Assembly: GCA_038496445.1 (NCBI GenBank)
Contig: JALMLS010000237.1
Coordinates: forward strand, 1-64,000
Direction: 5' to 3'
DNA length: 64,000 nt
From: Trichosphaerium sp. ATCC 40318
Taxonomy: Eukaryota; Protista; Tubulinea
The position numbers and the translations under genes were made by a program. Shown in pieces: positions 1-64,000 of the stretch (positions within the stretch are counted from its first letter, which is position 1; the number at the start of each line of letters is the position of its first letter). The notes beneath the pieces were generated by a model. It saw nothing but the letters and a program-made list of their open reading frames with translations. It had not been told where the DNA came from and made no database searches.

Positions 1-931
1 GATTGCAGCGTTATGATGATCTAAATTCAAGGTGCGGTATTTCAGAGCCAATAGACTTTAGAAATTGAAACTGATAATAAATTAGGTCACACATGTTATG
101 AATAGATACAGTAGACATACTTTTACTGGGTTTCTCATTTTTTTCCGGAATGGACTACCACGTACTGAGATAGCAACAATAGAACCTTCGGGTGCCTCAT
201 CAATAATAGCCGTCATTTCCTTTGTAATCTGAGCTAGTGCTTTATTTGGGACGGTAATGAGACTATGACTCTAAAACACTGTGACTGAGCAATAGAACAA
301 TAGTATCGTACAACAACAAATGTTTCAGAATCATAGACTACAACATTCCATCCGTATTTTCCAACTGATTTCTGTTTTCCTGAAGTAAATGTAGCTTTAT
401 CACCACTCAGAGCTCCCGCTGAAGCCACAACAATTTCATTCTTGCAAACTAAACATGATGGTAGAACAGCTAATGCAAGTATGTTCACGTGATGTAGGTA
501 CCTTTTGGTTTGTTTTGTTGAATTAGCTTTCTGGCTTTAACGCTTTTAGGTTTTTTGATAGCTTTAACTGTATCTTGATTCCGTGTAAACATTGAACCAC
601 CTGTAGGCTGTAAAGTATTTTTAAGCCTTAAAGCCGATACTTTTTTATTGTCGGCTTCTTCGGTTGTATCTTCGCTAAGATTATTCTACTAAGCGTTATC
701 ACGTGCTCGTACAGTACAACAGGAATAAGAAACTCAAATATTTATAATAAATAAATAGATACGCACTAAGAATGTCCAGTATCCATACAATAGCACTGAA
801 AGAAGAAGCAAGCAAACTATATTTGTTTTTGTACATATTTTTACCCCCTTCCTCTTCTTTCGCTTAGATACTACAAATACTTGCTGATGAGGGGTAGAAA
901 ACTCCCATGAACGCTTTAGATTCCTCCTCAT
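1..931 (-). CDS. Type II membrane protein with ILEI/PANDER (FAM3-like) domain; multi-exon, 3' end outside window
   Basis: ATG 931, basic N-terminus followed by hydrophobic anchor (IVCLLLLSVLLYGYW). Spliced exons give GKYGWNVVVYDSETF...MTAIIDEAPEGSIVAISVRG...KSIGSEIPHLEFRSS, matching the ILEI pattern (GxNVVV.D...P.GSIV...S.GS...L.FR). Confidence 0.6.
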
Positions 932-1070
932 TCTGGCCGGAGATTAGGAACAATCACGTGTAGGAGGTTGCTTTTTTTAGTCCATTCGTTTCAAACCTTG
1001 ATATTTCTGGGTGAAAAACCTTCATTGAAACTCGAGTGTTGCATTCAAAACGACGTTGACGTACCGTACC

Positions 1071-2078
1071 ATGATGCGAAGCTCTATATTACTCGTTGAC
1101 TACCCAGGTCCTCAATACCACGCAAGCGTATTCTACCAAATACAAGTTTGCTCTTATAATACTATTATTTTAAACGGCCCTGGGTTCAAAGGAGCAGCGG
1201 GAGATGATAAATGGATAAAAGTTTACAACACTCCAAGTTTTGATGTCCAATCTCGCATACAGTTTGTAAATGATAACTGGACAAAGTTATTCGGTTTTGA
1301 GTTTGTACACGTATGTTCAGCATCAAAAGAGTTCTTAGAAGGTGTAAAGCATCGAAGTATTTGTAATACACGTATTCTTGGCTTGGCAGATCCCATCAGA
1401 CCAACATACGAAAGCTATCATGTTGATGTATTCGAAACAGTTACATTCAACAATAAACAATACAACCTTTGTCTACGTAAGATACCAAGACGCACTAACA
1501 GAAAGTATCCTTTCATGTGGACAAACAGTTCAAGAGTAGATCCTTGTCCTATATGTTTACCTCAAGAGAAAGTTATCTGTACTTCAATTGCAAGTTTACT
1601 TGAGCACATGGAAGCAAGACATGGAGGTCCAAAGAAAAAGAAAGAAAAAAAAACTTGTGTTGTTTGTTGGGAACAACATAAGCCCCATTTGTACATGTCC
1701 ATGTGCAAGGTAAAAAATAGCCATGCTAGATTCAATTATTCAAGGGGAACTCACAATGGATGCGATGAATGTAGGGTAACGTGTTACACAACAAAGGAGC
1801 TTATTCAACACTTGAGAGGAAAAAGACACAAGTTATTAGTGAGCAGAAAGAAACGTTATTTGCGTAAAATCAGGAATTCTGTTGTATTGACTGAACATTG
1901 GACTGTATTACGTATATTGTTTATTGGTTATTACGAAGAGAGTTCTAATTTTGGAGTGTTACCAAGGGAGATTTTCGACATTATTTTTGACCTTGTGATT
2001 GAGTCTAGTATATACCAAAGAGTAAAAGCTCAAAGTTGCGCTATACCTCTTTCAGGTGTCGTCACATACCTATACTAA
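1071..2078 (+). CDS. Intronless C2H2-type zinc-finger protein with C-terminal F-box-like motif
   Basis: Open ORF of about 335 aa. CPIC...HMEARH and CDEC...HLRGKRH motifs, plus C-terminal LRILFIG...FGVLPREIFDIIFDLV. Confidence 0.6.
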   Translation: MMRSSILLVDYPGPQYHASVFYQIQVCSYNTIILNGPGFKGAAGDDKWIKVYNTPSFDVQSRIQFVNDNWTKLFGFEFVHVCSASKEFLEGVKHRSICNTRILGLADPIRPTYESYHVDVFETVTFNNKQYNLCLRKIPRRTNRKYPFMWTNSSRVDPCPICLPQEKVICTSIASLLEHMEARHGGPKKKKEKKTCVVCWEQHKPHLYMSMCKVKNSHARFNYSRGTHNGCDECRVTCYTTKELIQHLRGKRHKLLVSRKKRYLRKIRNSVVLTEHWTVLRILFIGYYEESSNFGVLPREIFDIIFDLVIESSIYQRVKAQSCAIPLSGVVTYLY

Positions 2079-2627
2079 CAAAATAAACAGCAAAATTAGT
2101 ATAAATAAAACCTTGATCAAAATAAGTACATGAACAGGTTATTCTAGCCTAAACGTACTTTGTTTTTAAGCTAAGTATTTGAACTCCCATTAGCTTTTAA
2201 ACTTCCACGTGACTGCCGTCACTACATTCTCCCACTAACCTTAGGCAGCAGCCAGTATGCTATGACAATCTTGGCACATGATAAAGTCAGCCTTGAGCAC
2301 TAAATCACGTCCAGGACGCGAATAGCGGACGTATACCACACCACGATAAAAACTAGAAACGAGGTATAATGTGTCGAATCGTTCATGCGTATTCATTAAA
2401 TTCACGTGAATCACACATTGATTACCAACTCAAAAAACCCGTCTTCGCTCTTACATTGAACAGCAAAGAAAAACTTCTCTATAACTATATTTAACAAAGG
2501 ATCTTAGGTTCGAGTCTTATAGAGTTGAGTTGGTAACAAGAATGAGTCCGTTTGGTGAATAAAAGCAGAATTTTTTGGCATGAAAAGTCCATCTTTCTAA
2601 AATCAAACTAAACCAACCATTTAAACC

Positions 2628-3361
2628 ATGCACCTTCTTATCATTGCTACTTGCTTAATAGTATCAACAGTATTCGCTTCAACATTTGATGGATGTTCCT
2701 GTCTGCCTCAGAGTGAAGAAGAAATCTATTGTTCATCATCAGCAGTCCTTACCGTGGGTATTGTTCATGAGTATCCTTCAACAGCATCACAACGTATTTT
2801 CTTGGCTTCTATACAAGAAGTACATAAATATCCTGCTGGAGCACCTCCATTCAACTTGATTACAATAACAACAGGGTAAACGTAAACTAAATACTATGCT
2901 ATTCTAACACCCTCAAGGATTGACTCAGCATCTTGTGGCGTAGACTTTGAAGTAGGATCAACTAGCACTGGCTTCAAGGTACTCACTTGTTTGCTTATGT
3001 ACGCCAGTTAGCTGACTTCGTTTAGAAATACCTCATCCCAGGAACCGTTATACCAACTACAACACTATTAGATAATGTTCACGTGTCAAGTTGTACTATG
3101 GAAGGCTTCTGTAACGTTCCAGATCCAAGCCAAATCGATTGTGCAAATCCAACACCTTTGCCTGACCCAAGTCAATGTGTTTTCTGCCCAACGTCTACTC
3201 CACAATGTACAGGATGTTCGCATTGCGAAATTACACCTCAGCTATGCACAGAATGTCCTACGGCTCAATGTTGCGATAATATCAGATGTCAAGCTGCGCG
3301 TGAATGCACTGAAGGATGTGTTCAAGCTGGCTGCTGTGGAGGTTTTTGTGTACCACAATAG
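2628..3361 (+). CDS. Secreted TIMP/NTR-domain protein with Cys-rich C-terminal extension (3 exons)
   Basis: Signal peptide, then CSCLPQSEEEIYCSSSAVL...VHK...SASCGVDF, the TIMP N-domain pattern. GT-AG introns at about 2876-2917 and 2980-3025; last exon is Cys-rich. Confidence 0.7.
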
Positions 3362-3466
3362 TGTAGTAGTAAACACCCCCGTTTAGCATTTTTTGGTATT
3401 ATGGTTGTTTAGAATTGTTACATTGAGATTAAACTGTTTTGTACTTTTTTTATTATTAGAAGTTTT

Positions 3467-5705
3467 TTAGTCATTATCTATTGCATCCATAGTAGTACTG
3501 TAAACACCAAGTATTCCAAGGAATATTGAAAATATCAAAAGTATAAGCACAGGAATCTTTTTCCCGTAAGGACGTAAAAAGTACTTTAGATTTGCTCTGT
3601 TTAGTGGCCTGCAAAAAGTACGTTAATGTCAGTGTTTCAGACAGTTTAAACGTACAATCGTTCTTTCTGTGTGCTTTTTGAATTGACCAGTGACGTGCTT
3701 TCATCTTCCTGTGGAGTACTTGTCATTTTCTACATGATCAAAAGTTTAAGTAGCTGTTTTTGTTTTGGATGACTTAACAAAACACTTGAAAGCACAAAAG
3801 GTCAAGAACTACTTCTCTGAAATGCGTACCTCTGTAAAATCATCAGTTGCTTTTGCAGTCAAAAGCAAGTAAAAACAACATGGGAAAATAAGGACAATCA
3901 GAGCACCTCCCTAGTATTTTCAGTCAGTGTTTTTTTTTTGGAACTCTGTTTTGAGATGTTTTACCGTTGCGCCTGTGTATGCGAATACAATCTCGATACC
4001 AGGTAATAGAATAGCTAGAATATACGAAGAACTGATTACAAGCGCTGTAAATCCAAAAATTCGAATGTGTGTGATTGGTTGGTAGTTCCAGAAAATAAGC
4101 CTATCAAGTGCGTTCCTAGTACAAAAATTAAAAACGACATCGCTTTTTTTTGCGATCATGTACCTCAGTGGATAACACAATATTGGATAAGAGAACATAA
4201 TAATAAGAGAGTATCCAATTTTTATAATATCAAATAATAAATCTCCCTCAAAGTCGTTCAAGATGTTACCTAGCTCAAGTTAAAAAAAACACCAGAAGAA
4301 TACGACACTAAAATTCGAACTCACCAGTAATTTCGCTTCCGAAGTTCAAGTAACCAAATATAGCCACTGTAAAGTACGTTGTAAAACAAATACCAACTGC
4401 TGAGAAAACCTAAATTATCACGTGATAAGCGTGTCAACGCACTAAAGAGAAAAGTTTTTTTTTCAAAACAGTTAAATATGCGTACTGCAACTTGTATTGT
4501 TTTCGTCCCTGAGTCACGCATCTCGTTCCAAATTGGAAAGATATTTGGATGAAACGTGAATGCGAATATTATAATAGGTGGCGTTTGGAACGTTTGGATG
4601 TCAAACTTGGCCAAAATGATGTCCTGTGTGTCTAAACCACTTGCTATTTTTTGTGATCCACGGATTACTACGCCAACTAAGAAGAACACTATACATCCCA
4701 CAGCAACCTAACATATGCATAAGTAAAGTGTACAGCCTCTTGTATTCGTACAATTGAAGTAAACCGGAGCGAGTGTATATGTTTCAAATTACAAAGAGGG
4801 AATAACACAAAAATGCAAACCATCGCTTGTACAAGTCTAAGAACAAGTCAGCAAACTCTTTTCAATAATACGGGCTGAAACCGTACTCTTTTGGTAGATA
4901 AAGTCCAGGCCATGCCAGTAATGGTGTAACCAAATCACCTAAGGAACGTCATCATAAAACAAAGCACGTGCTTTGCTTTTAACTAGCATAAAAATACTGA
5001 GCGTACCCAAAATACCAATGTAACCTATCATTGTTCCAAAAAGAAAGAGTACCAAAGTTAGGTCAACCTGTTATAATAGCGATTAATGGAAGACAAGTAT
5101 TACTGGCGTATGCATACAATTATAGGTCCTGCGACACCAAAAGCAGTGCGGCTCAAAGCTTTGTAAGATTTTCCTGAGTAATACGTAAGATATACCGTTT
5201 TATTACCAAAAGGCCGCTTCAAAATGATTTCTAAAAGAGCCAAAGAAAGGAATGACATTTTGAGTCTTCACGGTACTTTTCTCAATTTACAGAAACTTCT
5301 GTACGCTATAAAACAATCGTACCTCCGCTCACAGGTGGTACAGAGAGTGAAGTTAATAGACTTGAGCTATAACTGACCAAAGCAGCGCCAATCACTAGTA
5401 AAGCAACGCCAAGTACAACCCCTGATGAAAAACGTTTGGTTAGCACGTGATTTTACAAAAAAAAAAGACAGCTAACCTGTAACCCCAAATGTAAATGGAA
5501 GTGCTAAAATACCGCCACCAATGATCGTATTGGTGAGATTAAATATGGCAGATATGATACCAGCGCCAGGTGACTCTAGAATCTCTGGATCCTCCTCAGC
5601 CGCATTGTTTGTACTATCACTGCTTGTTCTGGATCTGGACATGCTTGGAGAGTCCTGATCAGTTGAAGTGGTAACTTGAATAGCCGTTGGTGGCGCAGAA
5701 GCCAT
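3467..5705 (-). CDS. Amino acid transporter (Aa_trans / SLC38-AVT family), multi-exon
   Basis: AIFNLTNTIIGGGILALPF, FAFTFHPNIFPI, FGYLNFG and FSYPILCYPLR motifs joined in frame through canonical introns. Confidence 0.92.
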
Positions 5706-5803
5706 GATTTTTTTAATTCGTCACAATTGCAACTTAACCGGACATATTATTAAGCGAACCTTGCTGTAACCAACTCCTATCTCAAAACAACATCGCTAAA
5801 ACT

Positions 5804-6240
5804 ATGAGCTTCCCTGGCGTCTCAGTTAAGCAAGCAATCACATACTACCTCAAAGCCCACACAAAGAAATTCGTTGGAATTAACAAAAAACAAAATGAAA
5901 CATTCGTAAAACAACTTGAAAGTTTCTTAAACGTGACGAACACATGTTTACTAGAACAACTTGACAATCTTCTTTTTGAATACACCGAATCCATAGAAAA
6001 TAAAACAAGCCAGAATGTGATGCAACCCTTGGAGCTTAAGGAGCAGAAAATCAAACAAACAAGAGTGCGTTTGAATAAATGAAGTTAGTGACTAAACAAA
6101 CAGTTAGAGTCAAGCTTGTATAATCAACTATGCCTGATCAAATGGAATGTGCTGACAACGGTTCCTCGATGGAGATTCAACACATATTCAAGGACAACTA
6201 AACATTCAAACAAATCAAGAAGTGCTTGTTTGAATATGTA
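5804..6240 (+). CDS. Hypothetical protein (2 exons)
   Basis: ATG 5804; phase-0 GTGCGT...CTAA...CAG intron at about 6065-6103 extends the frame to TAA 6240. Head-to-head with the transporter, 98 bp apart. Confidence 0.4.
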
Positions 6241-6301
6241 ATGCAAGCCAGATACCTAGACTTATTAGTGACTAAGATTCCCCTAAACGAAGCAGACAAC
6301 T

Positions 6302-7591
6302 ATGCACAGTGTTACAAATGTGCTTGAATTTCCACCAGAGGTTATTGCGAATATTCTACATCATACAGAAGCAAAAACAAGATTCGCAATTGCTCAATCA
6401 TGTAGTTTGATGGCTGATGTCATGCACGATGTTGTTGGATATGAGGATGTTTATATCAAGCGTGTTCCTGACATTCTTAAGATAAGACAGTACAAGGGGA
6501 TAATGAATAACAGTAGAGTCGTACTTAAAACAAAGGAAAACCATACTTTGTTTTCATTGTTATCTGGGTGTCGCGTAATTGATGCATCTGTAAGTACTAT
6601 TCGCATTACAGATGACGATCTAGAAGAGCTTGCAGGTGTCCATTGTATTGATCTTCATGCTTGTAGCAATGTTACCGACAGAGGTATAGTTGCATTAAAA
6701 GGTGTTCATGCCATAAACCTAGAAGACACTCATGTGACAGATGCAGGTATTAAACAACTCGCTGGTGTTCATACTATTCACCTTCGCGAAACAATTATAG
6801 ATGACGGTGTAATAGCACTTGCAGGTGTTCATAATATAGACCTTACGCTCACTTCAGTGTCAGATGAAGGTGTCAAAGCTCTTGCAGGCGTACATACCAT
6901 TCACCTTGATGGTACTTCAGTGACTGATGAGGGTATCAAAGCGCTAGCAGGCGTTCATAGTATTGATCTTGCTGATACATTGGCAACAGATGAAGCTCTC
7001 ATAGCATTAAAAGGTGTACATGCGATCAATCTCTTTGGCACTAAAGTAACAGATACAGGCATAAAGGCGTTAGCAGGTGTTCATACAATTAGCCTTGATG
7101 GTGTTTCAGTGACTGATGAAGGTATTAAAGCACTTGCTGGGGTTCATACCATTCACCTTGAGGATGCAATGGAGGTTACTGATGAAGGCATCAAATCTCT
7201 TGCAGGGGTACATATGATCGCCCTTGGTGGCACTAAAGTGACAGATGAAGGTGTCAAAGCGCTTGCAGGCGTTCATACCATCGGTCTTACCAATACATTA
7301 GTGACAAATGCTGGTATCAAAGCATTAAAGGGAATCCATGTGATTGATGTTCATGGCACTGAAGTTACAGATGAAGGCATAATAGCTATTTATGGCGTTC
7401 AATCTGCTCATAATATTGGTATTGAGGGTTGCTCAGTACCAAATAGCATAGAGGGACCACAATATGTTAAAGTGGCAAGATTCGAACAATATGAGATGCC
7501 AATTGATTATTGGTTTGATACTTTTTGGAGGCGTATAAAACCAACAAAACAGTATATTTTAAGGCCTTTAAATCCAGTCAGTAACTTGTAA
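6302..7591 (+). CDS. F-box + LRR protein (about 12 repeats of 21-22 aa)
   Basis: N-terminal LEFPPEVIANIL F-box; tandem LAGVHxIxLxxTxVTDEGIKA repeats; coding region has no intron. Confidence 0.9.
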   Translation: MHSVTNVLEFPPEVIANILHHTEAKTRFAIAQSCSLMADVMHDVVGYEDVYIKRVPDILKIRQYKGIMNNSRVVLKTKENHTLFSLLSGCRVIDASVSTIRITDDDLEELAGVHCIDLHACSNVTDRGIVALKGVHAINLEDTHVTDAGIKQLAGVHTIHLRETIIDDGVIALAGVHNIDLTLTSVSDEGVKALAGVHTIHLDGTSVTDEGIKALAGVHSIDLADTLATDEALIALKGVHAINLFGTKVTDTGIKALAGVHTISLDGVSVTDEGIKALAGVHTIHLEDAMEVTDEGIKSLAGVHMIALGGTKVTDEGVKALAGVHTIGLTNTLVTNAGIKALKGIHVIDVHGTEVTDEGIIAIYGVQSAHNIGIEGCSVPNSIEGPQYVKVARFEQYEMPIDYWFDTFWRRIKPTKQYILRPLNPVSNL

Positions 7592-8140
7592 CACACTGCA
7601 GCATAGGCATTACCGCCTTCCATATTCATACGACTAATAGACGTTAGATTAATACTTTGGCTCTAACTAGCCAGGCGTTGTAAAATCCAATTTAATAGTT
7701 GTTAGGTAACTTTTGCATAACTATCCTGGCCGCGAAGTTTGATTGTAAGCACCACGTGATAGTGGGGCAGCACATTTTTTACAATTTGTACAATTTGCCG
7801 ATTGCCTAAAATTAGAGAATTTGCGTGAAAATACATAAAATTACCTTGTATATAAAAAATAAATTGGCAGAACTGGCAATACCTTTTCTCACCACTGTAT
7901 TAACGAAATAAGTTATTACTTCACAGTACTCTATAGTATACCTCATTTTATTGTTACGCTAGCATACGCTAAAGTGTACATACCAAACGGCTGCAATGCC
8001 AAAAGTAGTTAATAACTTACGTGAAACGTTCAAGCTCAGATAAAATTGTCCTCAGGTTAAGCTACTTGATTCAACTTGTACCCTAAACGTCAACCACGAC
8101 ATAATAACGCTACTTACAAGGGCATACTTCAGTTACGTAA

Positions 8141-8204
8141 TTTCCCGCCACTGACGTACAGTTAAGCCACTTATTTTTTTCTCTTCACAACCGCCACTAA
8201 CGTA
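8141..8204 (+). promoter_or_regulatory. Putative E2F site plus duplicated CCGCCACT[G/A]ACGTA motif upstream of TACC gene
   Basis: TTTCCCGC at 8141-8148; 14-nt near-perfect direct repeat at 8145-8158 and 8191-8204, within 90 bp of the ATG. Confidence 0.35.
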
Positions 8205-8230
8205 TACCTAACGCATCTAACACAAACAAT

Positions 8231-9981
8231 ATGGCTACAATAACCGGTGTACGTTAATTGATTAAACACTCATTTCAACAAGATTGCTCAATAACGCTCC
8301 TACAGAATCAAAACGTAGTCATTCAAGCGTTTTCTAGTCCTGGACCTTCTGGTAGCTCTGGACCACTTACAGATATAACAAATACTCCAAGAACGCCCCT
8401 TGGGACTTCAAAGGGTGTTAAAGTGGACCTCGCTCTCGTACGCACTTTTCTACAGTAGCGGTTAATCAGATACATTTAATCTACTGTTTCTGGGACTACT
8501 TGAGCGTTTTAAGCTTTAGTACGCGTAACCGACACTTGGCTGACGGTTTTATAGGATGACGATGTTGGAAGCTTCTTCGCTGAGAACTGGACGCCACAAT
8601 ACGGCGATGACGTGCGTACCAAGAGCATTTAACACATTCCTAAATCCGGACAAAATCTAATAATCGTACCAGAGTCTATCAGAGGAAATTGCGTCTACTG
8701 ACAAGAAACTATACACGCAGGAGCAACTGGACGAACAAGTACAAAAGGTAAGAAAAATCGAAATAAGCACAAAATCATCAAAGCTGCTTTGTAGAGCATC
8801 TATTTACGTTAAAAACAGGCTATCAGTGATGCCAAGGCTCAATATAAATATACTCAAGAAGACCTTGATAAAGCAGTTACCGCAGCGCGAGATGCAGCAC
8901 TTGAACAGGTAAGAGAGAGGGTTACATTTTTTGTTTCTTTTTTATTTCTTCGACTTTTGGGCTTTTTCTTTATTTCTCGCGTATTGTTGCTCATTATTTA
9001 TGTTTGCTAGGCTGCACTTATTGCTAATGAAGCGGAAAAAATGGAAAAAGCGTACCAACAAGCGAATGAAGAGAAAGCGCAGTTGACATCGATGTTGTCC
9101 GAGTATGAGGCCGTTTTATCGAATGTAATGGGTACGTCTTTCTTTATTTTGTGCTACACCACCATGCGATACAGCTGTAATATTTAGTTGCCCTGAAGCT
9201 ACTTTTGCGCCAACGCTAAACTTTTTCTTTCTTGGAATATTCTTTTTTTTTCTCTATTTTTTCGTGTTCATTGTTTGAATTGTGAGCGTTTTTGATGAGT
9301 ATTATTTGCTAGTATCCATGATATAAATATATTCTCGCTTAATCTCACTCAATTGAAGCCACAGAGTTTTATTTTATCTTTTTCCGATCAAACGACTGAT
9401 TCGGTGTATTAATTTGTTTGTTTAGCAAACAATGACTCAAAGGCTTCTTCCGTAAATGCCGTATACGCTCAGAAAGTAACAAATCTTCAGCTCGAGAATG
9501 CTAAACTGAAGCAAGAACATGAAGAAATTGAGAATAGCTTCAAACAACTACACCAACGTTATGAACAAATGAAGCAAATTAACCATAATTTTACAAAGGT
9601 ATAAATTTCTTTGTTCATTGTCACCTTGTTTCTGAAGTACCTCTCTAACACATACCTCTCTAGAACGAAACAGTGCTTAAACAAACATTATCAAAGACAC
9701 AGAATGACCTTATGTCATCTGAAGCTCAATTCCAAACGTTGAAGCAGCATGCCGAAGAAAAACTTCGTGATGCTTCCCGCCAAATTTCAGAAGCTCATTG
9801 GCAAAAAGAACATGTTAGAGCATTACTTACAGGTCGATTAAATCACTTGAAAGCAAGAGTCCGTGTCTCAGAGAATGAATTAAAAGGACAGAAGGAACAT
9901 AACAAGATGTTGGAAAAGATGTTTTCGAATGTATTTAAAGGAGGAGAAGGCAAAAGTGAAGAGAACGTCAAGAGCTCTTGA
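8231..9981 (+). CDS. TACC: TACC-domain (transforming acidic coiled-coil) spindle protein, multi-exon
   Basis: Spliced C-terminus IENSFKQLHQRYEQMKQINHNFTKNETVLK...QFQTLKQHAEEKLRDASRQI matches the TACC domain; KYTQEDLDKAV upstream. Confidence 0.85.
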
Positions 9982-10708
9982 AAAGTTACAAAAAAAAAAA
10001 AGAAGAAAAAAAACCGAAAAAAATTTTGATTGCATGTGGTGGGTATACAAGATGGGTTTTTTGATGAAGTTTCTCTGGTTTCCGTCTTTGAAATTATTAT
10101 CATCCAGGACCATAGATAGCGGATTAAAAAAAAACTGATTATCCGTCACCACACGCTTGAACTTTTTTTTTCTTGTAATTTTAGCCCAAACTACCGTTTG
10201 TTCCATAACATCCGCTTTGGCTCTCCTGTATATGTACATAAGTAAAAATTAGAAATTAGTTAGTCTACTAGTACTGTTTCTTAGAGTAAAGAGCAAATTG
10301 TGAATGAAAAAAAAAGACCTTGTTGCTGTAGATACATGTACCCTAATGTAAAGTTGTGTCAGTTATATGTCCATTATACTGCAAAATATAATCTATTGGT
10401 TGACGGATCTCTTCAATTGTTACAGGCAGGTTGTGAGTTGCGACCAGTTAAGTGAACCGCGAGCTGAATTTTGTTGTTTTAGCAAAATCTCTGCTTTAAT
10501 TTGAATGTATCGGGTATTCATTAATAAGCTTGCTGTGTATTGGTACACCAGTGATAATTTACAACATTACTATAACTACCCGAGATGGAACGCCAACCAC
10601 ACTTCACAACACGATTTGTTTTGCAATCTTTTTTTTTAGGGATGCAAGTTTGGCTCGATTCGTTGAATCTTCCCGTTTTGGAAGCTTTAGTCACCGGAAA
10701 CCAACAAC

Positions 10709-12173
10709 ATGCACGCTGCATCTCTATTTTTTGTTTCTTCTTGTTTGGTCGTATTAACTTACGGGTTTTCTACCAGCGCGATCTCGATATGTCCAGCTAC
10801 AACCACAAATATATGTGCAGTTATGTGTAAAAACGCGTAAGTTGACATAAACCCGCCTTGTAGAGGCCTTGTTTAATACTTTTCTGCTAATACGCTCTTT
10901 AGACCTTCACAGAACCTCGGCGGCTCTCTAACTATCAGTGGTATAATAGGAGAGTACTATATTCCTGGACAGAAATACGTCTTTGGTGTATTTGCAAATG
11001 CAGAACTACCTTACGTTGTACGCACATTTTAGGACTCCATTTACATTAAAACGCTGTTTAGGGAGTAGTTGCATCATTTTATACTGGTGAGGTTGGCCAA
11101 GGAACGATAGCAGGTACTATCAAGTCTGGCACCCGCGAGCTTTCATCTGCATCGTCTGGATTTTCTACGAAACGATGCAGAGGCTCTATCCGTCATACCA
11201 ATGGTAGTACTAAGGCTGGCATACAGTCATTCTATTGGACAGCTCCTCCTGTGGGAACTGGTACTGTAACTCTCGGTGTACGCTAACGTTAACACTAAGC
11301 TTACCAAAACTCCTCGCTTTGAGGGTCAGCTTTATTTTCTGTACTTCTAAGATCTTGTGACGTTGTTCTTACAGTTTTTAACAGGCTTGGATCGTTGCAT
11401 CAAGAAATTCTTCTGGTTGCGTTTGGACTAAAATCGAAAGAGTATACAAGGAACTTCCAAGATATAAAAGTCCTTGCAATGACCCTAAGAGTCTCCCTAT
11501 GTCTTTTAATAAGTTCATGTTCAATATTGATACTATTGAGACGGCTGTTAAAAGCGGAAGCTACAGAGTACAAGAAGGAGATTTACACGATATTGTAAAG
11601 TACCTTAAAGAAGCAAAAACAATTGCAGTTTCTGGAGCTAAAATGTCTCAACGCGCTGCCCACAAGCTCTACAGAAAAGCAGTACAGTGTAAAGCTGTTG
11701 TGAGCAGATGGCATAAGGCTATTGTTGATGGAGAAGAGAGCGACAACCACATTTCAAGAGAGGAATATGGCCATCATGCAAAAGTATTCGGTAGAGTATG
11801 TGATACACTTGATGCTGATTTGGATACCTTCATGGAAGGGTTAGACTGGAACAAAGGGTTTCTGAAGAACATGGAAGAAGCCAAGAATGGTGTTGTTAAC
11901 GTTATCACTTCTTTTGCTGTCGCAAATGATAAATCCGCTAAAAACTTTTGGCACTTTGTTCTTGAACAAATTCTTCAAAATATGCCTTTTGAAACTGCCA
12001 CTTGTCATAAAACGGACATCTACGGCCTCTTTGACTTAGATGATGATACATTAGACGCACTATATGAAGATTTAGAAAGCACAGTCGAAGAACTTGTTGA
12101 TTACAAAGTAGATCTTTTAACAAACACAAAAATGTTGTTTATGTATGCAAAGTATTTGCAATTTATGCAGTAA
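10709..12173 (+). CDS. Secreted Reeler-domain protein fused to an uncharacterised acidic helical C-terminal domain (4 exons)
   Basis: Signal peptide MHAASLFFVSSCLVVLTYG; YIPGQKY and RHTNGSTK...FYWTAPPVGTGTVTL Reeler motifs; last exon from about 11386 runs in frame into ORF 11499-12173. Confidence 0.7.
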
Positions 12174-12479
12174 AAGGCTTTACAAGCAAGAATAAACTAT
12201 AGTTTATGCCCCTACAACATTACACGGTAGTCCTACATAGCTTTTTAGGAATCTTAAGTACAAACAAATTCTACAAAGTTACACGTGCTTCACACGTGCT
12301 AATACAACTTACTGTAGGAAGTGATCTTGACCGCCTTTTGGCGTAGACTTGCTCTCACAACAACAGAAGAATTTCGTTAAACAGCAAAGGTCGTTCAGTG
12401 CAACGCGTACAATAAAGGTGTGGTTAGACAATTCACAATACTTACAACAGAAATGATAAAAAATGAGCCTTTATTATTA

Positions 12480-14222
12480 TTACTTAGGTGGGATGATATT
12501 AGAGCATATCTTAATCTTGGGCAGAAATGCAAACTTTTCCTTTATGGATATTTTAAATATACTAGTATCTGACACAACAGCAAACTCATTGCTATGTTTT
12601 CCTTTAGTAAACTGGTACTTTGTATTACCATCATAAGCAACAAAGTACTCATATCCATTCTCTTCATGTGTCTCAATATTAACAGTATCGAGAGTGAAGT
12701 AAACCATGAATGTCTTAAAAACACTCTCAACAAACTACAAAAAAAGTTATAAAACTATAGATACCACAAGCACGTGCATTTTTCGGAACGGTGCAGTCCC
12801 ATAGGTTCACTTTTAGGCACCCATCTCTGTCTGTATACCAAGAAGATTGTTGTGGTACTCCAAGTCCACACGTAAAAGTAATCATACGTGTTGTACGAGG
12901 CTCATTTTTAGGTGCGAAATATTGAAGTTGCTGCTTTTCAGCATCACGAAATACAATAAAGTCTGGTACAATAGCACCTATAGTACCATCTGTAGTATTA
13001 CCAGTAAAGTTCATGTTTACAACGAGCTTAGATTTAAAACTTGGCGGTGGAACTTCACCGTTAAAAGTGTATTGCTACAAGTTGTTTTTAGCTGTTTTCA
13101 CAATAAAATTAAAAAACCAATATGCCGTACCGGAATAAACGAGTATTTCCTGAAAGGATATAATCTTCTTGGCTCACACAAGTACTTTGCAACATCATTA
13201 TGATTAAACCCACTAGGATCAGCATTAACAGCTTCATTGCGAATAATTGCAGCCGCTTTAGCGGCACATGAAAACAAAGCTAGAACGACAATAAGACCTT
13301 TATGAAAAACAGAAAAAAAATCGACGCACGTGCTGGCATTTTGTATGATACTGCATGACATCTTGCAAAGAAGGTTTGTGCTAAACCAGAAACTGTTATC
13401 TCCTTTCCATCAGATATCAATATCTCCTTTGCTTCCTGTAACTTATACACAGAAGTATGGAAACAAACAGACTCCATTGGGCCACTAATCTGGCAGTATT
13501 CTCCAGAGTATTGTGGCAAAGAACAGCCTCTTGCGCAAGTTCCATTCGCATTGCATTGGTTACCTCCGTTGTATGCACAGGTTTCAGGACATGGAAGGTC
13601 AGTGCCAACATGAATTGAACTTTTCGTGGATATTTTCGATTTTGCGGTTGGTAGGTTTGTAAGACATTTACCGTCTTGAGTACATAGTGTCATATTGTTC
13701 CTTCGTAGCGGGCAGTGTTCAGGACAATCTTTTGAACATTTTTTACCGTAGAGTTTGTTGAAGTAGCATCCCTTGCATACGCCGCTCATGTCGCAATCAG
13801 GAAACGCGCCAGTGTATTGGCACGTTGCTGGGCAACGGTTCTCACATTTTTTTCCATACAGACCTTTGGTGTTAGCGCTGTACGGTTATTAAACATAATC
13901 ACGTACCTGGAGTACACTTGGCACATGTATTGTCGGTTAAGCACTTGAGACACTTTCCAAGACCGCATTTTGATTTATTTGTGCATACACCGGTGTATTG
14001 ATTACATTCAATACAGTTCTGAGCGTCTTTGCATTTAAACTCGCAATTTTGGCCATAGAAGCCATAATCGCATTCAATACAATTATCTTAAAGCGTCAGA
14101 TGTCTTGCACGTATGTATTCTGTACCTTGAACAGGGCATTTTCCTACTCTGCAATTATCGCAGTCCCACTGGGCCGATACAGCTAGTACTACCACGGTTA
14201 ACGTGAATAACGAACTCCACAT
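12480..14222 (-). CDS. Secreted protein with EGF-like Cys-rich repeats and unknown C-terminal domain, multi-exon
   Basis: Signal peptide MWSSLFTLTVVVLAVSA; repeats such as GVCKGCYFNKLYGKKCSKDCPEHC and GTCARGCSLPQYSGEYC; downstream exons join through GT-AG introns. Confidence 0.65.
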
Positions 14223-14592
14223 AGATAGTTCTTTTCTAGAACAAAGGTACTTTTCTCCTGGTGCTAAGTCATGGTGAGTTTAAGTTTAAACTACGGATTA
14301 ACATAGTGCTAGAATCCAAGAAATGAATTCCAAACTAGTATTCACACCAGGTAATTTTAAATACCTTGGTAACACTGAACGAATTTAGGAAATGTCAAGA
14401 TAATTCTGAGAAAAAAGTAAAACTGTTTGGACATTTCTGATTTTTTCAATCAGTCAACTGACAATAACCGAGCTAGTTTCCTAATATTATCATACTTTGA
14501 AGTAAAAACCGTGGACCACTATCAATGCACACGTGTCTACATAGTCGCACTTGGTATTTGGCTAAGATTTTTCATAATTTTCAAGCGTTACA

Positions 14593-15168
14593 ATGACAAC
14601 ACCAGTAGAATCAAAGACCCTACGCAAGGGAATAACTTTTACGTCAACCTGGAAGGATGATAAGATATCGTCGCTTGATCATACAGGAGATTACATGTGG
14701 GGCCGCAAAGGGCGGTATACATCAAGCTTTTTCCTTCTTGTAGCGGTAATAGCAAATAACGTTCGCGGAAAAACCTTTACCGAAGCTCTACGCTCAATCG
14801 TACGCTGCTCACTTCAAGGAACTTCATACCAATGTTTCGCTTGTGTGTACGCTTATTGGCGTTTCTAGGAACGGTTGACATCAACCATGTTGATGAAACC
14901 CTCTGCAGAAGTCCCTGAATGGCACGTGATAACTAAGCAGTTACTTGAGGATGTTCGCATGCATCTAAAAAACGATGAACCAGCAAACGAAACTGAAAAG
15001 TCTATCGTAATTAATGAGTTGGCTTTGAGGTTCATGGACGTCCAAGTACATCTTCCTTTAGCTTTTTTTGAGACTGAGAATGTATGTACTGAATCAGAAG
15101 TAAACCAACAAAAGCAAGCACTCGGGATGTTGGCTAGTTTAGAAGAAAAACTTAAAAACACATACTAA
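14593..15168 (+). CDS. Hypothetical protein (probably 2 exons)
   Basis: ORFs 14593 and 14875 join through a GTACGC...TAG intron at about 14800-14867; no recognisable motif. Confidence 0.4.
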
Positions 15169-15321
15169 CACATACATCTAAAATGTTAATGATTTTATTT
15201 TGTTCTAAGTATCACATGTGCCACGCGACTAGCGAAGGTCAATTGGCATTGCCACTAATAAACTGTGTTTATCTCATATATTCTATGTTTTGTATAGAAG
15301 AGGAAGTGATACATATATGCT

Positions 15322-16107
15322 TTAGTCTTTCAATGGAACTTCATATTGTTTTCCGTTCATCATGAAACAATGTTTAATTATAGTTCCATCTTGTCCCCAC
15401 TGTGTGAAAAGCTCAGATAGCTGACCATTAAATAGTGTACAATCTATTTTTATCTGTCCATTACTGTACCACTCTTTGTACTTGCCATTGGATATATTAT
15501 TTACCTTTGTGCATTTCATTTTCATTTGACCATTTCTATGGTACTCCTTGCACTCTCCATTGGTCTTTTTGTTTACCTTTAATTCCTCTTTTGATAGAAC
15601 GCCATTATCATACCAACTTCTATACAAACCATCTTCCATACCATCAACCATTTCAGTTTGAACAGAGAGTGTTCCATTTTTATGCCATAATCTCATTGTG
15701 CCATTTAATCCACCATTAGCAACTGTAAACTCTCTTTCTAGAACTCCATTATCATACCATGTTCTACATAACCCCGTGACAACACCATTGATAGTTGTAC
15801 CTTTGGATTCTAGTTTTCCGTTTGGATGAAAAGAAGACAAATTCCCAGAAGGATATATACTACGTCTCATAACAACACCTGTTTTATACCAAGATATCCA
15901 TTCTCCTTTACGTTCCAGACTCTCATCAAAATGTGTGTTTATTGCTGCTTTCTTTGATAGGGTGTGGAACTTTGTAAAAGCAGATGAGTTGAAAGTACAA
16001 ATATACTGTTGAAGTTCATGTGGTAAGTCAAGAAGACTGTATGATGCAGTCTGTTCTGTACAAAGAACTAATTTTTTACCTGCGATCATCAACTTGTTCC
16101 TTTGCAT
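15322..16107 (-). CDS. F-box + MORN-variant repeat protein
   Basis: LLDLPHELQQYI F-box followed by about 7 repeats of G.xxxW[YH]xNGxL; intronless. Confidence 0.85.
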   Translation of the reverse strand: MQRNKLMIAGKKLVLCTEQTASYSLLDLPHELQQYICTFNSSAFTKFHTLSKKAAINTHFDESLERKGEWISWYKTGVVMRRSIYPSGNLSSFHPNGKLESKGTTINGVVTGLCRTWYDNGVLEREFTVANGGLNGTMRLWHKNGTLSVQTEMVDGMEDGLYRSWYDNGVLSKEELKVNKKTNGECKEYHRNGQMKMKCTKVNNISNGKYKEWYSNGQIKIDCTLFNGQLSELFTQWGQDGTIIKHCFMMNGKQYEVPLKD

Positions 16108-16526
16108 AGTATAGTTCTCCTAATACGTTAAAAGAAGCAAGTTTCTTCTTATGAGAGCCAAACGTCAATAAAATCGATTAGCGTAGATCTAACAATTAGG
16201 TTAGGAGTAGAGTAAGCAATAGGAAGTGTAATGAAATATTTATTTGAGGGTTTTAATCCAGTTGACCACACTTTCGTCCATAAAACATGCAATCAAAAAT
16301 TTCGAAATGATAGAGACGACAAACCTCAGTGTCTTCTTGTGAAAAATAGATTGATTTACTGCTCGCTAAATGTTATGTTTCACAAAAGAGATGGAGTATG
16401 GTAAATCCATTTATTCACGTTTTCAGCAATTCTCCAAGAACTTGTTTCAAAGGTTAAACTAACGATTCTCTCAACAAAGCAGGCATTGATAGTTTTCGTT
16501 TTAGAAAGACCGCAATATCTACATAC

Positions 16527-16542
16527 GGTCTTACTCAAAGGA
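16527..16542. repeat. Target-site duplication, poly(A)-side copy
   Basis: GGTCTTACTCAAAGGA, identical to 19541-19556 (17 bp if the following T is counted). Confidence 0.95.
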
Positions 16543-19540
16543 TTTTTTTTTTTTGAGGTAAAGCTGGTTTTTATTAATAAAACCTCAGAATGCATTGGTA
16601 GGACCAACAGCAACTAGCGGTGCTTGTACATTATTACAATATTATACTTTTTTTTTTCTTGTTTTTAGTTTTTGTGTTTGTGCTCTATTCCACATATGAG
16701 CTAAGCCATACTGATCGGTTTCTTGTACGGACTGGTGTGGATGGCGCCAACCTTGCTTTAGGTACTGGTGTACCATCTGGAAGGATGTGTGAGATCTCGT
16801 GACCCACTGCAAACGCGCCCTCGTTATATTGGAGGCGCTCCAGAAGAGCTGACGGATTTTTGTAAGCCGGCTCAAAAGGCGTGTAGTCGTGACTGTAATT
16901 GGGGTCAAACACCCAATACTCTATATTGTCGTTAAAAACCGCCCAGGGGGGTGGCTTGATACCGTCATTGATATTGACAGCCAATAAATAATACTTCTTG
17001 AACCTAAACCTGACCTCCTTTGAAGTCAGAAGTGTACCACCGTACTTGATATCATTACGTGACTTCCAGATGATGGACATAACTATAGATATAGCCAGCA
17101 ATGCTGAGACGTCACCATCGTAGCTGAACAAAGTATCCAGACCCCACTCACCATCTATCAAAAACGATGTAAGATCCTCTAACAAAGCAGCGATAGCCAA
17201 AGCAGGCTTCCACTCCCAAAATACAGCTTCGTGCTTTTCAGGGGGTCTGGCCAATTTCCTATGAGTAACCGGAAGCACACGCATAAGGTACCGCCATAAC
17301 ACATCTCTGGGATGATTACAACCTTTAACACACCTAAGTGAACCAACAATGTACTTGTAATTGTACAATTTGAAAGCCTCAACTACCGAGGGTCTGGTGA
17401 CTGGCACCTTTGTATATTTGCCATAGTCGCTAAGTATTCTACCTACTTTGCGATACTTGCCTGCAGTGCCCATCATGTTACATCCGATTTTCTTCCATTC
17501 CCGCTCACACTTAGCACCAATATCAGACGCACCTGTCACCCACAACTCTTTATAAGTAGGGGATTCCAGACAAGCACGCTCCCATAGCGAGGCCTTGAAT
17601 GCACTAGACGCCATTGTTATGAACTGGAAACCTATACCACCCTCTTCTGCTGGTAGCCCAGCCTGCTCCCATGTCATGGCAGGTCTGTGCTGCTTTGAGT
17701 CGTCATAACAGACCCCTGCCTCCCATAAAAACCATGAATAAGCCTTTGACAACCTATTAACTAACTTTCGTGGAAATTTGAAAGGCCTAGCAAAGTACAG
17801 TAACTTTGACTGCGCATAAGTGCGCAATACATTCACCTTCTGCCTCAATGTGCTCATCATGGGCTTCCACTTGACAAGGTGACCAGTGATGCGCTCCACA
17901 GCAGCGTCCCAATCATAAGACAAACCACTGCTTGTGAAACTAAAACCTAAGTACTTTTCACCTGCTGCAGGCGGATTGAACACCCTTTCTATGTTACCAA
18001 CCACATTAGCTTGATGACACTTATCTGGATGGGATGTTAGCCCTGTGGCCAATCCGAATCTTGTTATGACACCAACTGCTGCATGCAAGCTACCTGAGTC
18101 ACGAACAATGAGCATTAAATCATCTGCAAAGAACTGATTAGTGGTGCAGCTGCCATCAGGCAGCTGAGCTCCCCGTATCTTAGAGCTAGATTGCAGAGCA
18201 ACATTCAGCGGCTCCACCAGTAGAGCAAACAGGAATGGGCTAAGCGGATTACCTTGTCCAGTACCTCTCTCTGTGTTGAAGGTAACCTGAGAAGTGGACC
18301 CATTAATCTTAATCCGTACAGATAATTTCAAAGACGCTATAAGCATATTGACAAAGCTATTGTCAAGACCTAAGTGTTGGAGCACCCTGGCTAAGGCCTT
18401 ATGGCTGCAAGAGTCAAACGCCTTTTTGAAATCAAAAGCTATCAAAGAGAGAGCTTTCTTGCTATTTGTGTGAGAGCTAACTGCCTCACATACATTGATG
18501 ACGTTGTCCACTATGTCACGTCCAGGTATAAATCCATTTTGAGAACTGGAGATAACTTCACTCATCATTGGAGCAAACCTATTGTACAAAACCTTCATGA
18601 AGATTTTATAGTCAGAGTTTAACAACGTGATAGGTCTATAATTGGAAAGGTCTCGTGGATCACCCTTTTTAAATATAGGGAGGACAGTACCATCACAAAA
18701 GTATGCTGGAACCTTTCCTTTTTCTAGAAAGGAGTTATAAAGTGCTGTCAAAGGCACTGCAACATCAGACGCTGTATCCCTATACACAAACATACCAAGT
18801 CCGTCAGGGCCTGGAGACTTGTATTGGGGTAAGCTTTGTATGGCTGTGACCACCTCTTCAGGTGTGATCTTAGCTTGTATATCCTCTAAGTGCTTGAAGG
18901 CCAAACTAACATCCCACTCCTCCAAAAAAGAGTTAAGGACTTCTTCATCACTCACCACTTGACCATAAAGGTCTCCATAGAACTCAGCAGCAATATCTTG
19001 CATCTCTTTGACATCTGTGGATGATACAGAGTCCCATGCTCGCCGGAGTTCCTTGACTGTGAGACTGCAAGCTCTACCACAAAGTAATTTAGTCAAATAT
19101 GGAGTAGGTACCTCCTCTTTAATTGCACGTTTGGCGCCTGAAATTATAGACTTGTACACCTTGCGTTCCAACACCAATTCTTCGTACTCTTGGATCCACT
19201 CATCTGGAACCCAGGTAGCTGCTGATATCATAATAGCCAGAGAAACTCGCCTATCAATGGTGGCTTTGAGACCTTCACTCTGTAAGCCAGCCAATGCCTT
19301 AACCAGCCACTCTTTGCGTTCTTCATATGAGTTGACATCATCACTTTGGCAGTAAGTGCCACCAGCGACCACCGGAGCTATCTTAGAGCGCTGCCACCAG
19401 ACAGGATTGGCACGCCAATCCTTGGCTGGAGCTTTAGGAGCTCCTATCACGACTTCTAGCATTTTGTGGTCTGTACCAAGATGATCTGCATTAAGCACAC
19501 CAAAGGACGTAACCCTGTCAATTAACTTTGCTTGCACCCA
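16543..19540 (-). mobile_element. 5'-truncated non-LTR retrotransposon (APE-type, L1/Tx1-like)
   Basis: Poly(A) tail (T12 at 16543-16554 on +) preceded by AATAAA; perfect 16-bp TSD; uninterrupted ORF; visibly higher GC than flanks. Confidence 0.95.
16685..19540 (-). CDS. LINE ORF2 remnant: end of APE endonuclease + reverse transcriptase + C-terminal domain
   Basis: LIDRV...GTDH (APE C-terminus), KSPGPDG, NYRPITLLNSDYKI, QNGFIPGR, DFKKAFD, GTGQGNPLSPFLF, FADD, KYLG, IWKSRN. No true start codon; the track start lies inside the TSD. Confidence 0.95.
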   Translation of the reverse strand, partial: WVQAKLIDRVTSFGVLNADHLGTDHKMLEVVIGAPKAPAKDWRANPVWWQRSKIAPVVAGGTYCQSDDVNSYEERKEWLVKALAGLQSEGLKATIDRRVSLAIMISAATWVPDEWIQEYEELVLERKVYKSIISGAKRAIKEEVPTPYLTKLLCGRACSLTVKELRRAWDSVSSTDVKEMQDIAAEFYGDLYGQVVSDEEVLNSFLEEWDVSLAFKHLEDIQAKITPEEVVTAIQSLPQYKSPGPDGLGMFVYRDTASDVAVPLTALYNSFLEKGKVPAYFCDGTVLPIFKKGDPRDLSNYRPITLLNSDYKIFMKVLYNRFAPMMSEVISSSQNGFIPGRDIVDNVINVCEAVSSHTNSKKALSLIAFDFKKAFDSCSHKALARVLQHLGLDNSFVNMLIASLKLSVRIKINGSTSQVTFNTERGTGQGNPLSPFLFALLVEPLNVALQSSSKIRGAQLPDGSCTTNQFFADDLMLIVRDSGSLHAAVGVITRFGLATGLTSHPDKCHQANVVGNIERVFNPPAAGEKYLGFSFTSSGLSYDWDAAVERITGHLVKWKPMMSTLRQKVNVLRTYAQSKLLYFARPFKFPRKLVNRLSKAYSWFLWEAGVCYDDSKQHRPAMTWEQAGLPAEEGGIGFQFITMASSAFKASLWERACLESPTYKELWVTGASDIGAKCEREWKKIGCNMMGTAGKYRKVGRILSDYGKYTKVPVTRPSVVEAFKLYNYKYIVGSLRCVKGCNHPRDVLWRYLMRVLPVTHRKLARPPEKHEAVFWEWKPALAIAALLEDLTSFLIDGEWGLDTLFSYDGDVSALLAISIVMSIIWKSRNDIKYGGTLLTSKEVRFRFKKYYLLAVNINDGIKPPPWAVFNDNIEYWVFDPNYSHDYTPFEPAYKNPSALLERLQYNEGAFAVGHEISHILPDGTPVPKARLAPSTPVRTRNRSVWLSSYVE

Positions 19541-19556
19541 GGTCTTACTCAAAGGA
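19541..19556. repeat. Target-site duplication, 5'-truncation-side copy
   Basis: GGTCTTACTCAAAGGA, identical to 16527-16542. Confidence 0.95.
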
Positions 19557-20125
19557 TGTAATTTGACAATTGATATTAAGAAGGGAGTTATTCCACTTAT
19601 ATAAACGAGTAAATCGTTACGAGAGACATATGTACAGCACTAAAAAATAACGAAATGTGACTCATCAAATTCATGGAAAAATATGTTAGAAAACCGTCAT
19701 GTCACGTTTTTTTTATCACATGGTAATAAAATTGCTTCTACGATAAAATAAAGACTCGTTCTAGCAATAACAAAACGTATAGTACGATTAACAACGTATA
19801 AATAGTACCACGTGTGCGTTGTAATGTGAACGTTACAAAAAAATACTGCAAAAAATAGTAATGGGATTAGTTCAGATTTCTGTTGATACACTGGTACAAA
19901 ATGCTGGCTCGGTTATAAATCAAGGTAGTATTTCGGAAGTGTGTAGCGTAAGATTACGTTTTTTTCGTATAATGAGACTGTTTTATATGTAGCTCTAGGT
20001 CTTAATGCTGTAAATAGGATAAAACAAAATCAAGGGAGAAAAATATACCCTGTTGTGATTTAGTTTCTGGTGATGGCTCGTCATGTCTACAAAATTTCTT
20101 CTAAAAATACAACATACCTCTAGCA

Positions 20126-20809
20126 ATGAAGCTATTCTTCGTAATAAACGTCTTTATACTCATCACACAAGTACTTGAATCCCTTAATTTTGAATTTCTA
20201 AGAGATACATTGTAAGGTTAAATATGCGGATTGTCAGCTACCATATCCTGTAACTGGTGTCCAAGTCAATAGAGACTCTCTCAGTGACTATCAGGATTGG
20301 ATACCGTGCCACGACAGTTCTTGGGGCACTCAAACAAATGAACAGTTTCTCAACTGCCTAACAGGACCACTGATTATGACTCTGTTCGGTTGCGCGGATA
20401 GGAACGGTGATTTTATTGTCTATGGTAAGCATACTACAGCACGTTGTTTGTACAATGCTAATATTACATGTTCAATAGCAATAGGTGACTCCGAATGGTT
20501 TCAAACTATACAACCAAGTGAGATGGAAGCTGCTCATTTCATAAATGGTGTGTATTGGTATCGTGCTGAAAGAGCTATTGGGTTCGCACCTGAAAGATTC
20601 ATACGTCTGCGTACCTGCGACACATTAACCAACTCTTCAGAACAGAGAATGTGTTTCCATCTGTTCACTGGCGGTTGGAGGTACCAGATGATATTTAGTT
20701 ATTTCTCATACGCAATAGGTGTGGTTCGGAAGGCACGTCAACCTCCAACTCTAGAGGATGGAGAAAGATAATCTTACAAAAAGCAGTCGAAAGTCAATGT
20801 ACAAGGTGA
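20126..20809 (+). CDS. Small secreted protein with Trp/Cys-rich domain (3 exons)
   Basis: Signal peptide MKLFFVINVFILITQ; spliced core NGVYWY...IGFAP...TCDT...RMCFH...GGWRCG; TGA at 20807-20809. Confidence 0.65.
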
Positions 20810-21486
20810 TTGTCACGTGAATGACAGCTTCACAATAAACTTCTTTCTTTATCAAGAACTGCCACTGTTTGTATTGTTATTGTGCATTTTTTGGAAGCGT
20901 AAACGTGACAGGTCGACTTTCATTTAAGCTGGTACATTTTTATGAATACCTTACACCCATAGATAACTACAAAGCAAATGCCTAAAAGAAAAGTTTAGAC
21001 AAGAGCATAAAAAATTATGAATTGTCTTAGGACGGTTCATCTTCACCATAATTTCAAACTTGCTCAAGCTATTAACCCGAATAAGGCAGTATTATTGGAT
21101 TTTGTATGTCTTTAAACAGGATGACGCCTGTGTATTGAATTTGTATTATGTTAAGGGGCAGCATAGCTTTGAGACAATTTTAAGAAAATTACAACATTTT
21201 GATTTACAGGACTTCGAGAATCCTTGAGACGGTTTTACTCACCTCAGGACCATCTAACTTCAATTGTTTTTTAACGTGTAGCTAGGATGCTATACTTATA
21301 GTTATACAGCCCATTTTGAGATTCGTTTATGCTGTGCCGAGGAAAAGTACCGACAGTCAAAGCAATTTTTTTCTAAACACACTTTTTCAAAAATGTCTGA
21401 AACTGTCTCAAAAGCGACTGCCCCTAAAGTAGTTTTATGCCCAAACAGAATAGTAGCAACAACATACAGTTAGTTATACCAAATCA

Positions 21487-22543
21487 TCACATTTTTAATG
21501 CAGCAAGACCTCTTTGTGTAACTGAAGTGCCCACAGTGTAAAGTGTATGAACACCTCTAAGTGATTTAATACCCTCGTCTGTAATATTTTTACAACCCAT
21601 CATATCAATATAATGGGCACCAGACAGTGCTTGTATACCTTCATCAGTAATGTTTTTACAACCAGCAAGGTCAATAAAATAGACACCAGACAGTGCTTTT
21701 ATACCTTCATCTGTAATGTTACAACCCATCAGACGAACTGTATGAACTCCTGAAAGAGCTTGTATCCCTTCATCTGTGATATGGTTACAATATGAGACCG
21801 TAATAGTATGTACTCCAGCAAGCGCTTTAATACCTTTATCTGTTACATTAACACCTGAAAGATTAATTGCATGAACACCAGAAAGAGCTTGTATCCCTTC
21901 ATCTGTTATATTTGTACACCGGAGATCAATATCGTAGACTCCAGAAAGAGCTTTGATGCCTTCATCTGTTATGTTCATACAACCTTGAAGGTTGATGGTG
22001 TGGACTCCAGAAAGTGCTTTTAACCCTTCATCTGCTACGTTTGTATAATCTAGATCTATGGTGTGAACACCTGAAAGAGCCTTTATCCCTTCATCTGTAA
22101 TTTGTTTACAATATGAGAGTGCAATGGTATGTACTCCAGCAAGTGCTTTAATACCTTCATCTGTTACACTTTCCATACATCCGCAAAGATAAATATCATT
22201 CACACCAGCAAATGCTTTAACAATATCCGCAGATACGGATCGTCCAACAATTGCGATTTTTGTATGTTGGAGAGTAGTAGGATATTTTAACACTGCTTTG
22301 GCTTGCGATATAGATGAAACGCGGACGCTATAGTATCCGACAATATCGTGAACAATAGAAGCAAGGCGACGGCACGTTTGACAAGCTGCAAACCTTGCTC
22401 TAGTAATTTGACGTAAAATATGTGCTAAAATCTCTGTAGGGAGGTCTAACACGTTTTTTGGTGCGCTAGTGTGAGGTTAGCACGCTTGAATAGGCAATTT
22501 ACTCATACGTTTGCGCTTTGGCGTTTAATCTCTTATTTAACAT
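21487..22543 (-). CDS. F-box + LRR protein (about 11 repeats) with one short 5' intron
   Basis: ATG 22543 and intron 22466-22508 (GTATGA...CTAAC...TAG) restore the frame into NVLDLPTEILAHIL; repeats LSGVHxIxLxxCxxITDEGIKA. Confidence 0.88.
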
Positions 22544-22719
22544 TACAGGCTTGTAGTTTAGTGGCTGTCAAGCGATTTGGCGGAGATAAACCATGTCACG
22601 CAAACATCACGTGATATAAACTTTTTAAGCTGCCTTAATCAGCAAGCAGGATACGAAGCACGAAAATGTACGAATTTGTTAGCACACGTGCTTGTAAAAT
22701 AATAAGAAAAAAACAAGTA

Positions 22720-22903
22720 TGTAACATAGTTTTTTCTTTCCGGCGGAGTAATGATTTACATTTGGTGATTCGGAGCTAGAGTATTCAATTCTGGTTTCAA
22801 GCGGTCAGCAAAGCCTATGAGCATAGAACTACCACCAGTTATAACGATGTTTGTACAGTTTTTTAGGCAAGTCAACATCACATTTCATGATGGAGTTGTT
22901 TAT
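22720..22903 (-). pseudogene. Decayed actin/actin-like fragment
   Basis: [16 protein letters not shown], frameshift, NIVITGGSSMLIGFADRLKPELNTLAPNHQM*IITPPERK, versus actin [43 protein letters not shown]...IIAPPERK. Confidence 0.85.
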
Positions 22904-23026
22904 TGTCTATTCGGCCACAATAGTACTCAGTTTGTTTTAACTTACTACATGTATTAAGAAGAAATAATGGCTTTTTTAACCGTCTGTCTACTGAAACGAT
23001 TTTTTTGCGTTTATTTTGTGTTTGGT

Positions 23027-25177
23027 TTAATTTACTGCAAGGCTAATGACACCACCAGAAAACTATTAAATAAGTTTAATAAAATAAATCTACTCACAAA
23101 GTTGTTACCTTATGTTGTTTTACGCCTTCTGGCACAGTCATCGTTATCTTTTGTAAATTTCTGTCCTTTGTGTTAACAGTTGCAACACCAAATACACCTC
23201 CAGACCAGAACCTATTCATACCATACAATTAGTATTTTCACAAAATACGGTTTTTTGTTCCTCTTTCTTTCACGTGCCTTGTAAACTGTACAATCTTAAC
23301 CTTAACATCAGAATCATCTTTGTAAACACTACACGTACAATGTAAGTATTACTAAAAAGAAGAATAGAGAAAAGAGGACTGGCGTACATAGGAAAAACAG
23401 TGTTTTTCAAACTGGCTTTGTCAGTTTGCGATGAGGATCCGTTGACATCTATACGTGTTGGCTTTCCTTCTACACCATCAATAATAGTTGTAACATTTAT
23501 AGCAAATCCTCTGAACTTTTGAGCCGTCTTCAAGTTGTACACAGTTAAAACAAGAGAAGCTGATTTCAACTCGCCAGAACTTGAACTTTTAGTCTTCGGT
23601 TGTGTTTGTTTTTCTGTGACTGAAGGTTTCTCTTGTGGTTTTGGCTTCGTTTCAACTACTTTTTTAGTTTCTACTATCTTTTTTGGTTCTGGTGCCTTCT
23701 TTACAGGTTCGCTCTTCTTTTGGGGAGCCTACAAAGGTAAGACGTTTACAACAGAAAATGGCTTAATGACCAAAAAACAATATTGTACTTTTTTTGTCTC
23801 CACGGGTGGGCTTTTTACAGATCCTGGTGCTACGCCAGTAGCGAATAAAGTAACTTTAGAGACATCTTTTGTAAACTTGGAGAAACGATTAGGAAGAAAG
23901 ATACGCTACAACGTTTACCTCTCCTGTTTTTACAAGTTTTGTTGGGCTTGATGAAACACCATAGAAAAGAATAGGTGTTTTCCAATGCCAGTCATTATAA
24001 ATCTCATCTAGGACCTCATACTATTTCCCTTATATTTAGTAAATCTTACAAAGGTATACTGCATACCAGCTCGTCAAGGTCTTCTGGATCAGTGTGCTCT
24101 GATGGAAAATTAAAAACATAATTTAAAAAAAATAAAAACAAATTTAACGCAATGTGTGCCGTACGTATATCAACGATGATTTTACATATTTTAGATCCTC
24201 CACTATTAGTCCTTCCAGCAGTTTCTTCAAGGGCAGCTGTAAGAAACTCTCCCCACGTATCCTACAGTTCTTTAGAACAAACTGCTTACACCCAAAAAGG
24301 ATAAAAAAAAAGATCATTTACGTCTACATCTGTCTTAGACGCTACAGCCACGCCCTGGTTACGAATAGGCAGTATCATACTCTAGATATCATTACTTATT
24401 ATAATAATTAAAAATATCACTGTACAGAGCGTATAGAAGAGTTCAGAGAGCCAATCCAGAATATCGTGTCAAACGAGCAAAATCTATCCAAAAAAAATTA
24501 GAAATCATTTCTGAGGATTATAACCAATAAATTACCTTTCAAGAACTGCTGAATCTGATGTAACAACAGCAGGATATTTAGAAAAAGAGCTCCTAAACAA
24601 AAAACAAAAATAAGAAAAAACCGTGACGACGTTTCGCGATCACGTGCGTTAATTTATTTCTAATAGATGCCACTTCATTTTGTTTTGCGAAAATGAGAAT
24701 TGGCACCTAAGTACGTTAATAAACAGCTTCGCAAAAAAAACAAGAGCTGTTAAGCGTCAAGAGCTCTTTCCTCTCCCGTACCTCGGTTTCACCGCTTATT
24801 TCTTGTATTAACTTATCATAGCCTTCTCCACCAGGAAGCTTTGGTGTACATACAACTCTCCATAGGAGAGCTGCATGAGTGACAGCTGAAATGTCGCGAT
24901 ACGAGGTAAACGAATTCTTGAGCTAAACCAGAAAAGTTCGTTATTTGTATCCATAACTTTCTCCTTCGTACCTGTTGTACTTCTGTGCTGTTTATTACTT
25001 TAATATTACTAGCAAGTCCACTTGGCGCTTTAACATCACTAGAACATACCCAAGAGATGACCTAAGCGCAAGAAAATGTTTAGCAAGGAATAGGTAATTT
25101 GTAAATAAGTTTAAACGTACTTGTGTAGATGCGTCAGCTTTTCTCAAAGATTCCAAATCCGCGTTCTTACGTGCCAT
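23027..25177 (-). CDS. Multi-exon hypothetical protein with Pro/Lys-rich linker and C-terminal C2-like domain; start uncertain
   Basis: Exons join in frame. C-terminus LVLTVYNLK...VKVKIVQFTRFWSGGVFGVATVN...GGVISLAVN has C2-like strand spacing and needs a GC-AG intron at 23212-23277. Confidence 0.5.
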
Positions 25178-25462
25178 CTTACTGTGTACCACAACTAAAC
25201 TGAAGAATAAGTCAAAGTACTTAACCCCAAAACTGTATGCAATGCATCACCTTCAAGCTCTAGACTGTACGTCGTCCATCTACAAAATGGAAAATCAATA
25301 TGATTTTGTACCTATACGCACGTGCTCACAAGGTATTACAACAAGTCGGTTAACTATGAAGAATAATCTCTTTGTTAAAAAGAGCACGTCGTGGTGACGT
25401 GTCACTAGCGAAATGTCTTTAAGTTGTAAGCAGATTTTGTCTAGGCCACATTGTGAATACCA

Positions 25463-27465
25463 ATGACAACCTCACGGGTACTCCTATACGCCTCTGTTAT
25501 GTTCTTGGTAATAGCATGGTACTTTACATTAGAACAGACGTCTTTGGTAACGAGAAAGCCAGGCAGAGAGGTAAGTTTCGACAAAAAACCAATCAAAGAG
25601 GTCTGGTTATTTAAAAACCACAACGTGCCACTGATTGAAGGATTTCGGGGAGAGACAAAAAACGGTCCGAAACAAACCGAAAAAAAGCCGCTTCTTATTT
25701 CAGTGACATTTGTTGACACTGTTGGTTAACACAACTCATTGAAACACTCAGAGGTTAAAGACTATGGCTCGTATGATCCCTTCACATATTAACTGGCATA
25801 ATGGCTCCTCATGTACGTAAAATAGAATAGAAACAGTGATAATAGACTACCCAGTGATGTTAATGGCGTATTTGTAGTGAAAAAAAGGTTTAAAGTGATG
25901 CAATACAATATTCTTGCTGAAAGTTATGCGTTTTCGTCGTGGTTTAAGTATGTGGACAGAAAGAACCTTCAGTTTGCGGCTAGATCAAAAAAGATTATTC
26001 AGGAGATATCGGACTATGGCGCTGATATTGTTTGTCTACAAGTACGTCTACGACGCTACAGCTAACGCCCTATCAATTCAAATTTTGTGTAAAGTTCATG
26101 AAAATTCTGGTTTTTCCCGCTTGTTTTATGGTATACGCTTTCTTAGGCGTTGTGTTGATTACGAAGCGAGTTTTGATTTGAATTCTCGAACGCTGTAACT
26201 AACTCGCTAACTTTTCTCTTAAACAGGAGCTAGATAACTTTGCAGAGTTCTACAAAGCTCAAATGGATAAATTAGGCTATCAAGCAGTGTTTCAAAAGCG
26301 TCCAGGGAAAAAAAAGTTTGACGGCTGTGGAATATTCTTTAAACCATCTAAATTCACGCTAATAGACCAATCATATATTAACTTTCCAGATATGTGCGTA
26401 TACACCTGATTGTTTTCTGACCTTGATTTTTTTTTTTGAGAAAGTTCGAAGTGTTTTACTTTGTTGGATTGACCAAAACCTAGGCATAAACGTGTTGGAT
26501 TATTTGTTTCTCTTATGCATAAAGGAAGTAAAAAACAAACTACAGATAATACTCTCATCGTTGCAACAACACACTTGTACTGGGATTCTGCAGCGGTATG
26601 GCGAGTTCTTTTTTTTTTTTTTGAAAGAAACAACTTTTGTGCACGGGTTGGTCCTCTTGTTGATTCTGATTTTAGGTGAATACACAAATAAAAGAAGTAT
26701 CATGTTTTATTGATGCTATTAAAAAGTTTAACAAGAGAAATGCGCCTGTAGTAATGACTGGAGATTTCAATTTTGTAAGTCGTCTTTCATTTCTTTTTTT
26801 TCTTTGAATCATCTGAGACGTAGAAGCACAATCTCATGTAACTCAGATTTTTCACAAGTTTTATTTCTTACACAAAACCACTTTCCAAATTATTGTGTGG
26901 AGTAATAGGAATCAAAGAATTTCATCTCGAGTACCTGTTACAAAAACAAACTTATTTTTTTCTGAAGTTATTGTTTTCCCTTTCCAGTTACCTTTTTCTC
27001 TCATGCTAACAGTTCATTCATGAAGGGTCCTGGAACAAAACCATTTAAATACACAACTACCAATGATAAGGTATACAAATTCAACCACGCCTATTCCAAC
27101 TATAACAGTACGTAATTGAATGAATTCATTTAGAAAAAACAAAAAGAACAAAAATCAGCCACATCTTTTACAAAATTTTACTTGAGTAACCAACAGCATG
27201 ACAACAGTCAACGCAACTATTGAGTTTCCTTTCTTATCTGATTTCGTCTTCAGATACTGGACGTGAACCTCCTTTCTCAACTTATAAGCCTTCTTACACT
27301 GAGTTTATTGACTACATTTGGTATTGGTCTTCAAACGATAGTATTGGGCCTCTTAGAGTTCTTTCAATGCCTACAGAAGCACAAGTTTCTGCTGAAAAAG
27401 GGTTACCTAGTACTAACTATCCTTCTGATCATTTGCCTTTACTAGCCGAATTCGGAACACGATAA
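25463..27465 (+). CDS. CCR4/nocturnin/PDE12-type EEP hydrolase with N-terminal hydrophobic anchor
   Basis: FKVMQYNILA, DIVCLQE, THLYWD, MTGDFN, IDYIWY and PSDHLPLLAEF motifs; N-terminal VLLYASVMFLVIAWYFTL. Confidence 0.85.
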
Positions 27466-27670
27466 ATAATATGCAGTTGAAATGTACAAATAAAAGAGTT
27501 TAGAAGCACTAAAAGAAAGATGTTTGTAACAAACAATCACGCCTGAGCAAGCGTTTAATGTATGCAATATGTTAAGATGGGGTATCCAAATACAATAACA
27601 CAGGGAGCAGCTGTTAAATAAGACATAAAGTCTATAGATGCAATCAGATAAAGGGGAAAAACCGTGGTAT

Positions 27671-30045
27671 TTATTCAGGCAAGGTCTTTAACCAGAAATC
27701 ACGCATGTTACCTCCCATGACCTTTGCTACTTCTTTGTCTGTAAATCCTTCTTCTTTAAGAGCATTTGTGATATAAATCAAACCAGTAGTATCAAAAGGT
27801 ACCTTAAACAAAGTCAGAATAAATCAAACCAGCATTTTTCAAGCAAAATAGTTTTAGGTGTTATCTCAACATAAAATACATGTGTTTACGTACTATTACT
27901 GTACCATCGAAGTCACTACCTAGGGCAATATATTCGACGCCTACCAGATCGCGAATGTACTTAATTGTGGCAACAATGCTAAGTCAAGGTAAGATGTAAA
28001 AACAGTAAAATCAAATCAACTTATTTGCATTCATCATTCATACCCTGCCAACATATTCTTTTGACATATGACTGGAGAGAAGAAAGCAACAGAAATTATA
28101 CCTCCAGTTTTAGCTATACCCCTAACATGATCATCCTATTCAAAATGAGTAAGAGTTCAACAAAACATACCAATAAATGAATGTTACATTAAAGATATTT
28201 ACCTTTAAGTTACGGATACTAGGGCACAATCCTGATACACCTGTATGCGAAGAAAGTAACGGTTTAGTAGCAAATTCTAGAACATCATCAATTATAGCAG
28301 GTGATGCATGCGCTACAAACAAAGTAAGTCTTCAAAAATCTATTCAAAAAAACCGATGCTAACCAAGATCAATGATCATTCCAAGCTCTTCCATCTTCTT
28401 TACAACCTTCCTTCCAAAATCAGTAAGACCTCCCTTTTTAACTCCATGCGCACTACCACCCAATTTATTATCAAAAAAATGTGTCAACCCCATCATCCTT
28501 ACACCAGCATCATAGAATATTTTGACATTCTCCAACTTTCCATCTAAAGCATGTGCGCCTAGTATTGAGTTAATAATTAGAAAAAAAAACATTGTCAGTT
28601 TTTTGACAAAAACAACTTTCTAAGTATATTATACGTACCCTCTATACCCAGAATACCTGCAGATATGTTTCCTCCATTCGATTTCCTTATTTTAATATAG
28701 TCCACGAGTTCTTGTTTTGAAGAAGCGATGTAGAGATGATTATTTGAATTCTTTACAAATCCATAAAATCTATTTATTTGACTCATTGTCCTTGCTGCTT
28801 TCGATGTGATTGCATCCCAACCCCATCTCTCAGCTACTGCTTTCATTGTTATTGTATCTGAAATTAATGTTGGTGCTTTATTCTTATCAAAATTTTGCCC
28901 TGACGGAGATGACGTGACTAACAAAAACTTGTTAAAAAAAGTATTTCTCCGCAAGCAATAAAAAATATTAAAACGCCTATTGGGGTGATGACATCGCGTA
29001 ATCAAGCATATTAGACGGAGTTTTTGTTTGAAAATAGTTTGTATTCATACCAATAGTAAACATTTGCAAAGCTACGTTACCATCAATGAGTCTGTACACG
29101 AAGAAAAATAAGCAAAAACAATTTTAGTTGCAAAAAAAAATCCACCAAAATGGTTTGTCCGAATTATTACCTTGGTAAGTCCACATGACCTACTTTGTTA
29201 CGTACAAGTATATCACGTGATCCCCACAAAAGTGTGTCTAACTTATTATTAACAAAGCGCCTAACACAAGGACAGAATTTGCCGTAAAAATGTTAATAGT
29301 TTTTTTCTTGAAAACAATATCTAAAATAGCTTATGCAAGCTTTTATTCTTATTTGACGCATTGGTTTCAAAGGTGTTAATGTGCTGCTACATCTATTTTG
29401 CGGTATGTCTTTAACTAAAGCGGAAAACTAGGGAAACAGCGTGATTCGATTCAAACAACGCTAATCAATAGAATGTAGTGATTTTTAATGCAAAATAGTT
29501 TTCTAGTAGAAAGCGGGTTTTCTTGGGTTTTTTAAACGGAGTTTCTCAAATAAGAAAAAAAATGTACCTGAGTGCATGTCAGCTATGAAGAGGCTTTTGT
29601 GAAGCGCTTTATCAGTGAGTTAATGTTACTTTTTGGGAAGAGAGATTAAAAAAAGCTTGTTGCGTCTTATTTGGGCGTAGACGAAAGGTAGTTTGGGTTT
29701 ATTATATTACCTCTGATTTCTTTGCTTATTTCATTCGGCAGGTACTGCTGTTGGCTAGTATCAACCCTGTTTAATCTAATGTTGGCTATTAGAATTGTTA
29801 TTACGGTACGTATGCAAACCCGTAATCAACAATAACAGGGAAAACAAATAGTAGTACGCCAATACCCACTGTTAACAATATTGGAGCTAAATAACGGTTT
29901 TTCCAACTTTTTGAACCAAACAATACGCGGATAATAGAATATACAAAGTATACAGCGATTATAAGCACTATTATATAAAATATAAGAGTTCAGGTGAACT
30001 GTTGTTTTAGTTTAGAAAAAGCCGTAACCTGATAGTATCAAACAT
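27671..30045 (-). CDS. Membrane dipeptidase (peptidase M19, amidohydrolase fold); start approximate
   Basis: ADMHSDTLLW, GHVDLPRL, LGIEGAH, LTHFFDN, IIDLAHAS, SHTG, LGSDFDG and MGGN motifs across canonical introns. Confidence 0.9.
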
Positions 30046-30798
30046 CGCGCCACAAGCACTATAGTACCAGTCTTAGGTGCGAAACCCATTTTTTCGTCAA
30101 ACTCTACAAAAATGACGAAAATCAGTCAACGATCTAAAGCAATTTCTTTCTCCGCGTTTTAGTTGCGTAAAGCTCACATGTGTACGCGTATATTGCTTAA
30201 TTATTGAATGGTTGACACACGTTTTCTGATATAGCAACAATACGGAGTTGGGCCGCTTTTTCATTTATCGGGATATTACTTCTTTATACCTATAAACCGC
30301 TTTAATATAACAGTGATACGTATTTAATTGCAATTGGAGAAAAAGCTTTCAAAAAACAAAGCAAATCGGGCGGTTTGTAATCCAATTCATTCCCTCGACC
30401 TTCACTAGCTATTCTTTTTAAGAATACATCGACAATAAAAAAAAAAACTGTGTTGCAAAGCAACACTCGACTTTTCGAAAAAAATGAAACTCTTACCTTT
30501 AGCAAGCCATTAAACACCGCAATATAATCATATCTACGGAATTACTTGGTTATGACCTATAGTACACGTGCTTTGCTGCATAGCTTCGAAAATTTCCAAA
30601 ATAGGCAGATTGCCTCAAAACAACTTGGTTATACATCACCTCCGCGGCGTTTTTTCCTGTATTATTATAGATATTGCTGTGTTGTTTTATCCTTTTCGTT
30701 GCAACACACAATATACTTGGGCTTTCATTGTTTAATAGCCTGTAAAAACCATAAAAACAAACATATCACGCTGTACAATAAGCGATAACCGTAACATT

Positions 30799-32043
30799 AT
30801 GAAAGGTACGTCAATTTCTACTCAAAAAAAAACAATATCGCAAAAAACTATTACACCGGTGCATTAGATACCAACGATATCATTTTGTTCGTTTTTAATG
30901 CATTGTCGTACTTTTCTTTCGTTGGGTGAGGACTTTGTTTAAACTCCTTTATTCTACAATGACAACGTTTGCATCACTGTTGTTACACGTTTGCGTTAAC
31001 TTCTATCGATAGCAGCCCCTATGATGGCCGAAAAACGTAAATTAAAGAGAACATTTTCACGACGTAAAAAGAACAAGAATGCACACTCTGAAAAGCCAGT
31101 AATAGTAAGATGGAAAGTAGCACCACAAACAAAACCACATACGAGCAAGCAAAAGAAGGGAAGTTCACAACAAAACACACTCTTTTCTAAATGGAAGTAT
31201 AAAGGTAATAATCATAATATCAAACAGTATTTATATAGTACAGCGCTACTAGCGTCTATTATAGTCTTTTTTACCCCGAGAAGGATGTTTTGGGAGAGGA
31301 AATTTTTTCGGGTTTTTGGAATATCAAAATTGTACGGAGGACTTTGGAAAAAAAGAAAAAAAAAACTTAATGGTTTTTAAGTTTCGTTGTCGTTTTGGTT
31401 TATATTACTATGTACATATATTATACTTAGCTTACGTTTTAATACTGGATGTGTTGATGTTGATTATTGATCGTTTTTTGTAGAGGGTGATAAGGAAGCC
31501 GAAGAAAAAGAAGATGTCATTTACTATAAGAAAAGACAACAATTCCAGTTCAAGCAAGCTAAAAACGCTAATAAATCACCAACACGACCTCCACCAACCC
31601 TACCACCTCTATCACAAATGCTCAATAATTCAATGAATATCAGTGGACCTCGTGCTTCGCTCATGGAACCTTCTATGCCTCAAGAAGGAAAGACGGATGT
31701 TTCCGTTCCCGAACCAATGTCAATTTCGAGTTTGAACAATCCTGACAACACCAATACAACCACATCACATAGACACTTTTCTGCGTTCCAACCACATCCA
31801 CGTACTTTAAATAATAATTTCCCTGGGGTCGTAGCACCCACACCTATGCGTCCAACAACAAACGCAGCACCTTTTGCATTATCTTGGGAGACAAGAGGAA
31901 CTCATGACGTCGCAAGAGGAGAACCAACGCCAAGAGCTAATAATGAACAATGGAGGTACTCTCTTAATAATATAGACGCAATGGATATTGATAATGACGA
32001 TCAACCTGAATCTGGAAACAGAGAGCGTCAATGGACCGTTTAA
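30799..32043 (+). CDS. Hypothetical low-complexity Pro/Asn/Ser-rich protein
   Basis: Micro first exon ATGAAAG followed by GTACGT joins in frame to the exon starting at 31483 through an intron of about 677 nt; earlier exons are possible. Confidence 0.45.
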
Positions 32044-32653
32044 CATGACATCAAGATAAAGCGCAATGTGTCAAAAAGAAGGCAATGTGTTACCAACTCT
32101 TTGATGGTTTAGACGAAACTATCACAATTTTTCATTATACTACACCACTTAAAGCCTCTGCGGTTGCGTTTTTACTACAACGAAGCACTTGCAAGCGAAA
32201 AAAAAATAATACAAACTGTACACTAATGTAATACCTAAAAAGAAAACAAAATAAAACAATTTCACAACAAAAAAAAAGTCCTTATCCTTTTACTTCCGTA
32301 AATAACCAATTCCGGCGAAAATAATACTCATTCCCTCTTCACAGCGTTAGCAACGTGTATTTAAGACAATTTCTTCGTAGTCTAAACTTGCAAGTTGCAA
32401 CAACTATGAGCCCCGAGTAAAACTATTGCAGTGGCTTTAAAATGAATCTTGTAGATAATTTTATGCTCCGCTCCGGTTTGGGAGAAACCAGCGGAAAAAA
32501 AAAAGTTCACATGAACTTTAGGAGTCAATTTTTCGAAAATAAGTTTATTGATTTTCTGATAATACACGCAATCATCAGAAAAAAAAAAAGTGAGTCTTGA
32601 CTATAATATCTAGACACAATAAAGACACGAACACAAAAGAGTGATTTAAAAAG

Positions 32654-35477
32654 TCAAGGGCAAAATTTGGAAAACCCGATGCCATGGTTCGTTTTGATGT
32701 CATCTATGAGATGTAGTGTTCCTGTGACAGCTAATAGAACAGTACTCCCCTGTAAACAGCGCTATTAGCATAATACCGAAGTCAAGAAAAGCCAAACCTT
32801 TCGGAGAAAAAAAAGGAAAGTCAAAACCAAAAATGGAAAATACACGAAAATGTCGCTCCATAGCACAAATCAAAATGTGGTAGTACTCTAGAAAACATGA
32901 AAACGCCCCAAGAATACATACTATTCACGGGTTGTTTTGTTTTAGGAGATTTTTTTTTGGTGTTTGCTCTCGGCCGAAACGTTTTGTTGTTTTCTTGTTT
33001 GACGTACCACTATGATCGATACAATAGCGAATACTATGTAACTCTTCTTGTTGTACTTGCGTACAAGCCAATTTAATGCAGTTTGACCTACAAAACTTGT
33101 TGCAAAGCCTATAACAGTGTGAGGATGTTGGCTATAGTGTTTTGAGAAAAAAAAAGAAAAATAGGAAATTAATGCAAACGAAAAGTTTTCATTTCTCCAA
33201 GTTGAACGAATATCTAACGTACCAATTACGGCAAAAACACCGCCATACTCCCATATTAAACGACCTAATACGCCAAATTGTACGACAGCCGAAATTGAAG
33301 TAAAGAGCTAGAGTTAGCGTTAGTTCTTTTTTTTTTTTTTGAGTGATTAATTTTGAAGCAAACAGTAAGATTTACTCGGCTTAGTCTTGCTAATTTTTTT
33401 CAATTTTGTACTATTACGTACAATCATTAGACTTCCTGTGGCAGCTGTAACATCTGCTAAAACACCAAGTTCAAGCTGTAAGGATTGTAAGTATCAAAAA
33501 ATAAAGAAAAAAGTAAAACGTTCTATGTTTCAAAAAAATTGTTCCTTGGCGTGCAACTTAAAGGGTACTACTATTTAAAACAGTTCAACATAAATACAAT
33601 AATTTCTTTGGGTATATTTTCATTTCAAAGCAAAGAATAACAACACACAAGTGCCAAGAGTAGAAATGTCAAAAAATAAAAAAACACGTGCCATAACCGG
33701 ACTTAGAACCATTCCGCCACCAATACCAAGAAGACTTGCTAAAATACCAGCAAATATACTAATAGTACATGTAACAAAAGCATTCTTTGTTGTCCACATT
33801 ATATCTCCTTCAGGGAAAGGATAATTGTTTGCGACTTTAACTTTATGTTTTCTGACAAGCATCCAAGCGATTAGTCCAGCAGCAACAAACAAAAGAGGGA
33901 ATATACACCAATATACTATCCAAAATACTGCACTACATTGCTTTATATCAAGAATACTATGACCTAGGACATTGTTATAAGAGGTATCACCAAAGAGCAA
34001 AGCTTGTAAGTTGGTTTGATTCCAAGGGAGAATAATAAAAACAACGTACCTCCTTTTGCGCCTTTGACTAGGGAGTACAAACAGATAACAATCAAAATGA
34101 CAAATAATGCTCCAACTTTTAACCAAGGCGTTTTTGCTTCTTCCTTGTATAGCTTATCCAAAGCATCACCTTAAAAAATAACATTAACACTCTTACGACT
34201 TTATTAACCAAAGACGTACTTGATATTGACGGTTGTTCATCTTCACCTGCTTCTTGGATTGAACCTTTCATTACAGGTGTATCAAGCTCTTCACCGCTAC
34301 TATCATCTTCACGACCACTACTACTACTATTATCTCTAGCACTACTGCCTGATGCTTCATCAGTGTCAAGTTCTAGTACTTTTCCATCATCTGAAATTGA
34401 ATCTCCAGCTTCAGTTGGTAATGGCACATGCCCTCCTTGTTCTGGAGTAGCAGAAGACTCTCTTTTGTATAGTTTATAACCCTTGAGGATTAATCAGTGA
34501 TTGTTACAACGAGTACAAATTAAAACAACGAGAAAAAAAGCAGTTGAATAAAAAAAAAATCGTACTTTGGCGCCTGTACGGTAACTCGCATAGATCAGAG
34601 TCATAATGAGTAACACAAGAGTCAACCAATCTGGAAACATTTGATTTAACATGACACCAATAATAGTACCACCAAGTGCAAGAGGAGACATAAGTAGAGC
34701 TAAAAATTAAATGTTAGAAAAGTATCCCAAAATTTCCTCAACACAATACAATACAAAAAAGTTCACAATACTTGCCCAAATCATAGTAAATCAGAGGTCT
34801 ATTGACTAGCGGATGCCTCTTCATACCCATTTGAATCCAATTTGCTACGGCAGCACCTGCTATGAGACTCTAGGAGGAGGTAAATGAGCGTAAGGCTTTT
34901 TCCAAAGTGTCATTTTTTTTTTTGAAGAAATGACGCTTGGCTTGTTTAAAATTGTAACATACGTTCGACAATGGCACCGCATCGCGTGGGAGAAAGCCTC
35001 CGATGAGTATAAGGACAGGAATGAAAACTCCACCTCCTCCAACGCCACCGCCAGCTGCAATCGCCCCAGTGGTGAATAGTACGAGCATATACTAGGAGAT
35101 TTAGCTATACTACATAAAACCAGCGATAATTGGCAGTGTTTTCTTATTTTCTTTTCTTCCGGCTTTTATCAGGCCACAGTGCCATAAAGATTCGTTTGAT
35201 AGCGTACCGATGCATCGCGAATACCGTAATGTTGGAATACATGCTTACGCTTGCAAGAGTTCTTAAATATGAATTTGGACTTCTCTACAGTGTTGTTCTC
35301 AAGTTTGCAGTTGTACGTTTTGTATGTCAATGGTTTCTCCTGGCATTTTTCCTGACAATCGAAGTATACAGGCTCTGTAGTATTTCCAGTTGGAGTTGTG
35401 CCATTTGGCGCATCACTAGCCAAACTAACACTAACAACAACAGCTAGCACTAAAATATACCCCGCCACATTGTACAT
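32654..35477 (-). CDS. TauE/SafE (TSUP) family transporter with signal peptide, multi-exon
   Basis: GGGVGGGGVFIPVL, AVPLSN, RHPLVNRPLIYYDLALLM and GIGGGMVLSPVMLELGV motifs; two introns need GC donors. Confidence 0.9.
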
Positions 35478-35824
35478 TGTGACTAAAGCTATCTCTCGGG
35501 CTTTTAATGGGGTAGCTTACTTAATATTTGATTGTTAAGGTGTACTACCAAAAGACAACTCGATGTGTGACTCGGTGTGCGTAGCACGGGCAGGATGTTT
35601 TATACAACAGACTATTAAACCCAAATTCTTAGCAACCTCACAGTTTTTTTTATTTACAAGTCGTTTGAAGGTATTTAACGCAGTGTCAATGCGTAGCTTT
35701 TTAGTATAGTACAAATAGGGCTATTGATAGATAATATTATATAGTTACCTACTAGATTGTTAGTAAATGATCATTGAGTACAAAAGAATAAAATTACAGA
35801 AATTGAAAAAAACCGCACTTAGTT

Positions 35825-36716
35825 TCAGTGGTATGTTACTTCTGCTAATAGTGCACCAATAAGGCCAATAGCAATTAATACAACAAAGTATCGTTTAATA
35901 GTACGCAGGGACAATAAAGAACTTGGTTGTCTCTTTGCTCTCTTCCTTGCTTCTTTCTTCTGCAAGCGTAATGTTAGTAAAGCAAGCCCAGAAAAGCACA
36001 ATAACAAGAGAAAGGTAAAATAGAATAAAACTTGAAAGACGTTTTAATTCAAAGCAATTATAATAACCGACTTGCACTCAAACGTGTTTTCTAATTGGTT
36101 TCTCGTTGACGCGATATAAAGACGGTGTTGTGTCACAAAACTACAAACGAGAAAAAAAAGCAAAAAAAAGGTTTAGTTCGTTTTTATCGTTTTGCGTTTT
36201 TACGCCTCGCGTACCATGTACTCTCGTAGAGCCATTTCAAAATAACTAGATCTTCTATTGTATTCATAGTTACAAGTTCTGATCGCCGCTAACTCAACAC
36301 CACTTGTCTTATCAGACCAAGACACCTACAGTAATCATAAGTATGGCAACATAAAATGAGTAGGGCTCGTTGATTTAAACTTATTGGGACAAACAACCCT
36401 CCTTTTTAACAAAAAAGAAAGTGTGTAGTTGTAAGTCGTAGTTTTTACGTACCGTTTTATTTGGTGTCGGGCCACGTTTAGGTGATTTTAACGCAGAGCG
36501 CTGAGTTACGTAATCGTGTAAATTACAGCCTAACGATTCACACGGTAGTGGAGTGGGTACGCCACCAGTGGCCTTCAAGGGTTTCTTAGGCGCAATAGAT
36601 TTTTTAGCCTTTTCCACTGCTTCAGGCGTTATACCGTTCGCTGCGAGTTGGGCTGCGTCCATGAAAGCAACCGCAAGGTTATTGGAGATTTTATCGCCAA
36701 GTTGTGCTGACGTCAT
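35825..36716 (-). CDS. Membrane protein with candidate PP1-docking RVxF-type motif and C-terminal TM helices
   Basis: Exon 1/2 junction gives NKTVSWSD; last exon has two hydrophobic segments. Confidence 0.5.
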
Positions 36717-37014
36717 AGCATGTATGGAGGAGTGTAATAGCAGGTGTTGGTGGTGTAATTGTAAGAAGAAGATCGTTGAATTGTCAATTTCATAAGGCAA
36801 CAAGTTTAAGACGCGAGAACAAATCGCTACATGTACTCGTGTGCGTAATATAAGCTTGTAATGCTATTTCGCTGTACTTTTCAATACCTGCCTTATTTGA
36901 TACACTTACGAAAAGGTTGCGGGTATTGGTGTTACAGCGACTGGCGCATTTGCGGTCATTTAATGTAGAAATAATTTGAAATTTCTCACTTATTTTTCAA
37001 ACCGTAAAATAACC

Positions 37015-38799
37015 ATGCGAAGTGTAGCATTCATACTGCTCTTGGTGACAATTGTAGTTGCAACTACAGACAAACCTTATGCCATACACGTTGCTCCAAC
37101 GGTAACTTTGATTATTGCTCTACGATCTTTACTAACAGTCCGAACAGGGCATCGCAACGCAAATGCGAATCGGTTGGACGACAAAAACAGAACTCAGTAC
37201 GCTCATGGGTCTCCGTGTCTCACGGACTAATAATAAGTGCAGCATCTACTGTTGAGTATGGTGTAGAACCTTCTCAGTACTCTTTCGAGGTCACTGGCGC
37301 TTCTACAGAATTTACACATGGTGAGTGTGCTTATAAGGGATCAAACGCAGTATTTAACGCGTATCTTAGGGAGATATTTCTCCCATTACCTCAATGAGGC
37401 ATTACTCGATAATCTAAAACCTGACACTCGCTATTACTATCGCGTTAAAACCAATACCACAGTACGTGGCATCCTTAGCTTAAAGTCTGATCATCTTGGT
37501 AGACACGGAGAGAGTACTCGTTTAAAACACTGCCTGTAACGTCTAGACAGATATCAGTTGCTGTTATTGCTGATTTAGGTCAAACAGTACACTCTCACAG
37601 TGTCATTGAAGGCCTCTTGGAATATAAGACAGATTTGGTATCTATTTGTTTTTGACTATTTTATTGAATCTCACATATATTTAGCTTATTATCTATGGGG
37701 ATATGTCTTACTCGGATGTACGCGTGCACGATGCTGCTCTTCATCAAAAACCTTGTTTTTTAATCATTTGAAAAAGGGAAACGAAACTCGTTGGGATACT
37801 TGGTCTAAACTTGCTGAACCTCTACGTACTGATTCCCTGACAAAACCGCATGCACTGACTTATTCGTAGTCGCTTCTAGACCAACAATATTCGCTCCAGG
37901 AAACCACGAGGAATATGACGATTTTGTGTCGTACGAACATCTTTTTTTTCTTCTTTTTTCTTTGGATTAACAAACATTTCAAAGGTATCGTAAACGTTTC
38001 CTTAACCCTTGGAGAGAAAGTGGCGGAGAAGATAACTGCTATTTCAGTTTTAATTTTGGACCACTAGTACACTTTACAGTGCTAAGTTCGGAGAGAGGCT
38101 GCCAACCTTATCACACGGGTATGCTTTTTTTTTTGAAAGTACTGTACTTTACACTTTTGTCTTGACTATAATTTAAGGCTCTGTGCAATTACGATGGCTA
38201 AATAATGATATTAAAATGAACACCGCACCTTGGTCCATATTTGGATGGCATAGACCTTGGTACAACTCCAACACACACCATCACGTGCGTATTTCCTGTT
38301 TTTTTTTCATAATCAATTTTCGACTTATTTGCGTGCGTAGGGTGAAGGTGAAAAGATGAGACGTGCTATGGAGAGTACTGTAAAGGGACATGCTGATATA
38401 TGTATATCAGGACATGTCCACGCTTATGAAAGATTTCATAGAGTACGCTACAATCAAAGAATATTTCCGCCCTATTTTTTCTATGTTCTTGTTTTTTTCG
38501 CGCTCTTTAACTGACTTCGTATATAGGTTTATGATAATAAATTAGATAATGAAGGTCCTATTTATATTACCAATGGTAACGCTGGTAATCGTGAGGGTCT
38601 TGCCAAAGGTTGGCCTTATTTGAGTGATCTGTAAGTATTAATTTTTGCAATATTGTGTTCATTGATTATTAGCTCTGCATTTCACTATGATGAAGATTGG
38701 GGTTTCACAATAATGCAAATATCTCCAACTAAACTCACATGGCAACATCGCCGAGAGTCTGATCACAGAATCATAGATTCATTCACTTTACAAAAGTAA
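37015..38799 (+). CDS. Purple acid phosphatase (secreted), multi-exon
   Basis: Signal peptide, FN3-like LKPDTRYYY, and metal-ligand motifs ADLG, GDMSY, GNHE, WHRPWY and GHVHAYER. Confidence 0.95.
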
Positions 38800-39029
38800 A
38801 CATTTTTTGCTCTAATGAGCGTAATAAAACATTATGATATTATCAATTTGGTTTGTGTCTTTACGTCGAAATTGCTATAGTAGCTAATTGTTGTGCATGA
38901 AAGCGTACTTAGCATCGTTGATAAAACTAAACGGAACAAAACCAATGAGGGAGCTAGGAGAGAAGTCTTTATTGTTGTTTTTTTAAAATAGATTTTGGCA
39001 TACTGTCTTCTTCTGATGACGAACCCTAT

Positions 39030-39742
39030 CACTTTGTAAGTCTATATTTTATTAGTACTCAATGCGTACAGAGTCATTCGTAACAATGTCATCATCTGAG
39101 TTTATCACTTCTTCTTCTGACTGAAAAGAAACAGAAGCAACCTTGCTTATGTTTGTATTATTCTTATCTTGAAAGACATCCATTACAACTGGTTTGTTAC
39201 GTTTTCTTGATTTCGTTGTCATCGTAGGATCACGTTCACTGTCTCTCAGAAGATTTAAAGCAATCTTTGATCCATTATGTGTCATGTGGTACCGAGGTGC
39301 TTTTCTAGGTTGAGGAGCTAATTTACCAACCGAGTCCTAATGATGGAAATGTTATTTCTTAAAAACTCCGCTCAACGCATAGATTACTGAGACCAACGCT
39401 GTTGAAAAGCTTACCCTCTGTTTAACATACTGTTTCCTACAATAAAAAAGATCGAGGTGAGTTTTATCACGTGACTATCGAGATAAAGTTGTAAATAAAA
39501 ACCGTACTTACCTTTGAGCTTTTACTGTATTTATCCATTCAAAAATACGCTTACATACGCCAAAAACCATTATGAGTAATGTAGCTCCTGCGAAAGCGAT
39601 AAAAATGAAATGGGCTTGTTAACAGTGTTAAAGGTTGTTTGATACTAATGGCGTTCAAACCTATGCGTTCTTCTCTTTCTCTTTCATCTCCTGTTGTGTT
39701 GGTTGAGTTGTTGGAAGTGAAATTCGACGCTGGAGCTATCAT
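39030..39742 (-). CDS. Hypothetical single-pass membrane protein, multi-exon
   Basis: Exons join to give an N-glycan-site-rich N-terminus, GATLLIMVFGVC and a basic/acidic tail; boundaries approximate. Confidence 0.4.
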
Positions 39743-39853
39743 TTAAGCAAAAAATGGTTTCACATAAGTACTTGATATCGCAGTAATAAGCAAGCACTAA
39801 ATAGAAAAGAAAATCAGCCGGTACTTTTTTTATGGACCAAAATCGTATTATTA

Positions 39854-39970
39854 TTTCCCGCCTTTGCTGTATACCAGCATACAGCCTTTGTAAATCCATT
39901 GGGCCAAACGCAGGTCACTTAATAGTACCGCTTGGTAATAAGCCACTATTTTGTGTTTCTGGGCGCGAAA
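39854..39970. promoter_or_regulatory. Two putative E2F sites in divergent promoter
   Basis: TTTCCCGC at 39854-39861 and GGGCGCGAAA (reverse complement TTTCGCGCCC) at 39961-39970, 3 nt before the ATG. Confidence 0.35.
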
Positions 39971-39973
39971 CAG

Positions 39974-42429
39974 ATGACCAGCCGAAAACGAAAGGCTGAC
40001 GTATTGAAGTCACCTGTAAAACGACTGCGACGCGATTCTGCTGCTAAAGACACCACAACAAGTTACCTTGGTTCTCCCATAGCTAGCATTAAAAGCCTAC
40101 TAGGATGGAAAGCTGACAAGGTAATTATTCTAATAATCTCTCCTACCCGTCGCCTTGTACTTTAGCTTGTTCAGTACATACAATACGACACCATGCGGCG
40201 TATTCTAACCGTTACAGCTTGCTGTTATTCTCAGCTATTTTACAGGCTATTAAATACCCCACAGTGAATTAAATTCGTACTAGGGACAAACAGACGGTAG
40301 AGACGCAAAAAGGCTAAAAGTCACACCTAATTCACCATCGTTCATTACGAGCTCCCCACATAAAAGTCGTGCAAAACAAAAGTCCAAACCTTCACGCTCA
40401 GCGAGAAATTTAACGGCAGTATTTAACCAAGTGGCTGCTAGCGAGGCTGATGAGGCAATAGGAGAGGAGAATGCGGTACGTTTTAGGCGATTTTAAACGC
40501 ATTAGTGGTCGCCTTCTGACAAAAAAAAAACCCATCAAATATTTTTATTGCGTCTATTTTACTCAATTTTTCGCTTCCCTACGCTCATAGATTGCAGTAC
40601 TATACGTTTTTATTTTTTTCCCCTGATTTGACACAAACCGCTTTATTTTTTTTTTGCTTATGATTTTGCGAGTTTAGATCTCTGACGAAGCGACTGATAC
40701 ATACTCAAGTATTATAGAAAGATTGTTTTCTCCTGTGCTAAAAGCATTTCAAGGCCCATCCGAATTATCAGGTACAATTTTTCGCGTGTACGCGCTAATG
40801 CTTACGCGGATTTTTTGTAGAGACCTCTGAAGATGATAATAATGTATTACGCTCTCTAGAGTGTAAAGAGACCCTTCTTGATGAAGGGGAAGAAGTGATC
40901 GAGCAAGAAGAGGAAGAGGAAGAAGTTGAAGAATTCGATCCGTACGTCATTTGCGAGCTTCCGTACCTGCACTGCGCATGTTTTTTTTTGAATTAAATTA
41001 GTCAGAAACGTCAAAAAAAAGCGTTTGTAAATCAGAAAGTAGCCTGAAACGAGTTACCTTGTACTAACATTACTTGTAGATGGCTGTTTATGTATTCTTT
41101 ACCAAAAAACCCTCCAAAACCGATTATTGGACCTGTTTTACCAAGGAAACGATGTAAAAAGAATACTCTAGTGTTAGATTTGGACGAAACCCTTGTACAT
41201 TGTAGTTTAGACCCAGCCCGACGAGAGGGTTGTGACTTTGTATTAGATATCTTTATAGAAGAAGAAAAGTGCAACTACACCGTACGTGTTTTAAAAATTT
41301 TAGTTTGAAGAACATAAAACCAATATTTGGTCTAAAAGACTCTCAAACTATTTCGTGATTTTTCGACCAAACCAGTTTCAAAAATCTCGCCTTTACAAAT
41401 GGATACGGCCATACAACCATGAAAACTCCGTGTCTCTTTCCGAACCGCGAAGATAAGCATGGTATGGCCCTGCCAGTACTTGGGTCCGTGAGGACCAGGG
41501 AACGTAGGGTGCTGTATTCATTTTGCTTCTTTTTTCCTTTTCGATTGTGCATGTGGACGCAGGCAGCGATATCGTCTCTTGTGTTTTTATTATGTAGTGT
41601 TAATGTTCGATTTTTTAGGTATTTTGTTATGTACGACCGCACTTGTATGAATTTTTAAATGCTGTTGCGAATAAGTTCGAAATAGTTTTATTCACAGCAT
41701 CCCAGCAGGTACGCTTTTTTTATCCAAAAAAACCTCATGAGAATCCATTAATATCCACAAAAGGGATACAAAGTTGGAGTGTCTCTTTTTCGTTCTCTGA
41801 TTATTTGTCATAAACCGACTGTTTTTTTTTATTTGTACTTACTTTTTTTAGGTCTATGCTGATGTTCTCCTTGATAAACTTGACCCAGATGGCAAATACT
41901 TTCATCATAGATTATTCAGAGACTCTTGTGTAGTATGGCAAGGTAATTGTCTGAAGGACTTGCGTGTTCTGGGTCGTGATTTGTCAAAAGTTGTAATTGT
42001 AGATAATTCACCTTATGTTTTTGGTTTTCAGGTACGCTTCTTCTCTAATCTCATTCAAGTGCTTGGTTGAGGCAAAAATGACCGCTGTGAGCCATGTTTG
42101 TATATTATAGATTGTGCAGCTCGCGCCTAGCAGTCCTTACAAACGCGAGGGTTGAATGAACTCTCAGTGCTTTTTTTTTTCTCGTGCTTCTCTTTTTGAT
42201 AAATGAAATTGTACTCATTGTTATGTTGTTTTAGGTTGATAATGGTATTCCTATCGAATCATATTTTGCAGAACCATCTGAAAAAGGAGATAATGAATTA
42301 ATGAAGCTTGTACCATTTTTAAACAAAATTCAAAAAAGTAAGGAAGTTAGAGATGATGTACGTTCTACGTTCAAGTCATCTGAACGTATTGAAGAAGCAG
42401 GTAAACGACGAGCACGTATGTCGTCATAA
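39974..42429 (+). CDS. CTD small phosphatase (FCP1/SCP HAD family, CTDSPL2-like)
   Basis: [57 protein letters not shown] and NGIPIESY motifs. Confidence 0.93.
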
Positions 42430-42579
42430 AAAACAAAGAAAAGAAGAAGAAGAAGCTTGATATCATGTCCACTACACCTTTTACCTTTTGTGTACTTGTA
42501 ATATAAAGAAGTTAACAATTTTTTTTTGGTTGTTTTTTTTAGCCGAATGTTTGCCTTGACACCTGCCAATGCCTTGATG

Positions 42580-43540
42580 CCGTGCTATTAATACAATACA
42601 ATGTTTGTAGATAGTGTCTACAGCTCATTGTGAAGTAGGTCAGCTTCTCAGCGTTTGTATTCTCCCCATTTAAGCCGCAAATTGAATGCTTGACTTTTCT
42701 TCAAGAAGACAAAAGTACTGTTCATCGATAAACAAAATCAGATTTCTCACGGGTTTACTATGTGTGATCACAAAGCCATTACAGGTATTGTGTCGTTCGT
42801 AGGAGTATGTTAACATTAATGGTATACACGGGGATCTTATCTAAAGTGGAACTGTGGTTGCAACAGATACGACTGACATACTTTCAGAAAATTATGAGCC
42901 AAAGTAAACCACAACACTAAAACATATTGAAACCTGGAGATCATTGAACCAACCGAATAAATACTTGTGAGTCTGTCGTCCTTGTACAATAATCCTAATT
43001 AGTACAAGGTCCCACTCCGACAGCGATTGTTAATACAGTTTTGTCGTATTGGTTTATAAGATGCTATATCTGTCACGCAAGTGTAGAACAGACATCAGGC
43101 GATAGATTTTTGTTGTTCGTATTTTCTTCTGTTCTAGTTCCTTTTTGACAAGTAGTTTAGCTATTGCATCATATGTATTTGAGCGAAAAAGAAACAACGC
43201 TCGTGGTAGAGACGGAAACTACCGTAAAACGTACCAGTAAGCGCTGTCTATCTCAATGCAGGTGTACTCCATCAGCATTCATAAGTTCGTTGCATTTCTT
43301 TGGTAGCCTTCCACGCTTCCCCAAGAGTACTAGAGCGTTACTCCAATCCGAGACTGCCTGTTTCATGACAGGTAACCACTTATCACCCTGCCGAAGACTA
43401 TGATGAGATGGCTTGGGCAGTATCCGCTACTGAGGCTATTTCCTATACGCCGCTTGAAGAGACAACACTTATCTGCAAAATAAACAGCTTCAGCAATTGT
43501 ACAAACGTTCATTTGGTGCGATTCTGTGATTGTTGAACGT
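42580..43540 (-). other. Possible hypothetical gene or pseudogene
   Basis: Several coding-like segments and splice-like signals, but no consistent model could be built. Confidence 0.2.
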
Positions 43541-43682
43541 GTTGTGGCGTCGTGAACAGAAGTTTCAGTTTGTTCCCGACTTTTGGTCAAAGGTAGCGAA
43601 GCATTTTATAAAAATAGGATTGTGTTCTAATTATATCTTAAGGTACCCTTAAGCCAGCCATTATTCTAACAAGTATACAAGA

Positions 43683-45254
43683 ATGAACTCAAACAGCGCT
43701 TTCTTTGATGAGATTCCAGTTGAAATCATTATTCATATTCTACAGTTTGCTTCCGTGCTATCTATTCGTTTAGTAGCGCGTACATCTAAATTACTATCCA
43801 GCGTTACCATACAACACTTGCTGTGTGATAATAGGAAAACTATACCGATAAATACAAGAAAAAAGCTTAGAACTCTATTCAAGACAGCTCCGTACCTTAT
43901 AAAGAAACATACTCTTATCCTGAAATACTCTATCAAACAAAAAGACTTAAAGTACCTACAAGGTGTTTACGGTCTTAAATTGAAGGCGGAGTTGACAAAC
44001 AAAGTTGATTTTAAACGCTTACAGGTGGTTGATTGTATTGACTTAACATGGTGTAGCAAAGTGACTAATGATCATCTTAAACAACTTGCTGGTATACATA
44101 AAATTCTATTACGTTCTTCATATGTTACAGATGAAGGTGTGATTGCATTAGCTGGTGTTCATACAATTGCTATACGTGCCGCAAAAGTTACAGATGTTGG
44201 TGTTAAAGCATTAGCACTTGCTGGAGTTCATACGATTGATATTAGCAACTGTTATTTCGTTACAGATGCTGGTGTTAAAGCACTGGCACAAGCAGGTGTT
44301 CATTCTATTTCTTTAAGGTTTTGTACTGTTACTGACAAAGGTATCAAAGCCTTGGCTGGAGTACATAAACTTAATCTCTCAGGCACAAAAGTTACAGATG
44401 ATGGTATTAAATCATTGGCTGGTGTTCATACGATTGTACTAGACAATTGTGGGTCTATAACAGACGAAGGTGTAAAAGCGTTGGCTGGGGTTCATGCCAT
44501 TGATTTACTTGGGTGTAATGTAACAGATGACAGTATTAAGGCTCTTGCTGGTGTACACACAATTTATTTACGTGCTTGTATTCAGGTTACAGGTGATGGC
44601 ATTAAAGCACTCGCTGGTGTTCACAAAATTAATCTGCGTGGTACTAAAGTTACAGATGAGGGTGTTGCAGCTTTAGCTGGTGTACATACAATTGATTTAA
44701 GTGGTTGTAGTACTATAACAGATACTGGCATTAAAACATTATGCGGTGTTCATTCCATTAATGTAAGTGGTTGCAATATTACAGACGAAGGCATTAAACC
44801 TTTAGCTGGTGTCCATACAATTAATTTAAATGGCTGCAATGTAACAGATGCTGGAATTAAAGCACTCTCTGGTGTCTATAAAATAGATATTGGTTACTGT
44901 GATCAAATTACAGATGATGGTATTAAGGCATTAGCTGGTGTTCATGAAATTGGTTTACGTTGTTGTAGAGTTACAGATGACGGGGTTAAAGCATTAGCTG
45001 GTGTTTATTCGATTGACTTAACCAATTGTACAGGGTTAACAGATGAAGGTGTTAAAGCTTTAGCCGGTGTTCATAAAATAGAACTTATAGCATGTAATCA
45101 AATTACTGATGATGGTGTGGCAGCATTGGCTGGCGTATATTCAATCAATGTACTGTATTGTGAACGTATTACCAAAAAGGGCATCAAAGCTTTAGGTGAT
45201 GCTGATATTATAGGTAGAGAAGACTCTGAAAGGATATCATTGTTAAACTCATAA
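43683..45254 (+). CDS. F-box + LRR protein (about 19 repeats)
   Basis: FDEIPVEIIIHILQF F-box; tandem LAGVHxIxLxxCxxTDxGIKA repeats; coding region has no intron. Confidence 0.9.
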   Translation: MNSNSAFFDEIPVEIIIHILQFASVLSIRLVARTSKLLSSVTIQHLLCDNRKTIPINTRKKLRTLFKTAPYLIKKHTLILKYSIKQKDLKYLQGVYGLKLKAELTNKVDFKRLQVVDCIDLTWCSKVTNDHLKQLAGIHKILLRSSYVTDEGVIALAGVHTIAIRAAKVTDVGVKALALAGVHTIDISNCYFVTDAGVKALAQAGVHSISLRFCTVTDKGIKALAGVHKLNLSGTKVTDDGIKSLAGVHTIVLDNCGSITDEGVKALAGVHAIDLLGCNVTDDSIKALAGVHTIYLRACIQVTGDGIKALAGVHKINLRGTKVTDEGVAALAGVHTIDLSGCSTITDTGIKTLCGVHSINVSGCNITDEGIKPLAGVHTINLNGCNVTDAGIKALSGVYKIDIGYCDQITDDGIKALAGVHEIGLRCCRVTDDGVKALAGVYSIDLTNCTGLTDEGVKALAGVHKIELIACNQITDDGVAALAGVYSINVLYCERITKKGIKALGDADIIGREDSERISLLNS

Positions 45255-45814
45255 TAAATAAATAAGACTGTGAACAAGAAGTTTTACTAAAAATCTCTCA
45301 TTGCACTAGAACCATTCTTTTATGGCGTTTGTGTAAAATTAGCCTTTGACATTAGGCCAGAGAAAATGTTTCTCTAGTTTAGTATTTCGTAAGAGGGGCA
45401 CGTGATTTTTTAATGAAATACTTTTTTCTGTAGCTTTTATTGTTTGAGCGATAGGTTCTGTTGGTTGCGTACTTCCTTACTTACTAGTATGGACAATGCA
45501 CTTTTCAAAACACCCTCAAACCCTTGTAGTAGCTAGTTACATGTACGAGAACGGTATAGGTGATGTTTTGGTTTGTGAAACGTTGTATTAAAATTCTGTT
45601 TTCTGCGTGCTTGTAGATTATTTGAAAAAGTGTCAGTAGGCTAGAATGTCTAACTTCGTTTCTTCTCTGACGTGTGCACCGATAAGAAACAGTTTAAAGG
45701 TCTACAAGGCAGAAAATTCAGGGAAAAGAGCCAAAACTTTCCTTGTTTGAGAGCAACGTCATCAAAAGTGCCACGCTATTTATTATATTGTAAAACAAAT
45801 ACAGATCAAGCAAC

Positions 45815-47203
45815 ATGGCTCTACAACCTACAACAGACCTCCCACCCGCTTTGCGTAAAACGCTGTCTAAAACTTCCGGTAGCGTACCGTTTAAGAGCTG
45901 GATAATGCCTACAAAGCCAGCGTTAACGCTTTATGGCAAATCAAGGTATATTTACTTAAAACTACTTGAAATAGTCATATACGCTTTAGATCTGCTGCTG
46001 GTACCATATTCTACATACCAGAGTTAAAATGGTACGAGTTAATTAGCAAGTATACTTAAAATAGATAATAACAATCAAACAGGTCTCTAGACGCTGGATT
46101 AAGTGGTAATTGAACGTTGTATTTACTTTTTGTAACGTTTAAAAGGAGTGCCATTCATTTTCCATTCGTTTGTAACTCACTGCCACATGGACCACATGTA
46201 CGGCGTATTACTGCTCATAACAACTAATGTTGACTTACTGTATAGTTTGGTACTACCTGGAGTTGCATCAGCGTTCGCTGTGTATCAGAAAAGGCCTAAA
46301 ATATACTGTCCATCAGAAAGCGTAGATTATTTACAGAAGTTCATCATGTCTGGTTTAGAGGCCAACTGGGGAACTCCCTTTGATAAAGAAAAAGGTATCT
46401 TGTGCTATCAAACACATGTGTGTACTAGATATCACGTGTCTTACACTGTTAAGGTAAATTGGGATATGACATTCTCGCAGTTAATGGTAAAGATTCCATG
46501 GATGTACCTGGATGCAAACCATGGAAGGTTGAAGTTTTCAAGTGCGTATTCATGTACCAGTGCGTTTCTAATGTGTGCGTACTGTAGATGTGATCACACA
46601 ATGCCTTGTGTTGGCTATGGATACTTTAAAGAGAAGCAAAAGCTAAAGCAAGAGTATAAAGGTCTTGACAAGAAAGAAATCATAAAACTAAGAAAAGCTG
46701 GCACAAAAATAACGTCATTAGTAAAGGTACTATTTCGTGAGCACGAACGGCTTGTATGATAGTCTAACTCAGGTTTCGTAGGATCCTGTATTTGCTTTCC
46801 TGGGAGATACAACCGCTAAGGTGTTTGAGTGGCATCCAGAGGTTCTAGAATACCCAATAGTAAGTTTCTTGTTTTTTTCGTTGTTTGTCACGTGACAATA
46901 GTAAAAAACGTGACGCGTTGATTGATTTTAAAAAGGTTATTGTGGAGTGTACTTTTATTGACAATGATCATGTTGATGCTGCAAACGAAAAGAAACATAT
47001 GCATTGGAAGTACTTGCAACCTTATGTCAAAAAGAACCCAGAAGTAATTTTTGTTTTGATTCACTTCAGGTACAAAGAAGAAGGTTCTGCCAACATTAGT
47101 ACTAACTTTTTTTTTCACAAGTCTACGCTATACAGCTGATTATATACTTTCTTTCTTTGATAAACCAGAGAACAAAGCTACAAATATAATACCGTGGGTG
47201 TAA
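45815..47203 (+). CDS. tRNase Z short form (TM-type-like metallo-beta-lactamase), multi-exon
   Basis: LDAG, THCHMDH, DHTMPCVGY, KLKQEYKGL exosite, FLGDT, VECTF, KHMH and LIHFSLRY motifs. Confidence 0.88.
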
Positions 47204-47239
47204 AATAAAAAAAAGTTGATTGTTTTGATTTTGTGAGGT

Positions 47240-48414
47240 TTATGAAAGCATAGATTCTTCCTGTACACCCATAGCAATCTTTATTCTCTCAAGATCTGCT
47301 TGATTCATTTCTTTATAAGCGCTCCAATCGGAATCAAATAAATCCTGTACATTCTCAATGCCATTATCCTGTCAACAACATTAGTATAGCTTTTACTTAC
47401 TTTTTAATTAAAAATATGTCAATGACGTCTACGCATTCCATGAGCATGTTCGTCGCAATGAGTAATACCACAAATTGAAGTGATAGTACATGAAATTGCT
47501 CAGATAGCTGTCTTGAAAGGAATGTCGAAAAATATAAAATAGTTTTGAAGTTTTTAAACTATTATCTTGCCTGGAATAGTTGTAAGTATTCTGTCAATCC
47601 GAGATTTGATAAAAAAGAGAAAATGTCAACACTGTTGATACATCGAGACGCTGAGAGAAGTTCTTTATCTTGTATTTGTGCAGTAGAAAGCTAAATACAT
47701 TTGCAATTAGAACAAAAAATAAACTCTTTATTGCTCACCGCTACTTTAATTTCTGTTGCCACTGTTGGTGACCAAGAAGCTGTTGTATAACAAGCTCCAA
47801 AACAACAACAAAGAAGGGTAAAAGGCCATAGAGGCACTAAACCTAAGTACATAGTTAAAAAAATACCAACAAGTAACTTTTTCTCAACGACACTTCTTTT
47901 TGTTTGAACGTTTGAGCGACGTACCCCACAAACAGCAATCTGTACCCAACTTTTTACAATGTTTATCCCTTCTCTAAGAGTGAATAATAAAACCAGCGTA
48001 GGTTTTTTCGAAAGAACTTTTCTCTTACCATGTCAAACCATCTTGTGTTTGCCCATCTACAAAAACAAAAGACTGCTGTGGTCTACAACATACACAAGAC
48101 CAATAACTGCCACTAACGATTCGAAATTCACGTCTATCATAAATAAAACGTATAACATGGCCACAGAGTGTAGAACCACGTGGGTTTACTGCTTCTCCGT
48201 TAATATAATAACCCTAAAAGAGCCGATTACAACAAAATAAAATGAAAAAAAAGGAAAAAAAATCAAAACAAAAGATTTTTTGTACTTGACCACACCCACG
48301 TGATATTCCTTTTATCGTGTACGATTTACCATTTATTATTGTAGTCGTACTAAAGAATACATTCTTATTCGCTCTTGGGCTTCTCTTATGCTTTCTCTTT
48401 GGCCGTGAGGACAT
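47240..48414 (-). CDS. Membrane protein with C-terminal SAM-like domain
   Basis: Basic N-terminus, hydrophobic Cys-rich segment, then VDIFSFLSNLGLTEYLQLFQ joined to DNGIENVQDL (SAM pattern) through a GC donor at 47570. Confidence 0.55.
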
Positions 48415-49058
48415 TTTTGGGCGAATGATTATGTGTTTCGATTGATCATGAGAAAACTTGGTCAACGTGTTTTAAAAGTCACATTTGACACTTCAACACG
48501 TGCCACAAAGAGTTAAGTACATACAAACACTCCTCTGTGTATTGAAATGGTGACAACAGTAACAGAAACAAAGAAAACGAAGGCACAAAGTGCGAGAAAG
48601 CCAAACAACCGATTTTAATACAATTGCAGCTGTTTTTACGCTACGTACGTTTGACTGACGCTGTTCTGGTGACTTACTCCATCGTTAATACAGAGCAATA
48701 ATTTACACCTCCAAAAAAAAAGATACGAAAAGTACACGTGTTTTTTGCAGATAAAATTCTATTTCAGAGGTTGCTTTAAACTAGTGTTGCACGTGATAAA
48801 ACATCGTTTTCACGTGTACAGAATCCCTAGTGCTCTTTGGTTGTAAACCCTCTTTAGGAAAAAGCCATGACAAGGCGCTAAGGTATTTAATACAAGAATC
48901 ACTAAATTATGGAACCGGGCTAACGTATTCCGTAGGTTATTTTTCAGATGCAGCGTATAGTCTTAAACGACAAAGCTTGGTCACAAAGGTGCTTACGCAC
49001 TGCGTCAACTGAATTCTCATTTTTTTGAGCCTGTTACCAAACTCACTCACCTCACGTA

Positions 49059-49453
49059 ATGCAGGACGCAAAAGAATTCGTATCGAAATGGCTTGAATCA
49101 TGGAATAGTCATGACATGGAAAGTATTTTAAACCATTACACTGAAGATATTGTGGTAACTACACCAATGATCAAAATAGCTACAGGTTTGACTTCTAACC
49201 ACTGCCTCAATAGCTAACTGTTGCTTTAGGTGACGAAACTGGTACACTGAAGGGTAAGAAAGCAGTTTCAGAGTACTGGGCGAAAGCGTTGAAGAAAATG
49301 CCTGACTTGAAGTTTAACCTTATTGACATCACTGTTGGTGTTGATTCTGTTGCTATATACTATCATACTGTACTTGATAAGAAATGTGTTGAGGTCATGT
49401 TTCGTAACAAGGAAGGTCTTGTTTATAGAATGTACTCACACTATACTGAATAA
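49059..49453 (+). CDS. SnoaL-like / NTF2-family protein (2 exons)
   Basis: FVSKWLESWNSHDMESILNHYTEDIVVTTP...GKKAVSEYWAKALKKMPDLKF...GVDSVAIYY; one intron at about 49186-49230. Confidence 0.85.
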
Positions 49454-49963
49454 ACAAGAGCCTGCATTGAGTAGATCAAACTCGTTGTGGCCTTGTTTTG
49501 TACCAATTATCAACGCATTGTATATTTCTTTGCACACGTATACAGGAGCACTGTTAAGTCTTAGTGGGTGCTATAGCTTAGGGGTGGACGTAAATAATGC
49601 TGTGTTGTTAGCGCTAAGGCTAGATTGTCCAGATGGTTTGTGAGCACAGTTATCCCTCTCAAGTACGCAAGGTAGCTTATGTATCCTTAGAGAGTACTTT
49701 GTAATGATAGAGTCACGTGCTTGCTACTAATCAGGATTACCTTTGAAAAGTAGCTTAACGTTAACTGTACAACAGCGCTATTTCAGGCCAACTCCGTGAA
49801 AAAAAAGTACAAGCGTTGTAGATTTAGTTGCATGACGGAGCAGTTAAAAGTATGGACAGTGATACTGTAATCATATCACTTTATTGTAAGAATAGTGAAA
49901 GGGCATATTGTAGAAGTAATTCAGGTATCTTTCCCCTTTGAGGTTTGCATGCTGTTTGAGTTG

Positions 49964-51154
49964 CTAGTTCATAGCTCCCCATAATTGCCTTGATATGTAA
50001 GTAAAAACAGAATAAAATACTTTCGCCACATGTTGTACCTGTTTTTGAACATTTTCTCTTCTTCAGACACCTCATCGCTTGCAACATTCTTTGATGGTTT
50101 GGTTGGTATTTTAACTGTAATTACGTATTTTGCATTTGCTTGGAAATCTAACATAGTAAGTTAGTGCATTGCAATTCAGCTTTTTTTTGAATACCTTGGT
50201 GCACAACCAACTCATCACGTACAGCCTCATTGACTTTGTCTTTTGATACCACAATCCCGTGTTTGTCTACCAAGGCGTAGTGACTCTGGTACCCTGCTTT
50301 TACCGGCTCACCATTACTAAAGTTACCATCAGCAGTTGGCTTTTCTGTAACCTATTGAAATCACAAATGAATACAAAAGCTAGAAGATATTGGCGTACAG
50401 GATATGCATTACCCGGTGTGACTTGCGCCAAAACAAGAGTTTTCTCTTCATGGCCTGATGTATCATATGAGCAAGCATATTCAATGTTTCTCTAAATAAA
50501 CAATATGAGAAAGAAATAGGTGGGTTCATGTACCGTAAAGTAGATGCCTGTGCCATAGTACCCAGCAACTCTTACAAACCCTTCTAATACAATATCCTTA
50601 GCTCGTATTAGAGGTGTACCATGAACCATCAGTAAGACTGGTAGCTGAACAAATGATAAGATGATTCTATGGTGCTAGTATATGTTACCTCTTCCAAAGT
50701 GTTTGTACTTATGTTGTTATCCTTGATGAGAGCGTCAAACCTAGCCCTTATTTCTTTTCTAGGACTAATTGTGTCTTTCTTCCAATCATCCTTACAAAAT
50801 AGCTTAGGGGTATTTCTAAAAGAGTAAGTTCTTGTTGATTGAGAATGATGTTAAATGTACTGGTTTTTGCGTTTTTGTACTATATTAAAGTTCTTAAAGG
50901 GTCCATTAAAGACATCATTGTGTACACGAAAAGCTTTCAAAACAGTGACTTGACTGTATCCAGGCATTTTTGACAACTGTTGATGAAGCAACTCAAGTTC
51001 TTTTTTGGCCTCTGTGGTGTCATCTAGTAAGTTCAAAACTGAGCACTCTCCTGTTGGAAGCTTCGCTAATTCGCCTACAATGGAAGAGGTAAATTACTCA
51101 CAGGAAGATATCACGTTCTTGCTACTAACCTTCTAATGTTAGAGTTTCAGACAT
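49964..51154 (-). CDS. Stand-alone PARP-like (ARTD, H-Y-E) ADP-ribosyltransferase, multi-exon
   Basis: LLMVHGT, GYYGTGIYFT, YACSY, LVLAQVTPG and DELVV motifs in correct order after splicing. Confidence 0.8.
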
Positions 51155-51329
51155 TGTAACGTTTGTTTGATGGTAGATGAAATGGCTAAAACTTAAAGAC
51201 GCTCAATCAGAGAACACATGTTGAAGAATACTGTTCAATAATTGGTCTTACCAGTGCGATTGGTATATAGTACTTACCTACTAGCTAATCCCGTCTGATA
51301 AACAAGCGTAGTAAAGCTAACTTAACTTA

Positions 51330-51850
51330 GATCCTTGTTACATTCAGAGAATACGGATTGAAGATTACTGTTCAGTTATTGCGATTTGCCATTGTGTAGT
51401 CGAACTTGGTTGCTAGTGCTTGGGCCAAACAACACCTGGAATACAAATTTTTTCATTAAAGGGCGAGTAGAAAGTGTAGTGGGATATTTCATATGAAACC
51501 AACAAAAATTTTGTCGGAAAACCTCTTTTCTCTCCTCCTCAACCCATAGTTAGTTCCTCATGTTGTCCATTCTCATACCATACTTTACTTACGCTGTGTT
51601 GTTTATCATTTTGTACCATTGAATCCTCATTCCTTTATGTTGCAATGTTTCATTAAAATGTTAAAAGGGAAAATCTGCAAGTGTTTTTTTCTCAATAAAT
51701 ACTGCATAATCTTCCCCGGTTGGAATATCCAGAGAATAACCCAATTTAACATATTTGTTTCGGCTTCGTAACATCAGACTGAAGTAAAATATGGTAGAAC
51801 TGTATTTTATCGAAGAAATCCTGGTATCTATTGACAAAACTGGCATTGGA
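51330..51850 (-). pseudogene. Decayed MORN-repeat gene, paralogous to 15322-16107
   Basis: HFNETLQHKGMRIQWY (compare HFDESLERKGEWISWY) and KVWYENGQ lie in different frames with stops between them. Confidence 0.55.
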
Positions 51851-52199
51851 TTGTAAGTTTTCGAAATTAAACAATAAAGGGCATTGTTATTGAAGCAAAA
51901 TGATGCGTAGAAAACTATGAAACAGTAGGTTTATCTTGATACAAGAGATACTTCGTGCCTTGAGTTGAGCAAACTTTGTGAACGCTACCTGGTTGGTTCT
52001 TGTAATGGGTCGTTTTTTTGTTACCGTAACTCCTTTTTAGATTTGTATGACATGTGCATTGTTCAGCCAGTCGTGCCTTTAAATTATGCTTTCTAATGGG
52101 GCCGTCATCGACAAACTTTCAAGTAACAATTCTGACATTGACACAGAATCTTTTTAAGCGCTTTTTCTCACTGCATTATCTGTGTAAGTTTCCATTGGT

Positions 52200-52436
52200 G
52201 ATTGTACAATGTATCTATGATACTATACTTGTAGTTGCAACAACATTTTGGAAGTTGTTACACTTGTGCTAACTTAAGTTATTTCAATAAAATTTATTTA
52301 AAAAGATGAAGTTGAGTTTATGCTTGCATCAAAGTTCGACAAAACTGTTGACCCAAAAAAGTGGTATTTCCATAACCTTAAAATAAGTCATTTAGTTCTA
52401 TTTAGGTGGGTACAACAACAATTAGATGCCCTAAGG
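52200..52436 (+). pseudogene. Decayed fragment resembling ATP-dependent DNA ligase motif I region
   Basis: MLASKFDKTVDPKKW, intron, WVQQQLDALR resembles LLA...DPxGWWMSEKLDGVR with the catalytic Lys lost; YYTCSC (SWIM-like) lies just upstream. Confidence 0.45.
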
Positions 52437-52495
52437 TATGTATTTGGTTATCCTTAGCGATTAAAAAATGATAGAGACTATGAGGACGATTTTGC

Positions 52496-52984
52496 CTACC
52501 TCCACCTAACTGGACGTTCTACACATTTAATACCCAATGACTCAATACCTTCACGTGTTATATCACAATACTCACCAATTTCAACAACCTTGAGCGACTT
52601 CATATACAATTCAAACGTTCATATACTAAACATAACAATATAATGTGATACTTCCAATTCTTCAAGGTTTACTAGTTTCTTCATACCTTCATCTGTAATG
52701 TCGAATAAACGAGCAAGTACTAGCTTTTTGACATTTTTCAACTCGACGATACCTGCATCTGTTATATCTCCGCTTAACTGAACCGTATGGACATTTGCGA
52801 GGTGTTTAAGCCATGAATCTTTTGCGTCCCACACTGTAATCTTATGTACACCCTTGAGTGCTTCTATACCTTTAACAGTGCAGCCAAATCTTGACTTATT
52901 CTTGTTGGACGTTCGAACTTTCCACGAAGAATACATGTACGCGTAGTAGTATCTCCGGATAAACCATTGCAAATTAGGCAACAT
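52496..52984 (-). pseudogene. Truncated LRR gene related to the F-box-LRR family
   Basis: GIEALKGVHKI, LANVHTVQLSGDITDAGIVEL, ITDEGMKKL and ITREGIESL repeats; no F-box, and the 3' frame is broken or spliced. Confidence 0.6.
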
Positions 52985-53473
52985 GCCAGTTTTGACTTGC
53001 AGACATTAATGGGGACGTACTCTAATTTTATTAGTTAGGCTATGCACATGCTCTAATTTTCTGATTTTAGACCATTATTGGCAGTACTTTTCATAGTCAC
53101 GTGTTTAGAAAAGTACCATTCTGTTAACAGTAATTTAAACGCAAAACAGCCATTGGTAACTTGTGAAACAAGAAAAAGAAAGTGGTAGCTCGATCACATG
53201 TTGACACCGAAACTGCCTAAACCCCTTCACATCAGAATTGCCCACTAAACTTACAATGCTGGCTTTGTATTTCTTATCAATGTTGTTACCTCTGATGTCA
53301 ACTGCCAAAGGGATTAGGTTCAAAGACAATCCTTATGCCAATTCTGTCACGAGGATAGGTGCGTGCAAGTTGTAGTTAATTATGTTTATTGAACTAAGTT
53401 ACATGATAGATGTCGTTACGTATGAAGATTGCAGTGTTTGCGTGGAGGTGCGAAACTGTGAATACAATGATTT

Positions 53474-54512
53474 TTACATGGTTTTTATGTTCTTCCTTGC
53501 TTTTCTTTTGCCCATAAAGGTATAGTATACACTTGAGGGAGTTGGTATCATTGCTGGGACCTCTTTTCTGTAAGTTTTATAAGATTCACCCCATACAGCA
53601 ATGAGTTTTTCTTCTTCGTGAGGGATTGCGAAATAAAGATAAACTACAATCAATGATACAAATAATAGCTTGTCACCAGTCATTATGGGAGAGACCATAA
53701 TGCTTGTTACCAGGCTAAAGTACATTGGATGACGAACAAGACCATAATAGCCTGTTGTGAGTAGTGTGCCAATAGCACGATCAGAGCATGTATCATCAAA
53801 TTCCTTATGTGTGGCACTAAGCTGAGAGAGACCAAAAAATACCTAAAAATCGTATTAGAATTTGGTGGGGAAAACGTGTTTGTTGCATACCATTAAGTCA
53901 AATCCGAAAAGAGATGTTCCAAAAATGATAAATCCAAGCACCAAAGTATAAATTTCTCTAAAAGCGCTTGTTAGCCACTAATCTACTATATTAAAATTTT
54001 ACATACGTGTTTGAATCTGTACCATCGATGATCCAAATGTCAATTCCAATTCTTTGCCAAAGTACCATAACAAGGAAAGCTGACCAAACTGCGAATACTG
54101 AAAATATCATACGTGTTAGTTGCTTGTAAAGTATCTAAGAACAAAAATGTCAGTCATGAAGATCAAGAAAGCATGGAAAAAGAAAGGTATATCTAGCAAT
54201 TGAATTTACAAGCTAATTAAATCTTTATAGAAGTACCTTGCTGATAACTGCTTGAATACTTTGCTTGGCTAGTAATGAATGTAGAAGACCCCACGTGAGA
54301 TACAGAGTTGTATTGAACAGAATTTTTTGAAGTACAGATGTTAATCCAAGATCAATGTTGATCGCTATTGGGATGAAGCTAGGCAAGTTCATACCCAGAA
54401 AAAACCAGGCAAAGAACGATAAAAACGTAGGCGCTGATAATGCCATGAGGATGTATCCTGTAATCTGACATAACAATGGCATTCGCTTTGTTTCGAGGAG
54501 ACTTGTTTCCAT
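53474..54512 (-). CDS. Nurim/MddA-like membrane protein (isoprenylcysteine carboxyl methyltransferase superfamily)
   Basis: WGLLHSLLA, VLWQ, FFGLSQ, GYYGLVRHPMY and EEEKL...YKTYRKEVP motifs. Confidence 0.8.
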
Positions 54513-55442
54513 GTGGTTTGTTGTTAGTAGATTTGTTATTTATGTCCTTGGTTGCTCAAAGTCTATTAGCATAATGGTTGCATACTTACTTCGCGAAGAT
54601 CCACGTGCTTCTCTGGACAGCACGATATTTCGGAGTTGAAAGCCAAAATTAGCTTAATGAACACATAATAAAATTGTTCACGTTTTTTGAGAATGTACTT
54701 AAACTGTTGCTTATAGCTCGTGCAAGCAAAATTACTTGTAGAACTAACTCTGCTACCTGAAAACCATGTCAGGATGTACTAAACGGACGAAACAGTAATG
54801 TTCAATGAATATTCTCTGAGTCACATTTTTTCACGCACGTGCGGTTTCTAAAAAGCTTTCCCAAAATTAGTGTACGGCAAATCAATTGCTTTCTCCAAAA
54901 TGTTGGTCGAGTTTTAGCGATGTAGACGTTCGCTAGGCACGTGCTTTTGAAAAATATAAAAACACCTTGTATTTGTACGCTACAGATTCAATGCTACCCA
55001 GCACGTCATGAATACTTGTAGGGTTGTATGATATTTAACCGTACGAAAACGTTACATTAATCTTTTATTAGACCACTGGACTTTTGCCACTCGTAGTAGT
55101 TTCCACGATTCAACTTATTACCAGAGCGGTTGACAAAATCACGTCAAAAATTGTTAAATGCACTTTGTATTGCGTTTGTACAAGTGCACGACTGGTTACT
55201 TCAACATAGACCTTAATTACAAACGGACAAACATGTAAAAAAGAAAGATCTCAGGCATGGTTTGTCCGATGACTGATTTCTTCATTCGTTATTGTGACCA
55301 TTCATTTTCTACAGATTTTATTGATACAACAGTTTCAAGATTTGCAATGTTTTTTAGTATAGTTGTTTAGTGATCATAAGTCTATCTAGATGCTCGTTTA
55401 CATTTTTTTGTTACACGGTTTTTTTTATCTTCTTGCGTCTTT

Positions 55443-56931
55443 TTAATCAGAATCAACAGACTCAGGACCATCAGAAGAAGGCTCAGAATCTTGCCCAGAA
55501 CAAGAATAATCAGAGCTTTGGCTATCACCTTTACACTCTAATGGGGAAAAGATGAGAAAACACAAACCAGCTCATTGAATAAAACTTGAGATTGAAATTG
55601 TTTTTTCTTGATTTCTCTTTTGTATTATAATTTATTCCAAAAAAGAACGTACCAGGACATGCATCACCATGCGCACAATTAAGACAAACCAACTCTCCGC
55701 ACTTCTCGCAATTTTTACCACATTTTGGAACACAAACATTAAAATCACAGAAATTACACAAATCAGCGTCTGCACCACCACATGTTTCGCATTTTACCAT
55801 AAAATCTCGACCACCACATGTAGGACATTCAGCGCACCTTGCACATTCATGACATGCATTTGTACCACATTTCTTGCAGTCTTCAATACAACTATTGCAT
55901 ATCTTCCTGTCAACTTCTTCACATAATGCTATAGCACATGTCTTTATACAAACACGACATATTCTATCACTACAACGTGTGCATCCTTCTATACATACTG
56001 CGCAAGTTACTTTATCACATGCAGCACATACTTGATGACAACCTAGAGTATAATAAGTGAGATTTGTGCAACAACAGGCCAAGAAAAAAAAAACAAAACA
56101 GAAAAAATAAAAAACGAGGTTAGAAAACCACTTTAGTTCCATTTGTTAGTTTGTGGCAATTCTACACGCGTGTGTGAATACATTAAAAGCGATTTAATAA
56201 ATAAAGGTTAAGCTGTAGGCGTAAAGATATTTTTTCATAAAAATCCGTAAAACAGCGTTTTGTTGTTTGTGGTAATTCTATACGCGTGTGTGTATACATT
56301 GTACGCTTTTTTAAAGCTGATAGTTACGCTGTAGCGTTATAAAAACCTTTTTTCAGAAAATAAATGCGAGATTGACACTACACCTTTGCATGCGAATCCA
56401 ATTGCTTCTGCTTCGTCATGTATGGCACAAAATGATCCAGCTGCCACACAATTTGTGCAAAAGTATTTTTTACATCCTCTACAACGGTCCCAAAGCAGTT
56501 TGTTTTCTGTACATTGAGTACAAGCCCTACCAATTTGGTTACGTCCTTTCAATACTCGTGAGGGCTTTTATCAACTTCGAGCACCATAAAACGGTGGTTA
56601 TGATCTAGATATGATGAACGTACTCTCCATAGAGAACGCAAATGCGTTTTGTTGGGATTTTGTCCGCACTATCGTATTTCAAGTCCAATCGTGCCGTTTC
56701 TTTAATAGATTGTAGTGTTACGCCCTTGGGTAGAGTTTTGGATGAAAATAAATGCAGCCATAGTTTTTCATCATCGCAAACGCTGTACAAGTGTTTTGAT
56801 ACCAATGCAGTGTGACACAGATCATTTGGAGCAACACGCATAAGCACCTGTACTAAAACGTTGTCTGGGAGCTCGACAAGCGTTTTAGGGCTAAAAGTGA
56901 CATCTGTAGCAGGTCGCTTTGTCTCCTGCAT
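55443..56931 (-). CDS. F-box protein with long CxxC-rich (B-box-like) repeat region (4 exons)
   Basis: LVELPDNVLVQVL...VSKHLYSVCDDEKLW F-box; dense CxxC array; acidic Ser-rich tail; TAA at 55443. Confidence 0.8.
56144..56368. repeat. Intronic tandem duplication, period about 116 bp
   Basis: Cores 56150-56184 and 56266-56300 match at 32 of 35 nt; flanks are more diverged. Confidence 0.8.
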
Positions 56932-57962
56932 TGACGTGAAACCAACAACAAAGAAAAAACTTAGCTATAACTGCACTCTAACTTAACTAGCCTCAAAAAT
57001 ACCACTGGAGCGATTTTACTAGCTCTTGCGCGACTTCACAAAGTGTTTTTATGAGAAACGCAACTCTTTGGCATTTGGATATGTCGACGTTATCAACTCG
57101 ACATTCTGTGAAATATCTAACGCCATAGTGCAGAGACGTCTTTCAACTTAGCGAAAAGTACAGGCTAATTTACTCGTGCTGTTTGAAGGGTACTTCTGTT
57201 TAGATGTAGTCAGCAGACGTAATGGAAAATAATGAGAAGAGATGAATTACAATTTTTCTGAGATACTGGATGTCTAGATATAATATTGTACGAAAGTATA
57301 GTAGTAAATTGCCGAGTAAATATTTGCCTCTTCTCCTTCAAGTTTTTGTTGCTGGATTGCTGAATTAGATAACATTAAAGCCTAGGTATCCACTTGTTTT
57401 TTTTTGTATTGCGAAGAGCAAGCTTTGTGTTTGTAGAAGGGAAAAAGCTAATTCAGCTTGCCGGTCGCCAACACGTGGCCTTTTATTATAAATAATTGTT
57501 TTAGGGCTCGATTGTTCTCTACTGTTGACGCTATTGGTAGCTAGAAGCGCTTATTCATACAACTTTTTCCCTGACAACTGAGCGAAACGGCATGAGTAGA
57601 CTCCGTGAGGAACTTGCTCAAAAAAGAATAGAATTAAAAATGACACAGTTTTTGTATCGGGTAAATAGTTTACTAGCGGACAAACTGTAAAAAAAACGTG
57701 CACAGGAGGGGAGTTTTATGATTGACGGTTTGGGGCACTTATAGAGGTTGGGGGGTAGTCAGAGCCGCGGTTGAGTTTCCACAACCAGCGCTAGGCTTTT
57801 TTTTCAAAGCGTCCTGCATTCTGTATTGTATTTGTTGTCACTACAGTTGATATCCGACAACCCAAAACCGGCCGAAGTGCCGTAAAACACGCAGTTTTCT
57901 CGAAGTTTCTACAAACAAAAAATACCAAAATATCAACCTACATACAACATCAGCAACACATC

Positions 57963-58684
57963 ATGAAAATAGCTCTATTATTGCTCCTTATTCTCGTTCC
58001 TTCTATCTATTGCGTATGCAGCAGTGGAAAGTTCGGTATAAAAACAAGAGACTCAGGAACAAGGTGCTCTATAACTATGTGCTACTCTGGTAAATGCTGC
58101 TCTTTCACTCCGGAATTCACACACACGCCCTATTGCTGTACTCCAGTTTCTACAGGGTACACCGGTAACAGATACATTGGATTCACGGACGAGCAGTGTA
58201 CAGACGACGGCGTTCAAATCCAGGAGATGAGATGGTACCTATTATTCTATTCTTTGAGTTTTAAAGTAGCAAACACCATTGGCTAACAATGACGTACAGG
58301 TATGGTGATGACCGTGACTTGTTCTACGATAACGAAGATGAGTGCCAAATTGGTAACAGAGGTTATCCAAGCGCCACAGGAACTAGGTTCTGGATTGACG
58401 GTGATGGTAACGGTGACTGTACTGGTGCTAGATTTAAAAAAAAGACATCATGGGGCAAAGCAGCTTGGAACATTTCAGCCAAATTGACCAGCGCTTATAG
58501 CGATTCAACATGCTCTCAAGGCCTACTCAATCCTGCTAATGGCGTATGCTGTGCATCAACATGCGGCTCATGTGGAGGTACCGGCTGTAGCCAGCGCCCT
58601 GGAGGTTCCAGCGACTGTTGTATTAATGCCATTATAAACGCTGGCAATAATTGTACATCCAATCATGCTCCATGTGTACTCTAA
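57963..58684 (+). CDS. Small secreted Cys-rich protein (2 exons)
   Basis: Signal peptide; intron at about 58234-58299; C-terminal module [27 protein letters not shown]...C...APCVL. Confidence 0.8.
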
Positions 58685-59026
58685 TGTAAATATATATTAC
58701 TCTTGAGTCTAGATTCATTTTCGAACCAAAAAAAAGGTGTTGTTTTAGTAGGAGACAACCAATGCGCAACAGATGGAGGGTGAAATTGAGTTGAGTGTAT
58801 CATACTTTTTACACGAGTGCAAAAATACAACTAACGATTATTTCTAATTTGTTTTTGACTTATTGTCAGAAAGGTGTGCTACACTTGTACTTTTATTTGG
58901 TCATATTGCTATGCTGAAACATACTTTCTATTTGAATAAAATCGAATATTGTTGGTATATTTGTAATTTGATTACAGTTTTTTATTATTTCACAAAGTAA
59001 TATTTTACAGCAATTTTTGATGATCT

Positions 59027-62000
59027 CTACTTCAAAGATTTTCGTCTTTTCTTAATCCTTATGACCTTTCTCTTTGGTTTTTTAGATATTACCTTCTTAG
59101 GGCTTTTCTCAGAAGCTCCTTTCTTTGTTTTGCTCTGCTTACTAGGTGTTTTCTTTTCACTTCCAGACTTTCTTCTCTTCTTGATTCTAATCACTTTTTT
59201 CTTTCTTTTTGGCTTTTGTACAGCCTCTACAGGCTTAGGATTAACTTCTGGTACAATCTCTTGCATTATAGAAGCGTCTTCATCATCATCTTCGTCATCA
59301 GAATCAAAAGACACTTCAGAACCAGAGTCCTCATCATCGCTATCCTCAAGCACGCGTCTATTCCTTACAGGCATTTCAAGAGGTGGAGTGTTCTCCTTGT
59401 CGCCTAAAAACAACAAAAGGTGAGAAGGAAAATCGTCTCAAAAAGCTCGGAGGGAAAAGAACCAAGAAGCTTACCGTGATCATCGAGCATGGCATCCAAA
59501 TCACCTAGCATATCTTCATCATCAGAGTCATCATTCCCAGCGTTTGATTCATCTATGCTCTTACGCAGCAACCTACGTTTCTTTCTCTGTGGCTCAGAAG
59601 AACCATCATTTCGTTTGCGTTTCGTTCTAGTATTTACTTTAATTTTTTGGTTTTTTGGCATTTGTATCGTACCCTGATGACTCAACTTCTGTAGGTTGAA
59701 CAATAACTGGTCCACGCTCTTTATTTTGATGTGTTTTACGAAGTTTATCAAAGATTGCTTTTCGTGCTTCTCCTTCAGATTCCTGAAACAAAAAAGTTAA
59801 GTCACATGCTAAAAGACAAGCTTGAAGAAATACTACATACCTCATCTTCCATATCAATATCTCCGCGTGTATCAAGCACCGACTCTCTGCTACGTTTCTT
59901 ACTACTAGTCGATTTTCTTGATCGTCGTGATGAGGATGCCTAGCAGTATACGTAAGGGTTGGAACTAAACAAAAAACCAGACAACAATTTTTATCATACC
60001 TCTTGAGATTCCATAGCCTTTCGAACTTTCCTCTCTTGTGCGTCAATATATTCTAGCTGGTCTCTAACACTATCAGGAATATCTGCATCCTAAAAAATCG
60101 TAAGGAGAAGCCTCTAACACTAACAAAAACCCTGAACTTACCTTTGGTATTTTACCCAATTCTTGAAGTTTCCTGAAGACATGACCTTCACTAATATTAG
60201 GAAGTCGCTCCAAGAATGATGCAGCAATAATCATATACAAGGTATCCTCTTCATTGTCAACCTTTGAGCTAAAACAGCCAATGAGATGAAACAGCTTCAA
60301 AAAAGAAAAAAAAAAGAACGCACTCTTTCCATTCTGCTATTAGTTGTCTTTCGAGTTCTGGTGTCCAGTTAACGCCAGACAGCTTATTCAGCCTTGTCTT
60401 TAATGTCTCGGCCTGTCTTTTCTTCTCGTTATTGTACTCTTCAAGTTCTTTTTCGAGGTCAAGGTCATCGTAGTTATCTAGAGGCTCTTCTTCGCCTTCT
60501 GGTATCGCTTCGTATTTTGATCCATCCGCACTAATTTTTTCACGTGAGTTGTTTTTCTTTGCATGCTTTTGTTGTTACATAGCACATAGAGCGCCTACGT
60601 ACTTCATAACCTCAAGAACATCTCTACGAGTAAGTGGGTATGCCACACGAGCAATAACAGCTGGGTTCAAGGACAAGATGTCGAGAAAATTGTGGACAAC
60701 CTACAAATGTTTTAATCTAAAACGTTCAAAAGGAATATGTTCGTACGGTTCTAACTGCTTTCTGTAGTCCAATGAGCACTTTAGATGGCTTCTCAGCGAG
60801 TATTCTATTGAACACGTACATAAAAGGTAACTACAGAAGAAATAAGGCATAAACAAGAACAACATATGTTAAGTGTAGAAAAAAAAAAACAGAAAAACTC
60901 ACATGGTACAAAACACCTTCCAACCCAATCATCGAAAAGTTCTCCACCATTGTTGCAATATGGTGGTTAGTATAAGGGTTGTTGGTGAGATACGTTTCAG
61001 CCAAAATCATATAGTTTGTAGCAATTCGATGAGTGCAATATCTTCGGACATAACTCTTTTCTTATGTGTCAGAACGTTTAGAAGCAGAATTACAAAAACT
61101 AACCCTGTAGTCGAATAGTTTATCGTTTGCGAATGTCTCAGCGCGATCTCTCCGCTCATCAGCTGCAGCATCATATTCAGCATTTTCTTCCCTTTGTAGA
61201 TCTGCTATGTCTTGAAGCTCAGTAGCTCTAGTTCCTAAACAAGAATTACAAAACGTGATTAGACTTCATTATTAACTTACCGCCTGTAGCATCACCTCTG
61301 CTCTTTTTCTTAACAATGAGGCTACTCTGATGGGTACCGTGTTGCTTTAAGAGTCTATGTAACCGGTGTACTAACTCTATCAAGGTCACCAAATACCTAA
61401 AAGGAAATCAGCGTGCGCCAATAGAAAAAACAAACAAACGTACTCTTTAGAGTTTTGGTTCGGCTTGTAAACACTCATCAAGTGTTGTACAGGCGCAAGT
61501 ACTGTTTCTACCTCGTAGAATATATTGGCTTGTATTGTTTGTGATATTCTATAACTTTCAGTATCATTCATTAGCGTCAAGGCACCGAGCTAAGTAAGAG
61601 CGTTAAACTTTCACTAAAGAAGAAAAATCTTTTCAAAAATGATGCCGTTCTGGCGTAGCACGTGGTTTTTTAAAAAATAGTTACCATTGCATTAAGCGCA
61701 GATACAGCTGCTTCAAGTTTCTTTGAATCACGACTCTCAGGTGAGACATATGTATTTATGTTTGAAGAAATAATACTGAATACATTCATGCCCATAGTAG
61801 ATCTACAAAAAAACATCAGCACTAGTACAACTCTCTACATTCAATTCTCGTCGCAACAACGTACCTAATTATTGATACGTCATATGTAGGTTCAAGCATA
61901 GCTTTGCCTATTTGAATCAAAGAGCGTCAGTAACCAACAAAAGCACTCAAAAAAAAAGTGTTGTATTCATTACCCTTTTTTTTACGCAACATATCTGCTG

Positions 62001-63973
62001 CTAAATTAAGCTTATGCTCCCAGTTATGTAACCCAGTAAAAAATTGAATACACCACATATAATTATCTACATCCATAGGGTGTACATGACCAGGCTAGAA
62101 GATAAATCCAGTAAGAACATAAAGTTGAAGGTAGCTAAAACTAAAAAGTGAACGCACTCTTGCAGAAACAAACAAATCTTGAGTTGCAGTTTTCATCATG
62201 CCTTAAAACTTTAAGTAAGTTTTCCAGTTATCAGTTAACCATTCATTACGTACTATCATATGTTGTCTGTAGTATTTGTGTAGCAAAACCCTTGAGTATG
62301 ACTTGTACGTCATGTGCACTGCCGTATGTTTTTGATGGAGGCGGTTTTCTACCTGTCATTTTTTGTTAGCCGTATGATTACAACATTTTCTTCTTTTTTT
62401 CTGACGTACCTCTCCTGACTTTTGTAGTTTCTTCTTTTACAGTATTATTGAGAATTTCTGATGCAGAAGAGTTGCTCTTAGCCTTAGCTTCGGATACAGA
62501 ACCAGTCTATCGAGAGTCAAAAAGGGTTCCAACAAAATTAATAAACAACGTACAGCTGTGTTTACTTTCCAGAAGCATCCACCAAACCTGTTGTGTCTGG
62601 CAAATGACATTGGATCAAATTGACGTTCTTGCTCTTGTTTCTCTTTGATAAGGTGTTGCTTAACAAGGCGTCCAGTAGAGGTCCCTTTCTTGTTCTACAA
62701 AACAGTTTTAGCCACAAGTTGTACGGTAGACGAAAAAAGTAGTCGCTCAGCGACTCATTAACAGTTGAGCGCTTGGTACTATTATCAAATATGTTACGTA
62801 CTTTGTGAAGTCTATAGGCGTCTACTAGACCTTTTGGAGTATCTTTACGGAGCATAAGATAAACAATTTCAAGCAACAACAAATTCCATTTTACATTGTG
62901 TTTATCCTACAATTTGTGAGCTTTTACCAAAACTAGAGGAGAACTTATTGATCTGATCTGTTTACGTACATGTATAGAAGCGCCTACTAGCGAGAAAAAA
63001 TCGATTATATTTTGTTCATGAATAGCAATGATGAAGTGATCCTAAAGAAGGCTGTATTAATAAAAACCGTTTCAATGTGGAAAAAAGTTCTCGCATGAGA
63101 TAATAACCGCAGTAATCAACGTGTTGTAGTTGTTGTACTATACACACGATTGTGGTGTTTAATATGCGTACTTGTAGACGATGCATGTGCTCTTCACTAG
63201 AAGTACTGGAAGGTGGATCTGGGATGAACAACAAGTTACGGAATAAGTACAAAATATACTCTATTAAGCGTGTATCACGCGCATCGCGCTCCCTTTATCG
63301 TGTAAGTCATTTTCGATTTTTTTTTTGAAATTTAAACGTACTTTGGTTCCTTGCTTACAGGCTCGCTCAATATTTGCATGAGTACATTAAGCGCTTTACC
63401 TCTAATAAACTCACGCTTGTATTGTTGTAAATACTTGATTTGGAGAGGAGTATTTCTGTCTTTTTTTTTTTCGAAATTTGTGATCATGTACAACAATTTC
63501 ACTGCGAGAGATACGTTAGAAGTAGAAGTTATACGCGAAAATCTTATTTTAAAGCAGCATACGTGTTTGTTCAATCAGTTTTGGGTCAGGGTTTTCAGAT
63601 TCTTGCTCTAGAATCAATAACGGCAATAAATGTTTACTAACGACCTGTATTCGTAATGAGATACATGTTTGATTACGTTTCTGAGATTATGTACTTGCCT
63701 GCCACTTTCCTAGCTGAATATTAAATTCGCGCCCCTCGTTATCTCTTCTTAGTGCTCTTTGTACGTCTAGAATACACTCTACGATGTTTTAATACCCTTC
63801 GTTTTAAATAATTCAAAAACAAGTAACCGCTAAATTACAAATGCCGTACCAAGCGATTCTTCGCTCTTCTCATACTTAGTAATGATGGTATCTGTCTGAA
63901 CATCGTATTCTTCAACATCGCTACCAATACCCTTTACTTTAAACAGTAGATCCGTAACGTGGCGATTTAGCAT
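59027..63973 (-). CDS. TIMELESS: Timeless/Tof1/Swi1 replication-fork protection protein, multi-exon
   Basis: N-terminal YEKSEESLECILDVQRALRED...QLGKWQVVSKHLLPLL, LFRNLLFIPD, RHNRFGG, QANIFYE and NHHI motifs; acidic/basic tail. Confidence 0.88.
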
Positions 63974-64000
63974 GGTGTAACACGCTCTGTAGTCGTTGGC

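Follow-up and report, generated by a model that had tools for sequence, protein, structure and literature searches.

Probable lineage-specific expansion of F-box substrate receptors in the amoebozoan Trichosphaerium sp., with repeat modules akin to those of giant viruses

The DNA analysed here, a 64,000-nucleotide stretch of contig JALMLS010000237.1 from Trichosphaerium sp. ATCC 40318 (the window), carries F-box genes that probably form part of a lineage-specific expansion of SCF (Skp1-Cullin-F-box) substrate receptors whose many copies are dispersed in an amoebozoan nuclear genome; we put the probability of this reading at about 70%. With equal confidence, the window copies are regarded as long-resident cellular genes, on the grounds of host-like composition, introns (seen in gene E, putative in gene A), cellular neighbours and an F-box plus linker met in few transcripts, all amoebozoan. 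Four F-box genes are supported (A, B, C and E), not the five of the original prediction, because the F-box of the MORN gene, D, was undetected by Pfam (E <= 5) and by phmmer against the PDB. All three predicted kinds of C-terminal module were recovered, namely LRR_6 repeats (A, B, C), MORN_2 repeats (D) and about 20 CxxC pairs (E). The genes are indeed scattered between housekeeping genes, the neighbours being ordinary, cellular and intron-split (Aa_trans, TACC_C, TauE, C2H2 zinc finger), with a LINE-type RT also present. The window genes have a GC content of 35-41%, with GC3 of 0.21-0.29 in the family genes versus 0.26-0.38 in other ORFs of the window; overall GC is 37.5%, and for the Trichosphaerium sp. 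genome, a GC content of 37.69% and a mean intron length of 75 nt have been reported (Tekle et al., 2023; PMC10521059).

Architecture of the genes

Genes A, B and C (6302-7591, plus strand; 21487-22452, minus strand; 43683-45254, plus strand) share one layout, an F-box followed by 11-19 LRRs with a unit of 21-22 residues, and match LRR_6 with E values of 1.4e-13, 3.2e-33 and 3e-43. A family profile of A/B/C-type N-termini, termed A2, was searched against the PDB, and its matches were almost exclusively F-box chains, among them FBH1 (1.4e-5), FBXW7 (1.6e-5), Legionella AnkB (4e-5) and FBXL17 (1e-4).

Judged from sequence, the true start of gene A very probably lies at 5804, with an additional exon and a 228-nt intron. 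The probable exon 1 (5804-6064, plus strand; 87 codons) encodes an N-terminal extension that begins MSFPGVSVKQAITYY and is collinear with the N-termini of the transcript-derived homologues P0012, P0003 and P0007. The putative intron (6065-6292, plus strand) has GT..AG ends and several in-frame stops inside; the homologues continue without a break across it, and joining 5804-6064 to 6293-7591 gives a single open frame of 519 codons. Exon 2 (6293-7591, plus strand) holds the F-box (~6323-6427), a linker and 12-14 LRR units (6635-7393) of 20-22 aa each. By itself the F-box of A scores 14.4 bits, under the Pfam cut-off, and it passes within profile A2.

Gene B (21487-22506, minus strand) comprises an F-box (~22342-22449), whose F-box-like score of 27.8 bits is above the cut-off of 24.3, and 11 LRR units (21490-22206). 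Its ATG at 22506 is followed, after codon 9, by an in-frame TAA at 22477-22479, a stop defined relative to the homologue P0004; an ATG-initiated intact frame was not found for B, which may be a pseudogene. The AF2 model of B (pLDDT 92.7) consists of three N-terminal helices and an LRR solenoid, and its best Foldseek matches in the PDB are FBXL2-SKP1 (6o60_C, E 3.8e-15, TMq 0.78) and FBXL17-SKP1 (6w66_B). Gene C (43683-45254, plus strand) has an F-box at ~43704-43811 and 17-19 LRR units (44091-45197); its F-box-like match scores 15.2 bits by itself, under the cut-off, and C is included in profile A2.

Gene D (15322-16107, minus strand) encodes a MORN_2 repeat protein (E 7.5e-25; array ~15340-15918). 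Its AF2 model shows a beta-hairpin array with pLDDT of ~90 or more, and residues 1-63 fall below 50. The F-box-like nature of its N-terminal LLDLPHELQQYI motif is unproven, and D may or may not have retained an F-box; in the nearest Atlas clusters, which are Nucleocytoviricota MORN_2 clusters, 10-19% of members carry one. A weak MORN_2-like relic lies at 51530-51660 (minus strand), spread over two stop-containing frames ('IQWYK..', 'KVWYENGQ').

Gene E (55443-56931, minus strand; 311 aa) is composed of four exons (56931-56623, 56525-56382, 56040-55653 and 55537-55443) with an intact reading frame. Its three introns (56526-56622, 56041-56381 and 55538-55652) are all GT..AG on the minus strand, and spliced mRNA was found in three RNA data sets (contigs of X4, X1 and X5). 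The F-box (~56746-56874; F-box-like, E 4.6e-11) is followed by the ~20 CxxC pairs (44 Cys) and an acidic/Ser tail. The Cys-rich part matches no family in Pfam, PDB or Atlas.

Repeat unit, selection and array turnover

A unit HMM run over the window found 14, 11 and 18 units in A, B and C, and manual parsing gave 12-13, 11 and 17-19. Elsewhere a single hit rose above noise, a degenerate LRR fragment at 52496-52984 (minus strand; three units, E 0.007; LRR_4 E 0.045). Its pieces ('KGVHKITV', 'NVHTVQLSGDITDAGI', 'DITDEGMKKL') are of the same repeat type as A/B/C, and it is short, with one in-frame stop and no F-box upstream. An RNA-derived contig of run X5 matches it at 96% identity over 52640-52880; because this contig then diverges, it represents a paralogue or strain variant. 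The decayed LRR and MORN copies of the original prediction are thus both detectable, at weak E values (0.007, and 0.024 for tblastn with D as query).

Entropy per unit position reaches 2.6-3.6 bits at x4, x6, x8, x9 and the first loop residue and is mostly 0-1.4 bits elsewhere, the exceptions being the acidic position following TD (2.2 bits) and the last residue of the unit (1.9 bits). The proposed fixed scaffold with changing x positions is borne out by this contrast, but the x positions are biased and the His is fixed: among 40 units, H occurs in 34, T at x4 in 17, D/N at x6 in 22 and G at x9 in 18. In the comparison among repeats, pN/pS was 0.8, below 1, at the variable positions and 0.3 at the scaffold, with synonymous sites saturated (pS 0.57-0.75). 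Because of this saturation, the variable positions provide no evidence for positive selection, and the suggested diversifying selection on concave positions found no signal. Viral family members display the same scaffold/variable pattern, which is therefore a scaffold property, a feature of the entire family and of LRRs generally.

Purifying selection acts on the F-box plus linker, with dN/dS of 0.24-0.31: comparing A with P0012 gives dS 0.68 and dN 0.21, and comparing B with P0004 gives dS 1.06 and dN 0.25. This module is 62-69% identical between closest relatives, while their LRR arrays are of unequal length and differently ordered and their variable residues lack positional correspondence. 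The paralogy of A, B and C is old, and recent duplicates were not found within the window. Signs of gene death are present in the LRR relic, the MORN relic and the in-frame stop of B. The birth-and-death model finds support in these signs of loss and in the remodelling of arrays between closest relatives, and none in the age of A, B and C.

Kinship with giant viruses and direction of transfer

Kinship is strong: the LRR and MORN repeat types share ancestry with the large F-box/LRR and MORN families of Nucleocytoviricota (Klosneuvirinae, Tupanvirus, Pithovirus-like), as had been proposed. The nearest relatives of both modules are found in Tupanvirus, Hyperionvirus, Catovirus, Harvfovirus and Pithovirus LCPAC, all Nucleocytoviricota, and the Atlas clusters nearest B and D are likewise of this phylum. 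In BFVD, the best match is a Tupanvirus soda lake F-box protein (7.5e-25), and other top matches come from Hyperionvirus, Catovirus, Mimivirus LCMiAC01 and Pithovirus LCPAC, the closest at 26-41% identity. The contigs carrying the best database matches are gene-dense, with 28-29% GC, and encode Rpb10, thymidylate synthase, topoisomerase IA and HtrL.

The N-terminal part has a different distribution. An exhaustive search of 1.84 billion representatives with an A/B-type F-box plus linker profile returned just 11 proteins at E <= 1e-10; 10 were inspected, all 10 with the same amoebozoan-type architecture, and no viral protein was found to carry this module of A and B. The best viral-like matches have a different N-terminus and no Pfam F-box.

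These data bear on the direction of transfer. Poxvirus PRANC proteins, Legionella AnkB and Ralstonia GALA/RipG are known to hijack host SCF ligases, and an old amoebozoan F-box/LRR family could have been captured and expanded by giant viruses for the same end. This is a tentative proposal, held at somewhat below even odds. It draws on the amoebozoan-specific F-box plus linker under purifying selection, on introns and host-like composition, on canonical FBXL2 and FBXL17 as closest cellular structural matches and on the presence of the pathogen mimics Legionella AnkB, RipG4 LRR and LegL1 among the PDB matches. It is weakened in that repeat proteins are poorly alignable for trees, that viral members far outnumber others in present databases and that P0012 and P0004 may be either orthologues from another species or paralogues within a single species.

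The published reading, repeated lateral transfer from viruses (Mimiviridae/Klosneuvirinae, Pithovirus-like) to the amoeba with later spread, would make the copies viral legacies, and we give it slightly lower odds than the capture reading. The closest known LRR/MORN relatives are viral by sequence, language-model features and fold; C, D and, apart from its 5' end, B are single open frames; and the alien index computed by Tekle et al. (PMC10521059) points to the same origin. That index is, however, biased, because databases contain few amoebozoan genomes, and homologues occur in other amoebozoan transcriptomes, Clydonella included. Besides the F-box plus linker that was not found in viral proteins and the differing viral N-termini, the GC of the window genes also stands against ~28% in the viral contigs. 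The exact amoebal motif TDEGIKAL occurs in just 12 stretches of IMG/VR DNA, once per stretch, and these are taken to be chance matches.

Function and comparison with known systems

The predicted role as F-box adaptors to SCF holds up: sequence profile and modelled fold, through the A2 matches to F-box chains and the match of the B model to FBXL2-SKP1 and FBXL17-SKP1, support the window proteins as putative SCF-type substrate adaptors. By analogy with known family members, the N-terminal three-helix F-box would dock on Skp1-Cul1-Rbx1 and the C-terminal module would present bound proteins for ubiquitination. For A, B and C this substrate module would be the 'GVHTIxLxxCxxITDEGIKAL' LRR solenoid of 21-22 residues per unit, and for E it would be a zinc-type CxxC array.

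Beyond this adaptor role, the genes were proposed to be birth-and-death, diversifying intracellular receptors whose LRR concave face recognises foreign (viral or endosymbiont) proteins and sends them to the proteasome. The family is large and dispersed, its arrays lack positional correspondence while the F-box plus linker is conserved, relics and a possibly nonsense-disrupted copy are present, relatives are encoded by giant viruses, which would fit an arms race or mimicry, and C. elegans and plants offer a precedent. We nevertheless judge this immune role improbable: the positive-selection signal is absent, with pN/pS of 0.8 at variable positions and saturated synonymous sites, the candidate concave positions include the His that does not vary and strong biases towards Thr, Asp/Asn and Gly, viral proteins carry the same pattern, and A, B and C are ancient paralogues in a window without recent duplicates. 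Least probable is that the LRR/MORN copies are mostly non-functional decaying duplicates or viral insertions with frames open by chance, a view that can point to the early stop of B, the two relics and the '-' for transcriptome detection beyond about the first 26 viral-type candidates in part 1 of Table S3 (PMC10521059) but runs against open frames of 429, 523 and 261 codons in a 37% GC genome, a scaffold conserved (pN/pS 0.3) while synonymous sites are saturated, the dN/dS of the F-box plus linker and a confident, regular modelled solenoid.

The SCF-receptor reading invites comparison with FBXL-type receptors (human FBXL2, FBXL17, Skp2; Pfam F-box-like plus LRR_6), which likewise have an N-terminal three-helix F-box and then a curved LRR solenoid. 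The window LRRs also resemble cysteine-containing LRRs, with Cys/Thr at the 'N9' position and an 'ITDxG' turn. In FBXL-type receptors, however, the LRR unit has ~26 residues, whereas the window unit has 21-22 and starts with a nearly invariant Gly-Val-His. A family-specific linker ('HD[IV]VGY...') after the F-box, the putative additional N-terminal exon of gene A and very many dispersed paralogues, in place of ~20 conserved orthologues, further set the window family apart.

The F-box/LRR and MORN-repeat families of amoeba-associated giant viruses (Tupanvirus, Hyperionvirus, Harvfovirus, Catovirus, Pithovirus LCPAC, Orpheovirus) share the 22-aa LRR subtype 'xVHTLxLxxCxxITDEGIKxL', with coinciding conserved and variable positions, as well as MORN_2 arrays; F-box plus MORN_2 architectures are present in viral clusters. 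The window copies differ in lying in a cellular chromosome with intron-bearing neighbours, in having introns in at least one or two copies, in GC (35-41% vs ~28%) and in an F-box plus linker that was not found in viral proteins.

The virus link of F-box/MORN genes is already published for Trichosphaerium sp.: Tekle et al. (2023; PMC10521059) called virus-to-host transfers by best hit and alien index and read them as cell-cycle related. Among their 1,581 "giant-virus-origin" gene models no domains are commoner than F-box and MORN, Table S3 has at least 139 mentions of 'F-box', and the virus-like genes are scattered among ordinary eukaryotic genes, many with 0-2 introns (PMC10521059). With F-box/MORN content and the same viruses as best matches, the window family is probably the same gene family. 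The present analysis adds repeat anatomy, the F-box plus linker and selection, which that paper lacks.

An immune role of F-box proteins has long been proposed for nematodes and plants (Thomas, 2006, cited in PMC5392922), and the original prediction matches that idea. The expanded F-box (FBA/DUF38) and MATH-BTB families of Caenorhabditis and plants are, like the window family, lineage-specific cullin-adaptor genes; they number hundreds, pair a conserved ligase-docking domain with a fast-changing substrate-binding domain and are proposed innate-immune receptors. They differ in that positive selection at particular sites is documented for them, as is their induction by virus and microsporidia, and the window substrate modules are instead LRR, MORN and CxxC. 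Effectors of intracellular bacteria that live in amoebae and plants (Parachlamydiaceae expansions, Legionella AnkB/LegL, Ralstonia GALA/RipG) also carry F-box and/or LRR_6-type repeats for engaging host SCF; AnkB, LegL1 and RipG4 are among the PDB matches, and the structural neighbours include a Chlamydiota LRR cluster. These effectors are secreted mimics, whereas the window genes are eukaryotic and nuclear.

F-box and repeat modules of the window

Three open reading frames, genes A (5804-7591, forward strand), B (21487-22506, reverse strand) and C (43683-45254, forward strand), carry LRR_6 repeats by Pfam search (E 1e-13 to 3e-43) with a period of 63-66 nt, or 21-22 residues. Parsing delimited 12 clean units in A, 11 in B and 17 in C, with the pattern V-H-x-I-x-L-x-x-[CT]-(x)-x-[VI]-T-D-E-G, and a unit HMM counted 14, 11 and 18 together with a three-unit relic and no other match in the window. 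The F-box is a motif of 40-50 residues recognised by curated profiles (Pfam PF00646/PF12937). Gene B is the only one of the three to pass alone, with 27.8 bits against a cut-off of 24.3, while A (14.4 bits) and C (15.2 bits) individually score under the Pfam cut-off. In the PDB, the profile of the A/B/C N-terminal family matches F-box chains almost exclusively (FBH1, FBXW7, Legionella AnkB, FBXL17, FBXL5, cyclin F and FBXL3; E 1.4e-5 to 1e-3). The AlphaFold model of B (mean pLDDT 92.7) places helices at residues 5-14, 16-25 and 27-37, followed by eleven LRR strand-helix turns, so that a three-helix F-box fold packs against the substrate-binding part, the arrangement known from structures with bound Skp1. 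Its best matches among solved structures are FBXL2 and FBXL17 chains, both crystallised with SKP1. Because of the family profile, the fold of B and these two matches, A, B and C are, by sequence and fold, FBXL-like SCF adaptors that would be expected to bind Skp1, and the F-box/LRR genes of the original prediction exist as described, with LRR_6 repeats in three ORFs and an F-box recognised by profile and fold.

Two of the gene models were corrected. The transcript-derived relatives P0012, P0003 and P0007 have about 90-140 additional N-terminal residues, with a counterpart for gene A in the window from 5804; joining 5804-6064 to 6293-7591 over a 228-nt GT..AG interval gives a single frame of 519 codons. 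The extra exon and the putative intron make up the corrected model of A. For gene B, the start chosen by the ORF tool is a GTG, whereas its homologue P0004 starts MSKQHTLTVHQSAPMLELPTEIL, and an ATG-AGT-AAA in the same frame lies at 22506, followed by an in-frame TAA at 22477-22479. Gene B may be either a young pseudogene or a gene in which the stop is removed within a 57-nt intron.

Gene E (55443-56931, reverse strand, four exons) is the best-documented gene of the set. Its F-box is strong (42.7 bits, Pfam). In three runs, spliced RNA contigs delimit three GT..AG introns and yield a product of 311 residues with an acidic tail and 44 cysteines, which are grouped into about 20 CxxC pairs. Searches of Pfam, the PDB and the Atlas of protein clusters assigned no family to the cysteine-rich part, so that E is a transcript-verified F-box + CxxC gene with a cysteine-rich domain without family. 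By eye, intron 2 of E (341 nt) holds two tandem units of about 80 nt at 56142-56340 on the reverse strand ('...acagc..taac...tacacacacgcgt.tagaatt.ccacaaac.aaca').

Gene D (15322-16107, reverse strand) matches MORN_2 (PF07661) with E 7.5e-25 and 84.5 bits against a cut-off of 29.6. Its model is a beta-hairpin array over residues 64-256, in which most 10-residue blocks have a pLDDT of at least 90, with dips to 53-78 around residues 181-210. An F-box in D gave no Pfam match at E<=5 and nothing relevant by phmmer against the PDB, and the N-terminus is modelled at pLDDT <50 (AF2). Alignment of single N-termini to a profile of A/B/C-type N-termini and relatives by hhalign missed even the proven F-box of E and is thus uninformative on D. 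A candidate F-box in D is favoured by the motif 'LLDLPHELQQYI' and by P0138, a relative with both F-box and MORN_2.

Decayed LRR and MORN copies had also been proposed, and both were recovered. The LRR relic at 52622-53005 contains three units by the unit HMM, in which 'GVHKI', 'NVHTVQL' and 'ITDEGM' are recognisable, and no F-box; the MORN relic is split into two short matches that lie in different frames and contain stops. Taken together, these genes and relics make up a real multigene family of SCF-type adaptors whose substrate modules are of three kinds.

Two RNA contigs diverge from the window between 52640 and 53643. A contig of run X1 (1861 nt) has just 90-95% identity to 52880-53643, with joints at 52936/52978 (41 nt, GT..AG), 53013/53121 and 53358/53423, and a contig of run X5 has 96% identity over 52640-52880 and is divergent beyond. 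The same runs match gene E at 99.6-100% identity, so the lower identity here would point either to fast evolution of the region or to a paralogous locus that has diverged. The end of an ORF at 53474-53725 (reverse strand), 'HEE..L...G..Y..Y...VP', presumably recalls isoprenylcysteine or phospholipid methyltransferases.

Variability and remodelling of the repeat arrays

Across the 40 parsed units, entropy is 2.6-3.6 bits at x4, x6, x8, x9 and the first loop residue, and at most 1.4 bits at most remaining positions; values in between are found at the acidic position following TD (2.2) and the final residue of the unit (1.9). The x positions had been put forward as a variable ligand-binding face, and their high entropy confirms that they vary, but they do not vary freely: among the presumed concave positions, His is found in 34 of 40 units, Thr at x4 in 17, Asp or Asn at x6 in 22 and Gly at x9 in 18. 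Giant-virus-like proteins and other amoebozoan transcripts show the same conserved/variable profile, and the pattern belongs to the repeat type as such. Between repeat copies, variable codons have a pN/pS of 0.74-0.82 and scaffold codons one of about 0.3, a comparison at saturated synonymous sites (pS 0.57-0.76 within and between genes; 0.64-0.75 between genes) that favours neither presence nor absence of positive selection. The repeats are old and lack concerted evolution.

A, B and C are old paralogues, with 16-26% identity in the N-terminal domain and a between-gene pS of 0.64-0.75, and no tandem copies occur in the window. Of the birth-and-death process that had been suggested, the window thus offers no recent duplicates or clusters on the birth side, while the relics and the stop in B suggest death. 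Over the F-box + linker, A has 69% identity to P0012 (dS 0.68, dN 0.21) and B has 62% identity to P0004 (dS 1.06, dN 0.25). These closest relatives have 5-6 repeats, compared with 12-14 in A and 11 in B, and identity matrices between the arrays reveal no diagonal, whether variable positions or nucleotides are compared. The difference in repeat number and the missing diagonal indicate that remodelling of the LRR arrays outpaces change in the docking module, and this gives mild support to the idea of swappable, variable arrays.

Genomic setting, giant-virus kinship and direction of transfer

GC is uniform at 35-42% along all 64 kb (mean 37.5%) and long ORFs are few; the draft genome of Trichosphaerium sp. 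has a GC of 37.69% (Tekle et al. 2023, PMC10521059). Ordinary eukaryotic genes split by introns are present, encoding an amino-acid transporter, TACC_C, TauE and a C2H2 zinc finger; introns are short, and the RNA runs X1-X3 and X7 are very small, at 6-18 million letters. GC, intron size, these runs and the set of best-matching viruses agree with the Trichosphaerium sp. draft genome as the probable source, and Cochliopodium minus, at 26% GC, was excluded. Neither viral hallmark genes, dense intron-free ORFs nor viral composition was found, with 0 viral families among the window ORFs scanned, a set made up mainly of ORFs of 150 aa or more, and viral contigs carrying relatives have about 28% GC against 35-42% here. 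The window is a protist nuclear chromosome. Foreign composition of the F-box, LRR and MORN genes was rejected, their GC3 being inside or slightly under the host range. Retroposition as the cause of their mostly intronless state was rejected because the 3' flanks lack poly(A) tracts and gene A has a putative intron.

Several further features of the window were recorded. A LINE-type (non-LTR) retrotransposon ORF of 955 codons (16685-19552, reverse strand; RVT_1 E 8.6e-29) sits between genes D and B, with a GC3 of 0.445, clearly above all other window ORFs (0.21-0.38). The octamer CACGTGAT has 19 sites against 1.4 expected from shuffles, including 4417-4426, 5444-5451, 22606-22615, 29212-29221 and 45399-45406, often as the palindrome ATCACGTGAT, intergenic and close to gene ends. 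Gene B has a copy of the palindromic ATCACGTGAT 100 nt upstream of its ATG, and gene A a CACGTGAT-type site 360 nt upstream of exon 1; the octamer is likely to be a general promoter element of this genome rather than one specific to F-box genes. Two cysteine-rich ORFs without Pfam family (13280-13789, reverse strand; 57963-58684, forward strand), one of which starts signal-peptide-like, possibly encode secreted or surface proteins. An ORF of 340 codons at 1056-2078 (forward strand) has a weak C2H2 (zf-met) match, and its C-terminal 'LPREIFDIIFDLV' is superficially F-box-like and was missed by the family HMM.

Kinship with the F-box/LRR and MORN families of giant viruses, as originally predicted, was confirmed by sequence, cluster and structure matches. 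In a search of 5.8 billion proteins, B matched best to sequences from dense, AT-rich contigs, which also encode Rpb10, thymidylate synthase and a RING protein, or else topoisomerase IA, HtrL and a homing endonuclease. The nearest Atlas clusters are Nucleocytoviricota F-box/LRR_6 for B and MORN_2/F-box for D. Foldseek against viral models (BFVD) gave E down to 7.5e-25, the closest at 26-41% identity, from Tupanvirus soda lake, Hyperionvirus, Catovirus, Mimivirus LCMiAC01, Pithovirus LCPAC and Harvfovirus, and matched D to MORN proteins of Pithovirus LCPAC, Hyperionvirus and Orpheovirus. In single-protein scans of IMG/VR, B matched a single distant GVMAG locus and D matched nothing, and exact-product look-ups of A and of the database protein P0161 returned no match. 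Tekle et al. (2023, PMC10521059) have assigned a 'giant virus origin' to 1,581 gene models, in which F-box and MORN domains are the commonest, and name as donors the same viruses as those matched here. Their Table S3 places such genes among normal ones, and in its part 1 the rows beyond about the first 26 have 0-2 introns and are marked as not in the transcriptome. The viral kinship is real, but was published before this analysis.

Two adjacent LRR genes, P0002 and P0008, lie at 10001-13042 of a giant-virus-like JGI contig (Ga0456317_000017), next to Rpb10, a RING protein and thymidylate synthase. Their 22-residue repeats ('NVHTLNL..C..ITDEGIKHL') are of the subtype seen in the window, and their common N-terminus ('FIIQEIQEYIPFDIYN') has no Pfam F-box match.

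The direction of transfer was approached through the F-box + linker. An exhaustive search of 1.84 billion representatives with the A/B-type profile found 11 proteins at E<=1e-10, and all 10 of the 11 whose sequence was inspected have amoebozoan-type architecture; a word-based search gave two matches. The best viral-like matches have a different N-terminus and no Pfam F-box. Back-translated TDEGIKAL occurs in IMG/VR DNA in 12 stretches only, once each, taken as chance matches. Virus and amoeba proteins have non-homologous N-termini and repeats that are not alignable position by position. Because the F-box + linker is amoebozoan-type in the profile matches and the viral-like N-termini differ, the repeat module alone is shared with viruses and the F-box + linker is not. 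This weakens a simple virus-to-host transfer, and the window genes have host-like composition, introns and no poly(A) tails indicating retroposition. Capture by viruses from the host is no less likely than the published transfer from virus to host.

Significance and comparison with known systems

The original prediction was of an immune-like, ubiquitin-based recognition system, possibly exchanged with giant viruses. In a further-reaching reading, host F-box/short-LRR and giant-virus F-box/LRR families would be two sides of one SCF-centred arms race. On the host side, a lineage-specific F-box + linker with fast-remodelled arrays would tag viral or endosymbiont proteins for degradation; on the virus side, the same repeat type would have been captured as a decoy for the host ligase or as a means of redirecting it. 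The published 'virus-to-amoeba transfer' of >1,000 genes would then be largely host-to-virus flow misread via database bias. This reading as a whole is given a probability of about one in eight. If this were a true host recognition system, it would provide a protist case of ubiquitin-ligase-based immunity against giant viruses and would change the counting of 'viral' genes in amoebal genomes. The immune reading of F-box expansions is already an established hypothesis in nematodes and plants, going by the citation of Thomas 2006 in PMC5392922.

On present evidence, the genes represent a well-formed, ordinary F-box adaptor expansion. The main additions are the corrected models of A (extra exon) and B (in-frame stop) and the finding that repeats are shared and the F-box is not, with the transcript-verified gene E and its unclassified cysteine-rich domain as a further by-product. 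Compared with known repeat types, D has the tandem 22-23-residue beta-hairpins of a MORN variant, and A, B and C have the LxxLxLxxC stretch and ITDxG turn of LRR_6-type repeats. Cysteine-containing LRRs, the subfamily of FBXL proteins, normally have a repeat of about 26 residues, and the window units differ from them in their period of 21-22 residues. This unit is a shorter LRR subtype, which giant-virus proteins also have.
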